Positions 1-63,879 of a DNA stretch of 63,879 nucleotides are shown one piece after another. This DNA comes from Chiloscyllium plagiosum. Its lineage: Eukaryota. The stretch covers positions 330,918-394,796 of the forward strand of contig NC_057754.1 of assembly GCF_004010195.1 (NCBI RefSeq), given 5' to 3'. How positions within the stretch are numbered: position 1 is the stretch's first letter; each line of letters begins with the position of its first letter. The position numbers and the translations under genes were made by a program. Below the pieces are notes generated by a model. It made no database searches. It was not told where the DNA came from and was given only the letters and a program-made list of their open reading frames with translations.

Positions 1-439
1 GTTTTACCAGGATGTTGCCTGGTATGGTAGGAAGATTGTATGAGGAAAGGCTGAGGCACTTGGGTTGTTTTCATTGGAGAAAAGAAGGTTTAGGGTTTAC
101 TTGATAGAGGTGTATAAGATGATTAGGGGTTTAGATAGGGTCGACAGTGTGAATCTTTTTCCACGTATGGAGTCAGCTATTATGAGGGGGCATAGCTTTA
201 AATTAAGGGGGAGTTGGTATAGGACAGATGTTAGGGGTAGGTTCTTTACTCAGCGAGTCGTGAGTTCATGGAATGCCCTGCCAGTAGCAGTGGTGGACTC
301 TCCCTCTTTATGGGCATTTAAACGGGCATTGGATAGCATATGGAGGATAGTGGGTTAGTGTAGGTTAGGTGGGCTTGGATCGGCGCAACATCGAGGGCCA
401 AAGGGCCTGTACTGCGCTGTATTCTTCTATGTTCTATGT
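1..439 (+). mobile_element. CR1/HER1-type LINE 3' end (RT C-terminus and 3' tail), young subfamily
   Basis: ORF 65-358 (FSLEKRRFR..LIEVYKMIRGLDRVD..RGHSFKL..FFTQRVVSSWNALP) is typical CR1 ORF2 C-terminus; ends in a (TTCTATG)-type tail; near-identical inverted copy at 41741-42216. Confidence 0.9.
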
Positions 440-444
440 AATTG

Positions 445-690
445 CCCCAAGAGTTAAAGGAGCTGCTGGGTAGTGTCAGAGGGCAGTTAAGAGTTAACTC
501 CATTGGCGTGGTGTAGGCTCGACTGGGTAAGGACAATAGGTTTCCCTCACTAAAGGAGAGTAGTGACCCAGCCAGCTTCTTATTGTAATTAGACAGTGGT
601 TGTGTGGTCACCATTAGAATAGCTTTTTTATCCCAGAGATTTTTATTGCATTTAAATTGTCACCATCTACCACAGTGAGAATTGAACCAT
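445..690 (-). mobile_element. Fragment of tRNA-headed SINE/LINE family (same family as 42597-42960 and 45700-46005)
   Basis: Shares gggcagttaagagt..aac..cattg, ggtaagga...ttccctcactaaagga and ccatt...agcttt motifs with the other copies. Confidence 0.6.
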
Positions 691-2716
691 ATACAGAGCT
701 TTTCCCAATGTTTTAATTGAAACTTGGCTCCGTTTAACTTTGCTCAACACCCAAAGATGTGTGTTTGCATCGGATGTTTGGGTTAACCTGTTCAGTGTTA
801 ACCTGTGTCCTGCCTGAAAACAATAATCACTTGTTAAACGTTGGGATCTGGAGGAAGGTCACTGCCTTTGATTTTCGGTCCTTCCCTAGAAGAGTAGAGC
901 ATGTACATAGTGAGTTATCGGAAGAGAATACCGCACTTACTGCTGTACACTGTCTCCATGGCAATGTCAGGATGTGGGTGGTCTGTGACTGTTACCATGG
1001 TGACACATTTAACTCAGAGTTCAGGCAAAGCTCCTGAGCCGCATCTCATTCACTGTGAAAGGGTACCACGTTGTAATGAACTCCACACCGGCTCCCAGTC
1101 CCCAGCGCACTTCTCCAGGCAGACCCTCTCACACTCTTCTTGCCCCCCTCCTGCCCTCCCATCTTTTGCCCTCTCGCCCTAATCCTTTCCCTGTTGTTTT
1201 GTTCCCCACCCCTGCCTTCCTTTTTTACCATTGGCAATGGTGTTGTTGTAGCTGCTCCATTGGTGGGAGGGTGGAATTATTTTGTGACTTGTTTATAGAG
1301 GAAGACTGTGTGTTAATGGAATAAAGTAGTGTGATATGTGGCAGGAAGGAAGCACGCACAAATAATTGGTTTTACAAATTAAATGAAGAACACACTACTA
1401 TGAATTTGGTGCAAAACCAGCCATCCGGCCCCTTGAGTCTGTTCCATCCTTCAGTAAGATCACAGCTATCTTTTACTTAGAGTGTCACTTGATTAATTCA
1501 AGGTGGGGTGGGGGGGCGGAAGCGTGCTTTATTATTGTGTGTGCAGCAAGAGGTGGTGGCCTCAGGCATTGGCTGATTATTGGAGTTAGTGTTGCTGACT
1601 GTAGAGTTTTGCCTGGCCTCGTCCTCTTTCTGATGCTCCTTTCCTTTGCCCCTGATGCTGTATGTCACTGAGTCATCTTCTCTGTGAGTCATGTATGTTA
1701 TTGCTGTTTCAAATGGGGAAACTGGTTACACTTGCCTGACTCTCTCCATTGAGACATGGCGGTGTGTTGGAACATCTCCACGTGTCTGTAGGGTCAGAGA
1801 AACCGGTTGACCTGGTCGCTTTTAGATTCTCCTTCCTCACCCTCCAAAAAAAACTCATGTCCTCCTGGATTTTAGACTGTCCCCACCATGCTTTTGTGTA
1901 ATGTTTCAGTCTTAGGGCTGGAGGTGACCCCCTCCCTCCATCAATCCCTGATGCTGGGGTGATTCACCTCTTTTCTGTGCCATTGGTATGGATGGTGCTA
2001 GTTGATAGGTTTATAATTGATTGTCACATTTTGGGAAGGTTGAATGTTACATCCTGCAGATAAATGTAACCATCTTAGCTGGTTTCCTATAAGCAGCGAG
2101 TAACCTGCCAATTGTTTACTCGCTTACGAGCGTTGGTATTGACACCAGCTCTTCCTGTGAAACCTGTGACAGGAATATGTTCCCCACACCCCCTAGATTT
2201 GTCCCCACCAGGTCAGGCAGCTGTGTGCCAGTCAGTCACCGGGCTCGGGAACTGTCCTTCTGCCAGTGGAGGCCTAGTTCAGGCTTGGGGGCTGGGGGTT
2301 TGCTGGTATGTGGAGATGCAGCAGCCTGTCTTTTGGAGACTAGGTCAAACAGTGTCCTAAATCTCAAACCTATTGTTCAGCTGATCAGCCCTTTTTGTCT
2401 GCACTACCTCCTGTTCTGAACCATATCCATGGATGTAGCTGAAAGTGGGCTGTGACGGCCAGAGATTCCTCAACTGGTTCCTGTCCAGTGAGCTCTGCCT
2501 CTAGGTAGATAATGGGCAAAGACTATAGGGCACCTTATAGCCAGCTAGCTCCTGAGTGAAGGTCGTGGTGAGAAAGGGAATGGTGTATAGCAATCTGGAA
2601 TCTCTGAAATGCTGCTGGTGATTGTAGCAGCGTGCACTGCATCATGTCGACAATGGTGGCGTCGGTCATTGTGACTCATTTGCCCTTCACACCTTTCTTC
2701 TTGTTTCTGTTTTTAG

Positions 2717-2743
2717 AAATCTGTCTTTCAGATTTGCGAGAAG
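2717..2743 (+). CDS. MARK2: MARK2 27-nt microexon encoding (R)NLSFRFAR(R), phase 2-2
   Basis: Long polypyrimidine tract ending ttttag, exon AAATCTGTCTTTCAGATTTGCGAGAAG, donor gtagga; peptide matches the RNLSFRFAR cassette I recall from mammalian MARK2; frame fits the downstream exons. Confidence 0.93.
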
Positions 2744-3539
2744 GTAGGAACACACACCCATTGTATGTTTTCATGCTGGTTATGTTACTAACACCTTGGC
2801 CTCTCTTTCTGTCATCACTGCTCTTGCTGTCTTGTCACTCAACCTTTCCTTCTTTGTTTCCGTCACTGTTCGGTGTTCTTAGGGCTAATGTGGGATATGT
2901 TGTTTTCTAAGGTGACGCATGCTGTTTTGGAGATGTGAGGGCTGTTGTGAGTGGGGCGGGGTGGGGGGAGCTGGAATGGAGTGGTGTCTGGGGCTTGTGG
3001 GCAGTTAAGCACTTTCTCTTGGGAGCAAACCTTTCTTATCCTGAGGACAATACGTTATTTGAGGGTCACTTCTCCTAATTGTCTTTCTAAGGTGGGACCT
3101 TCCATTCACCTGTCTCCGTCCACCTCCCCAAACTCCAATCCACCACAGAGAACATGGCAATGATTGAGTGACCAGAGTAAGCTGCAATACTCCTTTGGGA
3201 TAGAATAGCCAATCAACAGAATGGCTTTCTGGGGAAGAACATTCACCCAGTTAGGATGCTGGTGGTGTTCCCTATCCCTCTGGAGGCCTTATTGTGGAGC
3301 GGAGTTGCTGGTTTCAGAATTAAGGTTACGGTTAGAATCATTCTTGGAGAGCGTGGCAAATTTGGATTGCTCCCATGAGGAACCTGCTGTTTCTTTCAAC
3401 TACCAGAGTCTCCATGAGTAATGCTCTGGATCTGTGGGTTCAGAGATTCACTTTTATTTCAGAGTGGCCAAAGCAGAATGTTTAAGTGTTTTCACCATTT
3501 AGGGGAGAACAGTGAAAGGAAAAGGTGCTGAGCAAGTGC

Positions 3540-5930
3540 TGTTAATAAGAGATCAGTGTGTTTGTGCAGTAGTCAGAGGGAGATGTTCAGTCAACTTGGG
3601 GTGGAGCTAAGAAACAGCAAGGCGCAGCAAGCATTGGTCAGAGTGCTGTAGAAGCCACTAGAAGTAGGGGTAATGCCAGGCATGGTATAAATTAGGAAAT
3701 TAAAGATATGTGTAGCAAGAATAATACTGTCACAATGGGGTCCTTCATGTAGGTCAGGTCAACCTAACTAGCGCTAATACTGTGGAGGACTGATTCCTGG
3801 AATGGATGTGGGATGATTTTAGTGACAGAACGTGATGAGTTGAGAATGGGCTATGAGAGGCCGAATTAATAATCTTGCGGTAAAGAAGCCTTTAGGAAAA
3901 TGGCCAGAGTATGGCAGGGCTTTTCCATTAAGTTCAAAAGTGATATAGTTCACCCTGAAACTAGGGTCTTTGATCTAAACAAAGGAAACCATGACAGTAT
4001 GAGGGGGCAAATTGGCTGTGACTACATTAAAATGATGTAGGTAGCCAATGTCTAACATTTTTGGCCACACAATGGCTAAACATGGTTTGCAACACTTCTA
4101 TTTTCCAGCAGAATGGATGCTCCAACCATAGGTAACAAGGGAAGTTAAAGATTTTATGAGATCAAAAGCATAGACTTACAAAGTTGCCAAAAAAGTAGTA
4201 AGTCCAAATATTGGTAGCATTTTAGAATTCAGTCAAGGAAGACACAAAACTAATAAAGGAAGGGAGAATGAAAGGTGAAAGTAAAAGAGCGAGAAACCTC
4301 GACAGGTTTATGTAAAGAGAAAAAGATGAACAAAGCCAAATGTGAGCCCATTGCAGCCAGAGGCAGGAGATTCTGAAATGGGGAATAAGGGAATAGCAGA
4401 GTAACAAAACAATGACTTTGTATCTGACTTTCAGCAATACTAGGGAATTGAGGTAATGGTACAAAAGTGGTAGTGGAGAAAATAATGGAACTGAAAGTTG
4501 ATAAATCCTCAGGACTTGATGATCTACATCTTAGACTATTGGAAGGTGAAGCTCAAAAGATGGTCGGAGTTCTATCTAATCCTGGAATGGTTTCTGCAGA
4601 ATAGAATGTGTCAAATGTAACTCCCCTGTTTAAACAAAGATTAGAGAGAAAATGGGGAGCTACTGACTTGTAAGACTGATGTCAGTTGTCGGAAAAATAT
4701 TCAAGTCTATTATAAAGGATGTGATAAGGGGATACTTCAACAACAATGATAGGTGTGGATAGAGACAACATGGATTTCTGAAAGGGAAATGAGATTGAAC
4801 AGAACTTTGAATTTTGAGTATCTGGCGGAGTTGAGAAGGGAGCGTGCAGTGTGTTGGGTGGGGGGGTGAGCGCGGTGAAAATGACTTTGAGGTTGATGCT
4901 GCAACAAAGTTTAAAGGGCATATGGACAGATTGGTGAATAGGATAGCAGGTGGAATATATATGGAAAATGATGTCCACTTTAAATGCCAGTAAGAAATTG
5001 GAAGTGTGTTGATGTGCAAAGGGACTGAGTTGTTCTTGTCCAGGAGTTACTGAATGCTGTCATGCAGGTGCCAGGAAACAATTCTGAAGACAAACGGTCT
5101 GTTAGTATTTATCATGAGGATTTGTGTACAGGAGCCCAGGCGCATTACTCCAATTACATAAAACACTGGTGAGACTGCACCTGGAGTATGGTGCGCATTT
5201 CTGGTCCCTTCCCCTTCCCATGTTATACTCTCCATAGGGATTCACTAGACCATTCCTGGGATGATGGGACTGTCGAGGTCAAAGAGACTGTGTTCTCTGG
5301 GGTTTCAAGGAATGAAGGGCAATTCCCATAGAAACTTGTCAACCTTTTTCAGACATTTGGGCGGCACGGTGGCACAGTGGTTAGCACTGCTGCCTCACAG
5401 CGCCGGAGACCCGGGTTCAATTCCTGCCTCAGGCAACTGCCTGTGTGGAGTTTGTACATTTTCACATTGTCTGCGTGGGTTTCCTCCCACAGTCCAAAAA
5501 TGTGCAGGTTAGGTGAATTGGCCATGCTAAATTGCCCGTAGTGTTAGGTGAAGGGGTAAATGGAGGCTAATGGGTCTGGGTGGGTTGCTCTTCAGAGGGT
5601 CGGTGTGGACTTGTTGGGCCGAAGGGCCTGTTTCCACACTGTAAGTAATCTAATCTAGGTAGTAATCTAATTTACAGTAGATACAGAAATGAGGTGTCCC
5701 CCTAGTAGTGAGGTCTATGAACTGGGATAGTCTCAGAGTACAGGGCTCAATTCTGAATGAGATGAGGAGGAGATTGGTGAATCTGTCATTGGGCAGGTTC
5801 AAGTTAGAGATATAGATATCCCAATGTTAACAGATGTCAATGGACATGGGGTTGAGGTGAAAGGTCAGTCAAGAATTAGAGCAGGTTTGAGGGGAGGAAT
5901 GGCCTTCTCATCATATTTCCCATGTTTCTC
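3540..5930 (+). mobile_element. Old degenerate CR1-type LINE body, interrupted by an HE1 SINE
   Basis: Decayed ORF2 motifs (gataaatcctcaggacttgatg, caacatggatttctgaaaggga, gagactgcacctggagtatggtgcgcatttctggtc) with many frameshifts. Confidence 0.7.
5359..5657 (+). mobile_element. HE1-type tRNA-derived SINE, full length
   Basis: A box (tggcacagtgg), B box (gggttcaattcc), central tgtgtggagtttg domain, gaagggcctgtttccacactgta and (taatc) tail. Confidence 0.9.
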
Positions 5931-6264
5931 TGCAAGGACTGAGACTGATGAAATAACTAACTCCTGTTCATCTGGTAGTTATTGTTGACATAGGGTCTTG
6001 AAGGTTTGAAGTTCAACACTTTTGTAATTATACCTGAGTGCACTATCCCCAAGCAGTCAGGCTCCTGTCTTGATGCCGCACTCCTCAGCTTTGTACAAAC
6101 TAGAGAGAGAATGGGAAGAGCCCAGGTTTGGTCTTGCTGACTGTGAGAGACAATGCTCCTAGTAAGTGCCTCTCTAATCATTCAAATGTATCATTGTGTC
6201 TGGTTGTTTTGCCTCACAGCTAGAAAATTTACTGTCCAACTTCAGGAGGTCATACATGTAAATT

Positions 6265-7990
6265 AAGAACAAGAGTGGTCCATTTGGTCCCTTGAACTTG
6301 CTCCACAATGGAATAAGATTGCAGCTGAGCTGATTGTGGCCTTGACTCCACTTTTCTCCTTATACCTGATCACCCCTGACTGTCTCTTTGATTGCTTTTT
6401 TAAGCTAAGTCCCCATGTTCTAGTCTCTCCCACATCAGTATCCACCTTACAAGTCCTCTCAGGATCTTGTATGTTTCATTAAAGTTCACCTCTCTGTCTT
6501 CGAAATGCTGATGGATACAGGCCCAGTCCGTCCAAAGTTTCCTCAAAAGATAAATCCCCTGCCCCCAATCCCAGGAATCGGTCAAGTGAATCTTTCCTGA
6601 ACAGCTTTGAATAGTTTCTTAAATACAGGTGTACACTGTATTCTAGATGTGGTATCACAAGCATTCTATACAATTGCAACAAAACTTCACAAATTTTGTA
6701 CTGTATTCCATTCCCTTTACAATAAACAGTAATATGGCATTTGTTTTCTGAATCGCAGAGAACTTCATACGAACCTCTGTATCTCAGTCCTGCAAGCCCT
6801 GTTCAATTTTAAATAATGCTGCTTCTCTATTGTTCCTGCCAAAATGCACAAGTTCACATTTTTCCACATTTTATTACATCTGTCACATTTTGCCCACTCA
6901 CTTAAATTATCTATATCCTTTGGCAGACTGCTTTCTTCTTTACAACTTGGTTTCCTATCTGGCTTTATAAAAATTGAAAATAATTGAGGTCCCAACACTA
7001 ATCTATGGCACTCCACTAGTTACATTTTGTCAATTGGAAAGTGACATATTTAGGCACATCCTCTACTTCCAATCAGCTAATTAATCCTCTGTCTGTGCTA
7101 ATAGCCACTGTCCCATGGGCTGGTATTTTGTGGAGTAATTTGTGTGGTACCTTGTCACAAGTCTCCAGGAAATCTCAGTATAGTGAGTCCGCTGGTTTCC
7201 CCTTAATAGGCTTTGCTCGTCACTTCCACAAAGAATTCTCATAAATAGATTAATTACTGTTTCCCCTTCACGAAACCATGACTCTGACTGAATGATTTCA
7301 GATTTTCTGTCTGCCCTGTTTCTTTACAGTAGATTTCAGCATTTTCCCTATGACAGATGTTAGGCTAATTGGACAGTAGTTTCCTGCTTCGTGTCTCCCT
7401 TGAATGGAAATGTTACATTCATTGTTTTCCCATCTGATGGGTCCATTACTGGGAATTCATTTGAAGAACTGAAACCTCAGCAGCCACTTCTTTTTCACAT
7501 TGGAGTTCATAGATATTCTGGGCCAGGAGATGTGTCAGATTTCAGTTATATTGACTTTCATTGTACCCTCTCCCTGGTGATCACTGTTGAAGGTGATCAC
7601 TGTTGAAGTTCCTCACTCCCTTTCAGCCTCTGATTCACAATTATTTTTGGATGTTATTTGTATCTGCTACAGTGAAAACAAATGCAAACTACTTGTTCAA
7701 TTCCTCTTCCATCTCAATCTTTTTATTAGTTCACAAGCATAATTAGTGGAGGGCAGCTCTCACTTGCTCATTTCTTTGTTAAATACTTATTGAAATTCTT
7801 AATATTTGTTTTTATATTTCTAGCTTGATTTCTCTTGTACTCTTAACTTTCCCCTCCCTATTCACTTTCTAGTCATTTTGTGCAATTCTTTGTATTCTGT
7901 CCAGTTTTCTGACCTGCCAGCCATCATTGTGCAATTTCAGTTTGATGCTTTCTTTAACTTCCTTAGTTACCCTCAGTTGCTGTCCTTTTA
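6265..7990 (-). mobile_element. Degenerate CR1-type LINE
   Basis: Minus-strand ORF remnants LQLYRMLVIPHLEYSV, VLGPQLFSIFI, DIDNLSEWAK; 3' tail near 6265. Confidence 0.75.
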
Positions 7991-8571
7991 GAATCTTTCA
8001 TTCTCACTGGCATGTAAACTTTAGCATCTCATCACTCCCACATCGTCCTGCCCATCCAACCCATCCTCCAGGCCCGCACCAAGCCCACACCCAAGCTCCC
8101 ATCTCGCAAGCCCATCCCCACCATCCCAATCCTGCAGGCCCATGCCCTACCCCCAGCACAGCCTATCCACTTCATGCCAGTTGCGAGCTGAGGAGAGAAA
8201 GGAGGACAGTAAACACTAACCTCTGGTATATCAGCCTATGCTGGCAATGTTTCTTTAGGCCTGGAACAAGGTGAGAATCCATATGGATGGGGTGTTGGTT
8301 GGCTGTTTCGCAAAGTGCATGCTTGGTCTAACATTGAATGCAACTAACCCGTTTGTTGCTGTGCGTGTCAAATTTAACCGTTATATTTGATGGATAATTT
8401 ACAGTTTCAAAAGGAACAATTGCAACAAAGATACTAGATTCCTCCTGATCTGTTACAAGTGTAACCTGCCAGGCGTCTCGTCTTTTGGGCTTCCACTTCA
8501 GCAGCAGCTGGATGGGAGAAGGCACTGGGTGTGAATGGAATTGTGGCAGGACATGACTGGGAGATGATGAA

Positions 8572-8724
8572 CAGAGCTGAAAATGTGTTGCTGGAAAAGC
8601 ACAGGAAGGGCTTATGCCCGAAATGTCGATTCTCCTGTTCCCTGGATGCTGCCTGACCTGCGCTTTTCCAGCAACACATTTTCAGCTCTGATCTCCAGCA
8701 TCTGCAGACCTCACTTTCTCCTCA
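8572..8724. mobile_element. Short Penelope-like fold-back insertion (family A)
   Basis: 29-bp inverted repeat cagagctgaaaatgtgttgctggaaaagc / gcttttccagcaacacattttcagctctg; 5'-truncated hammerhead (aagggcttatgcccgaaatgtcga); flanked by direct repeat agatgatgaa. Confidence 0.75.
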
Positions 8725-8932
8725 AAGATGATGAAGAGAGCTCTGTCTAGTCAAACACTGTAGCATAGTGCTTGCAGCTAGAAAGGAGTACTAAATTAGA
8801 CTGCACATTAGTGATTAAATCACTCCAAATCAATTCCACCCAATTCATAACACACCCCAAATCAATTCCACCCAATTCATAACACACCCCAAATCAATCC
8901 CATGTCAATTCTTAACACACCCAGCAATCATA

Positions 8933-9088
8933 TTCTGGATTAGAGGTGCTGGAGGAACACAGCAGTTCAGGCAGCATCCGCGGAGCAGTAAAATCGACGT
9001 TTCGGGCAAAAGCCCTTCATCAGGAATAAAGGCAGAGAGGCTGAAGTGTGGAGAGATAAGCTAGAGGAGGGTGGAGATGGGGAGAAAT
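8933..9088 (-). mobile_element. Penelope-like pseudo-LTR fragment (family A) inserted in the left edge of the satellite
   Basis: Matches pLTR sequence at 49400-49570; contains an intact hammerhead core. Confidence 0.8.
8993..9026 (-). ncRNA. Minimal type-I hammerhead ribozyme motif, family A, intact core
   Basis: Minus strand reads UUC-CUGAUGA-A-GGGC-UUUU-GCCC-GAAA-CG-UC-GA: conserved core, 4-bp stem II, palindromic ACGU in place of helix III, GUC cleavage triplet. Confidence 0.8.
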
Positions 9089-10591
9089 AAGTCAACTCGT
9101 CAGTAACACAGAAAATCAATCCCACCTCAATTGACAACACGACCCAAATCAATCCCACCTCAATTTATAACACAACCCGAAATCAATCACTACGTCAGTA
9201 ACACGCCCCGAAATCAGGCACCACGTCAGTAACACGCCCCGAAATCAGGCACCACGTCAGTAACACGCCCCGAAATCAGACACCACGTCAGTAACATGCC
9301 CCGAAATCAGGCACCACGTCAGTAACACGCCCCGAAATCAGGCACCAGGTCAGTAACACGCCCTGAAATCAGGCACCACGTCAGTAACACACCCAGAAAT
9401 CAGGCACCGCGTCAGTAACACGCACCGAAATAAATCACCACGTCAGTAACACGCCCGAAATCAATCACCACGTCAGTAACACGCCCCAAATCAATTACCA
9501 CGTCAGTAACACGCCCCGAAATCAATCACCGTGTCAGTAACACGCCCTGAAATCAGGCACCGCGTCAGTAACACGCCCTGAAGTCAGGCACCATGTCAGT
9601 AACACGCCCTGAAGTCAGGCACCGTGTCAGTAACACGCCCCGAAATCAGGCACCGTGTCAGTAACACGCCCCGAAATCAGGCACTGCGTCAGTAACACGC
9701 CCCGAAATCAGGCACCGCTTCAGTAACACGCCCTGAAATCAGGCACTGCGTCAGTAACTCGCCTTCGAAATCAATCACCACGTCAGTAACGCCCCGAAAT
9801 CTGGCACCACGTCAGTAACACGCCCCGAAATCAGACACCATGTCAGTAACACACCCCGAAATCAATCACCACGTCAGTAACATGCCCCGAAATCAATCAC
9901 CACGTCAGTAACATGCCCCGAAATCAGGCACGACGTCAGTAACACGCCCCGAAATCAGGCACGACGTCAGTAACACGCCCTGAAATCAGGCACCGCTTCA
10001 GTAACACGCCCCGAAATCAGGCACCGCTTCAATAACACGCTCCGAAATCAGGCACCACGTCAGTAACACGCCCCAAAATCAGTTACCACGTCAGTAACAC
10101 GCCCTGAAATCAGGCACCACGTCAGTAACACACCCGGAATCAATCACCACGTCAGTAACACGCCCCGAAATCAGGCACCGCTTCAGTAACACGCCCCGAA
10201 ATCAGGCACAGCTTCAGTAACACGCCCCGAAATCAATCACCACGTCAGTAAAACGCCCCAAAATCAATCACCACGTCAGTAACACTCCCCGATATCAGGC
10301 ACCGCGTCAGTAACACGCCCAGTAATCGGGCACCGCGTCAGTAACGCCCCGAAATCAATCACCATGTCAGTAACACGCCCCGAAATCAATCACCACGTCA
10401 GTAACATGCCCCAAAATCAGGCACCACATCAATAATACCCTCCAAAATCAATCCCATGTCAACCTGTAACACACCCCGAATCGATCCAAACCTCAATTCG
10501 TAACATGTCGAAGTCAATCCCCACGTCAGTAACACACCGTGAAATCAATCGCCACGTCAGTAGCACCACCCAAAATCAATCACACCTCAAT

Positions 10592-11264
10592 TAGAACATA
10601 GAACAGTACAGCACAGAACAGGCCCTTCAGCCCACGATGTTGTGCCGACCATTGATCCTCATGTATGCACGCTCAAATATCTGTGACCATATGCATGTCC
10701 AGCAGTCTCTTAAATATTCCCAATGACCTCGCTTCCACAACTGCTGCTGGCAACGCATTCCATGCTCTCACAACTCTCTGCATAAAGAACCCGCCTCTGA
10801 CATCCCCTCTATATTTTCCGCCAAACAGCTTAAAACTATGACCCCTCCCAGGCAGCATCCTGGTAAACCTCCTCTGAACCCTCTCCAAAGCATCCACATC
10901 TTTCCTATAATAGGTCAACCAGAACTGGACGCAGTATTCCAAGTGTGGTCTAACCAAAGTTTTATAGAGCTGCAACAAGATCTCACGGCTCTAAAACTCA
11001 ATCCCCCTGTTAATGAAAGCCAAAACACCATACGCTTTCTTAACAACCCTGTCCACTTGGGTGGCAATTTTCAGGGATCTATGTGCCTGCTCACGAAGAT
11101 CCTGCTGTTCCTCCACACTGCCAAGAATCCTGTCTTTAATCCTGTACTCAACTTTCAAGTTCGACCTTCCAAAATGCATCACTTCGCATTTATCCAGGTT
11201 GAACTCCATCTGCCACCTTTCAGCCCATCTCTGCATCCTGTCAATGTCAAGCTGCAGCCTACAA
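10592..11264 (-). mobile_element. 5'-truncated CR1/HER1-type LINE with internal deletion, inserted in the satellite
   Basis: ORFs 10991-11236 and 10673-10978 (WAERWQMEFNLDKCEVMHFG, LYKTLVRPHLEYCVQFW); tail agaacatagaac at 10593. Confidence 0.92.
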
Positions 11265-14200
11265 CGTCAGTAACACACCCTAAAATCGATCACCACGTCA
11301 GTAACACACCCTAAAATCGATCACCACGTCAGTAACACACCCTAAAATCGATCACCACGTCAGTAACACACCCTAAAATCGATCACCACGTCAGTAACAC
11401 ACCCTAAAATCGATCACCACGTCAGTAACACACCCTAAAATCGATCACCACGTCAGTAACACACCCTAAAATCGATCACCACGTCAGTAACACACCCTAA
11501 AATCGATCACCACGTCAGTAACACACCCTAAAATCGATCACCACGTCAGTAACACACCCTAAAATCGATCACCACGTCAGTAACACACCCTAAAATCGAT
11601 CACCACGTCAGTAACACACCCTAAAATCGATCACCACGTCAGTAACACACCCTAAAATCGATCACCACGTCAGTAACACACCCTAAAATCGATCACCACG
11701 TCAGTAACACACCCTAAAATCGATCACCACGTCAGTAACACACCCTAAAATCGATCACCACGTCAGTAACACACCCTAAAATCGATCACCACGTCAGTAA
11801 CACACCCTAAAATCGATCACCACGTCAGTAACACACCCTAAAATCGATCACCACGTCAGTAACACACCCTAAAATCGATCACCACGTCAGTAACACACCC
11901 TAAAATCGATCACCACGTCAGTAACACACCCTAAAATCGATCACCACGTCAGTAACACACCCTAAAATCGATCACCACGTCAGTAACACACCCTAAAATC
12001 GATCACCACGTCAGTAACACACCCTAAAATCGATCACCACGTCAGTAACACACCCTAAAATCGATCACCACGTCAGTAACACACCCTAAAATCGATCACC
12101 ACGTCAGTAACACACCCTAAAATCGATCACCACGTCAGTAACACACCCTAAAATCGATCACCACGTCAGTAACACACCCTAAAATCGATCACCACGTCAG
12201 TAACACACCCTAAAATCGATCACCACGTCAGTAACACACCCTAAAATCGATCACCACGTCAGTAACACACCCTAAAATCGATCACCACGTCAGTAACACA
12301 CCCTAAAATCGATCACCACGTCAGTAACACACCCTAAAATCGATCACCACGTCAGTAACACACCCTAAAATCGATCACCACGTCAGTAACACACCCTAAA
12401 ATCGATCACCACGTCAGTAACACACCCTAAAATCGATCACCACGTCAGTAACACACCCTAAAATCGATCACCACGTCAGTAACACACCCTAAAATCGATC
12501 ACCACGTCAGTAACACACCCTAAAATCGATCACCACGTCAGTAACACACCCTAAAATCGATCACCACGTCAGTAACACACCCTAAAATCGATCACCACGT
12601 CAGTAACACACCCTAAAATCGATCACCACGTCAGTAACACACCCTAAAATCGATCACCACGTCAGTAACACACCCTAAAATCGATCACCACGTCAGTAAC
12701 ACACCCTAAAATCGATCACCACGTCAGTAACACACCCTAAAATCGATCACCACGTCAGTAACACACCCTAAAATCGATCACCACGTCAGTAACACACCCT
12801 AAAATCGATCACCACGTCAGTAACACACCCTAAAATCGATCACCACGTCAGTAACACACCCTAAAATCGATCACCACGTCAGTAACACACCCTAAAATCG
12901 ATCACCACGTCAGTAACACACCCTAAAATCGATCACCACGTCAGTAACACACCCTAAAATCGATCACCACGTCAGTAACACACCCTAAAATCGATCACCA
13001 CGTCAGTAACACACCCTAAAATCGATCACCACGTCAGTAACACACCCTAAAATCGATCACCACGTCAGTAACACACCCTAAAATCGATCACCACGTCAGT
13101 AACACACCCTAAAATCGATCACCACGTCAGTAACACACCCTAAAATCGATCACCACGTCAGTAACACACCCTAAAATCGATCACCACGTCAGTAACACAC
13201 CCTAAAATCGATCACCACGTCAGTAACACACCCTAAAATCGATCACCACGTCAGTAACACACCCTAAAATCGATCACCACGTCAGTAACACACCCTAAAA
13301 TCGATCACCACGTCAGTAACACACCCTAAAATCGATCACCACGTCAGTAACACACCCTAAAATCGATCACCACGTCAGTAACACACCCTAAAATCGATCA
13401 CCACGTCAGTAACACACCCTAAAATCGATCACCACGTCAGTAACACACCCTAAAATCGATCACCACGTCAGTAACACACCCTAAAATCGATCACCACGTC
13501 AGTAACACACCCTAAAATCGATCACCACGTCAGTAACACACCCTAAAATCGATCACCACGTCAGTAACACACCCTAAAATCGATCACCACGTCAGTAACA
13601 CACCCTAAAATCGATCACCACGTCAGTAACACACCCTAAAATCGATCACCACGTCAGTAACACACCCTAAAATCGATCACCACGTCAGTAACACACCCTA
13701 AAATCGATCACCACGTCAGTAACACACCCTAAAATCGATCACCACGTCAGTAACACACCCTAAAATCAATCAATCACCACGTATCACATCCTAAAATCAA
13801 TCACCACGTCAGTAACACACCCTAAAATCGATCACCACGTCAGTAACACACCCTAAAATCGATCACCACGTCAGTAACACACTATAAAATCGATCACCAC
13901 GTCAGTAACACACTCTAAAATCAATCACCACGTATCACATCCTAAAATCAATCACCACGTCAGTAACACACTCTAAAATCGATCACCACGTCAGTAACGC
14001 ACTCTAAAATCGATCACCACGTCAGTAACACACTCTAAAATCGATCACCACGTCAGTAACGCACTCTAAAATCATCAATAACGCACCCTAAAATCAATCA
14101 CCACGTCAGTAACACACCCTAAAATCAATCACCACGTCAGTAACACACTCTAAAATCGATCACCACGTCAGTAACGCACCCTAAAATCAGTCACCACGTC

Positions 14201-17200
14201 AGTAACGCACCCTAAAATCAGTCACCATGTCAATAATCCACCCTAAAATCAATCACCACGTCAATAACGTACCCTAAAATCAATCACCACGTCAGTAACG
14301 CACCCTGAAATCAATCACCGTCAGTAACACACCCTGAAATCAATCACCACCTCAATTCATACCACACTCTCCAAATCAATCCCACCTCAATTCATAACGC
14401 CCTGAAATCAATCACCACGTCAGAAACACACCCGGACATCAATCACCACATCAGTAACGCGCCCCAAAATCAACCACATCCGAAATACACCCCAAATCAA
14501 TCCCACCTCAATGCACACCGTGCCCTGAAATCAAATACTACGTTAGTAACGCACCCCAAAATTGATCACCACATCAGTAACACAACCCAAATCAATCTCT
14601 CCTCAATTCATAACACATCCCGAAATCAATCACCACATCAGTAACACATCCCAAAATCAATCTCCAGGTCAGTGACACACCCTGAAACCAAACAGAATGT
14701 CAGTAACACATCCCAAAATCAATCTCCAGGTCAGTGACACACCCTGAAACCAAACAGAATGTCAGTAACACATCCCAAATCAATCCCAACTCAACTCGTA
14801 AAATAACCCAATTCAATCTCAACTCCGTTCATAACACACAATGCAATCAATCGTCATGTCAGTGACACCCCTCCCCCAAAATCATTCATAATGTCAGTAA
14901 AACACCCAAAGTCAATCACGTCAGTAACACCCCCTCGAATTCAGTCACTACATCAGTAACACACCCTGATATCAATCACTGCGTCAGTAACACACCCTAA
15001 AATCAATCACTACATCAATAACACACCCTAAAATCAATCACAACGTCAATAACACACTCGAAATCAATCACCACGTCAATAACGCACCCGAAATCAATCA
15101 CCACGTCAATAACGCACCCGAAATCAATCACCACATCAATAATGCACCCTAGAATCAATCACCACGTTAATAACACACCCGAAATCAATCACGTCAGTAA
15201 CACCCCCTCGGATTCAGTCACGACATCAGTAGCACACCCTGAAATCAATCACTGCGTCAGTAACACACCCCGAAATCAATCACGTCAGTAACACACCCCA
15301 AAATCAATCTCCAGGTCAGTGACACACTCTGAAATCAAACAGAATGTCTGTAATACATCCCAAATCAATTCCACCTCAACCTGTAAAACAGCCTGAAATC
15401 AATCAACTCGTCAGTAACGCATCCCAAATCAATCCCACCTCAATTCATAATACACCCCAATTCAATCTCAACTCAATTAATAACACACCCTGAAATCAAT
15501 CATGTCAGTGACACCCCTCCACCAAAATCATTCATAATGTCAGTAACACACCCTAAAACCAATCACCACGTCAGTAACATACCCGAAATCAGGCACCGCG
15601 TCAGAAACACACCCCAAAATCAATCACCGCGTCAGTAACACACCCCGATATCAATCACCGCGTCAGTAACACACCCCGAAATCAATCACCGCGTCAGTAA
15701 CACACACCGATATCAATCACCGCGTCAGTAACACACCCCGAAATCGATCACCGCGTCAGTAACACACCCCGATATCAATCACCGCGTCAGTAACACACCC
15801 CGAAATCAATCACCGCGTCTGTAACACACCCCGAAATCAATCACCGCGTCAGTAACACACCCCGATATCAATCACCGCGTCAGTAACACACCCCGAAATC
15901 AATCACCGCGACAGTAACACACCCCGATATCAATCACCGCGTCAGTAACACACCCCGAAATCAGGCACCACGTCAGAAACACACCCGGATATCAATCACC
16001 ACGTCAGAAACACACCCGGATATCAATCACCACGTCAGTAACACACCCCGATATCAATCACCACATCAGTAACACACCCCGATATCAATCACCACGTCAG
16101 TAACACACCCCGATATCAATCACCACGTCAGTAACACACCCCGATATCAATCACCACGTCAGAAACACACCCCGATATCAATCACCACGTCAGTAACACA
16201 CCCCGATATCAATCACCACGTCAGTAACACACCCCGATATCAATCACCACGTCAGTAACACACCCCGATATCAATCACCACGTCAGTAACACACCCCGAT
16301 ATCAATCACCACGTCAGTAACACACCCCGATATCAATCACCACGTCAGTAACACACCCCGATATCAATCACCACGTCAGTAACACACCCCGATATCAATC
16401 ACCACGTCAGTAACACACCCCGATATCAATCACCACGTCAGAAACACACCCGGATATCAATCACCACGTCAGAAACACACCCCGATATCAATCACCACGT
16501 CAGAAATGCACCCGGATATCAAGCACCACAACAGAAACACACCCCGATATCAATCACCACGTCAGAACAAACCCCAAAATCAATCACCACGTCAGAAATG
16601 CACCCTGAAATCAATCACATCGTAAGACGACCCAAATCAATCCCACCTCAATTTGTAATTCACTCCAAATCAATCAACCTCAGTTCACACTGCACTCCGA
16701 AATCGATCACGTCAGTAACACACCCTGAAATCGATCATCACGTCAATAACACACTCTGAAATCGATCATCATGTCAGTAACACACGCTGAAATCGATCAT
16801 CATGTCAGTAACACACGCTGAAATCGATCATCACGTCAGTAACACACCCTGAAATCGATCATGTCAGTAACACACGCCGAAATCGATCATCACGTCAGTA
16901 ACACACGCCGAAATCGATCATCACGTCAGTAACACACGCTGAAATTGATCATGTCAGTAACACACGCTGAAATCGATCATCACGTCAGTAACACAGGCTG
17001 AAATCGATCATCATGCATCATGTCAGTAACACACGCTGAAATCGATCATCACGTCAGTAACACAGGCTGAAATCGATCATCATGTCAGTAGTCAGTAACA
17101 CACGCTGAAATCGATCATCACGTCAGTAACACACCCTGAAATCGATCATCATATCAGTAACACACGCTGAAATCGATCATCATGTCAGTAACACACCCTG

Positions 17201-18786
17201 AAATCGATCATCACGTCAATAACACACGCTGAAATCGATCATCACGTCAATAACACACCCTGAAATCGATCATCATGTCAGTAACACACGCTGAAATCGA
17301 TCATCACGTCAGTAACACACCCTGAAATCGATCATCACGTCAATAACACACGCTGAAATCGATCATCACGTCAATAACACACCCTGAAATCGATCATCAC
17401 GTCAATAACACACCCTGAAATCGATCATCACGTCAATAACACACCCTGAAATCGATCATCACGTCAATAACACACCCTGAAATCGATCATCACGTCAATA
17501 ACACACCCTGAAATCGATCATCACGTCAATAACACACCCTGAAATCGATCATCACGTCAATAACACACCCTGAAATCGATCATCACGTCAATAACACACC
17601 CTGAAATCGATCATCACGTCAATAACACACCCTGAAATCGATCATCACGTCAATAACACACCCTGAAATCGATCATCACGTCAATAACACACCCTGAAAT
17701 CGATCATCACGTCAATAACACACCCTGAAATCGATCATCACGTCAATAACACACCCTGAAATCGATCATCACGTCAATAACACACCCTGAAATCGATCAT
17801 CACGTCAATAACACACCCTGAAATCGATCATCACGTCAATAACACACCCTGAAATCGATCATCACGTCAATAACACACCCTGAAATCGATCATCACGTCA
17901 ATAACACACCCTGAAATCGATCATCACGTCAATAACACACCCTGAAATCGATCATCACGTCAATAACACACCCTGAAATCGATCATCACGTCAATAACAC
18001 ACCCTGAAATCGATCATCACGTCAATAACACACCCTGAAATCGATCATCACGTCAATAACACACCCTGAAATCGATCATCACGTCAGTAACACACCCTGA
18101 AATCGATCATCACGTCAGTAACACACCCTGAAATCGATCATCACGTCAGTAACACACCCTGAAATCGATCATCACGTCAGTAACACACCCTGAAATCGAT
18201 CATCACGTCAGTAACACACCCTGAAATCGATCATCACGTCAGTAACACACCCTGAAATCGATCATCACGTCAGTAACACACCCTGAAATCGATCATCACG
18301 TCAGTAACACACCCTGAAATCGATCATCACGTCAGTAACACACCCTGAAATCGATCATCACGTCAGTAACACACCCTGAAATCGATCATCACGTCAGTAA
18401 CACACCCTGAAATCGATCATCACGTCAGTAACACACCCTGAAATCGATCATCACGTCAGTAACACACCCTGAAATCGATCATCACGTCAGTAACACACCC
18501 TGAAATCGATCATCACGTCAGTAACACACCCTGAAATCGATCATCACGTCAGTAACACACGCTGAAATCGATCATCACGTCAGTAACACACTCTGAAATC
18601 GATCACCACATCAGTAACACACCCTGAAATTGATCATCACGTCAGTAACACACGCTGAAATCGATCATCACGTCAGTAACACACCCTGAAATCGATCACC
18701 ACGTCAATAACACGCCCTGAAATCGATCACCACGTCAGTAACACATCCTTGAACTAACTATATTGTCATCAATAGCATACTCCCCA

Positions 18787-18900
18787 GAGGGCTCTTGTGA
18801 CATAGTGGTCGCATCCCTGCCTCTGTGCTAAAAGTCTCAGGTTCAAAACTCAGCTGTCCCAGAAGTTTGTAGCAACATTTCTGAGTAAGTTGATTTAAAA
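18787..18900 (+). mobile_element. Degenerate tRNA-derived SINE head
   Basis: gggctcttgtgacatagtggt (A-box-like) and caggttcaaaac (B-box-like) at tRNA spacing. Confidence 0.4.
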
Positions 18901-19271
18901 AAATAATGCTGTCGCTGTCAGTGTTGATGCTGCTCAGTCTGAGATGCTAAGCATGTGCTGTGGAGGTGATGTGCTCTGCTCCTGTCTGTACAGTAGGGCA
19001 GCCAATCATCAGGAAGAGACTGCAGTGAACAGAGCCTGAAAGTGGGTGTAGGACAGCATGGGCTGCGGCTGGTATAGGTTCTCTCTGGGTTGCTGAGGGA
19101 TCTCTGTAGTGTCTCTAGCGGGAAGCTAAGGATGGAAACAAGAGAAGTTGCAGTCGGATTGTAGGTTTCATGGAAAGACTTCCTGAAACATTCAGAACTC
19201 TGTTCATGAGGGAGGTTGTTCAGGACTCTCAAGCCCATCAAATAGTGCAGGTGGAAGTGGGATTCAGGGTA

Positions 19272-19485
19272 GAGGTAGCTCCCGCTATCCAAAAGTACGG
19301 CGTTCCCAGGAAATCTTTCAAGCCGAAAATGGCGTAAAGCGAAGGTACATGATTTATGTGGAAAAAAGTATCGTTTTTCATAAAAGCGAAAATCCTCTTC
19401 AGATTCGCGAAAACAGATAGTGATGTAGCTCTTTTGTAAAAGCAAAATTGCACAAAGTAAACATTTGGAAAGTGGGGATTACCAG
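19272..19485. mobile_element. MER6-like Tigger/pogo (Tc1-mariner) MITE, 214 bp
   Basis: TA on both flanks (19270-71, 19486-87); imperfect ~25-bp TIRs; internal gccgaaaatggcgtaaagcgaa and taaaagcgaaaatcctcttc match my recollection of the MER6 consensus. Confidence 0.75.
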
Positions 19486-19581
19486 TAACAAGATGTTCCA
19501 CCTGCTTATTGTCTGCAGCTTTATCTAAAAATGTCTTCCCTTTGTTTTGTTCTAAATTTGAACTTTGATTATTTTTTTGAG

Positions 19582-19626
19582 GATGCCCATTGAGGGAGAC
19601 AGCAGAGAGCGGGCTGAGGGCTCAAG
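19582..19626 (+). CDS. MARK2: MARK2 45-nt exon encoding (R)MPIEGDSRERAEGS(R), phase 2-2
   Basis: U-rich tract ending tttttttgag, donor AAG|gtgaga; same size, phase and position as the 15-codon penultimate cassette exon of MARK-family genes (cf. MARK3 LPTEYERNGRYEGS). Confidence 0.8.
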
Positions 19627-19844
19627 GTGAGAATGTAAAGCCATTTCTATAAAGCTTGTGCCTCTATCGCCTCCACACTTTCTAATTTCAGCCCAAGGTG
19701 AATGTGTCAATCGAGCTCAAACCAGATCCCTAAAACACTTCAAAACTGTCAACATTCCAAAAGAAATTTCCTGCATTAGTTGTCCCTTGCTCTTCAACGC
19801 ATGAAAGACCAGCATCCACAACTACCTGTGGCCCACAGGGAAAG

Positions 19845-19877
19845 CTGTGTGTGTGTGTCTGTGTGTCTGTGTGTGTG
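19845..19877. repeat. Imperfect (TG)n microsatellite
   Basis: Read directly. Confidence 0.9.
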
Positions 19878-22800
19878 TGTGGGTATGTGTGTGTGTGTCG
19901 CACCCAGAACAGTGAGCTCTGTGCGTGTGTCACTTAAAACACAGACCAGTGAGCTCTGTGCGTGTTTGCCAGTCGCACCCTGAGCAGTGAGCTCTGTGTC
20001 AGTCGCGCCCAGAGCAGTGAGCTCTGTGACAGTCGCAGTGAGCTCTCTGTCAGCCGCACCCTGTGTCGGTCGCATCCAGAGCAGTGAGCTCTGTGTCAGT
20101 CGCACCCAGAGCAGTGAGCTCTGTATGTGTGTCGGTCGAGTGGTGGGCTGTGCGCGCCTGTGTCAGCTGCAACCTGAGCAGTGAGCTCTGTGTCAGTCGC
20201 ACCCAGAGCAGTGAGCTCTGTGTGTCGGTTGAGCGGTGGGCTGTGCGCGCCTGTGTCAGCTGCAACCTGAGCAGTGAGCTCTGTGCGTGTGTCATTCGCA
20301 GACTGAGCAGTGAGCCTTGTGTGTGCCAGTTGCGCGGTGAGCTCTGTGTGCGCGTGTGTCAATTGCATGGTTAGCTGTGTGCGCGCGCGTGTGTGTGTCA
20401 ATTGCATGGTTAGCTGTGTGCGCGCGCGTGTGTCAATTGCATGGTTAGCTGTGTGCGCGTGCGTGTCAATTGCATGGTTAGCTGTGTGCGCGCGTGTCGG
20501 TCGCACCCTGAACAGTGAACGTTGTGCGCGCGTGTCAGTCGCACAGTGAGCTCTGTGCGCGCGTCGGTTGTGCAGTGAGCTCTGTGCATGTTTGTCAGTC
20601 GCGCAGTGAGCCTTTGTGCGCGCGTCGGTTGCGCAGTGAGCCCTGTGCGCGCGTTGGTTGCGCAGTGAGCCCTGTGCGCGCGTCGGTTGCGCAGTGAGCC
20701 CTGTGCGCGCGTCGGTCGAGCAGTGAGCCCTGTGCGCGCGTCGGTCGAGCAGTGAGCCCTGTGCGCGCGTCGGTCGCGCAGTGAGCCCTGTGCTCCTGTC
20801 GGTCGCGCAGTGAGCTCTGTGCGCCTGTCGGCCCGCAGTGAGCTCTGTGCTCCTGTCGGCCGCGGTCTGTGCATGGGTCAGTCGCGCACTGAGCCGTGAG
20901 CTCTGCGCGTCTCAGTCGCGCAGTGAGCTCAGTGTGTGTCAGTCGCGCAATGAGCTCTGTGCGTGTGTGTTAGTCACACAGTGAGTTCCGTGCGTGTCAG
21001 TCGCGCAGTGAGTTCCATGCGTGTCAGTTGCGCAGTGAGTTCCATGCATGTGTGTCAGTCGCGCAGAATGCTCTGTATGTGTGTCAATCGCACAGTGAAC
21101 TTTGCAAGTGTGTTAATCGCGCCTTGAGCTCTGCACGTGCGTGTCAGTAGGTCAATGAGCTCTGTGCGCATGTATCAGTCACTCAGTAAGCTCTGTGCGC
21201 ATTAGTCGCGCAGTGAGCTTATGCACGTGTCAGTCACGCTGTGTACTCTGCGCGTGTATCAGTCATCTGCGGAGCCGTGAGCTGTGCGTGTGTGTCAGTC
21301 ATGTGCGGAGCCATGTACTCTGCACGTGTGTGTCAGTCATGTGCGGAGTGGTGAGCTCTGCGCCTGTGATTGTTGCCTTCTGACCAGTGAGCTCTGCATT
21401 TGTGTCAGTCACGGAGTGAGCTCTCTGCGTGTTTGCCAGTCGCGCCCAGAGCAGTGAGCTCTGTGTCAGTCACGCCCAGAGCAGTGAGCTCTGTGTGTCG
21501 GTTGAGCGGTGGGCTGTGCGCGCCTGTGTCAGCTGTAACCTGAGCAGTGAGCTCTGAGCGTGTGTCATTCGCAGATTGAGCAGTGAGCGTTGTGCGTGCC
21601 AGTCGCGCGGTGAGCTCTGTGTGCGCGTGTGTCAATTGCATGGTTAGCTGTGTGTGCGTGTGTGTCAATTGTATGGTTAGCTGTGTGCGTGCATGTCGGT
21701 TGCACCCTGAACAGTGAGCGTTGTGCGCGCATGTCAGTCGCAGTGAGCTCTGTGCGCGCATTGGTCACGCAGTGAACTCTGTGCATGTTTGTCAGTCGCG
21801 CAGTGTGCTCTGTGCGTTTGTCAGTTGCATAGTGAGCTCTGTGCGTGTTTCAGTCGCGCAGTGTGCTCTGTGCGTTTGTCAGTTGCACAGTGAGCCCTGT
21901 GCGTGTTTCAGTCGCACAGCGAGCGCTGGACGCCTGTCGGTCGCTCAGTGAGCTCTGTGCGTATTTGTCAGTCGCGCGGTGAGCCCTGTGCGCGCGTCGG
22001 TCGCGCAGTGAGCCCTGTGCGCGCGTCGGTCGCGCAGTGAGCCCTGTGCGCGCGTCGCGTCGGTCGCGCAGCGAGCCCTGCGCGCGCGTCGGTCGCGCAG
22101 CGAGCCCTGCGCGCGCGTCGGTCGCGCAGCGAGCCCTGCGCGCGCGTCGGTCGCGCAGCGAGCCCTGCGCGCGCGTCGGTCGCGCAGCGAGCCCTGCGCG
22201 CGCGTCGGTCGCGCAGCGAGCCCTGCGCGCGCGTCGGTCGCGCAGCGAGCCCTGCGCGCGCGTCGGTCGCGCAGCGAGCCCTGCGCGCGCGTCGGTCGCG
22301 CAGCGAGCCCTGCGCGCGCGTCGGTCGCGCAGCGAGCCCTGCGCGCGCGTCGGTCGCGCAGCGAGCCCTGCGCGCGCGTCGGTCGCGCAGCGAGCCCTGC
22401 GCGCGCGTCGGTCGCGCAGCGAGCCCTGCGCGCGCGTCGGTCGCGCAGCGAGCCCTGCGCGCGCGTCGGTCGCGCAGCGAGCCCTGCGCGCGCGTCGGTC
22501 GCGCAGCGAGCCCTGCGCGCGCGTCGGTCGCGCAGCGAGCCCTGCGCGCGCGTCGGTCGCGCAGCGAGCCCTGCGCGCGCGTCGGTCGCGCAGCGAGCCC
22601 TGCGCGCGCGTCGGTCGCGCAGCGAGCCCTGCGCGCGCGTCGGTCGCGCAGCGAGCCCTGCGCGCGCGTCGGTCGCGCAGCGAGCCCTGCGCGCGCGTCG
22701 GTCGCGCAGCGAGCCCTGCGCGCGCGTCGGTCGCGCAGCGAGCCCTGCGCGCGCGTCGGTCGCGCAGCGAGCCCTGCGCGCGCGTCGGTCGCGCAGCGAG

Positions 22801-24097
22801 CCCTGCGCGCGCGTCGGTCGCGCAGCGAGCCCTGCGCGCGCGTCGGTCGCGCAGCGAGCCCTGCGCGCGCGTCGGTCGCGCAGCGAGCCCTGCGCGCGCG
22901 TCGGTCGCGCAGCGAGCCCTGCGCGCGCGTCGGTCGCGCAGCGAGCCCTGCGCGCGCGTCGGTCGCGCAGCGAGCCCTGCGCGCGCGTCGGTCGCGCAGC
23001 GAGCCCTGCGCGCGCGTCGGTCGCGCAGCGAGCCCTGCGCGCGCGTCGGTCGCGCAGCGAGCCCTGCGCGCGCGTCGGTCGCGCAGCGAGCCCTGCGCGC
23101 GCGTCGGTCGCGCAGCGAGCCCTGCGCGCGCGTCGGTCGCGCAGCGAGCCCTGCGCGCGCGTCGGTCGCGCAGCGAGCCCTGCGCGGGCGTCGGTCGCGC
23201 AGCGAGCCCTGCGCGGGCGTCGGTCGCGCAGCGAGCCCTGCGCGGGCGTCGGTCGCGCAGCGAGCCCTGCGCGCCCGTCGGTCGCGCAGCGAGCCCTGCG
23301 CTCCCGTCGGTCGCGCCGAGCCCTGTGCTCCCGTCGGTCGCGCAGCGAGCCCTGTGCTCCCGTCGGTCGCGCAGCGAGCCCTGTGCATCCGTCAGCGGTG
23401 GTCTGTGCATGTATCAGTCGCACTCTGATCAGTGAGCTCTCTGCCTGTTTGTCGGTCGCGCAATGAGCTTTGCGCACGGCGGTTACACGCTGAGCAGTGA
23501 GCTCTGCGCACGTGTCAGTCGCACACTGAGCAGTGAGCTCTGCGCACGTGTCAGTCGCCAACTGAACACTGAGATCTGCGCACGCGTCGGCCACACACTG
23601 AGCAGTGAGATCTGCACGTGTCGGTCGCACAGTGAGCTCTGCGCGCGTTAGTTACAACTTGAGCAGTGAGCTCTGTGCATGTGTCAGTCGTGCAGTGAGC
23701 TCTGTGTGTGTGTCAGTTGGGCAGTGAGGTGTGTGTGTCAGTCGCGCAGTGTGTTCCGTGCGTGTCAATCGCGCAGAATGTTCTGTATGTGTGTCAGTCA
23801 CACAGTGAACTTTGCAAGTGTGTCAATCTCGCCTTGCGCTCTGCACATGCGTGTCAGTCACTCAGTAAGCTCTGTGCGCGTTAGTCACGCAGTGAACTTA
23901 CGTGCATGTGTCAGTCGCGCCATGAGCTCTGCGCGTATCAGTCACTTGCAGAGTCGTGAGCTCTGCGCGTGTGTCAGTCGCACTGGTGAGCTCTGTGCCT
24001 GTGATTGTTTCCCCGACCAGTGAGCTCTGCATTTATGTCAGTCACGCAGTAAGCGCTGTGTGTGTGTTTGTGTGTGTCAGTCGCACCCTGAGCAGTG
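19878..24097. repeat. ~29-bp minisatellite domain with homogeneous CpG-rich core at ~22060-23270 (GTCGGTCGCGCAGCGAGCCCTGCGCGCGC)
   Basis: Period 29 read directly; core unit is 24/29 G+C with 8 CpG; flanking units are degenerate cagtgagctctgtgcgtgtgtcagtcgc. Confidence 0.97.
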
Positions 24098-24509
24098 GTT
24101 CAGATTCTGATCAATCCTTTGTCTGCACTTTATTCCAACACCCCATTATCTCCTATCCTTTGGGATCTGGTTTTTTGAGACACGGCTAAAACACAACACC
24201 AACAATATTTCCCAAATTCCCGATTGGTACCTAATCAGGAATGAATTTGGTTTGATTTTACTGGGCGCTCTTTCTCTCTCTGTCGCCTCTAGCAGTATAG
24301 AAAATACAAATCAATTCTGGAGCCAGTCTTTGATTTTCCTGATAAATTGTAGATTGTTGCAATGGCATTGATTCTAGCTGTGGGTGATCTGTTGTGGGCA
24401 ATCTTCAGGTTTCCGGATTGGTATCAGTAGCATCACTGGAAGATTCAGCATTTTCACCTCCTCATCAGACTGAAGTCAACACAAACTGCAAACCCCAGGC
24501 ATACATCCA

Positions 24510-24760
24510 CACCCACTCCTCTGCCCTCTCCTCACGCTCCTACCCGGCCCCTCTCCCCGTGCTCCTCCCCTACCCACTTCCCGCGCTCCTCCCCCGACCC
24601 ACTCCCCTGCCCTCTCCCTGCACTCCTCCCTAACGCCCTGTACTCTCATTCCTCCCTTGCTGAATCCTCGAGCTCCCGCCTGCCTTCTCCCTGCGCCCTC
24701 CCCCTCGATCCCTTCCCTCTCTGCTATTTCCCCCGCCTATCCCTCGTCCTTCCTCAATTG
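24510..24760. repeat. C-rich low-complexity tract (G-runs on - strand)
   Basis: Many CCC/CCCC runs with short spacers. Confidence 0.7.
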
Positions 24761-25328
24761 TGCTGCGTACTGGGATCTCACTCTCGGCTTATCCGTTTGA
24801 AATCTGCCTCACGCTCTTATTACACCTTAGCCTGTGAACTGTAGCTTCTGTCAAATGCATCAGTCTGGTTCCTATGAATCAAGGACAGTTTAAGTTGCTT
24901 GTCCTGCAACTGCCCAGTGCAAACTGTGCCTCGGCCTTGTCCCTGGGCTGATGACTCTTGCTGGCTGGAACAAGAGATTACAGGAGTGGGACAGTTTTTT
25001 TTCACACAGTCTCTGTGATGTTCCTAACAGCTGAGGACTGCAGTGGTTTACCACCTCCTTCAGGGCATTTAGGGATGGGTCCACCCTTGGAGCAATTTTT
25101 TAAAAATAGGTCATGCTGACCACCTTTTATTTTTCAATACTGAGGTAGAGATTTCCAATCAAATAAATTTGATTGAATAAAGTGAGCAATCAGAGGTTAT
25201 GGGGGAAAAGGCAGGAAAGTGGAGTTGATGGTCAGATCAGCCATGATCTCATTGAATGGCAGAACAGACTTGATGGGCTGAATAGCCTACTCCTATTCCT
25301 CTATCTTATGGTATTTGCAGAAGCTTAA

Positions 25329-25572
25329 GGTGGCTCAATGGTTAGCACTGCTGCCTCACAATGCCAGGGACCCGGGTTCGATTCCAGCCTTGGGTGACTG
25401 TGTGGAGTTTGCACATTCTCTCCATATCTGCATGGGGTTTCCTCCCACAATCCAAAGATGTGCTGGTTAGGGTGAATTGACCATGGGAACTGTAGGGTTA
25501 CAGGGATAGGGTGGGGCTCTGAGTGGGAAGCTGTTTGGAAGTTCGGTATGCACTTGATAGACTGAATGGCCT
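25329..25572 (+). mobile_element. HE1-type SINE, diverged
   Basis: ggtggctcaatggttagcactgctgcctcac...cccgggttcgattcc...tgtggagtttgcacattct. Confidence 0.85.
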
Positions 25573-25987
25573 GGACTTCTAAAAATTACAATCCTGGCTG
25601 TGATTCAAATTAAAAAGGAGGTAGATCTTATGTGCAGTGTGTGTCGTGGGGAGTGATAGGAAAGACTCAGGATGATCTGATGGATTGCTGAAGGTTATGA
25701 AAGGTTTTGATAATATAGACATTAAGCTCAATGTGCTCCATCAATATGAAACGTCCCTTGCCTAGAGGGTGGGAAGAATGTGGGACTTGTTCCCATAAGG
25801 AAGGGTCAAGGAGAATCCTGTTGATACATTTAAGGGAGGGAAGCTGGATAAACACATGAGAGAAAGGGATAGGGTGGTGGTGAGGCTCATATGGAGCTGA
25901 AACATCAGCTGATGGGCTGAATGGCCTGTTTCTGTTTTGTCAACTGGGTTTAATTTGAATTGTAATCTGTCTCGCCTCTTCCTCCAG

Positions 25988-26330
25988 ATCCAATCTCAGT
26001 GCGGAGAAAGACGAGAACAAAGATGCCAAACCTAGGTCACTACGTTTCACGTGGAGTATGAAGACAACAAGTTCAATGGAGCCCAATGAAATGATGAAAG
26101 AGATCGGCAAGGTTCTGGATGCCAATAACTGTGAGCATGAGGGACGGGAACGGTACATGCTGTTCTGTATGCATGGGGACCCCACCAAGGACAACCTGGT
26201 GCAATGGGAGATGGAAGTGTGCAAACTGCCCCGACTCTCCCTCAACGGAGTCCGTTTCAAACGCATATCTGGCACCTCCATAGCATTTAAGAATATAGCG
26301 TCCAAAATTGCCAATGAACTCAAGCTGTAA
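25988..26330 (+). CDS. MARK2: MARK2 terminal coding exon, KA1 (kinase-associated 1) domain
   Basis: Acceptor ctcttcctccag; (R)[36 protein letters not shown]...[50 protein letters not shown] and adjacency to RCOR2 favour MARK2 over MARK1/3/4. Confidence 0.95.
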
Positions 26331-29300
26331 GGAAAGCCATGCGAACTTGTCCAAGATTGTTGGAGGCACCAGGTTTAATCGGGACAGTTGAGCAAGAACT
26401 CAAGCTGACACTTTCTGGGCTGGATTCTTTCAGTTTTGAGATTTATTTTTTGCATTAGTGTTTTAAGTTTATTTTTTAGTTTTTTTTATCTGACTGATCA
26501 TGTATTGCACACATTCTTGACATGTCACTGTGGGATGGCAGATTTGTTGAACTCCACACCCTGCCTCTTTCCTTTTCCCCATATCCCTCCTCCTGCATAT
26601 ATGGTGACTTGAAGCAGAGGCCATTAACTTTGGATCTCACATTGTGCACTACACTAACACTGTAGTGAGTGGATTTCTCCAGGTAGTTGAGATGAAGAAG
26701 AGCAGGTTTATTACTTGTGGCCTGAAAAGAGTATGTAATTGTGAGGAACTTCTAAACTCAGCAGTTGCCTAATTATAGACTCAATTGTAGCATTTATTGG
26801 ATTAAAAGTAATATCCCTCTTCCTCCTCCTGTTTTCCCTTTCCACTCTCCACCTTTTGCTTCCCATACTCTCTCCTTCATTTTTCTCCCACTCTGTACAT
26901 CATCACTCTTTGGAGAACTGGGCCTGAATAAGGTTTAATTCTCAGAATTCCTGCTTTGTTAACTTGTTCCCAGGGAGAATGAGCCAAGGCCCTTTTCCAA
27001 GATTTGTGCCTTCAGTTAGCAACTGGTTCTGATTGTAAACCTTGTGCCAATGGGCTCTCTGCCCAGCTTCTTGATGTTGATTGAAGGATGATTGGTTTGG
27101 GATGATGGGGGGCTCACTTTCCAGAATCCCTACGTTCTTAATGTCCCTCTTCCATCTTCTTCCTCCTTATACCACCACCATCATTCACTCACTCACTCTT
27201 CCTCCCCCACTCCACAACCCCCCCACCCCCTTCAAGCCTTCACTTTTTTTTCTCCACCCCAACTTATGTCCTGTTACACTACAAAACCAACACTATCTGC
27301 TTATGTGCCCAGGAGCTGTTTAAAATCAGGCTCCTCCTTGTGAAATCAGGAGATTGGAACACCATTTCTGTACAAGACAAAATAATCATGGCTGTTTCTG
27401 AGTTGTTTCCATTTCATTCTGGAATTCCTGTTTAGATTTATTTACTGAATAGTCCCTTTTAATAGTTTATGCATCCCAGTCAAAGCTTCTTCCCTAACCC
27501 AAAGCAACTTAAGTAAAGATTGGAAAAGGGAAGAATTTTTGGAAGGTCTTCGCTGTTGAAGTTTCTGAGAATTTGTAAATTAATTAATGCAATCTTCCTG
27601 TCTTCTGTCTTTTTAAAAATTAATTAAGCAGTAGATTAATCTCAAATTATTGACAAACATTCTTTATTCAGCTGAATGTTGAGCTCCCAAACCATTCCTT
27701 TATTCCTTCGTCTTCCCCAACAGAATAATTTAAATTGGGTTAAACTTCCAAGGCAGAAATTTCTTCCAGGGTCCCCAACCCCATTTGTTTTTCAACCAGT
27801 GACTGTTAAGTAGCCTCTGGTCTGTTAGATGCAGTGTTGGTCCACATTAACTGTGATTATTTCATTTTGCATGACTATTTCCAGGGTATTACAGAGAGAT
27901 GCGACACAGCAATGTATTTATAAACTTTACCTGTAATCTCCTTCTCACATTGCATGTCTTCATCCACCCAGAGTGAAAATATTATATTCCTCCCTGGTTT
28001 CTTTGGTCCTCCTGCCCAGTCGTTCCTGATCTCCCTGAGGCCTGGATGGTGTCACTGGCGAGTTGGACAAGTTCAGTAGGTGTACTGTTTGTTGCTCACC
28101 ACCAAAGATGCCCCTTCACCGTAGGAACCACGAGTCCCAAGTACCACCAGGGGCTGCCATCCTGTTTCTAGATTAGAAATGCCCCCCTGAAAACGGGGAT
28201 TGGAGAATAGATGTCCAAAGTACAATGGGCATTAGCCCACTTGGACCTGCTGCTGTCTGAGAGTTTGGTTCTGGCCCCAGTTTGTGAGCTAAGATCAGTA
28301 ATCAGTGTCTGTGTCCAAGAAGGAAACAGTGACAGGAGAGGTAAGGGAATTGGCATATTCATTGGTTGGGGGAGGAATAGAGAAGCAATTATCAACCTAA
28401 AGAAATTATACCTCCCCCCCTACACCCACAAGGATTGGGGATGAAGCAGAGGCATTGTTGTATGTGAAATGTACTTTAAGGACAGCTATGTTTGGGTAGG
28501 AGTGAAGGTGGGTCTCTCCTCCAGTTGTGTCCACCCTTTATTTTGTCAGTGTGTGTACTGCTGGCCAGAGTTGTGAAAAGATGAGAGTTGATTGAAAGGG
28601 CCAGGGTGAGACTGAACAGGTGAACAAGTTAGGTAAGAAGAGGCAGTGGCAGATGGACTCAGTATTTGGTTTAGTCTCCCACAATCTTTGGCCCCATCTC
28701 CAGTCCCTGTCTAAATGAATGCTGGTGATAGAAACTAACTACTGCAAATACAAAGGGTCAGTCATCATGTTACAGCAGTGACCGGGTCTGACACTAAACT
28801 CCAGGGTTTCTGAGGTTCCAAGGCAGGTGTTTTTCCCATCTTCAATACTTAAACTGAGGACACAGATATCTGAGCAATCACTCTGCTATTCCAACTGATG
28901 CAAACATCTTAACAAAGGCTTGAACCACCATTTTGATTTTCAGTTCAATCTTTATTTAGGTGTTTTCAATTTTAGGAAGTGTGTGTATTATACCTCAACA
29001 AGCAGATTTCTCGTTTGATACTGGACTCTCTTGAATGTCAGTGGGCATAGAGAAACTTGCTGTGTCTGACTAGTCCTGGCTTGGATTCCAGCTGAGTTAG
29101 GACTCTAGGTCTGGCTCTGCACAGTATGTGCATTGATTAGGCATATTCATAGCCCAAATCTGTATCGACTTCAAACACATAGTTGTCAGGGATTGGGTGA
29201 TTCAGTTGGTCTGTTCATCGCCAGGATTTTGTTCCTAAGTCAAGTACAGAGGGGATGAAAGCCTTAAGACATGAGCCCCATTCAGTAATCATTTGGTTCT

Positions 29301-31210
29301 CAGCTGCTGGCAACACACTTGATTGCCATGTGGTATTTGGTTAAGTAGTGATAAGATGTGGTTAATATATCTGCAAAGCTACCTACTTTTTAAACACACT
29401 TCCTCCTGGACTGACGCTTTCATCCAGCTGGGAACCAGCAGAACAAGGTGGGATTCCTTCAGTTCATCTCTCTTCACAAGCTCAGACATCTTCTCCCAAT
29501 TTGTGCAACACTTCTTCATTCAGAGAAATTGATTTCTTGTTCTAATTCAACTCGGATCTTGACAAACACTGTAACATAGAGAAAGCTAATCTTTTAGATT
29601 TTCAGTTGTTGCATTGTATTTGCTGATGTAAAAAAGGCCATGCTTTTCTTGTACTGTCAGTTAAATGAGGCTCCTGCTCTCTGTTCAGATCTCCGTTGTC
29701 TTGCCTCAAATGACTATTTTATAAAGTTCTTTGAGACAGAAGTTGGTAACTTGACTGATCTGAGACTGCAGTGGGATAATTTCCTAATGAGCAGGTAGAG
29801 TACCTGCTTAGTTAAAGGACATATATATAATAGATCACCTGTACATGTAGAGATGACATGCCATTTTCCCATTGCTGTAAATTACCCAAAACAATCTAAT
29901 CCTTTTTTTCTAATTTGTCTCCTATAGAAAGATGTCTGGCTCTGTGTATCAGAATTATATTATTAACCTGCAGCAATTTCTCGCCTGAAAATTAATTTGC
30001 TTTCATGCCCTCTGCCCAGTCCAACCCTATTTTCTTAAGTAATTCTTAATCACATTTTACGTTTAAATATAAATTTGGCTGCAGGGATTTGTTTTTAAAA
30101 CCCTGGTTTTGCCTGAGGTGCCCCAACATCTCTGTTGACTCTGTTCCTAGGACCAGAGTTCTAGCTCTGCAATCAGTCCCTTTGATGCGAGCCACTCTGT
30201 AACATACACATCTCTTTTTTTATTGCTGCATTGCTAATTATGGAGATCAAAACCTGTGGTCCATTCAGATTTGATGTTTGTACAAAATAATTTAAGTAAA
30301 AATGGGGTAGTACCCCAATTTCCTACTTCACTTTCCTGCATTTCAGTGTATACTTTGCTGCTGCTGTTATTAAACAGATTCCTTCTTTAGAATGATATCA
30401 CTCTACCTTGGCTCTTCTGTTATAAAGGCACTGACTTTTGTGGAAAGCCTTGTGGCTTCCATGTAGGGACAACTGCAACTTGCCACTAGTCAGGGACTGG
30501 AGTAAGGAACGTGAGGCAGTATCAGTCAAATCACTACCCAACATTCTCACACTCTCTCCGCCCCCTCCCCCCTCCCAACCCCAACATACACACCCACCTC
30601 AGTTGTTCCTTTCCCCAAATAGTCAGTCCTGGCTCTTAAAAGCAGTCATTAAAACCATTTGCCAATATTAGTAACATTAATTTTCACCCTAAACAAGCTC
30701 TACAGTTTCCACTTGAAACTTGATTTATGACTTTTTAAAATAAAAGATTCAGGGTGCTGTATGCCCTGGCCAAGCAATGGAGAATCCTATTTACACTCCA
30801 GTTTATTTGAAGAAGGCTCTGCTGGATTAAATCTGTCTTTGAATTTCAACATCTGTGATGCTAGGGCACTTAGGAACTGCTATGAAATTGAATTCTCAAG
30901 GGTTTAAGAACCACTTCCAACCTAATAGATCTGATGTGTGTATGGAGGGGAGGGGTGGGTGTTGTGGAACAAAGAATTTATTTAATTTTTTTAAATCATG
31001 AGTTTTGGGGCATATTTTCTGCATGACCCAAACTGGGAAATTGGTTTGTGTAGCTGTTTTTGTGTTAATTTCTTTGAATGATTGATGCCCTTTCATTTGA
31101 GAATTGTTTAATTGGAACCTGGCACCAGAGGGAGGAAAATAATGTATTAAATTTGGACTGGGAAAAGTTCACCTTTATGATTATAATAAAGATTCTCCTT
31201 CTATAGTTTA
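26331..31210 (+). other. MARK2: Putative long MARK2 3'UTR
   Basis: Follows the stop codon, U-rich, no recognisable SINE/LINE, ends after AATAAA 31185-31190 (another AATAAA at 30739-30744). Confidence 0.65.
31185..31190 (+). terminator. MARK2 polyadenylation signal AATAAA
   Basis: Followed about 30 nt later by GU-rich tggtctgcctgttgtt. Confidence 0.65.
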
Positions 31211-32079
31211 ACATAACATTGGTCTGCCTGTTGTTATTACAGGTTAAGAGGAATCAGTTCATAAGAGGGTCAATGAGACAAATTGTTCAAATGTTAGCAA
31301 TGCAAAGGTGGATAAAGCTGCCTCAACAAGTGATATTTCTAATTTTAATAATAGTTATTTCAAATCCACACTCTATTTGTAAGTGAATGGAGAAATAACT
31401 TGGAGGACAGAATGGCTTCTTGCTTCTGTGTTATCAACCAAGTCTGCTGATGTTTGTGGTAATTACCCAATGCCAGCTGAGCAGGGGTTGTCCATGTCTT
31501 ACCTGCTAGGACGTTAGTGGCTGCCTTGGGACTCTTAGTTTTACGGCTGCCCAACTGGGAATAGGTCAACTTCTGCAGCTGGCATCTAAAAACAGTTGAG
31601 TTAGGAAAGCTTTTTCCTGCTTTTTTTCACTCTGCTAATTCAATCCAGTTCAGGTCACGCATTGCCATTTCCACATATGGGACAATGGAATCTGGGGTCA
31701 TGGCCTTTTGAGAACAGTTGAGATCAGCCTTGGCATCATTCCCAGAACCAAAGGCTAGTGACAGGCTCTCCACAGCAGCAAAATCCTTGTGCTCAGTGTT
31801 CTGACCATAGGATTCTCTGCATCATGAAAGGCACTGTTCAGTAGTGCATAAAATCACAAAAACATAAATACACATTAACATTTACCATTGGAACGGTTTG
31901 AAAAATACACTGAGTCCATGTTTGAGAGAGAAGAATGTACATGGGGCTGTGGGAGAAGATTAAAAGATTGGGTTGAACCCATAATTGATAGCTGAATACT
32001 TGTACATTATCTGGAAATCTTGGTCCTTCACTTGGCTGGATCCCAAAGTATTTAAAAAAAAACCAGGAGAATTCCAATA

Positions 32080-32190
32080 TCTGTTCCTCAAATACATTAT
32101 GATCTTGCTCTGTGCAAACCAGCTGCTGTGTTTCAAACACTACGACAGTGACTACAGTTCCAAAAGTACTTCATTAGATGTCATGAGGTA
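32080..32190 (+). mobile_element. SacSINE1/DeuSINE-like remnant in the intergenic spacer
   Basis: gatcttgctctgtgcaaa..gctgctgtgtttc..acagtgactaca..caaaagtacttcatt; related to 34250-34390 and 38520-38700. Confidence 0.5.
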
Positions 32191-32279
32191 TCAGCACGTA
32201 GGGTCAATCATGATGGCTGGGTCGAGTTAACCACAAACCAAAAAACAACACAAGTCTAAGTCAGCAACTAGTAAAATAT

Positions 32280-32285
32280 TTTATT
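32280..32285 (-). terminator. RCOR2 polyadenylation signal AATAAA
   Basis: TTTATT on + strand with a strong GU/U-rich downstream element on - (cttgtgttgttttttggtttgtggtt, 32229-32254). Confidence 0.75.
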
Positions 32286-34249
32286 GAAATCCCATCATTC
32301 ACAATTTCCATTGCTGAACACCTGGAAATTCTGAACTGACTAAGCAGGGAAGAAGTATACCAAACTCACTAAAAAAAAGTTTGTAAAACACCAAAAATAA
32401 GTTAAGGAATCGTCAAATGACATTTAAAAAAAACACACGTGAGCACGCACACGCGCGCACACACACACACACTCTTAATAAAAACACAACAGAACATACA
32501 GGTAGCTAATACTGAAACAGTTATCCACAGCAGACATGAGCACTGACTGAAGTCTGAGAGGGGCCATACCGGAAAAAATATACTTTTAAAAAAAAAGAGT
32601 TCTAGCAGGTATTTAATTGACCTGGAGTCCTGCTAGTCTAGGATACAGAGTGTGAGCGCTGTCCTTTAATAGTGTTGCAGTTCAGCTATTTCACACTCAT
32701 TCAATTTTGAAATCTATATGAATGCAACATTAAAATGTTGATTTCCCTCACTGGTTCCCTGGAGTAGGGGCCATGGAGGTATTTGTATTAGGGACAGAAT
32801 GAATATTGCTATACTGCTAAATTGTGCAAGGGTCAAACAGGGCTGAGGAAAAAGGTAACAGCAAATGTTTTAATCCAAGTCTATCTCTCATTCACACAGT
32901 ATACTTATCACAATCTTTTGACCATTTTCCCCAGAAAGAAAGAATCCAGTTAAAAGCTAAACATTAATCTAACTCAGCAGGTAGTTCATTAGCTTATTCA
33001 AGAAATCAGAGAACATCTTTCAGCAAGTGCACTGGAAAACCCAAATTGCTGCTCTTTACCATCTACAGGGTGGCAGAAGGGTTGGAAACAAACTGGCTTT
33101 CGAGACAAGAGAATCAAAGTGGGGGGGAAATAGGGAGTCAGGCAGATAACTGACAGAGTCAGGAGCCCACAAAGGAGGATCCTACCTTGGACTGTGGAAT
33201 GAACTGTAGTTGCTCTTTTCTCACTAAGGCATCAAAGTGGGGCAGCATGCTTTCTTTATAATCATACACAGACAAGTTGAATTGACTGAACAAAGCAAAT
33301 CTGATATTCAGGATTACTTTCTACAGTCACCTATGAAATAAAGAAGATTGATGACTTCAAGAAGTCTCATTAATTCTGTGTGAACTTATTATTTTATGGC
33401 AAAATACAAAATGATACGTGTAAAAGACAGACACCAGTCTGGATAAAGGTAAGGTCATTATTATACATCCCAATCTGATAATAGAGATGGCATTAAAAAA
33501 AGGCAATCTGACTGCTTACAGAATTGACTAACACAGGAACACCTTACATCAGGACTAAGTCTGTAAACCTGTGAATCCAATAAAGATTTATGGCTGTAAT
33601 GGGAAAGGATGCTCCAATTTCAAAACTCTGGATGAAAAATAGTAAGAGAATGTGTCTATCTACAACCTTGCTAAATTTCCAAAAGCACTCTTAAAAGCTC
33701 CAGAACCAACTCATAATATATTTAATCATCACACGAGATTCCTTCAAGGAACTCAATGGTTTCCATTCAATCTTGGTGCATCCTGGACACCTTGTCACAG
33801 ATATGACATGGTTTTGCAGGAAGTAATGTACAGTGCTTGTCCCTGCTCCCTTTCCTACAAACCAGATCATTAAGAGCAGACATGAAATAAGTGCTCATAC
33901 ACATCAGTACTCTGGAGCTAGCAAGTCCAAAGTGAGCTGACACAACCGAGTGATACTTCTGCTGTCATAGGGATTTGCGAAAACCATTCACCAGATCTTA
34001 AAACCTGCAAATCAGTTCGAAGTTAAAGTCGATATTAAACAGAGGCAGAAAGGACGTACAACCCTACATTCATTCATTATCCCAAAATTTTAGTTGGCTT
34101 TTAGTTTTGGACTGGTGGTGGTGGGAGGGGCAAGTCTTTGGGTGGGGGTCAGGTTAACATCCCACACACAGCACTGAGGCAAGGTCAGGGCAGCTTTGAA
34201 TGTAAACCCTTCCTGAGATCAGTCAACATTGATCCTCACTTCATTGAAA

Positions 34250-34390
34250 AACCATATCTGGTCATTTATCTTACCATCATGTGTAAAACTCCCCCTGCTT
34301 ACATCACTACAGTAACTACACTTCATTGGCTGTAAAGCACTTTCAATGGGGCATCCAGAGATGATGACAGTTACTATAGCAATCAAAGCT
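34250..34390 (+). mobile_element. SacSINE1/DeuSINE-like 3' remnant
   Basis: tacagtaactacacttcattggctgtaaagcactt...catccagag...ctata. Confidence 0.55.
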
Positions 34391-34962
34391 CCTTCTGTTT
34401 TAGATAATGGGAGATGGTCACCCTGAGTTGTAGTTGGGTGCTAAAGCTTTGGAGTGGCTGGATGGGGTGGGGATGCAGGAGCAAATAGAAGGTGATTAAT
34501 GGCTGTCAGAAAGGAAGACAGAAATGTGACCATTATGCCCTCTCCCTGAGGGAGCAGTCACCACTCCTAACTCAAGCAGCAAGGTGGTAGCAGGCTAGGT
34601 AATACTTCTAGAGAATAGCTTTCTCATCTCAAGTTATTCAGAGTGGCTGGGATCAGTACCCTTCTTCAGAAAGGAAAATAAAACAATTGCTGCAATGAAA
34701 TTAGACAAAGAGATGAAGGAGGAGAGAATCTCTCAGCCTTCACTTCATTTGGCACAATATGACATTAAAAAACTTCAACAAGAATAAAAAATGATTCCCA
34801 GTTACAGGACGAGTCAGAAGCCAGAGGTACACAGATTTAAGAAGATTAGCAAAAGAGAAAGGCAATGAGGAATATTATAACACAGCAAGTTGTTGTGATC
34901 TAGAATGCGCTGCCTACTGGGGGAGTAGAAACAGACTCAACAGGAAATATCAAAATGAATTC

Positions 34963-35311
34963 ATAGATTTCATGGAATCCCTACAGCGTGGAAGCAGGCC
35001 ATTCAGCTCATTGAGTCAACAACAACCCTCTGAAGAGCATTCCACCCAGATCCCCGACACCCTATTCCCATATCCCTTCATTTCCCACAGCTAATCCACC
35101 TAACCTGCACATCCGTGGACACAATGAACAATTTAGCATGGTCAATCCACTTAACCTAAACATCTCTGGACTGTGAGAGGAAATCGGAGCACCTGGAGGT
35201 AACCCATGCAGACACAGCAAAAATGTGCAAATTCCACCAAACAGTCATCCAAGGGTGGAATCAACCCGGGTTCCTGGCCCTGAGGCAGCAATGCTAACCA
35301 ACTGTGCCACC
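34963..35311 (-). mobile_element. HE1-type SINE inside a CR1 remnant in the RCOR2 3'UTR
   Basis: Reverse complement begins ggtggcacagttggttagcattgctgcctca; tail gggattccatgaaatctatg. Confidence 0.85.
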
Positions 35312-36244
35312 CAATTCCAAAAAAAGGTAGAAGGGAAATGTTGCATGGCTGTGGGGCAAGTGAAAAAATTTAGATCAGGTTTTAAAACAGCTTTTGATAT
35401 GATGGACTGGAATGGATTGTTCCAGGAGTCAAAATTGTAGGAAAACTCAACATTGCTCAAGTAAGCCTTCATCTCATAGACTCTTTTGAGATCTCTGTGA
35501 TCTCATCACACTTCTCCAATCAAAATCTCTCAGGATCACTGGGTCACTAACTATCCTCCCCAATGACTAATGTTCTGACATTGAGATTCTGTCCATATTT
35601 CCAAGAGAAAATCCCAGTTTATGTTTTTAAAACCATAATTCAGACTTTAAAATGGGAGTGCCAGTTAAGGAGAGCAACACACTTTTACACATTGCTCTAG
35701 GCCACCATGCGTACTACTAAAGAATACCCCAACACTGTTCAAGTGTACTGCAGTCATATGGAATACAGACTGTGTCTCTCCCTACCCACCCCTGCTTCAG
35801 CTATCTGCTTCTTAACGTACCAACACTTTTCCCTACCACCCAAAGGCCTATGGTGAAGCAGTCAGTATCTACAAACAATCTCAGACACTCAAACTACATA
35901 TGGTCCCTTTTCACGTTTCACAAAGGAAATATTAATTCTTCACTTTTAGTTATTTCATCACCTTCAGCCACCTGATCCTACAGGGTGGACAGATAGCTTC
36001 TCCCTCAAGCAGAGAGAAATAGCACTCTAGAAACCTTCTAGCTATCTAGGAACCATGAGGATACAGAAGATTCAAAACAGCAAGTGAACAGGGTAGGAAA
36101 AGGAGAGAGGGGACTGGAGGGAAGAGAATAATGCCCCCTTGGGAGATTTTCAATAGACTGGGAGTCTCAGAGACAATCCTGCTACTTAATGTGGACAATT
36201 AACACTTCTGGGTGGGCTCCAGGTAAAATAGAACTGAAAATGGC

Positions 36245-36600
36245 CAATGGGACTAACCCCCTTACCCTGAAACCAACCCAAGATCCAGAACTAACCTACT
36301 TCTCCCATCCCCAGGATCTAGTCCAGCACGGACATCCTTCTCACCTGGACTGACTACCCCATATATTCCAGTATCCTGAACTAACCTTCCTCTCCTTGAT
36401 CAGGGTGAGGTCAGAATCCGTCTGTCTCTCATTCTGGCTCCAGGACTGACCTCCCTCTCCAATCCTGGGGTCCAGGATCCACTCTGTTCTCCCATCCTCG
36501 GGTTCAGAACTGATCCTCTCCTCACCTCTTGGGATCCAGGACTGATCCCTACATGCCCATTCCCAAAATTCAAGGTGATCTTGGTTAATCCTCTCAGGGT
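36245..36600. repeat. Degenerate ~29-bp tandem repeat (ccaggactgacctccctctcc-like)
   Basis: Recurring agaactaacc/ggactgacc..ctctcc..cc units. Confidence 0.55.
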
Positions 36601-36761
36601 GAATAGAAGTAAGCAGACCACTGCTTTGTAGTGTTACAGATTCGGGAGGTTGGATCTCCCATATGTTAACAAAGCATCAAAAAGTTAAAACCTTATTTTT
36701 CCTTTTAAAAACTAAAGCTTTGAAATTAGTGAACAAAAAAAGCCTTAAAACGCCATTCTGT

Positions 36762-36950
36762 TGTTGGTGATTGTAGCTACGATGCTTGCAGTCCTGGTTT
36801 TCACTGATTGCAGTTATAATGCTCTTCAAGTTAGTTGATCTCATCTACAATGTTTATGACTTCACTGGTTGTTGGTACGAGGCTTGCAGTCTTTGTTGAT
36901 TGTAGCTGCGATGCTCAAGGCCATGGTTGATTGCAGCTACGATGTTCGTG
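36762..36950. repeat. Degenerate ~30-bp tandem repeat just after the RCOR2 stop (tgattgtagctacgatgct)
   Basis: About six imperfect copies. Confidence 0.65.
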
Positions 36951-36964
36951 ATCTTGGGTGGAGC

Positions 36965-37306
36965 TCAGTGTGCAGAAGATGATGGTGATTCAAGCTGGAT
37001 ACCGATGAGGGAGGGGAGGGGCTGCGAGCTAACCGATGACAGGATGGGCCGTGGGTTCGGTCGAGCTCCTGGAGGCAGTGCAACTGCAGGCCGGATCAGT
37101 GGGGGAGGTGGTTGATTGAGTGGAGGCCGGGACAGGAGGAAGCGGCCCTGCTGCAGGGGAGGTGGCTGCCTGTGGAGGGCAGGGGCTGCAGGCAGACTCG
37201 GTCTGAGCAGCGGCGGAGGCTGTGAGAGGGTCGTTGGGGTCACCGGGGTGGCAGCAGGGGTCGGAGCGGGCGGAGCTGGGGCAGCAAGTACGGGCGTCAC
37301 TTGGAC
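36965..37306 (-). CDS. RCOR2: RCOR2 coding exon 12 (proline-rich C-terminus and stop)
   Basis: Acceptor ttccgtag; [10 protein letters not shown]...[40 protein letters not shown]; 342 nt. Confidence 0.93.
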
Positions 37307-37547
37307 CTACGGAAAGAGAAGGAGAAGGGGTGGGGAGAAGCAGGGGTTAAAGATCATTGTGAATGGACACAAAACTTGATCCAAATACACAAACCAACAG
37401 AACCTAGCCAGATGATCCCACCCCACACTCCTGCAAACTTAATGCCTCATTTATTCAGAAGAATCCAGTAGCCCAAAGCCCTCTCCACCTCACAGCACAA
37501 CACCTCCACCCCATCCCCCACAACAAGGCAGCATGTAACTCATGTAC

Positions 37548-37792
37548 CTCGGCCTCCTCTTCTTCCTCCTCTTCGCTGCTAGCTAGTGATGGGTTGCAGG
37601 CACCACCATCGTCCAGACCCGACAGACTGCCAGCATTGCCCTGTACCTCCTGCTCTGCCTCCCATTCCTGCAGAATCTCCTCCAGGTTGAAACGGCGGCG
37701 GTAACTGATAAAGAACGTCTTCACCTGGGCCAGCGTCTTGTTCCCGATCACTTCTGCGATGGCCTGGAAATTCCGCCCATATTTACGAATGC
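37548..37792 (-). CDS. RCOR2: RCOR2 coding exon 11 (SANT2)
   Basis: (G)[47 protein letters not shown]...EEAE; ttcag / gtacat; 245 nt. Confidence 0.95.
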
Positions 37793-38073
37793 CTGAACAC
37801 AGAAACATTTTGGGATTTTTTTTCCTTTGGTGTGGAGTTGGGGAATTTCCATCTTCCAACATGCTATCCGAAACAGAGACACAGCGTTCCTTGTACTCCA
37901 AGCCCCCTCCCCATTCTCTGTCACCGAGACAATGAGGTGACTGGTGCCCATGTCCACAGTCGATATAGGGTAACGCATGTTTGAATTTATTCCACCTCCC
38001 TTGCTCCCCATAGCATCTCAACATAGCTTCAATCAATAAGACCTGGATCAGGAAATGACTGGAATTAAGGAGG

Positions 38074-38115
38074 TGAGAGAGAGAGAGAGCGAGAGAGAGA
38101 GAGAGACAGAGACAG
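38074..38115. repeat. (GA)n microsatellite
   Basis: Read directly. Confidence 0.9.
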
Positions 38116-38341
38116 GGTTTAAAACACCAGCATCTTTCTGATCTGACAGGTCAAAACAAGCAGCATCTAGTGCATGAGTGGACTCTGCCTGGTTGAGGAA
38201 AAACTCTACAACCTCAGACTGAATGAGATCACTTTTGCCAAAAAGGAGCTACTCAGGAAATAATATGCTGTCAACCTAATTAAATGAGGGTGGGGAAGCA
38301 TGGCGGTGGAGCCTGCAGTATTCACAAAGATGTGTGGATAC

Positions 38342-38399
38342 CTTGAACAGCCAGGAGCTGCTCCTCGGTCGTCCAGCGTGAGTTGAGCTTCAGATTGGA
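38342..38399 (-). CDS. RCOR2: RCOR2 coding exon 10
   Basis: [19 protein letters not shown](G); ccacag / gtatcc; 58 nt. Confidence 0.95.
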
Positions 38400-38769
38400 C
38401 TGTGGAGACGGAGAATGAGAGAATTACAACACAAAGTATATTGAAAACAAACTATACCAGTACAAGTCATGACATCAGCTCAAAAAATAACCAAAGTCCC
38501 ATTTCTCCAGCGGACTGTCAGAAACACGAGAAACCCCAAAACATATTACAATCGATGAAAGACTTTGTGAAATGTAGTCACTGTTGTATTGGAGGAAACC
38601 AGTTTTGCACACAGAAAGATCCTACACATAAATAATAAAACTACCGTTTTTTTGTGGTGTTGGTTGAGAGAAAAATTGGTCCCAGGACACTGGGAGAACT
38701 CTAAGCTGTTCTTTCAGACAGCAGCCATGGAAAATTTTAAACAAGAACCAGAAAGGGTAGGACAGGTAA

Positions 38770-39062
38770 CAGTGCAGCGTTCCCTCAATACTGACCTTCT
38801 GATAATGCAGCACTCCTCACCCCTGACCCTCTGACAGTATAGCACTCCCTCAGCAGTGACCCTCCAACAATGCAGAACTCCCTCATTACTGACTCTCCGA
38901 CAGTGCAACACTCCCTCAGCGCTGACCCTCTGAAAGAGTGGCATTCCCTCAGCGCTGACTCTCCAACAGTGCAGCACTCTCTCAGCACCGACTCTCCGGT
39001 AGGGTGGCATTCCCTCAGCAATGACCATCTGACAGGGAGACGTTCCCTCAGCACTGACCCTC
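38770..39062. repeat. 33-bp minisatellite (cagtgcagcactccctcagcgctgaccctctga) next to a SacSINE1-like remnant (38520-38700)
   Basis: About 9 imperfect copies; same family in opposite orientation at 55510-55670. Confidence 0.85.
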
Positions 39063-39402
39063 TTCAACTGGGATGTCACCTTGTATTAGAAGGCCACTTG
39101 TGGAGATTAGAAATCTAACACAACCAGATGGGCCAAATGGGCTTTTTTCTGCTTCAGCTTTTTTTGATTGTATAAGATTCTGCAAACATTCTTGCTATTC
39201 AAGAAGCAGTTGAAATTAGTGTTCCAAGAGCCAATATTCCTTCATCAAACCAATATCACAAAATTTGTGTGACTCAGCTCAGACAGAAACAATCTCCAAA
39301 ATATCTGAACACCACCAACACATTATCACTGTAATAAGGCAGGCATTGGATGGTAAAGGCAATGCACCAATGAAGAGAGGGTTAGCCATATAACACTCAT
39401 AC

Positions 39403-39480
39403 CTCTGGTGGTCGCAGTTTGTCGATCCCCCCATCCAGTGTTTGCTTTAATGAGCTGTTTATCTGTTTTATTGTCTGAAC
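39403..39480 (-). CDS. RCOR2: RCOR2 coding exon 9 (LSD1-binding linker)
   Basis: [26 protein letters not shown]; tcacag / gtatga; 78 nt. Confidence 0.95.
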
Positions 39481-40136
39481 CTGTGATATAGGAGGGAGAC
39501 AAAAACACTTACATCTTCAGCAATAATTCATGAACTGCTTCTTTCCCTAAACCGTCCCAATCATCCAGGTCCTGCCGTATCACCCAATCTCTTCGTCCAT
39601 TGAAATTCATAAAATTTCATCCTTTACCCATCAAGTACTCCCAGGACAGGCACAGTATAGGGTTGGATACAGAGTAAAGTTCCCTCTACACTGTATCCAA
39701 CAAACACTCCCAGAACTATGATTCTATGATAGGGACAGCACAGGATGAGATACAAACTAAAGTTCCTTCTATATTTGGCTCAACAAATATGCCCAAGGCA
39801 GGTCCAACCAGGCATTTAATAAGGTAATGCTCTCTTGACCATTACCAGCAAGATCTTTTTAATTTTGCCTCTCTGCCATCTTGTAACTGGAATTATTAAA
39901 TTATGCATCATTCTTGCTTTAGTTTCAAAGGATAGAGTGTTGGCAGCTAGACAGTTCTCAAACTCAATTCAACATTGGATTTTAAAACATCAAATTCTTT
40001 CTGTTTTTTGGGTGTATTTGACTTCAGAAGTGGAAGGTCAGGATTTAGATCACCGCTGGCCTAGTTAGCATAATGTGCCATCACTTCATCCCACTCCCTC
40101 CCCAAACTGCAGACTTCACACTTCCCCGTATGTCAC

Positions 40137-40355
40137 CTGGCGCTTGATGGAGATGAGCTGTGATTCCAACTGTCGGAGAGAGATGGTGGCAGCATTGGGG
40201 TTAGCAGAGACTCCAGCAACTTCATCTTGGCTGAGGTACATGTCCTTAGGTGGCCGTCTCTTTGAGCGTGGTGGATGATGGCGATACTGGATGCTCTGAG
40301 ACTCTCTCTTCACCGTCACTGATTTGCCACTTGTGGGTTTCTGCTCCCCAGAGCG
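40137..40355 (-). CDS. RCOR2: RCOR2 coding exon 8
   Basis: [42 protein letters not shown]...[14 protein letters not shown]; ccatag / gtgaca; 219 nt. Confidence 0.93.
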
Positions 40356-40759
40356 CTATGGGGACAGGAAGAGGAAGAATCACATGCAATATTTAAAATA
40401 AGCTGTGTTCTGCATTGGTCAGTGTTTTACATGTTATTGCAATAACTTTCGCTTTTAATTAACCTATGGTATTACTACCCTGCTTTGCAGGCTGGAAACA
40501 GTTGTGAGCATCTTGAACTGTTGCAATCATTATGTTCTTCTTTATAGACATTTCCAAAACCCCTTCACATTGCATTACTCTTGTTTCATATCCCTACCCC
40601 CATTCAACAAAATATCTAAATGCTCAGAAACTAGGAACAAAAGAGAAGCAGAAATATGAGAGAGATAGTGGACAGGTACAAGATGAATTGAATCTTTATC
40701 TTGAGGTCTTTATCATGAAGACTTGTCAAAGTTGCTTTTAAGTGTTGCTGAAAAACATC

Positions 40760-41185
40760 AGATGTGATTGCACAATTGGACTGCATTTGCTAAATAAACC
40801 AGAGTGTGGTAAGAATTACACTTCTGCATACTATAACCAATAAACATTAACAGAGCCTTTCTTTGCAAACACAAAGAATACATATTGCAACTGTTCAAAC
40901 TCAACAAACTAGGTGATAGCCACATTCTGGTGCATTTCTCAAGTCAATGTCTTGACTAACCAGAATCAACCTGCTAGTTTAACTTTTAAACAAAACATGG
41001 ATGTTAACCACCAGTTATCATCTATCTGATGCATGGTCCATGGATACATCTGTTCCAGAGTGCAACCAATCAGCACTCTCCTCTGATACAGTACAAATGT
41101 CGATTTACCTTTCGTACTTTTTGTGAATTGTCCAAATGAAAGCGAGAGCTTTGAGAAAATGTATCTTTATCCAGCAACACTCACA
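40760..41185 (+). mobile_element. Possible old Penelope-like 3' remnant (third family)
   Basis: Translates CDCTIGLHLLNKPECGKNYT (resembles the PLE endonuclease tail SAIGxHL), followed by CCAAT-containing LTR-like sequence. Confidence 0.4.
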
Positions 41186-41323
41186 TTCTGTCCAAGTGAC
41201 CAGTATATGTTTGTTATTTTTCTTTTCTGGTTTGTTTTTCCTGCCCTCTCTTGTTCACTTTTCAGTTTGTTTTCAGACAGCAGTTATTCAGGGACCTGCA
41301 TTGACACTTGCTGTAGACATTAA

Positions 41324-41646
41324 GGGGCGGCATGGTGGCTCAGTGGTTAGCACTGCTGCCTCATAGCACCAGGGTCCCAGGTTCAACCCCACCCTCGGGT
41401 GACTGTCTGTGTGGAGTTTGCACATTCTTGCCGTGTCTGCATGGGTTTCCTCCAAGTGCTCCGGTTTCCTCCCAGTGCTCCGGTTTCCTCCCACAGTTCA
41501 AAGATGTGTAGGTCAGGTGAATTGGCCATAGTGTTAGGTGCATTAGTTAGAAGGAAACGGGTCTGGGTGGGTTACTCTTCGGAGGGTCGGTGTGGGCTAG
41601 TTGGGTTGAAGGGCCTGTTTTCGCACTGTAGGGAATCTAATCTAAT
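41324..41646 (+). mobile_element. HE1-type SINE, full length, with internal 18-bp duplication
   Basis: A/B boxes, (taatc) tail, flanking cattaag repeat at 41318-41324 and 41647-41653. Confidence 0.9.
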
Positions 41647-41740
41647 CATTAAGTCTGTTATCATACAACATGTAATCTTTTGTCATTTAGTCTCTCCTGC
41701 CACCAATACATGCCCACCAAACCGATCACAGAGCTCACCT

Positions 41741-42216
41741 TACATAGAACATAGAAGAATACAGCGCAGTACAGGCCCTTCGGCTCTCGATGTTGCGCCG
41801 ATCCAAGCCCACCTAACCTACACTAGCCCACTATCCTCCATATGCCTATCCAATGCCCGCTTAAATGCCCATAATGAGGGAGAGTCCACCACTGTACTGG
41901 CAGGGCATTCCATGAACTCACGACTCGCTGAGTAAAGAACCTACCCCTAACATCTGTCCTATACCTACCCCCCCTTAATTTAAAGCTATGCCCCCTTGTA
42001 ATAGCTGACTCCATACGTGGAAAAATATTCTCACTGTCGACCCTATCTAAACCCCTAATCATCTTGTACACCTCTATCAAGTCACCCCTAAACCTTCTTT
42101 TCTCCAATGAAAACAACCCCAAGTGCCTCAGCCTTTCCTCATACGATCTTCCTACCATACCAGGCAACATCCTGGTAAACCTCCTCTGCACCCGTTCCAG
42201 TGCCTCCACATCCTTC
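41741..42216 (-). mobile_element. CR1/HER1-type LINE 3' end, young subfamily
   Basis: ORF 41823-42209 EALERVQRRFTRMLPG...SWNALP; near-identical to 1-439. Confidence 0.92.
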
Positions 42217-42596
42217 TGTTTCCCAACTTCAACACCACTTTTCAGTTATTAAATTTCTAACTGATCATGTGTCGGTGCAGAAGTCTTTGTTCTGAGATAC
42301 TGACTTGAAACATGCTTTTTGACCCGCTAAGTGCTCCCAGCATTTTCTCTTTCTATTTAAGATCTGCAGCATCCTGAGCATTCTGCTTTTGTACTGTTGA
42401 TAAAAAGCTCTACTTTGACCTCCATCTGCAGTAACAGAGTTCAGATCTGGCCTCTCAGGTAGAAGATATTGGCCCTGGAGGGAGTGCAGCACAGATTCAC
42501 TAGAAGGTATTAATAGGTAAAATTCTGAGGACACAAACACTGACTCCTGCATTCCCTCAAGTAAAGAAGATTAAGGCATGATCTCAATGAGCTGTT

Positions 42597-42960
42597 TCTT
42601 TCATGGAATGTGGGGGTCGCTGGTAAGGATGCTCATCTCCAATTACCTCTAGAACTCTGTGCTTTGTTGGGACATTTCACACAGTTAAGAGTCAACACTT
42701 ATGGGTCTGGAGTCACATGTAAGCCAGACTGGATAAGGACAGAATTCCTTCCCTAAGGGACATGAGTGAAGCAGATTTTTATTTGAACAACAATTCAGTA
42801 TAGTTCCACCAGTACTAGTTTCATGGTCACTCTTACTAAGACTAGCTTTCAATTCCAGACTAACTGAATTTCAATTTCACCACCTGCCATGATGGGTCTT
42901 CACTCTCTGCCCTAATAATTAGCTGGGCTTCTGGATCCAGTGACAATATCACTGTAACAC
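42597..42960 (-). mobile_element. tRNA-headed SINE (second family), near full length, inserted in a CR1 remnant
   Basis: Reverse complement starts gtgttacagtgatattgtcactgga; ends cagcgacccccacattccatgaaagaaa. Confidence 0.7.
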
Positions 42961-43514
42961 GATTTGTTTCTGTTTAAGACAATTAAAATTTTTAACCAGG
43001 CACAGAGAAGATATTTGCTGTGATTCAGAACAAGGGGACAGAAACTTTAAATCTGAGCCATGGTGATCGTGGGGTGATATCAGAAAGCACTTCTTCAAAC
43101 GTCTGGAACACTTACCCCTGAAAATTGTTACTGCTGGGGGTCAATCAAAAGTTTCAAAGTTGTGGCAGGCTGATTTTTATTGGTTATGGGATTAAAGGAT
43201 ATACAACAAAAACAGTCAGCAGTTTTGATAGTAGAGGTTTAAATGGCAGAATAGCCTCCTCCTGCTCCAAAGCCAAGACCATACTCTAAGGTCAAATGGA
43301 ACAGCCACTTAGGAAAATTACTGAATAAGATGAACTTTAGCTAGGAATCCTGAGAATAATTCTGCATAACGTAGCACATTAATTTGGAACAAATCCAACA
43401 ACTGAACAATGAGTTAAGCCATCCAATTGAGAACACTGGACAATCTGAACACAAAGAGTACAATTTGTTGTCAATGGCTACCCTGTACAGAGTGTGAAAA
43501 AGAACAAAACTTAC

Positions 43515-43587
43515 CTCCCTCTTAACATCAGGTTCATAATCACTGTCGTCTGCAATCTGCACTGTCACTTCTTCTGCCTCATCATTA
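43515..43587 (-). CDS. RCOR2: RCOR2 coding exon 7
   Basis: (S)NDEAEEVTVQIADDSDYEPDVKRE; ttgtag / gtaagt; 73 nt, restores frame between exons 6 and 8. Confidence 0.88.
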
Positions 43588-44050
43588 CTACAACACAGAA
43601 GAGAAACAAGTAAAATGAAAAACAGGAGATAAAGCAGAGACTGAAATAACTTCCAGCGCTTGGCTGATTTTCAGAAACAAGGGGTTCTTTATTCTTAGTT
43701 TGAAATTCATGAATGGAGCCACATGTCCTGCTTGCCCAGAAGTGTTTTTATTTATAGAGCTCAGCTAGTGAAAGGAGGGGTTTAACTGAATCACAGATAC
43801 TGAAGGTCTCCAGCTTGTTTCCTCGGTCAGTGGCTAAGAAAACTTTACGTTGGAAAGCATACCCATCTGAAGGTAGCACCAGGCTGGATTGCCAATAAGA
43901 TGCCTTTGGTAGGTAATAGATACTTGACAACACTGGGTGAGAAACTGTCATCATTTCCAAAGGTTGTCCACATAGTACCTTGGACATTATAGTTTTAGCA
44001 GGGGCTGGGTGTGTGGTGGTAGTGGTGGTACGCAAGAACAATTCACAAAC

Positions 44051-44175
44051 CTGTCTTCCCGCTCCTTCTTGTGTACCAGCTTGCGAGCTTGCCGATCCAT
44101 CACACTTGTTCGAGTCCGGGTCTTCTTCCAGGAGTAGTAATATTTTACCAGGCTGGAGATAAGTTTGTCTGGTAA
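44051..44175 (-). CDS. RCOR2: RCOR2 coding exon 6
   Basis: [41 protein letters not shown](S); ttttag / gtttgt; 125 nt. Confidence 0.96.
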
Positions 44176-44389
44176 CTAAAAGAAAGGCAGGATATCACTG
44201 CATTATTCACCAGAAACCACCATCAAATTCTGCCATATCATCAGCCTTGCTGTCCTATGCTTCCAATAATTATAAACAAAAAAATACATGCATTACTCCA
44301 GCGCCTTTTGCTATCTCAGGACATCTCAAATCGTTTCACACCCAATGAAGCACATTCTTCTCATACACACTCATCAGTATCATATTTTT

Positions 44390-46005
44390 TACTCATGTAA
44401 GATGTGGACTTTGCTAACTAGGCAAGCATTTATTACCCATCCTAATGCCCCTGGAGATAAGGGTGTCTTAAACTGTGGCAGTTTTGTGTATTTTAAGTAG
44501 ATTCACAAAGCTAGTCAACAGAATCAACATGGAAGATGGTGGATGGAGCACCATGCAAATAGGCTGCTTTATCCTGGATGGTGTGAAGCTTTTACACATC
44601 CAGTTAGGCAAGTGGTGAATAATCTGTTTCATTTCTGACATGTGTCTTGTAAACAGTGGACAAGCATTAGGGAGTCAGAAGGGAGATTATTCATTGCAGA
44701 ATTCTCAGCTTCTGACATGGTAGCCACAGTATTTATGCAGTGAATCCAGTTCAGTTTCTAGACAATGTTATGTTTACATCAGGGATTCAACAATGATAAA
44801 GCAGTAAATGTATGACATAATTATTAGATTCTCTGTCATTAGAGATGGTCATTGCCTGGCACTTGCATGGAGCAAATGTTACTTCCTACTTGTCGGGAAT
44901 CATAGCCTTTGCCGTATCCAGCAGAATCTGCTGTTTTTAATATCATGTGGAGTGAACTGCATTGTCTGAGATGCTTGGGACTTCAGGGGAGGCCAAGATG
45001 GATCATTCATTTGGCTCTTCAGGCTGAAGATCGATGCAAATGCTTCAACCTCACCTTTTGTATGGATGTGCTCACCATCACCAACTATGGGATATTTATG
45101 GAGCATCCTCCTCCTGTATCATTTAGTCATCCATCTCTACTAAAGACTGAATGTGGAAGGACTTCAGAATTTAAATGTGATCCATTGTTTGTGGGATCAC
45201 ATAGGCTTATCTATTCTAAGCTACTTACACTGTTTGGCATGCAAGTAGACTGATGTTGTAACTTCACCAACGGACACCTCATTTTTAGGTATGCCTGATG
45301 CTGCTGCTGACATGCCTTCCTGCACTCTACATTGAACAAGATTTTATCCCTTGGTTTAGTGATAATGGCAGGGTGCAAGGATATTCCAGGTCATGGGATC
45401 ACAGATTGTGGGCAATGACAATTCTGCTGCTGTTGGTGGCCCACAGATGCCCAGTCTTGAGTCATATATCTATGTGAAATCTCTGATGATGGTGGTGTCT
45501 CTAAGATATGATTCTGTGACAAGGATATTGCTTGATTCGTCCATTATGTTGCTCTCCTGGTTTTGGCACAAGGCCCCAGATGTTGCTAAGTAGGATTTTA
45601 CAGGATTGACAGGCCTGTTCATGAAACTGTCGAATCTGGTGCTCTGATTGATGCTGGGTGGCTCATCTGGTTTTGTTTCTTGTATATACTAATTTCAAAG
45701 TCTGATAAAACTAAGTGGCTTGTTAAATCATTACAAAGGACATTTTGGAGTTAACCACATTGCTGTGTGTCCACAGTAATCTGCAGCCAAGACCAGGTGC
45801 AGATATCCTTCCCCAAAATGACATTCAAGAACCAGACAGCATTTTACAATAAACCAACAGTGGTTACACTGTCACCAATACACTTTCCATTCCAGAGTTA
45901 TTAATTGAAATCAAATATTTTCTGTGGTGGGATTCAGCCCCAGAGCTTTTAGCATGGATCTCTGGATTACTAGGCCAGTGACAATGTCACTACTTCATTA
46001 CCTAT
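44390..46005 (-). mobile_element. Degenerate, internally deleted LINE carrying the same 5' head and 3' tail as the SINE at 42597-42960
   Basis: ORF remnant PIVGDGEHIHTKGEVEAFASIFSLKSQMNDPSWPP; head 45700-46005, tail 44390-44460. Confidence 0.6.
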
Positions 46006-46381
46006 CACTTAGGAAAGGCAGCAGTTTACTCATAACAAGGTTCCACAACAGCACTGTGGTAATGACCTGTTCGTCAATTTTAGGTGTTGGCTGAGGAACA
46101 GTTAACTGACTCAGGCTCAACTTTCACAGTGATCACATTTGGTATTCGCCCCATCAGAAGTCTGTCTGAATAAATCAACACTCAGTTCAACGCCTGAGTG
46201 GGCTGGGAAATGAGCAGTCCAGCCTAGATACAGTCCTATCATGTTCCTGTTCTAACTATATCTATTGGAATGATCCTGATCCACATCACATCAGTGGGAG
46301 GAAATGTAAATTTATCGTCATGCAACATCCACTGCCTGATTGGGTAGAACAGCAATCAGGATCCATCATGACAGCGCTCAC

Positions 46382-46543
46382 CATTTGTTGGATGCGCTGG
46401 AAGCTCTTCCCATGGAAACTAAAGGCCTGTTCAAATAGCACTTTATCTTCTACAGTCCACTCATCCGGGAAAGGAGTGAAATTGGCCAAGTCAGCGAGAG
46501 ATTTATCAACATCATGCTTGTGCCATAAGAGCATCCCCAGTGC
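46382..46543 (-). CDS. RCOR2: RCOR2 coding exon 5 (ELM2 end and SANT1)
   Basis: [54 protein letters not shown]; acccag / gtgagc; 162 nt. Confidence 0.97.
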
Positions 46544-46689
46544 CTGGGTGGAGAAAGAGAAGGGTGAGATGGGCAGAAAGTGTACAGTGATGCATCTTGT
46601 GAGGACTACCAAGGCAATACAGCACATGATGAATGGTAGATACAAAGGATCAGAGGAACCTTGATGCGCATGTCCATAGATCATGTGGA

Positions 46690-47270
46690 ATAAGTGGTTA
46701 AGTTAGTGTATGGGATACTTGTCCAAGGCAGAACACAAGAGCTATGAGGTTAGTCAGGCCAGAGCTAATGTACAGTCTCTTCACCACACTATAGGAAGGA
46801 TATGATTGGACTAGAAAGGGTGCAGGTTAGATTCACCAGGATGCTGCCTAGGCTGGAGATTTTCAGCTATGAAAATGAACAATATAGGGAGGTGCTGTTT
46901 GCCTTGGAGCAGAGAAAGCTAAAGAGGCTATGATTGAAGTTGAAAGTAATATAAAGGAATAGGTATACACTTTTCAACTTAGTACAAGGGGCAATTATCC
47001 AGGGGCCAAAGATGTGTGATAAGGGGCATACAGTTGAGAGGGTATTTTAAGAAGAAGTTTTTTCATCCAAAGAACGGTGGGTGTCTGGAATTCACTGAAA
47101 GATGGTAGATGCAGGAATCATCACAACATTTAAGTAATATTTAAATGAACACTCAAAATGCCATAGCATACAAGACTATGTGCCAAATGCTGGGAAGGGG
47201 AAATCAGTGTAGGTAGGGGCCTGATGATGTACTAACATGGGCTGAAAGGCCTCTTTTCATGTCATAATAC
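46690..47270 (+). mobile_element. Degenerate CR1-type LINE 3' part
   Basis: ctagaaagggtgcaggttagattcaccaggatgctgccta, gggctgaaaggcct tail. Confidence 0.7.
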
Positions 47271-47623
47271 TTTATGCCTCTATGTGAGCTGGCCAGTGAG
47301 ACAGAGTGCGAGGAAAATGGAGAGTGGGTGTCTGTAGAGGGGACAGAGAAGGAACACACAGAGGGGGGCACAGAGAGGGAGTAGGGTAGAAACAAAGAGG
47401 GAGCCCATGGGTAGTGGGGAGCCCACAGAGAAAGAGAGGGACCCCTCTTGTCGAAGGGGAACAGAGAGGGAACCCACGCGTGGGGGAGCCAGGATAGGAT
47501 TTGAAGAGGAACAGACAGGGAGCCTTGGGGGGGTACAGAGAGGAGGCCTGCAGTGGGGTGCAAACACAAAGGTAACCCACGGGGGGAATCAGACAGGGAA
47601 AATCCGTGAAATCTTCACCATAC

Positions 47624-47676
47624 CTGTTCTATGTTGTACCCATGCTTCTCCTTGGCCATGGCGATATATTCATCGA
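47624..47676 (-). CDS. RCOR2: RCOR2 coding exon 4
   Basis: (L)DEYIAMAKEKHGYNIEQ; tttcag / gtatgg; 53 nt. Confidence 0.96.
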
Positions 47677-47854
47677 CTGAAAGAGAGATGTAGAGTTAGA
47701 AAAGTACACAAAACTGGGTTTGTTCCATCATATCCTGAATTCCAATATCAGTGAAAAAGAAAACTGCCTAAAAGGAAGATTCAGACAACATTCTAATATT
47801 TAGCAGTATCATATCAGAGATAATATTGAAAATTATTCAATTTTGGTCCACCAA

Positions 47855-48059
47855 AATTTGGAGGAGTTGGTGTTGGACCAGGCTGGACAAAGTTAAAAAT
47901 CACACAACACCAGATTATAGTCCAACTGGTTTATATGGAGGCATTAGCTTTCAAAGCACTGCTTCTTCATCAGGTGGTTGTCTCAAGAAGCAGCGGTTTG
48001 AAAGCTGGTGCCTCCAAATAAACCAGTTGAACTATAACCTGGTGTTATATGATTTTTAA
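47855..48059. mobile_element. Fold-back Penelope-like insertion (family B) with two opposed hammerhead motifs
   Basis: Inverted arms; TSD tttggtccaccaa at 47842-47854 and 48060-48072; minus-strand CAC-CUGAUGA-A-GAAGC-AGU-GCUUU-GAAA-GC-UA at ~47943-47976. Confidence 0.8.
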
Positions 48060-48206
48060 TTTGGTCCACCAAGATTAGTTTATTTGCTAGCTATTTCTTT
48101 AATTAGTTCCTTTATTAGTTCTCTTTCTCTGCAAATTTTCTATTGGCTATTTTTCTCTCTCTGTGATTAGCCCGTTTGATTGTATTGTTTTAATCTCTCT
48201 CTGTGT

Positions 48207-48338
48207 CATAGAGTCATAGAGATGTACAGCACGGAAACAGACCCTTCGGTCCAACCCGTCCATGTCGACCAGTTATCCCAACCCAATCTAGTCCCACCTG
48301 CCAGCACCGGGCCCATATCCCTCCAAACCCTTTCTATT
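48207..48338 (-). mobile_element. CR1-type LINE 3' tail only
   Basis: catagagtcatagagatgtacagcacggaaacagacccttcggtccaac. Confidence 0.75.
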
Positions 48339-48531
48339 CGTGACTGGCCTTCCCATCACCTCTCTTTCTGCGACTGGCCTACCCATTGCTCTTCTCTCTC
48401 AACAAATGGTTTACCAATCACGCCTTGCTCCCCCTCACTCTCTTCCTCTGTCTCTCTCTCTCTATTAGTGGCTGATCCATCGGCACACTCTCTCTGTGAC
48501 TGACCTAGCCATCGCTTCTTGGATTTGGTGC

Positions 48532-48668
48532 CAACATTCCCTCTAAGCAGTGCAGACATGCATGCAGCTGCTCCAGTGTTCCACGCATGTTGATCACTTC
48601 TGGAAGTTGTGGCCACATACAGGCCTCAGAGGCCCACACAGCCAGTAAGGAAGTTAGAGGGAATGCTG
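48532..48668. mobile_element. Small hAT-like MITE, 137 bp
   Basis: TIRs caacattccctctaa / ttagagggaatgctg (14 of 15 match); 8-bp flanks only partly match. Confidence 0.5.
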
Positions 48669-49179
48669 ATTGACACGCCATCTAACATCCACAACTTTCA
48701 CTCCTTTCATCACTGATACACAGTGCTGTCACAGTGTATCATCTGATACACTGCAATAACTCACTAAGATTCCTTCAACAACCAGCACCTTTCAAATCTG
48801 TGACTTCTGCCAGTGAGAAAGGCTAGAGCAGTAGGTATCACCATCAGCTGCAAGATCCTCTCCAAGCCACACACTATCCTGATTTGGAACTAACACTGAT
48901 TATTCGTGGTCACTAGGTCAAGCCTGGATATTCAACCCTAATAGCACTGTGGGTGCCCTGAAACCTCAAAAACTACAACAGTTGAAAACTGCAATATTTC
49001 ACCATCACCTTCTCTAGGGTAATTAATACTGGCATAGCTAGTGACATCCATATCCCAATAATGAATTTACTTCTGACACCATGTCAATAATCAAGCTGAA
49101 GTTCTTTTCTATTTTAGATCAGATCCAGGGAAGCTGAATTTTCCTTATTGAAATTGAGATCCTCACCAACAACACTTAC

Positions 49180-49260
49180 GTTTTGCATCAGAAATGTTGT
49201 GGTTGGGAGACCATACCAACATGCCCTTTGTATCCTTCTCACTGAAACGGGCAGCACTGT
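49180..49260 (-). CDS. RCOR2: RCOR2 coding exon 3 (ELM2)
   Basis: (D)[26 protein letters not shown](L); ttatag / gtaagt; 81 nt. Confidence 0.96.
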
Positions 49261-49467
49261 CTATAAAAATACAAATAGAAGTTCAGCTGTAAATAAGAAC
49301 ATTACACATGCTGCATTACTTATTGGAGAATAAGGAAAATTATCACATGGTTGCCCAAGCTATCTCTGTGGTAAAAACAAGGACTGCAGATGCTGTAAAA
49401 CCAGAGTCTAGGTTAGAGTGGTGCTGGGAAAGCACAGCAGGTCAGGCAGCATCCGAGGAGCAGGAAG

Positions 49468-49501
49468 ATCGACGTTTCGGGCAAAAGCCCTTCATCAGGA
49501 A
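49468..49501 (-). ncRNA. Minimal hammerhead ribozyme motif, family A, intact core
   Basis: UUC-CUGAUGA-A-GGGC-UUUU-GCCC-GAAA-CG-UC-GA on - strand, sense to RCOR2 intron 2. Confidence 0.8.
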
Positions 49502-49637
49502 TAGAGGCAGGGTGCCTGTAGATTGGAGAGATAAATGAGAGGGGGTGTGGGGGTGGGGAGAAAGTAGCATAGAGTACAATAGGTGAATGGGGGTGAGGAT
49601 GGAGGTGATAGGTCAGAGAGGAGGGTGGGAGAAGGTA

Positions 49638-50068
49638 NNNNNNNNNNNNNNNNNNNNNNNNNNNNNNNNNNNNNNNNNNNNNNNNNNNNNNNNNNNNNNN
49701 NNNNNNNNNNNNNNNNNNNNNNNNNNNNNNNNNNNNNNNNNNNNNNNNNNNNNNNNNNNNNNNNNNNNNNNNNNNNNNNNNNNNNNNNNNNNNNNNNNNN
49801 NNNNNNNNNNNNNNNNNNNNNNNNNNNNNNNNNNNNNNNNNNNNNNNNNNNNNNNNNNNNNNNNNNNNNNNNNNNNNNNNNNNNNNNNNNNNNNNNNNNN
49901 NNNNNNNNNNNNNNNNNNNNNNNNNNNNNNNNNNNNNNNNNNNNNNNNNNNNNNNNNNNNNNNNNNNNNNNNNNNNNNNNNNNNNNNNNNNNNNNNNNNN
50001 NNNNNNNNNNNNNNNNNNNNNNNNNNNNNNNNNNNNNNNNNNNNNNNNNNNNNNNNNNNNNNNNNNNN
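49638..50068. other. Assembly gap (431 N)
   Basis: Run of N. Confidence 1.
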
Positions 50069-51265
50069 TCGGATGATGTGGTTTATGCGAAGGTTGGTAG
50101 GGTGGAAGGTGAGCACCAGGGGGGTTCTGTCCTTGTTACGGTTGGAGGGGTGGGGTTTGAGGGCGGAAGGGTGGGATGTGGACGAGATGCGTTGGAGGGC
50201 ATCTTTAATCACATGGGAAGGGAAATTGCGGTCTCTAAAGGAGGCCATCTGGTGTCTGTGGTGGAACTGGTCCTCCTGGGAGCAGATACGGCGGAGGTGG
50301 AGGAATTGGGAATACGGGATGGCATTTTTACAGGAGGTAGGGTGGGAAAGAGGTGTAATCCAGGTATCTGTGGGAGTCGGTGGGTTTGTAAAAAATGTCA
50401 GTGTCAAGTCGGTCGTCATTAATAGAGTTGGAGAGGTCCACCCCCACCCTCTTCTGATTTATCTCTCCACTCTGCTGGCACTCTGCCTCTATTCCTAATG
50501 AAGGGCTTTTGCCCAAAACGTCAATTTTCCTGCTCCTAGGATGCTGCCTGACCTGCTGTGCTTTCCCAGCACCACTCTAATCTAGACTCAAGCTATCTCT
50601 GTGCCCTGAGAATTCTCTTTTCTTGAACTTTCCATGTCAGTTTATTTATCTGTCTGTGCCATTAACTAATGGGATTTCTGTAACATTAAGTTTCTCATTA
50701 TGTAGATGGCACTTATTAAAGGATATTTTAGTTGATTCCTGAGGGAGAAGGGAAGCCACCTCAGTGTGCATTGAGAGGTAAATGTCTGAGCATGTAATGT
50801 TGCAGGGGGAGCTCTGTGCCCTGACTGAACATGGTGTACTGTTTTGTGTCTGCAATAATCTCCTCAGGAACAGGTTGGGGCCTGTCATACTCCACCAATC
50901 AATGAAATCATGGTTGACGTACATCCTAATTTTATCTACTTGCCTAGTTTCTGTAACTCATAAATAGTTTTTTTTTTGGTGTTAACAATCAATCTCAGTT
51001 CTGAAATTTTTAATTGATTCTCCACATCCTCAACTGTACTTTGGGACGTTTTAGATTTCCACCAGCCTTTTTGTAACCCCCTCAATCACCTAGCTCGAAC
51101 TTTAAATGTCTGTCCCCTTGTTCTGCATTCCCCCATCAAACAGCAAAGTTTCTCTAACTACCTGATCAATCTCTTCAACTATCTTAAACCTTTTCAATCA
51201 GATTACCTTTAATCTTCTCATCACACTTTCTCAGAATTTATCCCAAAGAACGCTGTAAACTGTGT

Positions 51266-51477
51266 CATTTGGAGAACTGGGGTGTACAAAGTTAAAAATC
51301 ACACAACACCAGGTTATAGTCCAACAGGTTTAATTGGAAGCACTAGCTTTGGGAGCGCTGCTCCTTCATCGGGTGGTTGTAATCCACAACCACCTGATGA
51401 AGGAGCGACGCTCCGAAAGCTAGTGCTTCCAATTAAACCTGTTGGACTATAACCTGGTGTTGTATGACTTTTAACTT
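51266..51477. mobile_element. Fold-back Penelope-like insertion (family B), ~95-bp inverted arms
   Basis: Arms 51286-51380 and 51386-51480 separated by aatcc; TSD tgtaaactgtgt at 51254-51265 and 51478-51489. Confidence 0.85.
51391..51425 (+). ncRNA. Minimal hammerhead ribozyme motif, family B, intact
   Basis: CAC-CUGAUGA-A-GGAGC-GAC-GCUCC-GAAA-GC-UA-GUG: stem I CAC/GUG, 5-bp stem II, palindromic AGCU, predicted cleavage after A51422. Confidence 0.85.
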
Positions 51478-51957
51478 TGTAAACTGTGTGGGCACTCAAC
51501 AATATGAAGCCCTGCTCAGGCCACAAACATGTTGCCCCTATCACCCTAACATGTTTTAGTCCTGGATTCATCTTGTACAATTTATCTTTTCTGGGGCACA
51601 GCATTGAATGCAGTGTCAGACATGATCTACCTAGGATTTTAAGTAAACTTTCTCCCCATTTGTTCTCCTTGTGTTCTTCACATTAGCCTTTTTAATGGTT
51701 TTTCTAGTCACCCAGATAAAATGTGTGAAGTTGAACTTTATATTCTCACATCTATGACAATCATTTTGCCTTGACAAACCTGCATCACAAGTGTACAAAA
51801 GCCAGGTAAACAAGGAAAGGCAGAAACGTCTCCTGAATTTGTCTATTGCCACTTCTTCATTGTGGCTTTTGTTCCACACAAGTTACTCATTATAGCAAGT
51901 ATCTTGCACATCTCAATACTAACATAAGCATGGCCTGTTAACAGACAGAAATTGTAC

Positions 51958-52014
51958 CTGGATGACATTCTGGAACAACAGCTTGGTAATCGGATCCAAC
52001 CCGGATCATACTGT
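51958..52014 (-). CDS. RCOR2: RCOR2 coding exon 2 (ELM2 start)
   Basis: (D)SMIRVGSDYQAVVPECHP; ctttag / gtacaa; 57 nt. Confidence 0.96.
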
Positions 52015-52154
52015 CTAAAGTAGAGAAAAAGCAAGACATAATATTCAGAAAAAATCAAGTAGTTAAATATGGAGTAGGAAATTTTGAGCGGATGGGGAGA
52101 CCGTTGAAGAAATGTAAAATTGTGGGATTTCATCCCAATGACAATCAAACATAT

Positions 52155-52650
52155 GGAGAGGAGTTGGCAAGGTGAGGCTTGGAGACATGCAATTAGCATC
52201 ACAGAGGAGTGGGCAAGGTGAGACCCTGTAACAGGCAGTCAGTGTCTCTGAGAGGAGCGGGTGAAATGAGGACCATGTGACAGGCAATCAGCATCACTGA
52301 GAGAAGCGGGCGAAGTGAGGACTGTGTGACAGGCAGTTGGTGTCACTGAGGGGAGCGGATGAAGCATGAACTCTGTGACAGGCAGTTTGTGTCATTGAGA
52401 GGAGCGGGTGACGTGAGGACCATGTGACAGGCAGTCAGCATCACTGAGAGGAGCAGGTGAGGTGAGGACTCTGACAGGCAATTTGTGTCACTAGAGGAAA
52501 GTGTGAGGTGAGGACCCTGTAACGGTGAGTCAGCGTCACTGAGAGGAGTGGGTGAGGTGAGGACCCTGTAACAGTGAGTCAGCATCACTGAGAGGAGAGT
52601 GTGAGGCGAGGACCCTGTAACAGTGAGTCAGCATCACTGAGAGGAGCGTT
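52155..52650. repeat. ~49-bp minisatellite (cagcatcactgagaggagcgggtgaggtgaggaccctgtaacagtgagt), about 10 copies
   Basis: Period 49 read directly. Confidence 0.9.
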
Positions 52651-52659
52651 GCAATAAGA

Positions 52660-53415
52660 CAACTGGTACAATATCCAGGCTTGGGCTGACAAGTGGCTCG
52701 TTCCATTCACGCCACATGAGTGCCAGGAAATGACCACCTCCAATAAGAAACAATCGAACTATTACCCCTTAACATCCTCACTGAATTCCCCCAACATCAA
52801 CATCAACATCCTGGGGATCATCATTGACCAGAATTGGACTCACCACGGAAATACAGTGGCGACAACAGCAGCTCAGAGATTAGGACCACTGCTGCAGGTA
52901 TTTGATTTCCTGGCTCCCCAAAACCTATCCAGAATCTATATGGTACATGTGAGGAGTCTGATGAGTGCAGCTCCAACAATATTCAAGAAGCAATACCAGC
53001 CAGTACAAAGCAGCCCACTTGATTGACACTATATCCACAAGAATCTACTCCCTCCACCACTGACGCTCAGTAGTAACAGTGTGTACTATTTACAATATGC
53101 ACTGTAGTTCACTAAGGTTTCTTAGACAGCACCTTCTAATCCCATAACTACTTCCATCCAGAAGGACAACAGCCCAGATAAATGGGAACATCATTCCCTT
53201 CAAGCCACTCACCATTCTGATATGGAAAATTACTGCCTTTCCCTCACTGTCACATGGTATGAAATTCCCTCCCTAATAACTTTGCGGGTCCACCTACCAC
53301 ACAGTCTGCAGCGGTTCAAGGTGGCAGCTCACCGCCTCCTTCTCAAGAAAAACTAGGGATGAACAATAAATGCTTGCCAGCCTTTGATGCCCACATTCCA
53401 AAAGTGAATTAAAAA
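52660..53415 (+). mobile_element. LINE 3' part (same family as 44390-46005, 48670-49070, 57995-58640)
   Basis: ORF remnant NILGIIIDQNWTHHGNTVATTAAQRLG; tail ctagggatgaacaataaatgc..gatgcccacattcc. Confidence 0.75.
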
Positions 53416-53419
53416 ATTA

Positions 53420-54965
53420 GTGATATGGACTTAAATGCAGGCAGTATGACTAAGTTTGCAGGTTACACAAAGAATGTTAGGGATAGACATAAACTGCAGT
53501 GGCAAATGGAAGTCAACCCGGAAAAATGTGAGGTGATGCAATTGGGGAGGGCTACTAATGCAAGGGATTGCATTATGAATGAAAAAATCGACGTTTGTAG
53601 AGATAAATGTAGGGGGGTGGTGGTGTAGCAGGAAAATCAACGTATCGAGCAAAAGCCCTTCATCAGAAATGAGGCTAAGCCCTTCATCAGGAATAAGAGT
53701 AGGAAAATTGCATTTATCTCTCCACCTCTGAGGCTCCCAGCCTCATTCCTGATGAAGGGCTTTTGCCCAAAATGTCGATTTTCTTGCTCCTCGGATGCTG
53801 CCTGACCTGATGTGCTTTTCCTGCACCACACTCTCAACTCTAATCTCCAGCATCAGCAGTACTCACTTTTGCCTAGTTGATTTTAACCTTACTGCGAATC
53901 CTCTTCCAAGGGTGCCTACCTCGAAGAAGTTCTACTCCTCTCTCTACAAGGAACGCAGTGAGTCTGGAATCCCCAGGTCATCTCCTCTGCCCTGAAGCTC
54001 TTCAGCCACATTCTGGATCAGACTCACCCATCTATCCATCTTCCTTCCCACCTATCCACTCCACCCTCCCCTCTGACCTATCACCTTTACCCTCACCTCC
54101 ACCCAGCTATTGCACTCTCAGCTACCATCCCTCCCAGCTCCACCCCCTCCCATTTATCTCTCCACCCATGAGGCTCCCAGCATCTTTCCTGATGGAGAGT
54201 TTTTGCCCGAAATGCCGAGTATCCTGCTCCTCGGATGCTGCCTGACCTGCAGTGCTTTTCCAGCATCACACTCTCGACTTGCATTATGAATGGTAGAACC
54301 CTGAAAAATACAGAAGATCAAAGATACCATCCTGTGCATATCCACAGACTCCTGATGGTAGCAGATGGTTAAGAAGGCATATGGAATACTTTCCTTTTTT
54401 AGCAGAGCCATAGAATAAAAGATCAAGGATGCTAACTTGGAACTGTTCAAGATGCAATTAGAGTACTGCATGAATTTTGGTCACCATATTATAGGAAGAA
54501 TGAGATTGTACTGGAAAGGATACAGAGAAGATTTACCAAGATGCTGCCTGGGCTGGAGTATCTGAACTATTAGGAAAGATTTGATAGGTGGGGTTGTTTT
54601 CCTTAGATTAATGAAGATTGAGGCGACATGATAGGAAGGAACTATGAGGGCATAGAGAGGGTGGGTAATCAGGCACTTTAATAACGGAGAGGAGGGCATA
54701 GATTTAAGAGTTAGAAAGTGAGAGGAAAGTTTAAGTAATTTTTTTCTCTCAGAGGATGGTGAGGGACTCATACTCACTGCCTGAAAGTGTGGTTGAGTTA
54801 GAAACTCTTGTAATATTTGAGAAATATTTAGACATTCACTTGTATTACAACAGTCTCCAGGGCTATGGGTCAGTAACTGGGAAGTGGATTAGTGTAGTTA
54901 GATCTGTGGACTACTGTGAACACGATGGGCTTAATGGCTTCTTCTATTTTGTAAAGGTCTAAGAG
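53420..54965 (+). mobile_element. Degenerate CR1-type LINE interrupted by a Penelope-like insertion
   Basis: WQMEVNPEKCEVMQLGR remnant; resumes after 54292. Confidence 0.75.
53582..54278 (+). mobile_element. Penelope-like insertion (family A): scrambled inverted pieces plus two tandem pLTRs with mutated hammerheads
   Basis: TSD ttgcattatgaatg at 53568-53581 and 54279-54292; motifs at ~53635(-), 53748(+), 54188(+). Confidence 0.85.
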
Positions 54966-54987
54966 TCTATGAAGATGTAATCCTCAC

Positions 54988-55189
54988 CATGCAGGCTGTG
55001 CTGATCCCGTTTCTTCCACTCAATAGAAACAGCAGACATAGTTCCATGTGAGCGTTCCTCATCGCTGCTCTCCTCTTCAGAGTGCCGTGGGTGTTGGCTC
55101 CCATTGTTGCTTCCATTGTTAATGCTTTTCATCCTGGTTCCACGGGACAGGATTCCTGCTGAACCCGACTTCTCCATCATTACTGGCAT
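54988..55189 (-). CDS. RCOR2: RCOR2 first coding exon
   Basis: MPVMMEKSGSAGILSRGTRMK...HSEEESSDEERSH resembles RCOR2 N-terminus (MPSVMEK..GILSR..HSEDDSSEEEHSH); first phase-1 GT donor is CATG|gtgagg at 54988; acceptor-like sequence just upstream of ATG implies a further 5' exon. Confidence 0.85.
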
Positions 55190-55509
55190 TGCTGTGGGAG
55201 CTGAGGAAGGAAACAGATGGAAAAAACAAAGTTATATCCTGAACACATCTTCACAATGTCATGTGATAGGAATGAAAAGGGATACAGGTTCAAAGGGCAA
55301 CAACTCAATACCAAGGAGCATTCTGCAGCGTTGAGGAGAGGTGTAGATTAAGTGTTACTAGTAACCTAAAGGCAACTATGACCTGACCAAAAGGCAAATT
55401 ATCCACAGAAACAAATTTCTTCCAAAAACTCTGGCCAATTAAAAATATTTTTTAAATGTGCTGGTTTGAATGTTGCTTATTTTCATCCACCAAGGAATGC
55501 AGTGGTGAA

Positions 55510-55670
55510 GAAGTGCTGCTCTGTCAGAGGTTCAGTGCTGAGGGAACGCTGCTCTGTTAGAGTGTAGTACTGAGGGAGTGCAGCACTGCCACAGGGTCAG
55601 TACTGAGGGAATGTCACTATCGAAGGGTCAATTTTAAGAATCACAGCACTATTGCAGGGTCAGTACGAAG
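55510..55670. repeat. 33-bp minisatellite (cagtactgagggagtgcagcactg..agggt), about 5 copies
   Basis: Reverse complement of the 38770-39062 family. Confidence 0.75.
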
Positions 55671-58505
55671 GTACTGGTAAACCCAAACCCCAAAAGCTGC
55701 ACTACCAACCCAAACACTGACATCCTAATTCTGTGTGTAAGCACTTATCCCACAAAACCCTAAAATATTTCAGCAGGACCGTTCCTTGTTCTTTTACCAG
55801 ACAGTATTTGCTCATCAAATAATGTGGCCCCTCTCATATGTCACCTATCATGTCCAAATTATTAGCTAATCTCTCAAAGATAACTGAACTGTCTGCTTTG
55901 ATGCTCAGGCACAATGGATGAGAAAGGTGACAGGCTTGATGCCATGTACTGATCTGGGTTAAGCTGATCTGCTGAAATGGCATGAAGACTTCACATAGCC
56001 TCTCTTCCTGAGTTAAAGAATAAGAGAGAGGAGATACCTATGGGATGCCCTGCCCCGAGTGCTGCCTAGTGGTTTTCACTGTTAGATTGGACTTCATTGT
56101 GATGCGACCACATTTGAATGGCTCAGTGGTATTCAACTTCCAAGTCTCAAGGAATGAACAATGGGAGAACATTACAGATCTCACGAGCTTAACTCTGATC
56201 TCAATAGATAACCACACACACAAAATATCTCTAGCGAGGCCTCTTGACTAGCTGTCAAGCACAGGAATATTGGCTGATTACTACCGCTCTCTACTCCAGG
56301 AGTATTGAAAGTCATCTTAAGCTAGGGTAAAAGGAAGGTAAGTAATGGTGAGAAAATGAGTTAAAAAGCTTAAGTGTCTAAGTACACAAGTGCTTAAAAA
56401 CTGATAGATTGGTACAAAAGGAATGAAAAGGGTTATTGGAATGATGGAATGTTTCATAGAAAGATAGATGACAAAGACAGGTAGAAACATATGTTGTAAA
56501 GAGGACATCAGGAGGTTTCAAACTGACAGAGTGGGTGAAAATCTGGCAGATGGAAACCGTAAAGACTGTTTCTTTTCATTTTTCTATATTTTTGACTGTG
56601 GACTAAAAGGGGAAAAACAGTTTAAAAAAATAAGGATTGTGGAAAGGATCACTTTACTTTTAAAAAAGTAGGCCACTGCCAAAGGGAGTGGTAGATGCAG
56701 GTATAGTTACACCATTTAGAAGAAATTTGGACAGATACATGAATAGGAAAGGTTTAGAGGGATATGAGTCAAACAGGCAAATGGAACTAGTTTAGTTTAG
56801 GTAACCTGGTTGGCGTGGACAAATTGGACTGAAGTTTTGTTTCCATGCTCTATGACTCGAAGTTCTGTTTACACTGCTGTTTGTTCAAGCAATGGAGGAT
56901 GTTTAGATGCAGACAAGCTGGAACCAAGAGTGTGTACAAAATAAGATTCAGCTGGCAACAATAGCTGATTGCTCTGTGGAAAGCCGACCAATAGTAGACG
57001 TCAAAAACCTTTTGCCTGCCAGTAACTATATATTTGGCTCCTAGGTAGCTGAACAATTTGTAGGTGTGAAATATTTGGTCAGAAGCCATCAAACCTCCAG
57101 AAAGGAAGGTGCCTTCATTTTCTCTGAAATGATAAACATCTGAAGCCTGAAGAAGGCCAGTTTATTTTCCCTCATCAGTGTAAACTGTGGCCTTTAACCA
57201 AGAGGTTAATGACTTTATCAGTGTGAACCAGTCACTCTGCAAGCAAGAGAAAGTACCTGGAAAAAGAAAGATCCAGGATCAGCAAGTCCTGACAAGCCAA
57301 AAGAATGATCTCAGCAAACCTTATGGACAGGGATCATTCCCAGTTATTCCCTCACCCTTTTTTTTGGGTTTGTCTGTCTCAGTATGTTGGGCAGCTTTAT
57401 CAGGAGCTTAGAGTTTTAATTAGTAGAGTATTAGGACGAAAGATCCTAACTGGATCTACCTCTAGCTAGAATCTATTTATTTATAATAAATAGTAGTCTT
57501 TCGTGAGTCACAAAAAATTAGTATGTAGGTACAGAATGTGACTAAAAATATTAATGGAATGCTTTTCTCAATTACAAGAGGAACTGAACACAAAGGAAGG
57601 ATGTCATGTTTCAATCATACAAGGCACTGGGAGACTATATCATAAATGCTGCATCCACTTTTGGTCTCCTTACTTCAAGAAGAATATAATGTATTGGGGG
57701 TGGATTAAAGATATCTGGTGTTATGAGGAAATGCTGGACAGACTGCTTGTTTCCACACTGGTTCAGAAGTGATAGGTGCTTTGAGTGCATAAGATCCTGA
57801 ACAGTCTTAACAAAGTGAATGGGAAAAAGGGCTGTTCCCTCTTATGGATGACTCCAGAACTAGGGGACACTGTCTAAAAATTAGGGGGTCACCCTTTTTG
57901 ACAGAGATGAGGAGAAACTTACTATCTGACAGTAAAAAACTTTGAAAAACTCTGCCTCAGAAAGTGGGAGAGGCAGGGTTATTGAAACATTTTAATCTAT
58001 TCATGTGATGTGGGCTTCACCAGCATTTATCATTACCTATCACAAGGTGCTCTTACAGTGGTGAATGTAGGCTTCCTTCATGAACCACTGCAGTCTATTT
58101 GGTTAATATATACCTACAATGCTGTTCAGGAAGAACTTCCAAAACTTGACCTAGTGCCATTAAAGGAATGGCAATATATTTCCAAGTTAGGATGGTGAGC
58201 GCCTTGGAAGGGATACTGGGGATGGTGGTGCTCCCACTTATCAGCTGCCCTTGTCCTTCTAAATGGTCAAGATTCTGGGTTTGGAAGGTGCTGCCTAAGG
58301 AGCCTTGGCAAACTGCTGCAATGCATCTTGTAGGTGGCACACACTACTACTACTGAGCATTGATGGTGGAAAGAATGGACGTTGTGGGTGTAGTGCAAAT
58401 CAAGTGGCTGATTTGTCCTGAGCAGTGTCAAGCTTCTTCAGTATTGTTGAAGCTGCACTCATCCAGGCAAATGGGGAGTATTCCATCACACTCATGACTT
58501 GTGTC

Positions 58506-58619
58506 CAAACGTGTGGTGCTGAAAAACGCAGCAGGTCAGGCAGCATCCGAGGAGCAGGAGAATTCCAGCGCCACACTTTTTGACTCTGATCTCCAGCATC
58601 TGTAGTCCTCACTTTCTCC
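58506..58619. mobile_element. 114-bp Penelope-like fold-back remnant (family A), hammerhead deleted
   Basis: Opposed pLTR pieces; 20-bp TSD tcacactcatga(c/t)ttgtgtc at 58486-58505 and 58620-58639. Confidence 0.75.
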
Positions 58620-60235
58620 TCACACTCATGATTTGTGTCTTGTTATAGAGTCAAAGAGTCATACAGTGCAGAAAAGGTACTTCAACACATTGAATCTGCA
58701 CTGACAATAAATACCACTAAAGACATGCTAATTCCAATTTCCTGTTACAATATTTCAAGTGCTTGTTCAAATTTTTTTAATAGTTTGTATGGTTTACAGC
58801 GTCTACTACCTTCCCAGGCAATTCCAGATTCCCAGCATCCTGACAGAAAATGTTTTTTACTCAAAGCCACTCTGAATCTCCTGACCATACCCTAAAACTA
58901 TGCCCCTTTCTGACTGACCCCTCAACCAAGGGGAAGAACTGCTCCTTATTCGCCCTGTCCATACCCCTCATATTTTTATATTCCTCAATATTGTTCCCCC
59001 TCAGCCTTCTGTGCTCTAAAGAAAACAATCTAAGCCTATCTAGCCTTTCCTTCTACTCAATTTATTCACTCCAGGCAACATCTTACTAAATGTCCTCTGT
59101 ACCCCCTCTAGTGGTATTACATCCTTCTTGTTATATCCAGTTGTGGCCTAACCAACACTGTATAAAACTCTAATATCACTTCCTTGTTCTTGTACTCTAT
59201 GCCATGACTGATGAAAGCAAGTGACCCATACGCCTTCTTAGCTAGCCAACTTTAGAGATCTGTGAATAATTACCCCAAGATCCTTCTATTCCTCTAAATT
59301 ATCTAGTGTCCTGCCCATTCATTAAATAATCCTTCATCTTGTTTCTTCTTTCAGTTTCCCTGAATTCCATGTGCTTTAATCTTCTCAAACAGTCTCCCAT
59401 GTGGGACCCTGTCAAACATTTTGCTGAAATCCATATAAATTACATCAACTGAACTTCTCTCATCCACACACACGTGATCACATTTTTGACAAATTCTCAT
59501 AAATTTGTTAGGCATGACCTCCCTCTAACAAAGCCCTAATTAACCTATGCTTTTCCAAGTGGATATTAATTCGCCCGTTCAGAACTTTCTCCAATAAGTT
59601 GCCGACCATTGTTGATATTGGATAGGCTCCAGGGAGTCAAGAGGTGAGTTACTTACTGCAGGACTCCTGGTTTTGATCTGCAGTTGTAACCAAAGTACTT
59701 ACATAGGCGAGAAACATCCAAGATGTTCATCATAAGGACTTCAAAGCTGGGTAGTGCCACTGAATGTCAAGGGGCAGAGGTAGATTGTTGCAAGGGAATC
59801 AAAGGCAATTGGGATCGGCAAGAATGGAATTCAAAACACAATGGATCAGCCCTAAAGTTATTGAATGGCTGAGCACGCTTTAGGAGCTGAATGGCTGACT
59901 TCTGCTCTTAGTTCATACACTGGCCTTTATCTGCGTTGAGATGACATCAAGAGTCTGTACAGGGATACAGACGGGTTAAGCGAGTTTGCAAAAGCTTGGC
60001 AAATGGAATATTAAAAGGGGAAAATGTGAGGCTATGCACTTTAGAAAGGAGCTGAATGTTATTTAAATGGAGAAAGCATAAAGCTACAGAGGGATTTAGA
60101 AATTCTCATGCAAAAATCACAAAGTTAGCAAACAAGTTCAGCAGGTAATAAGGAAGACAAATGGAATGTTGGCCATTATTTCAAATGGAGCTGCTCTTCC
60201 AATCATAGACCAGTTCTCTGCCATAGTTGCTAATG

Positions 60236-60585
60236 GTAGAATTATAGAATTCTACCTACAGGACAGATACAGGCCCATTTGGGCCATCAAATCTGCACCG
60301 ACCCTGCAAAGAGCATCTTACCCTAACCCCATAATCCAGCATTTACCATATGTAATCCACCTAGCCTGCACATCCCTGAACACTACAGGAAAATTTTGCA
60401 TTGCCTATCTACCAAACCTCCATTATCTTTGGACTGTGAGAGGGAACAGGAGCACCTGGTGGAAAACCACATAGACACAGGGAGAACATATAAACTCCAC
60501 ATAGACACTCCCCGAAGGGTGGAATCAAGCCTGGATCCTGGCACTGTGAGGCAGCAATGCTAACCGCTGTGACAACATGCTGCCT
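60236..60585 (-). mobile_element. HE1-type SINE, diverged
   Basis: Reverse complement begins ggcagcatgttgtcacagcggttagcattgctgcctcacagtgccagga. Confidence 0.8.
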
Positions 60586-61459
60586 CTCAGAGTATGGGAA
60601 TAGAGTGTAAAAATAGGGAAGTCTTACTAAAACAGTACAAAGGCACCTGTTAAGACCACATCTTGAATACTATGAATAATTTTGGTCCCCTTATCAGGAA
60701 GGCTATACTGGCATAGGAAGTGGTGCAATGAATGTTAATTAGGTTGACCTAAGTATAGAAGGACTGTCTTATGAGGAAAGATTACATACGCAGGACCTGT
60801 ACTCATTGGAGCTGAGAAGAATGAGAGGTAGTCTTATTGAAACGTACAAGATTCTTAGAGGCTATGACAAGGTGGATGTGGAAAGGTTGTTTCCCCTTAT
60901 GGGAGAGTCTAGGACCAGAGTTGGGGTTTGCCCATTTGTAGAACAGAGGCATAGAAATATAAGCACGGAAACAGACCCTTCAGTCTAACTTGTCCATGCC
61001 AATTCATTTATCCTAAATAAATCAAGTCCCATTTGCCAACATTTGGCCCATAACCCTCTAAACCCTTCCTACTCATATACCCATCCTGATGCCTTTTAAA
61101 TGTTGTAACTGTACCAGCCTCCACCACTTCCCCTGGCAGCTCATTCCATACATGTACCACCCTCTGCATGAAAAAGTCGCCCCTTGGATCCCTTTTAAAT
61201 CTTTATTTAAGACGGAGGTGAGAATAAATTTCTTCTCTGAGACAGAAGTATATTCAAGGCTGAGATAATCACATTTTCATCAGTAATAGAACCAAGTATT
61301 ATGGGAATCAGAGTTGAAAACTACCACATCAGTCATGATCTCATTGAAGGGTGAAGTAGACTCCATGGGCTGAATGGCGTACTGCTGCTCCTGTTGCCAA
61401 TTATCTCCAGGCTACTGCATTACAATAAGGTGCAAGTTATTCTACTGTGTATGGGAACC

Positions 61460-62372
61460 TAAGTTAGAATGGACATGTCATGGGGGAAGTGGGAGAGGGA
61501 GTTGAAATGGATGGTTACAGGAAGGTGGGGTTGGTTGGTGCATATGGACCAGACATGTTCCCTGAACTGTTCTGAGAGTTTGTACTCATCTCCCAAATGT
61601 AGAGAAAACCACATCGAAAACAACGGATGCAGTAAATGAGGTTCGAGGATATGCAGGTACATCTCTGCCGGATTTGGAGTGATCCCTTGGGCGCCCACAC
61701 CTTCCCCCCTACCTTTGTCCAAGGCCTCAGAAGATCATTCCAAAACCAGCAGAAATTTACGTGCATATCCTCAAACCTCATTTACTCCACCTGTTGCTCT
61801 CAATGTGGTCTCCTCTACATTGGAAACAGTTCAGGAAACATCTCTGGCCAGTATGCATCAACCAACCCAACTTTCCTGTAGCCATCCATTTCAACTTCCA
61901 CCACCTAATCAAGGTCACCCGCAAACTGAGGAGGAACATCTCATCTTCCACTTCAGGAGCCTACAACTACATGGCATCAACACTGAATTTATCAGTTTCC
62001 AAATTTCCCCTCTCCTCCCCCCACCCCCATGCCAGATCTAACCCTCCGACTCAGCTCTGCCTTTTGACCTGACCTACCTGTTCATCTTCCTTCCTACTTG
62101 GCCACTCCACACTTCCCATCAACCTGTCACAATCACATCCTACCTTCGCCACCAATTGCCCTTCCAAATACCTTTCCCCTAGACTACCCCTCCATTTATT
62201 TCTCAGCCCCCTTCCCCCTCCCCCCTCTCCCTCTCCAGTCCTGACAAAGGGTTAAGCCCGAAACGTTGATTCTCTTGTTCCTCAGATGCTGCCTAACCTG
62301 CTATGCTTTTTCCAGCGCCACATTTTATTGGCAGTGACTACTCCAGCAGTTGTAGTCCTCACTGTCTCCTAG
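61460..62372 (+). mobile_element. Penelope-like element 3' part (GIY-YIG endonuclease remnant and pLTR) with an inverted GIY-YIG segment at 61460-61685
   Basis: FTCISSNLIYSTCCSQCGLLYIG on +, CTCISSNLIYCIRCFRCGFLYIWE on -; degenerate hammerhead ctgacaaagggttaagcccgaaacgttga at ~62241. Confidence 0.85.
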
Positions 62373-62429
62373 CCTCAGTTTAGACTCCCATCTGAAGAAC
62401 TGCCATTTAGTTGAGAACTCCAAACATCT

Positions 62430-62915
62430 GACCTGGAGAAGGTGCACAGGAAATAGACAAAAATGATACCTGGATCTAAGAAGGTTAAATTATGACAGCA
62501 GTTTTTAGAAACTAGGCTTACATTCCTTTGAATTCAGAAGATAAAAGAGTGATTTAAATAAGTAGTTTAAACTGCTCAAAAAGATTTGAAAAATTAGATG
62601 GACAGAAACTATTTTCTTTAATGGGGAAATCAAGATCATGGGGATGTTCATTTTAAAATTACAGATAGGCAGTTCAAGAATGAAATCACAAAGGATTGTA
62701 AAAATCTTGACCTCTCTCTCTCTCTCTCTGAAGACTCAATGGATGCTCAGGATCAAGTGCAGCTTTCAAGACTGAAATTGATTGACTTTTAGTGGAAAAG
62801 GATATCAAGGGATATGGAACAAATGTGGGTAAATGGAGTCCAGATACCAATTAGATGTGATCTAATTGAAAGGTGGACCTGACTCACAGGGCTGAATAGC
62901 TACTCGTGTTCCTCT
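62430..62915 (+). mobile_element. Degenerate CR1-type LINE 3' part
   Basis: ctggagaaggtgcacagg...gggctgaatagctactc tail. Confidence 0.65.
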
Positions 62916-63717
62916 GAATAGTTTAGCTGGACCATAAGACAGGAAGAAAGTTTTCAACTTGCTATTAGAGAAAAAAAAGAGGATTGAAAGGAGTCCCTCA
63001 CTGCAGCAACAATCCAATCTGACAACTCAATTGCACATTCATACAAGACCATAAGAGCAACTCCAGAAAACACTATTCACAAAGAATTACACATATTGAA
63101 AAAATGTATTTGTTTCAGCCAATTCCTAAGTCATCTCCTCTACCAAATCTACTCTGCCTTGTCCCTGGCATCACCCTAACTCAACCATGCCTGAGAACAG
63201 AGATCAATTCCTTTACTAGACTATGGACCAGACAGCAATGACTAAAACCATCAGATCACCCAAGGAGTCTGCTGCAGGATCCCCTCAATTTTGCCTGATT
63301 GCAGACCTCAAAACAAATATATTTATTAAACGTGGAAGAGTCACAGCTTCATACAAAATAGTTTCACTGAGAAGCCCACTGAGGCTCATTCCACCTCAAA
63401 AGGCAATATCCCCCACCCTTATGGGAGCTAATCAATTTTCCATTTCTCTCTCACACATGCCTACAAGTCAGCAACACGTCACCCCCACAATCAAGATTTC
63501 CTAGGTTTAGAGTAAAATAAGTGACACATTCCAGGGGAAAGTTACTGCCTGTAGCCTGAAGATTGCCAGTACGTAAGGATCTGCTCTTTAATGCACTCAG
63601 TCAGTTCACAGCTCTGTGACTCTTCTCCCTCCCTTGGCTTAGATCGAGGAAGCCTAGCAGCCATTCTGTATATCTGAGAATAGAGAAGACCATTCAGCAC
63701 AGTTAAGCTTAGTTCTA

Positions 63718-63879
63718 TGAGGAGAAAGTGAGGTCTGCAGATGCTGGAGATCAGAGCTGGAAATGTGTTGCTGGAAAAACGCAGCAGGTCAGACAGCATC
63801 CAGGGAACAGGAGAATCGACGTTTCGGGCATAAGCCCTTCTTCAGGAATGAGGAAAGTTTGTCAAACTTTCCTCATTCC
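63718..63879 (-). mobile_element. Penelope-like fold-back (family A), truncated by window edge
   Basis: pLTR on -; palindrome centre ggaatgaggaaagttt-gtc-aaactttcctcattcc at 63845-63879. Confidence 0.85.
63815..63848 (-). ncRNA. Minimal hammerhead ribozyme motif, family A, intact core
   Basis: UUC-CUGAAGA-A-GGGC-UUAU-GCCC-GAAA-CG-UC-GA. Confidence 0.8.

Follow-up and report, generated by a model that had tools for sequence, protein, structure and literature searches.

Hammerhead Motifs in the Window and Their Integrity

The minimal hammerhead motifs dispersed through the window, i.e., the whole 63,879-nucleotide stretch of the Chiloscyllium plagiosum genome analysed here, very probably belong to the 3′ pseudo-LTRs (pLTRs) of two Penelope-like families, whose copies in the window are truncated or inverted and likely passive. 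Both the motif type and its location are already published, and it is the extreme copy number that stands out. An earlier note had listed thirteen motifs, and all of them (13/13) were found to be homologous to two repeat families, A and B, close to where the note had placed them. They correspond to 8 insertion events, and target-site duplications of 10–15 nt flank five of the units. The motifs described as truncated, at 8605 and 47985, both lack the CUGA half, while the statement that the catalytic core is kept applies to only five of the thirteen sites, with C3 at 9023(−), 47973(−), 49498(−), 51394(+), and 63845(−), the other eight being damaged. A strict descriptor was passed by four of the thirteen, with 47973(−) failing despite its full core. 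The motifs, their carrier insertions, and the host exons are as follows:

8562-8735: family A2 insertion with a short inverted arm and a 10-nt target-site duplication
8605-8627 (+): hammerhead in the preceding A2 insertion, without CUGA and beginning at +5
8926-9087 (−): family A1 truncated copy, antisense to the MARK2-like gene
8996-9023 (−): core-intact hammerhead in the preceding A1 copy, with a 4-bp stem II and an ACGU palindrome
25959-26327 (+): last coding exon (KA1 domain) of the MARK2-like gene in an open frame
36968-55198 (−): coding exons of the host gene RCOR2, with one more 5′ exon outside the window
47842-48072: family B head-to-head pair with a 13-nt target-site duplication
47945-47973 (−): family B hammerhead with a full core, a disrupted first helix I pair, and a stem II containing two G-U pairs
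47985-48007 (+): family B hammerhead without the CUGA half
49356-50603: family A1 insertion with a 15-nt target-site duplication
49471-49498 (−): family A hammerhead with an intact core, on the sense strand of an RCOR2 intron, with predicted cleavage following GUC at 49471
50069-50386 (−): family A Penelope-like ORF fragment, from the region past the RT catalytic motif
50495-50522 (+): family A hammerhead relic without G5 and G12
51254-51489: family B head-to-head pair with a 12-nt target-site duplication, predicted to form a single long hairpin (−167 kcal/mol)
51344-51372 (−): family B hammerhead relic without U4 and G12, sense in an RCOR2 intron
51394-51422 (+): intact family B hammerhead with a 5-bp stem II, an AGCU palindrome, and a 3-bp helix I, antisense to RCOR2
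51432-51437 (+): family B poly(A) hexamer ATTAAA, from the sequence
51452 (+): position of non-templated A in family B RNA reads
53568-54292: family A1 composite insertion with a 14-nt target-site duplication
53639-53666 (−): relic in the composite insertion, A14 lost
53667-53690 (−): partial core in the composite insertion, a 24-nt duplication and the 14th core in the window
53749-53776 (+): first unit of a partial tandem in the composite insertion, G12 and palindrome lost
54189-54216 (+): second unit of the partial tandem, A9, U16.1, and palindrome lost
62236-62370 (+): older family A relative
62241-62267 (+): hammerhead in the preceding copy, G8 changed to A
63720-63879 (−): young family A2 copy, whose palindromic inversion junction enters an assembly gap just outside the window
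63818-63845 (−): intact hammerhead in the preceding A2 copy, sense in the first intron of RCOR2

The insertion at 49356-50603 combines a long copy on the minus strand, made up of an ORF fragment, an assembly gap, and the pLTR, with an inverted short plus copy, and the repeat finder gave 89% complementarity between the two arms. Separately, the repeat-finder output for the window is dominated by a 31-bp satellite. The sole close same-strand pair (53749 and 54189) has both cores broken. A loose match at 44377(−) was dropped, since it has neither a palindrome nor a family relationship, and an Rfam identity as MIR2084 was rejected as far below threshold, the match being the inverted-repeat hairpin at 51.3 kb.

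An earlier MARK2-like exon lies approximately 9.5 kb ahead of the window start, so the copies at 8.6 and 9.0 kb are intronic. Every motif from 47.9 kb onward is contained in RCOR2 introns, and the introns carrying motifs are spanned by spliced RCOR2 contigs. Only three core-intact motifs of the window lie on the sense strand of a host transcript, each with an inverted arm beside it. The segment 51391-51425, which the earlier note had proposed as a test piece, is antisense to the RCOR2 pre-mRNA.

Fold, Covariation, and Comparison with Published Minimal Hammerheads

The fold was evaluated by covariation across copies and families in a set of 96 matches found by sequence alone. In helix I, the 2.1-1.1 pair was formed in 91/96 (C-G 66, A-U 12, U-A 9, U-G 4) and the 2.2-1.2 pair in 92/96 (U-A, A-U, C-G), with pairs 3 and 4 formed in 48/96 and 51/96, respectively. 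In stem II, where position 10.1 was imposed by the search pattern, 10.2-11.2 was paired in 93/96, 10.3 in 87/96, and 10.4 in 84/96. The 3-8 pair was C-G in 93/96 and U-A in 3/96, and a U3-A8 family yielded 2,776 matches in the genome against 476 in the control. The palindrome centre was CG in 71/96 and GC in 23/96. The extra nucleotide after A9 and the 4-nt palindrome noted previously were borne out: among 68 strict matches in a 1.25-Mb genome sample, the extra nucleotide was present in 68/68 (0 or 1 permitted) and the palindrome centre was 2 nt in 68/68 (0–6 permitted). Reversed and complemented controls of that sample gave 0 matches, and the reversed control of the window gave 0 pattern matches. 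Since the helices and the 3-8 pair covary between families, the master elements appear to have been selected for the fold.

The possibility that the likeness to a hammerhead arose by chance in an amplified repeat is scarcely credible. It could draw on the Rfam scan, which matched no hammerhead family, and on monomer folds that are no stabler than shuffles (z −0.4 to −1.6). Against it stand at least five sequence families that keep the core and compensate the helices, 204,709 core-pattern matches in the genome versus 162 in the control, and the published precedent for both motif type and place; covariation across families already refutes it. As for a dimer, the modelled double hammerhead (−13 to −18 kcal/mol) had lower stability than alternative dimer folds (−24 to −32 kcal/mol), which counts against the double-hammerhead mechanism favoured below.

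When compared to the minimal hammerheads that Cervera and de la Peña (2014) described in the pLTRs of metazoan Penelope-like elements, including the Xena, Poseidon, and Neptune elements of fish (PMC4209133, accessible sections), the shark motifs share the core boxes CUGANGA, GAAA, and UH, the absence of helix III with a palindromic 15.2-16.2, the extra nucleotide between 9 and 10.1, G10.1-C11.1, and the U3-A8 variant. They likewise occur mainly as solo or opposite-strand copies of truncated elements, with several families per genome. In families A and B, stem II measures 4–5 bp, as in the window motifs, and contiguous helix I 2–3 bp, shorter than in the Schistosoma families of the same sections (helix I of 4–5 bp). 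These sections report an inactive monomer and a weak dimer, and counts of about 9,000 for Xenopus tropicalis and about 4,000 for coelacanth; with about 200,000 intact cores, the shark count is more than 20 times the published vertebrate counts, the descriptors being different. The accessible sections of the main text and two supplements mention no shark. A literature search, which most subscription papers and Repbase/Dfam entries lay outside, found no report of shark Penelope hammerheads, motif breakpoints, or a pLTR poly(A) signal.

Penelope-like Carrier Elements

The assignment of the motifs to pLTRs of two Penelope-like families, as the earlier note had suggested, is supported by coding frames on the motif strand. 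In 13/14 family B loci and at least 8/20 family A loci, the motif is preceded on its own strand by frames for RT (YIDD), a CX4CxxC linker, and GIY-YIG, and the cysteine linker (CX2-5CxxC type) between RT and EN was found in both families. Natural frames for RT followed by GIY-YIG occurred at three loci (L143, L159, and L171), with no unbroken full-length ORF recovered, and the Pfam scores for RVT_1 (E 1.7e-4) and GIY-YIG (E 1.1e-3) each fell short of the cut-off. No complete hammerhead-ORF-hammerhead element was recovered. In the window, the ORF fragment at 50069-50386 lies upstream of the 49498 hammerhead, both on the minus strand, and had no Pfam match. Families A and B probably belong to the Neptune-type EN+ Penelope-like elements, since the clade with this linker that has been described from vertebrates is Neptune.

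The EN+ elements of the Neptune/Nematis type, as presented in the accessible sections of Craig et al. (2021; PMC8557442), show the same RT, cysteine linker, and C-terminal GIY-YIG, along with heavy 5′ truncation, partial tandems, an adjacent inverted 5′ copy, and an optional tail of 30–40 bp; truncation, inverted 5′ copies, partial tandems, and an optional tail were all seen among the shark copies. What distinguishes the shark families from those descriptions is a sharp pile-up of 5′ junctions at the upstream edge of the hammerhead and a poly(A) site in use just past it. A second reference is the anole (Anolis carolinensis) Poseidon element PAc (Frangieh et al. 2024; PMC11167929), for which cleavage is protein-assisted and unneeded for in vitro insertion, with two internal RT start sites. 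PAc and the shark families have in common a pLTR hammerhead, two 3′ end positions downstream, with and without a tail, and no sign of cleaved RNA as an insertion template. In contrast, the CX4CxxC linker of A and B is a mark of Neptune/Nematis and not of Poseidon, and the family B ORF follows the tail (L184), whereas the PAc ORF starts inside the hammerhead.

It is improbable that the short copies constitute a separate non-autonomous family, SINE-like or retrozyme, transcribed as an RNA distinct from that of full elements, even if many solo copies of 90–130 nt carry target-site duplications and have both ends in common (11 of the 51 copies with 5′ ends at −12 to +6), because longer copies carry the sequence on into the 3′ UTR and ORF and head-to-tail arrays are absent at the window sites. 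No sequence diagnostic for the short copies was noticed. Animal non-LTR retrozymes (see also PMC7229834) do share type I hammerheads of pLTR origin and occur in one cartilaginous fish of a survey (bioRxiv 10.64898/2026.07.22.740005), but they form head-to-tail arrays with a hammerhead per unit, whereas the shark copies are dispersed, solo or inverted, and continuous with coding elements.

Genomic Load and Decay of the Copies

The earlier figure of roughly one motif per 5 kb describes relics, of which 1.19 Mb contained 257, a spacing of 4.6 kb, and not intact cores, of which there is one per 17 kb of genome. Likewise, the very large ribozyme load that had been proposed holds as a count, while an active load is not indicated: G12 was changed in 41/174 copies (23.6%) versus 253/1,064 (23.8%) at other CpG positions, U16.1 was changed in 10/212 versus 94/2,342 for other T, and an opposite-strand relative lay within 1.5 kb of 177/340 copies versus 70/340 for a same-strand relative. 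Of 68 intact motifs, 8 had another intact motif on the same strand less than 4 kb away. With G12 lost as fast as neutral CpG sites and most partners inverted rather than tandem, the genomic load is likely passive and not composed of active cutters.

The alternative of an active load, in which sense copies with equal palindromes, on one pre-mRNA or on two RNAs, would cut host transcripts, is highly improbable despite the sheer number of intact cores. It is favoured by the retention of all 11 scored core positions in 104/177 motif-spanning copies and by the three GAAA adenines, which were changed in 10/634 versus 48/850 for other A (p 4e-5); non-CpG core columns changed at 2.9% versus 5.3% for other columns. 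We read the lower GAAA and core change as constraint on the masters plus alignment-edge bias, and it may also come from selection on inserted copies. In RCOR2, the two intact ACGU motifs at 49498 and 63845 are both sense, which would suit an active load, but they sit in separate introns at a distance of 14 kb, and 49498 faces an inverted arm with a predicted duplex of −265 kcal/mol. The forward and reverse counts of the motif are uninformative on its orientation relative to genes. The neutral decay of G12, the weakness of published dimers (PMC4209133, accessible sections), and an RNA depth that is flat over the family B cut site, in a poly(A) library incapable of showing cut ends, also speak against it.

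Copy Starts and Poly(A) Use

Among young copies, to which the count of 5′ starts was restricted given that subfamily divergence contributes in old ones, 48/113 begin at the upstream edge of the hammerhead (−10 to +4 of C3) and 6/113 near the cut site (+25 to +32). Several of the latter are inversion junctions or internal deletions, and copies starting at +28 were therefore rejected as a fossil of cleavage. A splice site behind the pile-up is not favoured, as the boundary had no AG in the copies inspected and upstream sequence was shared by only 12/154 copies. RNA depth climbs at the 5′ edge of the hammerhead, which is uninformative on the transcript start because most genomic copies begin at that edge. 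Downstream, the family B repeat acts as a used poly(A) site approximately 30 nt past an uncut hammerhead, according to 746/2,499 RNA reads; the corresponding position of the relic at 51344-51372 is 51314.

These starts, together with the abundance of polyadenylated RNA with an uncut site, would also suit a fold that the masters retain chiefly as a structural element or as a signal for starting (an RNA 5′ end, protein binding, or an RT stop), with cutting rare or dispensable. Hammerhead mutants insert in vitro and anole reads never ended at the cut site (PMC11167929), and Naiad elements proliferate although they lack the motif (PMC8557442). We nevertheless consider this rather unlikely, since the compensated 3-8 pair and the G12, GAAA, and UH fixed between families are catalytic requirements, and the anole motif cuts when protein is present (PMC11167929). 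It is compatible with the best explanation, not exclusive of it.

Proposed Mechanism and Implications

In the explanation favoured here, that of pLTR hammerheads in Penelope-like elements, the motif of a master element would likely function solely as a double hammerhead, in which a single RNA carrying two repeats would join them via the 4-nt palindrome, probably aided by an element protein, with predicted cuts after GUC or CUA. The abundance of the motif is likely a side effect of where it lies: copies end 85–125 nt downstream of the motif, and hence nearly every insertion includes it. Inserted copies then decay; those in host pre-mRNA would mostly be antisense, mutated, alone, or locked in a predicted duplex with an inverted arm. 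More tentatively, and at somewhat less than even likelihood, transcripts may start a few bases 5′ of helix I and RT at the first tail site 90–130 nt downstream, running off an uncut 5′ end, such that the hammerhead would mark the RNA start and family B stubs would deliver a poly(A) site.

What the hammerhead does for Penelope elements is treated as unsettled in the literature (PMC8557442; PMC11167929), and many of the shark copies record the insertion mechanism. Their ends speak against the proposal that insertion uses cleaved RNA as its template and predict precisely where the RNA starts, and the poly(A) site used in family B points to an effect on the host without catalysis. If the tentative model is true, the reverse transcriptase of the element would mass-produce hammerhead-headed stubs, and the consequence for the host would be ectopic 3′ ends, numbering in the tens of thousands, rather than RNA cutting.

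Hammerhead motifs and their insertions

All 13 sites named in the earlier note are present and belong to two repeat families, A and B. The identification was right, the motif being of a known kind and the families new, but it overstated how intact the motifs are. Retention of the catalytic core, also claimed, held for the five motifs in which the position-by-position table shows every core nucleotide; the other eight are damaged, either missing the CUGA half or having lost at least one of U4, G5, G8, A9, G12, A14 and U16.1. A strict scan of the window passed four motifs (9023-, 49498-, 51394+ and 63845-) and gave no match in reversed control sequences; the fifth with a full set of core nucleotides, 47973-, has its first helix-I pair broken in the same table. 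Target-site duplications (TSDs) of 10–15 nt flank five units, so the 13 motifs correspond to eight insertions, four of which contain head-to-head hammerhead copies. An extra family A head-to-head insertion, absent from the earlier list, was found at 58484-58638, with an apparent TSD of about 18 nt and the hammerhead missing from both arms.

The host exons were located as follows.

From beyond the window to 36968, minus strand: RCOR2 exons
Near 26.2 kb, plus strand: KA1-domain exon of a MARK2-like gene

The exon at 37.6 kb had bamboo-shark RCOR2 as its best match, and four RCOR2 introns over 46.5–55.0 kb were confirmed by spliced contigs. An earlier MARK2-like exon, recognised by sequence motifs, lies before the window start; between them, the two exons put the 8.6 and 9.0 kb copies within an intron of this plus-strand gene. 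Given these exon positions, all motifs are intronic. Among the core-intact motifs, 47973, 49498 and 63845 are sense to the host RNA, and 9023 and 51394 are antisense. The MARK2-like gene also holds a 31-bp satellite (about 290 intronic copies in two arrays, 9168-18749) and a GC-rich 29-bp satellite (21853-23383) of 52.6 copies with 96% matches, part of a degenerate array spanning 19.9–24.0 kb.

Carrier elements

The frame at 50069-50386(-) has genome relatives at 80–93% identity, 149 others among the matches listed (150 scored of 50,461 candidates). These include 20 family A loci with reverse transcriptase (RT), CX4CxxC linker and GIY-YIG frames, and at least eight of them carry the family A motif downstream of the ORF and on its strand, the remaining loci being interrupted by gaps or truncation. 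In family B, RT, linker and GIY-YIG are followed by the motif on the same strand in 13 of 14 loci, and in the family B locus L184 the motif immediately precedes the N-terminal part of the ORF. The proteins of the two families share 28% identity. A linker of the CX4CxxC type marks the Neptune and Nematis clades (PMC8557442), and both families are probably Neptune elements. No unbroken full-length element was recovered among the 20 family A and 14 family B loci. Assembly gaps fall inside Penelope insertions at 49639-50068, just past 63879 and at many other loci, and full elements are therefore under-assembled.

Genome-wide abundance and families

Across the genome, exact patterns matched family A (CTGATGA form) 21,180 times and family B 15,860 times, with 0 in controls; the generic core pattern returned 204,709 (control, 162), or one per 17 kb. 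A sample of 125 pieces of 10 kb picked regardless of content, amounting to 1.19 Mb once N was excluded, contained 68 strict motifs and 257 relics spanning most of the motif; reversed controls of the strict scan again gave no match. In this sample the generic pattern was somewhat commoner than genome-wide (93 observed, about 72 expected). The previously proposed density of about one motif per 5 kb thus stands for relics (one per 4.6 kb) but not for the generic core. With a different descriptor, Xenopus is reported to carry about 9,000 such motifs and coelacanth about 4,000 (PMC4209133).

A Penelope-type family with the compensated pair U3-A8 in place of C3-G8 gave 2,776 genome pattern matches against 476 in the control. 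At least three additional hammerhead families have other helix I sequences and a different stem II, of up to 7 bp.

L203, L205, L218, L225: example loci of the U3-A8 family
L063:7878, L117:5382, L099:671, L186:4089, L247:9395: loci of additional hammerhead families

PMC4209133 had already described the motif and where it lies, the dimer model, the U3-A8 variant and the occurrence of copies singly or in inverted pairs, and a 2026 preprint covers tandem retrozymes, one cartilaginous fish included (bioRxiv 10.64898/2026.07.22.740005). A search of the openly accessible literature, two supplements of PMC4209133 included, found no report on shark elements, nor of a 5′ pile-up at the motif or of the family B poly(A) site.

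Conservation of the fold and decay of copies

The stem covariation by which the earlier note had proposed to judge the motifs is seen across families in the first two helix-I pairs, intact in 91 and 92 of 96 sequence-only matches and differing in identity by family (C-G, A-U or U-A) with pairing kept; these are counts of copies, the independent units being some five or six families. In 94 of the 96 the palindrome has CG or GC at its centre, and pairs 3 and 4 of helix I are present in only about half. The palindrome and the U3-A8 variant match the anatomy published for the minimal hammerhead (PMC4209133).

All 11 scored core positions are kept in 104 of 177 motif-spanning copies. G12, the general base (PMC6155905), is part of a CpG and has changed in 23.6% of its 174 cells, just as the other CpG positions have (23.8% of 1,064); U16.1 departs at a rate resembling other T. 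In contrast, the GAAA adenines are less variable than other A (1.6% vs 5.6%), as constraint on master elements predicts, selection on inserted copies being the alternative reading. Neighbours among 340 sample copies are inverted in 177 cases and tandem in 70, and of the 68 intact motifs, eight have another intact motif on their own strand no more than 4 kb away (counted within 10-kb pieces). The activity implied by a very large ribozyme load was therefore overstated, since G12 decays like any CpG and inverted neighbours outnumber tandem ones.

The 51.3-kb pair is predicted to fold into a single hairpin and the 49.4/50.5-kb arms into a strong duplex. Alternative dimer folds come out more stable than the double hammerhead as modelled, in agreement with the weak published dimer activity. 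A sub-threshold Rfam MIR2084 match at 51323-51443 is caused by the inverted pair; long hairpins of this kind might be edited or processed into small RNAs.

Ends of copies and mechanism

In master elements the motif would work as a double hammerhead, probably with the help of a protein, as it does in the anole element. Mutations in the core of the anole motif did not prevent insertion in vitro, and RT initiated there at two internal sites downstream of the motif (PMC11167929). The 3′ ends of sample copies cluster at about +75–90 and +120–128 from C3, fitting those two start sites, and copying that begins just downstream of the motif would explain why nearly every insertion carries it.

The 5′ ends were counted on 113 of the 340 copies, after removal of 27 of family C, 187 with less than 90% identity and 13 that lay at a gap or an edge. 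They fall at -10..+4 of C3 in 48 copies and around the cut site (+25..+32) in six, the others lying at +5..+24 (17), +33..+46 (18) and -15..-11 (2), with 15 starting at -294..-16 and seven extending to -300. The 51 copies starting at -12..+6 comprise 32 inversion junctions, a junction type whose palindromes were already known (PMC3846280), 11 solo copies with a TSD and eight without. From this distribution, templates were mostly uncut, and either started at the upstream edge of the hammerhead or halted the enzyme there. Drosophila Penelope has an internal promoter, but its start lies about 120 nt before the hammerhead region (PMC2377424, PMC4209133).

A poly(A) site in family B

Run X21 is single-cell poly(A) RNA from one sample of this or a related species, of which about 2% was used. 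Non-templated A begins at +57 or +60, 12–15 nt past ATTAAA, in 746 of 2,499 reads on a family B copy, where depth on the main read strand drops from about 1,130 to 215. Across the cut site depth is flat, with no accumulation of read ends, in a library blind to the 30-nt cut product. As the reads derive from many loci and one sample, and the library is blind to that product, they demonstrate uncut polyadenylated RNA rather than an absence of cutting. Each of the two arms in the window shows the site at this position (59 and 63 of 1,402 reads).

51432-51452 and 51314: family B poly(A) position in the window arms
L173:4807-4827: family B poly(A) site in another locus (RNA reads)

AATAAA or ATTAAA occurs in the aligned part of 39 of 53 family B copies and in the last 110 nt of five of 196 family A copies. 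Family B repeats thus serve as poly(A) sites in these RNA reads, and the 51372(-) copy, sense within an RCOR2 intron, could act as a premature transcript end.

Follow-up and report, generated by a model that had tools for sequence, protein, structure and literature searches.

Two hammerhead-bearing fold-backs in introns of a CoREST-like shark gene as probable insertions of a Penelope-like terminus

We consider two short fold-back insertions, E1 (47855-48059) and E2 (51266-51477), in a 63,879-nt stretch of Chiloscyllium plagiosum DNA, which as a whole is called the window. Most probably, both are dead-on-arrival insertions of the terminus of a Penelope-like element (PLE), here family B, and their hairpin is built anew each time. 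Their layout is the published layout of PLE insertions and not that of a new self-copying ribozyme element. This reading is based on what is observed here (the anatomy, the target-site duplications (TSDs), the tail asymmetry, the junction diversity, the longer upstream copies and the family-level polyadenylation) and on four papers (PMC8557442, PMC3846280, PMC4209133 and PMC11167929). The parts of the two insertions, of a neighbouring PLE insertion and of the host gene are as follows.

46382-52018, minus strand: host gene, CoREST/RCOR-like by its ELM2 and SANT exons (Pfam ELM2 E 3e-6; Myb E 6e-4 and 2e-5)
47842-47854, no strand: E1 left TSD copy, 13 bp, an exact direct repeat of 48060-48072
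47855-47892, minus strand: E1 tail, 38 nt, confined to the left arm in the arm alignment
47893-47981, minus strand: E1 long (tail-bearing) arm, a PLE-type terminus with its sense on the minus strand
47945-47973, minus strand: E1-left minimal hammerhead, which retains the core but has G-U in place of G10.1-C11.1 and a mismatch in stem I
47982-47984, no strand: E1 centre, 3 nt
47985-48059, plus strand: E1 short arm, 5'-truncated within the hammerhead core, without CUGAUG, with AATAAA
48060-48072, no strand: E1 right TSD copy, in register agreement with the start of the tail at 8 of the first 11 positions
49356-50603, minus strand: family A PLE insertion (for comparison, not family B), with a 15-bp TSD, 149-nt inverted arms and a 34-nt tail on one arm
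49638-50068: assembly gap inside the family A insertion
50072-50410: reverse transcriptase (RT) C-terminal fragment within the family A insertion
51254-51265, no strand: E2 left TSD copy, 12 bp, an exact repeat of 51478-51489
51266-51288, minus strand: E2 tail, 23 nt; 11 nt longer at this site in organism B
51289-51380, minus strand: E2 long arm, with a hammerhead (51372-51344) carrying U4C and G12C and a poly(A) hexamer (51334-51329)
51378-51385, no strand: E2 centre, a 3-nt microhomology common to both arms (51378-51380) and a 5-nt loop
51383-51477, plus strand: E2 short arm
51391-51425, plus strand: E2-right hammerhead, intact minimal type I (motif at 51394-51422), from the motif search with the anatomy of PMC4209133
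51478-51489, no strand: E2 right TSD copy, identical to the start of the tail over the first 4 bases

The two fold-backs reported by the initial annotation are real, each within its exact TSD. The arms align over 84 nt at 87% complementarity in E1 and over 99 nt at 93% in E2, which together with the exact flanking repeats is far beyond chance. The same annotation had them consist only of two inverted termini, and this does not hold, as each left arm carries an additional tail, of 38 nt in E1 and of 23 nt in E2 (34 nt when the 11 nt retained by the orthologous copy of organism B are counted). The tail of 34-38 nt is thus on one arm; the other ends at the TSD, and there is some homology there to the beginning of the tail. 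The outermost bases do not form an inverted repeat. The E2 insertion is present in organism B too, so that no pre-insertion allele is seen at the E2 site examined. The centre junctions of the two copies differ, as had been noted; the left arms nonetheless end at the same base, an end-point that had gone unremarked. The 3-nt centre of E1 is either filler or the remnant of an E2-like junction with a deletion, and the 5-nt loop of E2 is the upstream sequence of the short arm with one mismatch (a 23-nt opposite-strand match ending at 51400, and loose ends behind 51380). No ORF of at least 150 aa among the open reading frames of the window overlaps E1 or E2, in agreement with the first description, and the right arm of E2 has stops within 32 codons in all three sense frames.

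A hammerhead had been assigned to every arm, and of the four motifs only E2-right is intact, with a stem I of 3 bp, CUGAUGA plus an extra A, a stem II of 5 bp, GAAA, a palindromic AGCU and a predicted cut site after 51422. The other three are damaged. E1-right starts inside the core and is missing CUGAUG, in E1-left the G10.1-C11.1 pair and one pair of stem I are gone, and E2-left has U4C and G12C, which are private to it because nearly all family reads carry the other, intact base at these positions. The poly(A) hexamer of E1-left is changed as well. Selection against a host-sense hammerhead and poly(A) signal was considered for the core changes of E2-left and the hexamer change of E1-left, and was set aside with two copies only. 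The hammerhead assignment follows the motif anatomy in PMC4209133; a Rfam search up to E=1 matched no hammerhead family. Its sub-threshold microRNA match, MIR2084 (44 bits against a cut-off of 100), was rejected as it reflects the long hairpin only.

The predicted hairpins have energies of -104 to -159 kcal/mol, computed for the actual sequences only. The initial annotation expected arm pairing to compete with ribozyme folding, and in silico the hairpin wins, since forcing the hammerhead fold costs 54 kcal/mol and the unpaired probability of the core is at most 0.002. Because the single sense hammerhead is preceded by its own antisense strand, transcript self-cleavage or release of a unit RNA would not be expected, and retrozyme-like excision is unlikely with one sense hammerhead per transcript, buried in the hairpin.

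We turn to family B in the reads. The family is very high-copy and mostly continues into longer upstream sequence, with 413 of 2,747 RNA reads running from 51380 into the common upstream sequence. The summed depth across the E2 junction is 1,072, against 561,596 in a bin inside the arm, in read set X1, and 2,522 against 956,506 in read set X13; the E2-type junction is therefore rare, at about 0.2-0.3% of the adjacent arm depth; a summed depth does not measure copy number, the contigs are broken at branch points, and part of the joints and loose ends went uncounted. Opposite-strand joints are found at at least 10 coordinate pairs, each in 1-8 contigs per run, with the joint 51343-51400 left out of the count as an alignment effect of a short inverted overlap in the reference; there are 41 further joints beyond those listed. 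The contig ends fall into two classes, one loose at 51286-51291 and the other continuing into the tail at 51276, and the flanks of the short ends are AT-rich. Whether junctions are shared or unique had been proposed as a check. The many differing junctions favour an inversion product, and there are also a few contigs with centres within 1-2 nt of that of E2; together with the common end base of the left arms, these contigs mean that there is either a hotspot for junctions or a small unit subfamily.

The poly(A) signal of the arm is used in vivo at the family level, with polyadenylation within the arm in 1,294 of the 2,747 RNA reads. The raw RNA run, a poly(A) single-cell library, has no reads on the unique flank of E2, which has no bearing on E2 expression, and no piled molecule ends are listed in it, which is uninformative on cleavage or circles. 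Among the 40 of 154 rows listed for editing-type sites, four of five A>G and two of three T>C have their excess on the strand expected; the imbalance is just as strong at C>T and G>A sites, so that copy variation accounts for the bias equally well. Exact family B words have 0 matches in viral, metagenome and prokaryote contigs, and neither an ORF of family B nor an autonomous partner turned up in these contigs or in the window. In the window, the upstream motif has one match at 3 mismatches (0.96 expected by chance), and tandem copies of family B are absent. The family may represent the end of a non-autonomous derivative.

Both insertions are intronic, E2 between about 51956 and 49255 and E1 between about 49185 and 47676, in a gene that appears to be CoREST/RCOR-like, a name read from the domain order, with the exon peptides located by motif. 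The intron of E2 also holds the RT-bearing family A insertion, which shares the one-sided-tail layout. Three shark proteins, two of which have an RT domain, match the family A fragment at 87-88% identity, and a 909-aa RT and GIY-YIG protein matches it at 44%, so that the RT and GIY-YIG association of this neighbour is known via homologues only. Direct Pfam and PDB searches with family A fragments gave nothing, and an Atlas match at 0.84 is a lead only.

The same layout exists in many unrelated families. Among the metagenome matches listed, hammerhead fold-backs with a TSD of at least 10 bp and the tail geometry are 18 of 35, against 0 of 47 controls. In a search whose pattern forced centres of 5-35 nt, centres vary within families (17 distinct among the 19 listed loci of the largest group), and two recurring centres, in different subfamilies with unrelated flanks, fall on one 4-nt palindrome. 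In 17 chosen loci, the TSD-to-tail microhomology has a mean of 1.35 nt; shuffles give 0.35, and none of 10,000 reaches the observed value. Microhomology is absent from 7 of the 17 loci. The suggestion of a stereotyped product of PLE 5' inversion is thus supported by the tail asymmetry, the 12-15-bp TSDs, the many junctions and the recurrence of the layout on the RT-bearing neighbour and in these families. The competing suggestion of a retrozyme-like unit family finds no support, as most copies extend upstream of the E2 junction, centres vary within families and retrozymes are direct tandem repeats.

How would such a fold-back be built? A PLE endonuclease would nick the target strands 12-13 nt apart, which gives the TSD. 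Reverse transcription of one and the same terminal region of the element RNA would then start from both 3'-OH ends, where a distal start site yields the tailed arm and a proximal one the tail-less arm, aided by a few bases of target homology. Both cDNAs would stop after about 75-130 nt, near the hammerhead, and their 3' ends would be joined bluntly, with filler or at a short inverted microhomology into the head-to-head fold-back. The hammerheads and poly(A) signals would be passengers from the pseudo-LTR. For family B, everything after the nicking, together with the identity of the mobilising RT, is what we infer. With the Poseidon element of Anolis carolinensis (PAc) in vitro, both target strands are cut and extended and two start sites bound the tail (PMC11167929); initiation there is without homology to the cut DNA, which counts against homology-aided priming.

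The same PLE origin may be combined with a different making of the mirror arm, by self-priming, in which a cDNA or an antisense template folds back on itself at a short palindrome, or by later homogenisation through gene conversion, which we regard as unlikely. Self-priming from palindromes at inverted junctions has been proposed (PMC3846280), and the centres are often on short palindromes, with an overlap of 1-4 nt in 6 of 15 among the matches listed; the other 9, however, are blunt or have unmatched bases. The two E1 arms share 6 variants that both E2 arms are without, which would also fit self-priming or arm-to-arm conversion and to this extent speaks against two-strand priming. The E2 loop, on the other hand, is part of the tail-less arm, and the cDNA of that arm could not have served as a template for the tail, so that the loop is not the product expected of a tailed-cDNA fold-back. 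Polarity is known for five of the metagenome loci listed: the tail arm extends further upstream in two of them and the short arm in another two, and in one neither does. The cutting and extension of both strands in vitro likewise argues against self-priming.

Could the whole of about 200 bp, or a subset with the E1/E2 centre, be a non-autonomous unit whose transcript a PLE enzyme re-inserts in full, in a retrozyme- or SINE-like way? This is quite improbable. The common end base of the left arms, an E1 centre readable as the E2 junction with a later deletion, the few contigs with near-identical centres and, among the metagenome matches listed, near-identical centres at unrelated sites (L002/L065, L050/L094 and L001/L101) speak for it. 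The rarity of the E2-type junction speaks against it, and the centres that recur lie at microhomology and are spread over different subfamilies. The short end of each copy is tailored to its own TSD, and each transcript has a single, sequestered sense hammerhead, while minimal hammerheads need a tandem partner (PMC4209133).

A DNA-transposon MITE with hammerhead-like sequence by chance in its terminal inverted repeats can be given hardly any credence, although E1 and E2 are short, ORF-less and very high in copy number with inverted arms. MITEs have a fixed, superfamily-specific short TSD. Here the TSD length varies (12 and 13 bp, and 10-16 bp in the metagenome loci listed), as do the centres, and copies extend into longer upstream sequence; the asymmetric ends with a one-sided tail and without symmetric terminal inverted repeats already contradict a MITE.

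With insertions of a PLE terminus as the preferred reading, such stubs can be mistaken for MITEs, microRNA hairpins or new ribozyme elements, and, being so numerous, they form a natural data set for the still unsettled PLE integration mechanism. The arm that bears the tail and the loop, and the target homology needed by the short end, separate dual priming from self-priming. If host transcripts were shortened at stub poly(A) signals or edited on the hairpins, the stubs would be a sizeable force on shark transcriptomes. A more speculative and rather doubtful proposal is that a hairpin subset, fixed at the microhomology junction of E2 (perhaps E1), is re-copied whole by a PLE enzyme and acts as intronic poly(A) and dsRNA elements. 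If true, ready-made hairpins at such a very high copy number would put two-directional poly(A) signals and dsRNA substrates into shark introns, and one insertion step would fill the role of inverted Alu pairs in primates.

Finally, we compare E1 and E2 with the known systems. In LINE-1 twin priming, reportedly described by Ostertag and Kazazian in 2001, non-overlapping pieces of one RNA are said to be copied from both target strands, with an inverted junction within one TSD. Our model shares the two-strand priming and the inverted junction inside a single TSD; both E1/E2 arms, in contrast, copy the same terminal segment. Non-LTR retrozymes (PMC7229834; bioRxiv 10.64898/2026.07.22.740005) are, like E1 and E2, ORF-less, hammerhead-bearing and related to PLE pseudo-LTRs, but their units stand in direct tandem, all their hammerheads point the same way and unit RNAs can be released, whereas the E1 and E2 arms are inverted pairs with one sense motif per strand. 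The minimal hammerheads of metazoan PLEs include dual motifs 100-700 bp apart on opposite strands (PMC4209133). With these the motifs here share type I, the extra base between A9 and G10.1, the G10.1-C11.1 pair, the palindromic helix III region and the opposite-strand pairing of motifs; they differ in cores only about 20 nt apart, in a stem I of 3 bp and a stem II of 5 bp, and in the damage to three of four. PAc (PMC11167929) has, like family B, two 3'-end classes that bound the tail downstream of the hammerhead, and the AT-rich flanks of the short end are a further likeness. Its ORF begins at the ATG of the hammerhead, whereas the same frame stops at codon 9 in family B, and the natural short ends of family B have modest target homology where none is reported for PAc in vitro. 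The closest likeness is to the complex insertions of EN+ PLEs, an inverted 5'-truncated copy with a one-sided tail of 30-40 bp (PMC8557442; PMC3846280), such as Pen2a_Av with its 9-bp TSD, 31-bp tail and head-to-head junction (PMC3846280). The halves of E1 and E2 are only about 75-130 nt with no ORF left, and their TSDs are 12-13 bp against 8-10 in the published cases; all the same, they have the minimal terminal hammerhead, the head-to-head termini of an inverted 5'-truncated copy, a tail of 34-38 nt at one end, a palindrome or overlap at the junction, a TSD of variable length (13 and 12 bp) and, in their family, variable 5' truncation with longer copies.

We begin with the two hammerhead-bearing fold-backs of about 200 bp, E1 and E2, the only copies of family B (their Penelope-like, PLE, terminus family) that a BLAST of the window returns:

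47855-48059: E1, fold-back, 84-nt arms at 87% complementarity, exact 13-bp target-site duplication (TSD)
51266-51477: E2, fold-back, 99-nt arms at 93% complementarity, exact 12-bp TSD

In a four-arm alignment the left arms carry a tail (38 nt in E1, 23 nt in E2) that is absent from the right arms, whose end is in both elements the start of the TSD. The TSD resembles the start of the tail, exactly over the first 4 bases in E2 and at 8 of 11 positions in register in E1. E2-right holds the sole intact hammerhead: E2-left has the changes U4C and G12C, E1-left has stem defects, and the E1-right arm starts within the core. An Rfam search of E1 and E2 matched none of these four motifs. The private changes of E2-left both lie in the core (51344-51372) as read on the host-gene sense strand, and on that strand E1-left is without the AATAAA (47930-47940) that E1-right has; with two copies, such losses of core or hexamer may be chance.

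Minus-strand exon peptides match ELM2 (Pfam E 3e-6) and Myb/SANT (Pfam E 6e-4 and 2e-5), which puts E1 and E2 in two consecutive introns of a probable CoREST/RCOR-like gene. A tandem array of 49-nt period (52157-52500) lies directly upstream of the ELM2 exon, and a long GC-rich array at about 20000-23700, built of roughly 29-nt units and reaching a GC content of 0.74, gives many spurious open frames.

For comparison, we examine a separate PLE family, family A, with an insertion in E2's intron:

49371-50588 (49356-50603 with TSDs): family A insertion, 15-bp TSD, 149-nt inverted arms, 34-nt one-sided tail

It contains an assembly gap of 431 N and encloses an ORF fragment, the C-terminal part of a reverse transcriptase (RT), with 87-88% identity to three proteins named for Chiloscyllium punctatum and 44% to a 909-aa protein with RT plus GIY-YIG; longer relatives gave 10 matches among 48 candidates, RT proteins included. 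The window is vertebrate DNA, and the identity to the C. punctatum proteins makes a carpet shark or a near relative its likely source. Since this ORF-bearing PLE has the same layout of inverted arms and one-sided tail, a special mini-element would be unnecessary. PMC8557442 likewise describes the typical PLE insertion as an inverted 5'-truncated copy with a one-sided 30-40-bp tail, and PMC9977147 gives new PLE insertions a median of 128 bp.

Other family A pieces lie in the window. A short degraded fold-back at 53595-53870 keeps remnants of back-to-back hammerheads, contains a minor internal duplication and is the source of a weak Rfam mir-627 match. Termini at 8605-8720 and 8926-9084 have their 3' ends facing across about 200 nt with short tandem repeats. 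An old family A-like piece (61497-62370) holds a GIY-YIG-like peptide at about 61760-61830 with no Pfam match; its inverted segment (61497-61684) mirrors the piece's own 5' part (61733-61899) and not the 3' terminus, a different kind of inversion from the terminus fold-backs.

We turn to the sequencing reads, examined for window segment 51000-51400 in 4 runs of 24. Family B is very abundant, with 70,827 and 70,405 matching contigs in two DNA runs. Summed depth is 1,072 at 51382 versus 561,596 in bin 51364-51377 in run X1, and 2,522 versus 956,506 in run X13; a common upstream sequence follows past 51380 in 413 of the 2,747 raw RNA reads, as it does in 21 contigs from run X15. One X15 contig (record 21; 2,693 nt, depth 192) starts with a family B arm and continues in the sense direction, and could be a pseudo-LTR followed by the element body. 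Loose ends lead either from 51286-51291 into unrelated, mostly AT-rich flanks or from 51276 into the tail. With one alignment effect removed, opposite-strand joints occupy at least 10 coordinate pairs among the joints listed (1-8 contigs per run each), 41 further joints lying beyond those listed and some being uncounted. A second organism, organism B, carries the E2 insertion with 11 nt more tail, so E2 is older than their split and its 23-nt tail reflects a later deletion.

Of the 2,747 RNA reads, 831 + 463 (1,294) open with poly(T) at 51314 or 51317, 12-15 nt past the poly(A) signal hexamer at 51334-51329. The depth of first mates is 425 at 51316 but 1,254 at 51317, where DNA depth is flat. 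The family B arms thus provide, at family level, a poly(A) site used in vivo; no RNA reads fall on E2's flank, and the poly(A) reads derive from other copies. The DNA-run loose ends compared with this site are the top ones of their list. Because genomic copies run beyond it, the insertion template was presumably a read-through RNA.

A pattern search for back-to-back hammerhead cores in public metagenomes returned at least 119 loci (L001-L119); all counts from it are among the matches listed. At least one arm passed a minimal-hammerhead filter in 59 of the 119, and the 54 of these with independent flanks fall into at least 27 similarity groups. Where flank sufficed, a direct repeat of at least 10 bp was found in 22/35 loci, 18/35 in short-end-plus-tail geometry, versus 2/47 and 0/47 for the pattern matches failing the filter. 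The largest group has 17 different centres (arm-arm junctions) among 19 loci, and in eight smaller groups every centre differs; two recurring centres share one 4-nt palindrome, with different subfamilies and flanks. For 15 of the 19, 6 junctions overlap by 1-4 nt, 4 are blunt (2 of them defining the reference) and 5 have unmatched bases. In 17 loci (20 minus one duplicate and two complex), TSDs are 10-16 bp and tails 27-61 nt; mean exact TSD-to-tail homology is 1.35 nt versus 0.35 in shuffles (0/10,000 as high), and 7 loci have none. Fold-backs of this kind, TSD and tail included, thus occur commonly among the eukaryote-like contigs of public metagenomes.

How might these structures arise? According to PMC11167929, a PLE protein in purified form can both cut the two target strands and extend them; its synthesis begins at either of two internal positions, which bound the tail, and does not require hammerhead cleavage. 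We propose that reverse transcription would be primed on both target strands, that both cDNAs would stop early, and that their ends would be joined into a head-to-head fold-back. This would account for the TSD and for a tail on one side only, as well as for the segment that both arms have in common and the variety of centres. Upstream sequence in reads makes E2's centre a 3-nt overlap between arms and assigns its 5-nt loop to the tail-less arm, a polarity that does not fit the self-priming proposed in PMC3846280 as the maker of a mirror arm, although palindromic centres and 6 variants common to both E1 arms do fit it. Against reading the hairpins as newly built, the left arms of E1 and E2 end at the same base, and centres at most 1-2 nt from E2's occur in 1-4 contigs per run.

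The initial annotation also offered a retrozyme-like unit, the fold-back being mobile as a whole. We argue against this: any transcript has a single sense hammerhead with its antisense ahead of it, and in predicted folding, forcing that hammerhead costs 54 kcal/mol, and the probability of finding its core unpaired is at most 0.002. In the experiments of PMC4209133, monomeric minimal hammerheads gave no cleavage, and retrozymes are described as tandem direct repeats (PMC7229834; bioRxiv 10.64898/2026.07.22.740005).

The pair had been likened to MITEs (defined in PMC8969392). Our literature search, with Repbase, Dfam and paper supplements outside it, found no description of shark family B. E1 and E2 are real insertions and a fresh example of an already described PLE type: their hammerhead is minimal type I, the form that PMC4209133 describes for metazoan PLEs, recording among them pairs of minimal hammerheads on opposite strands, 100-700 bp apart.
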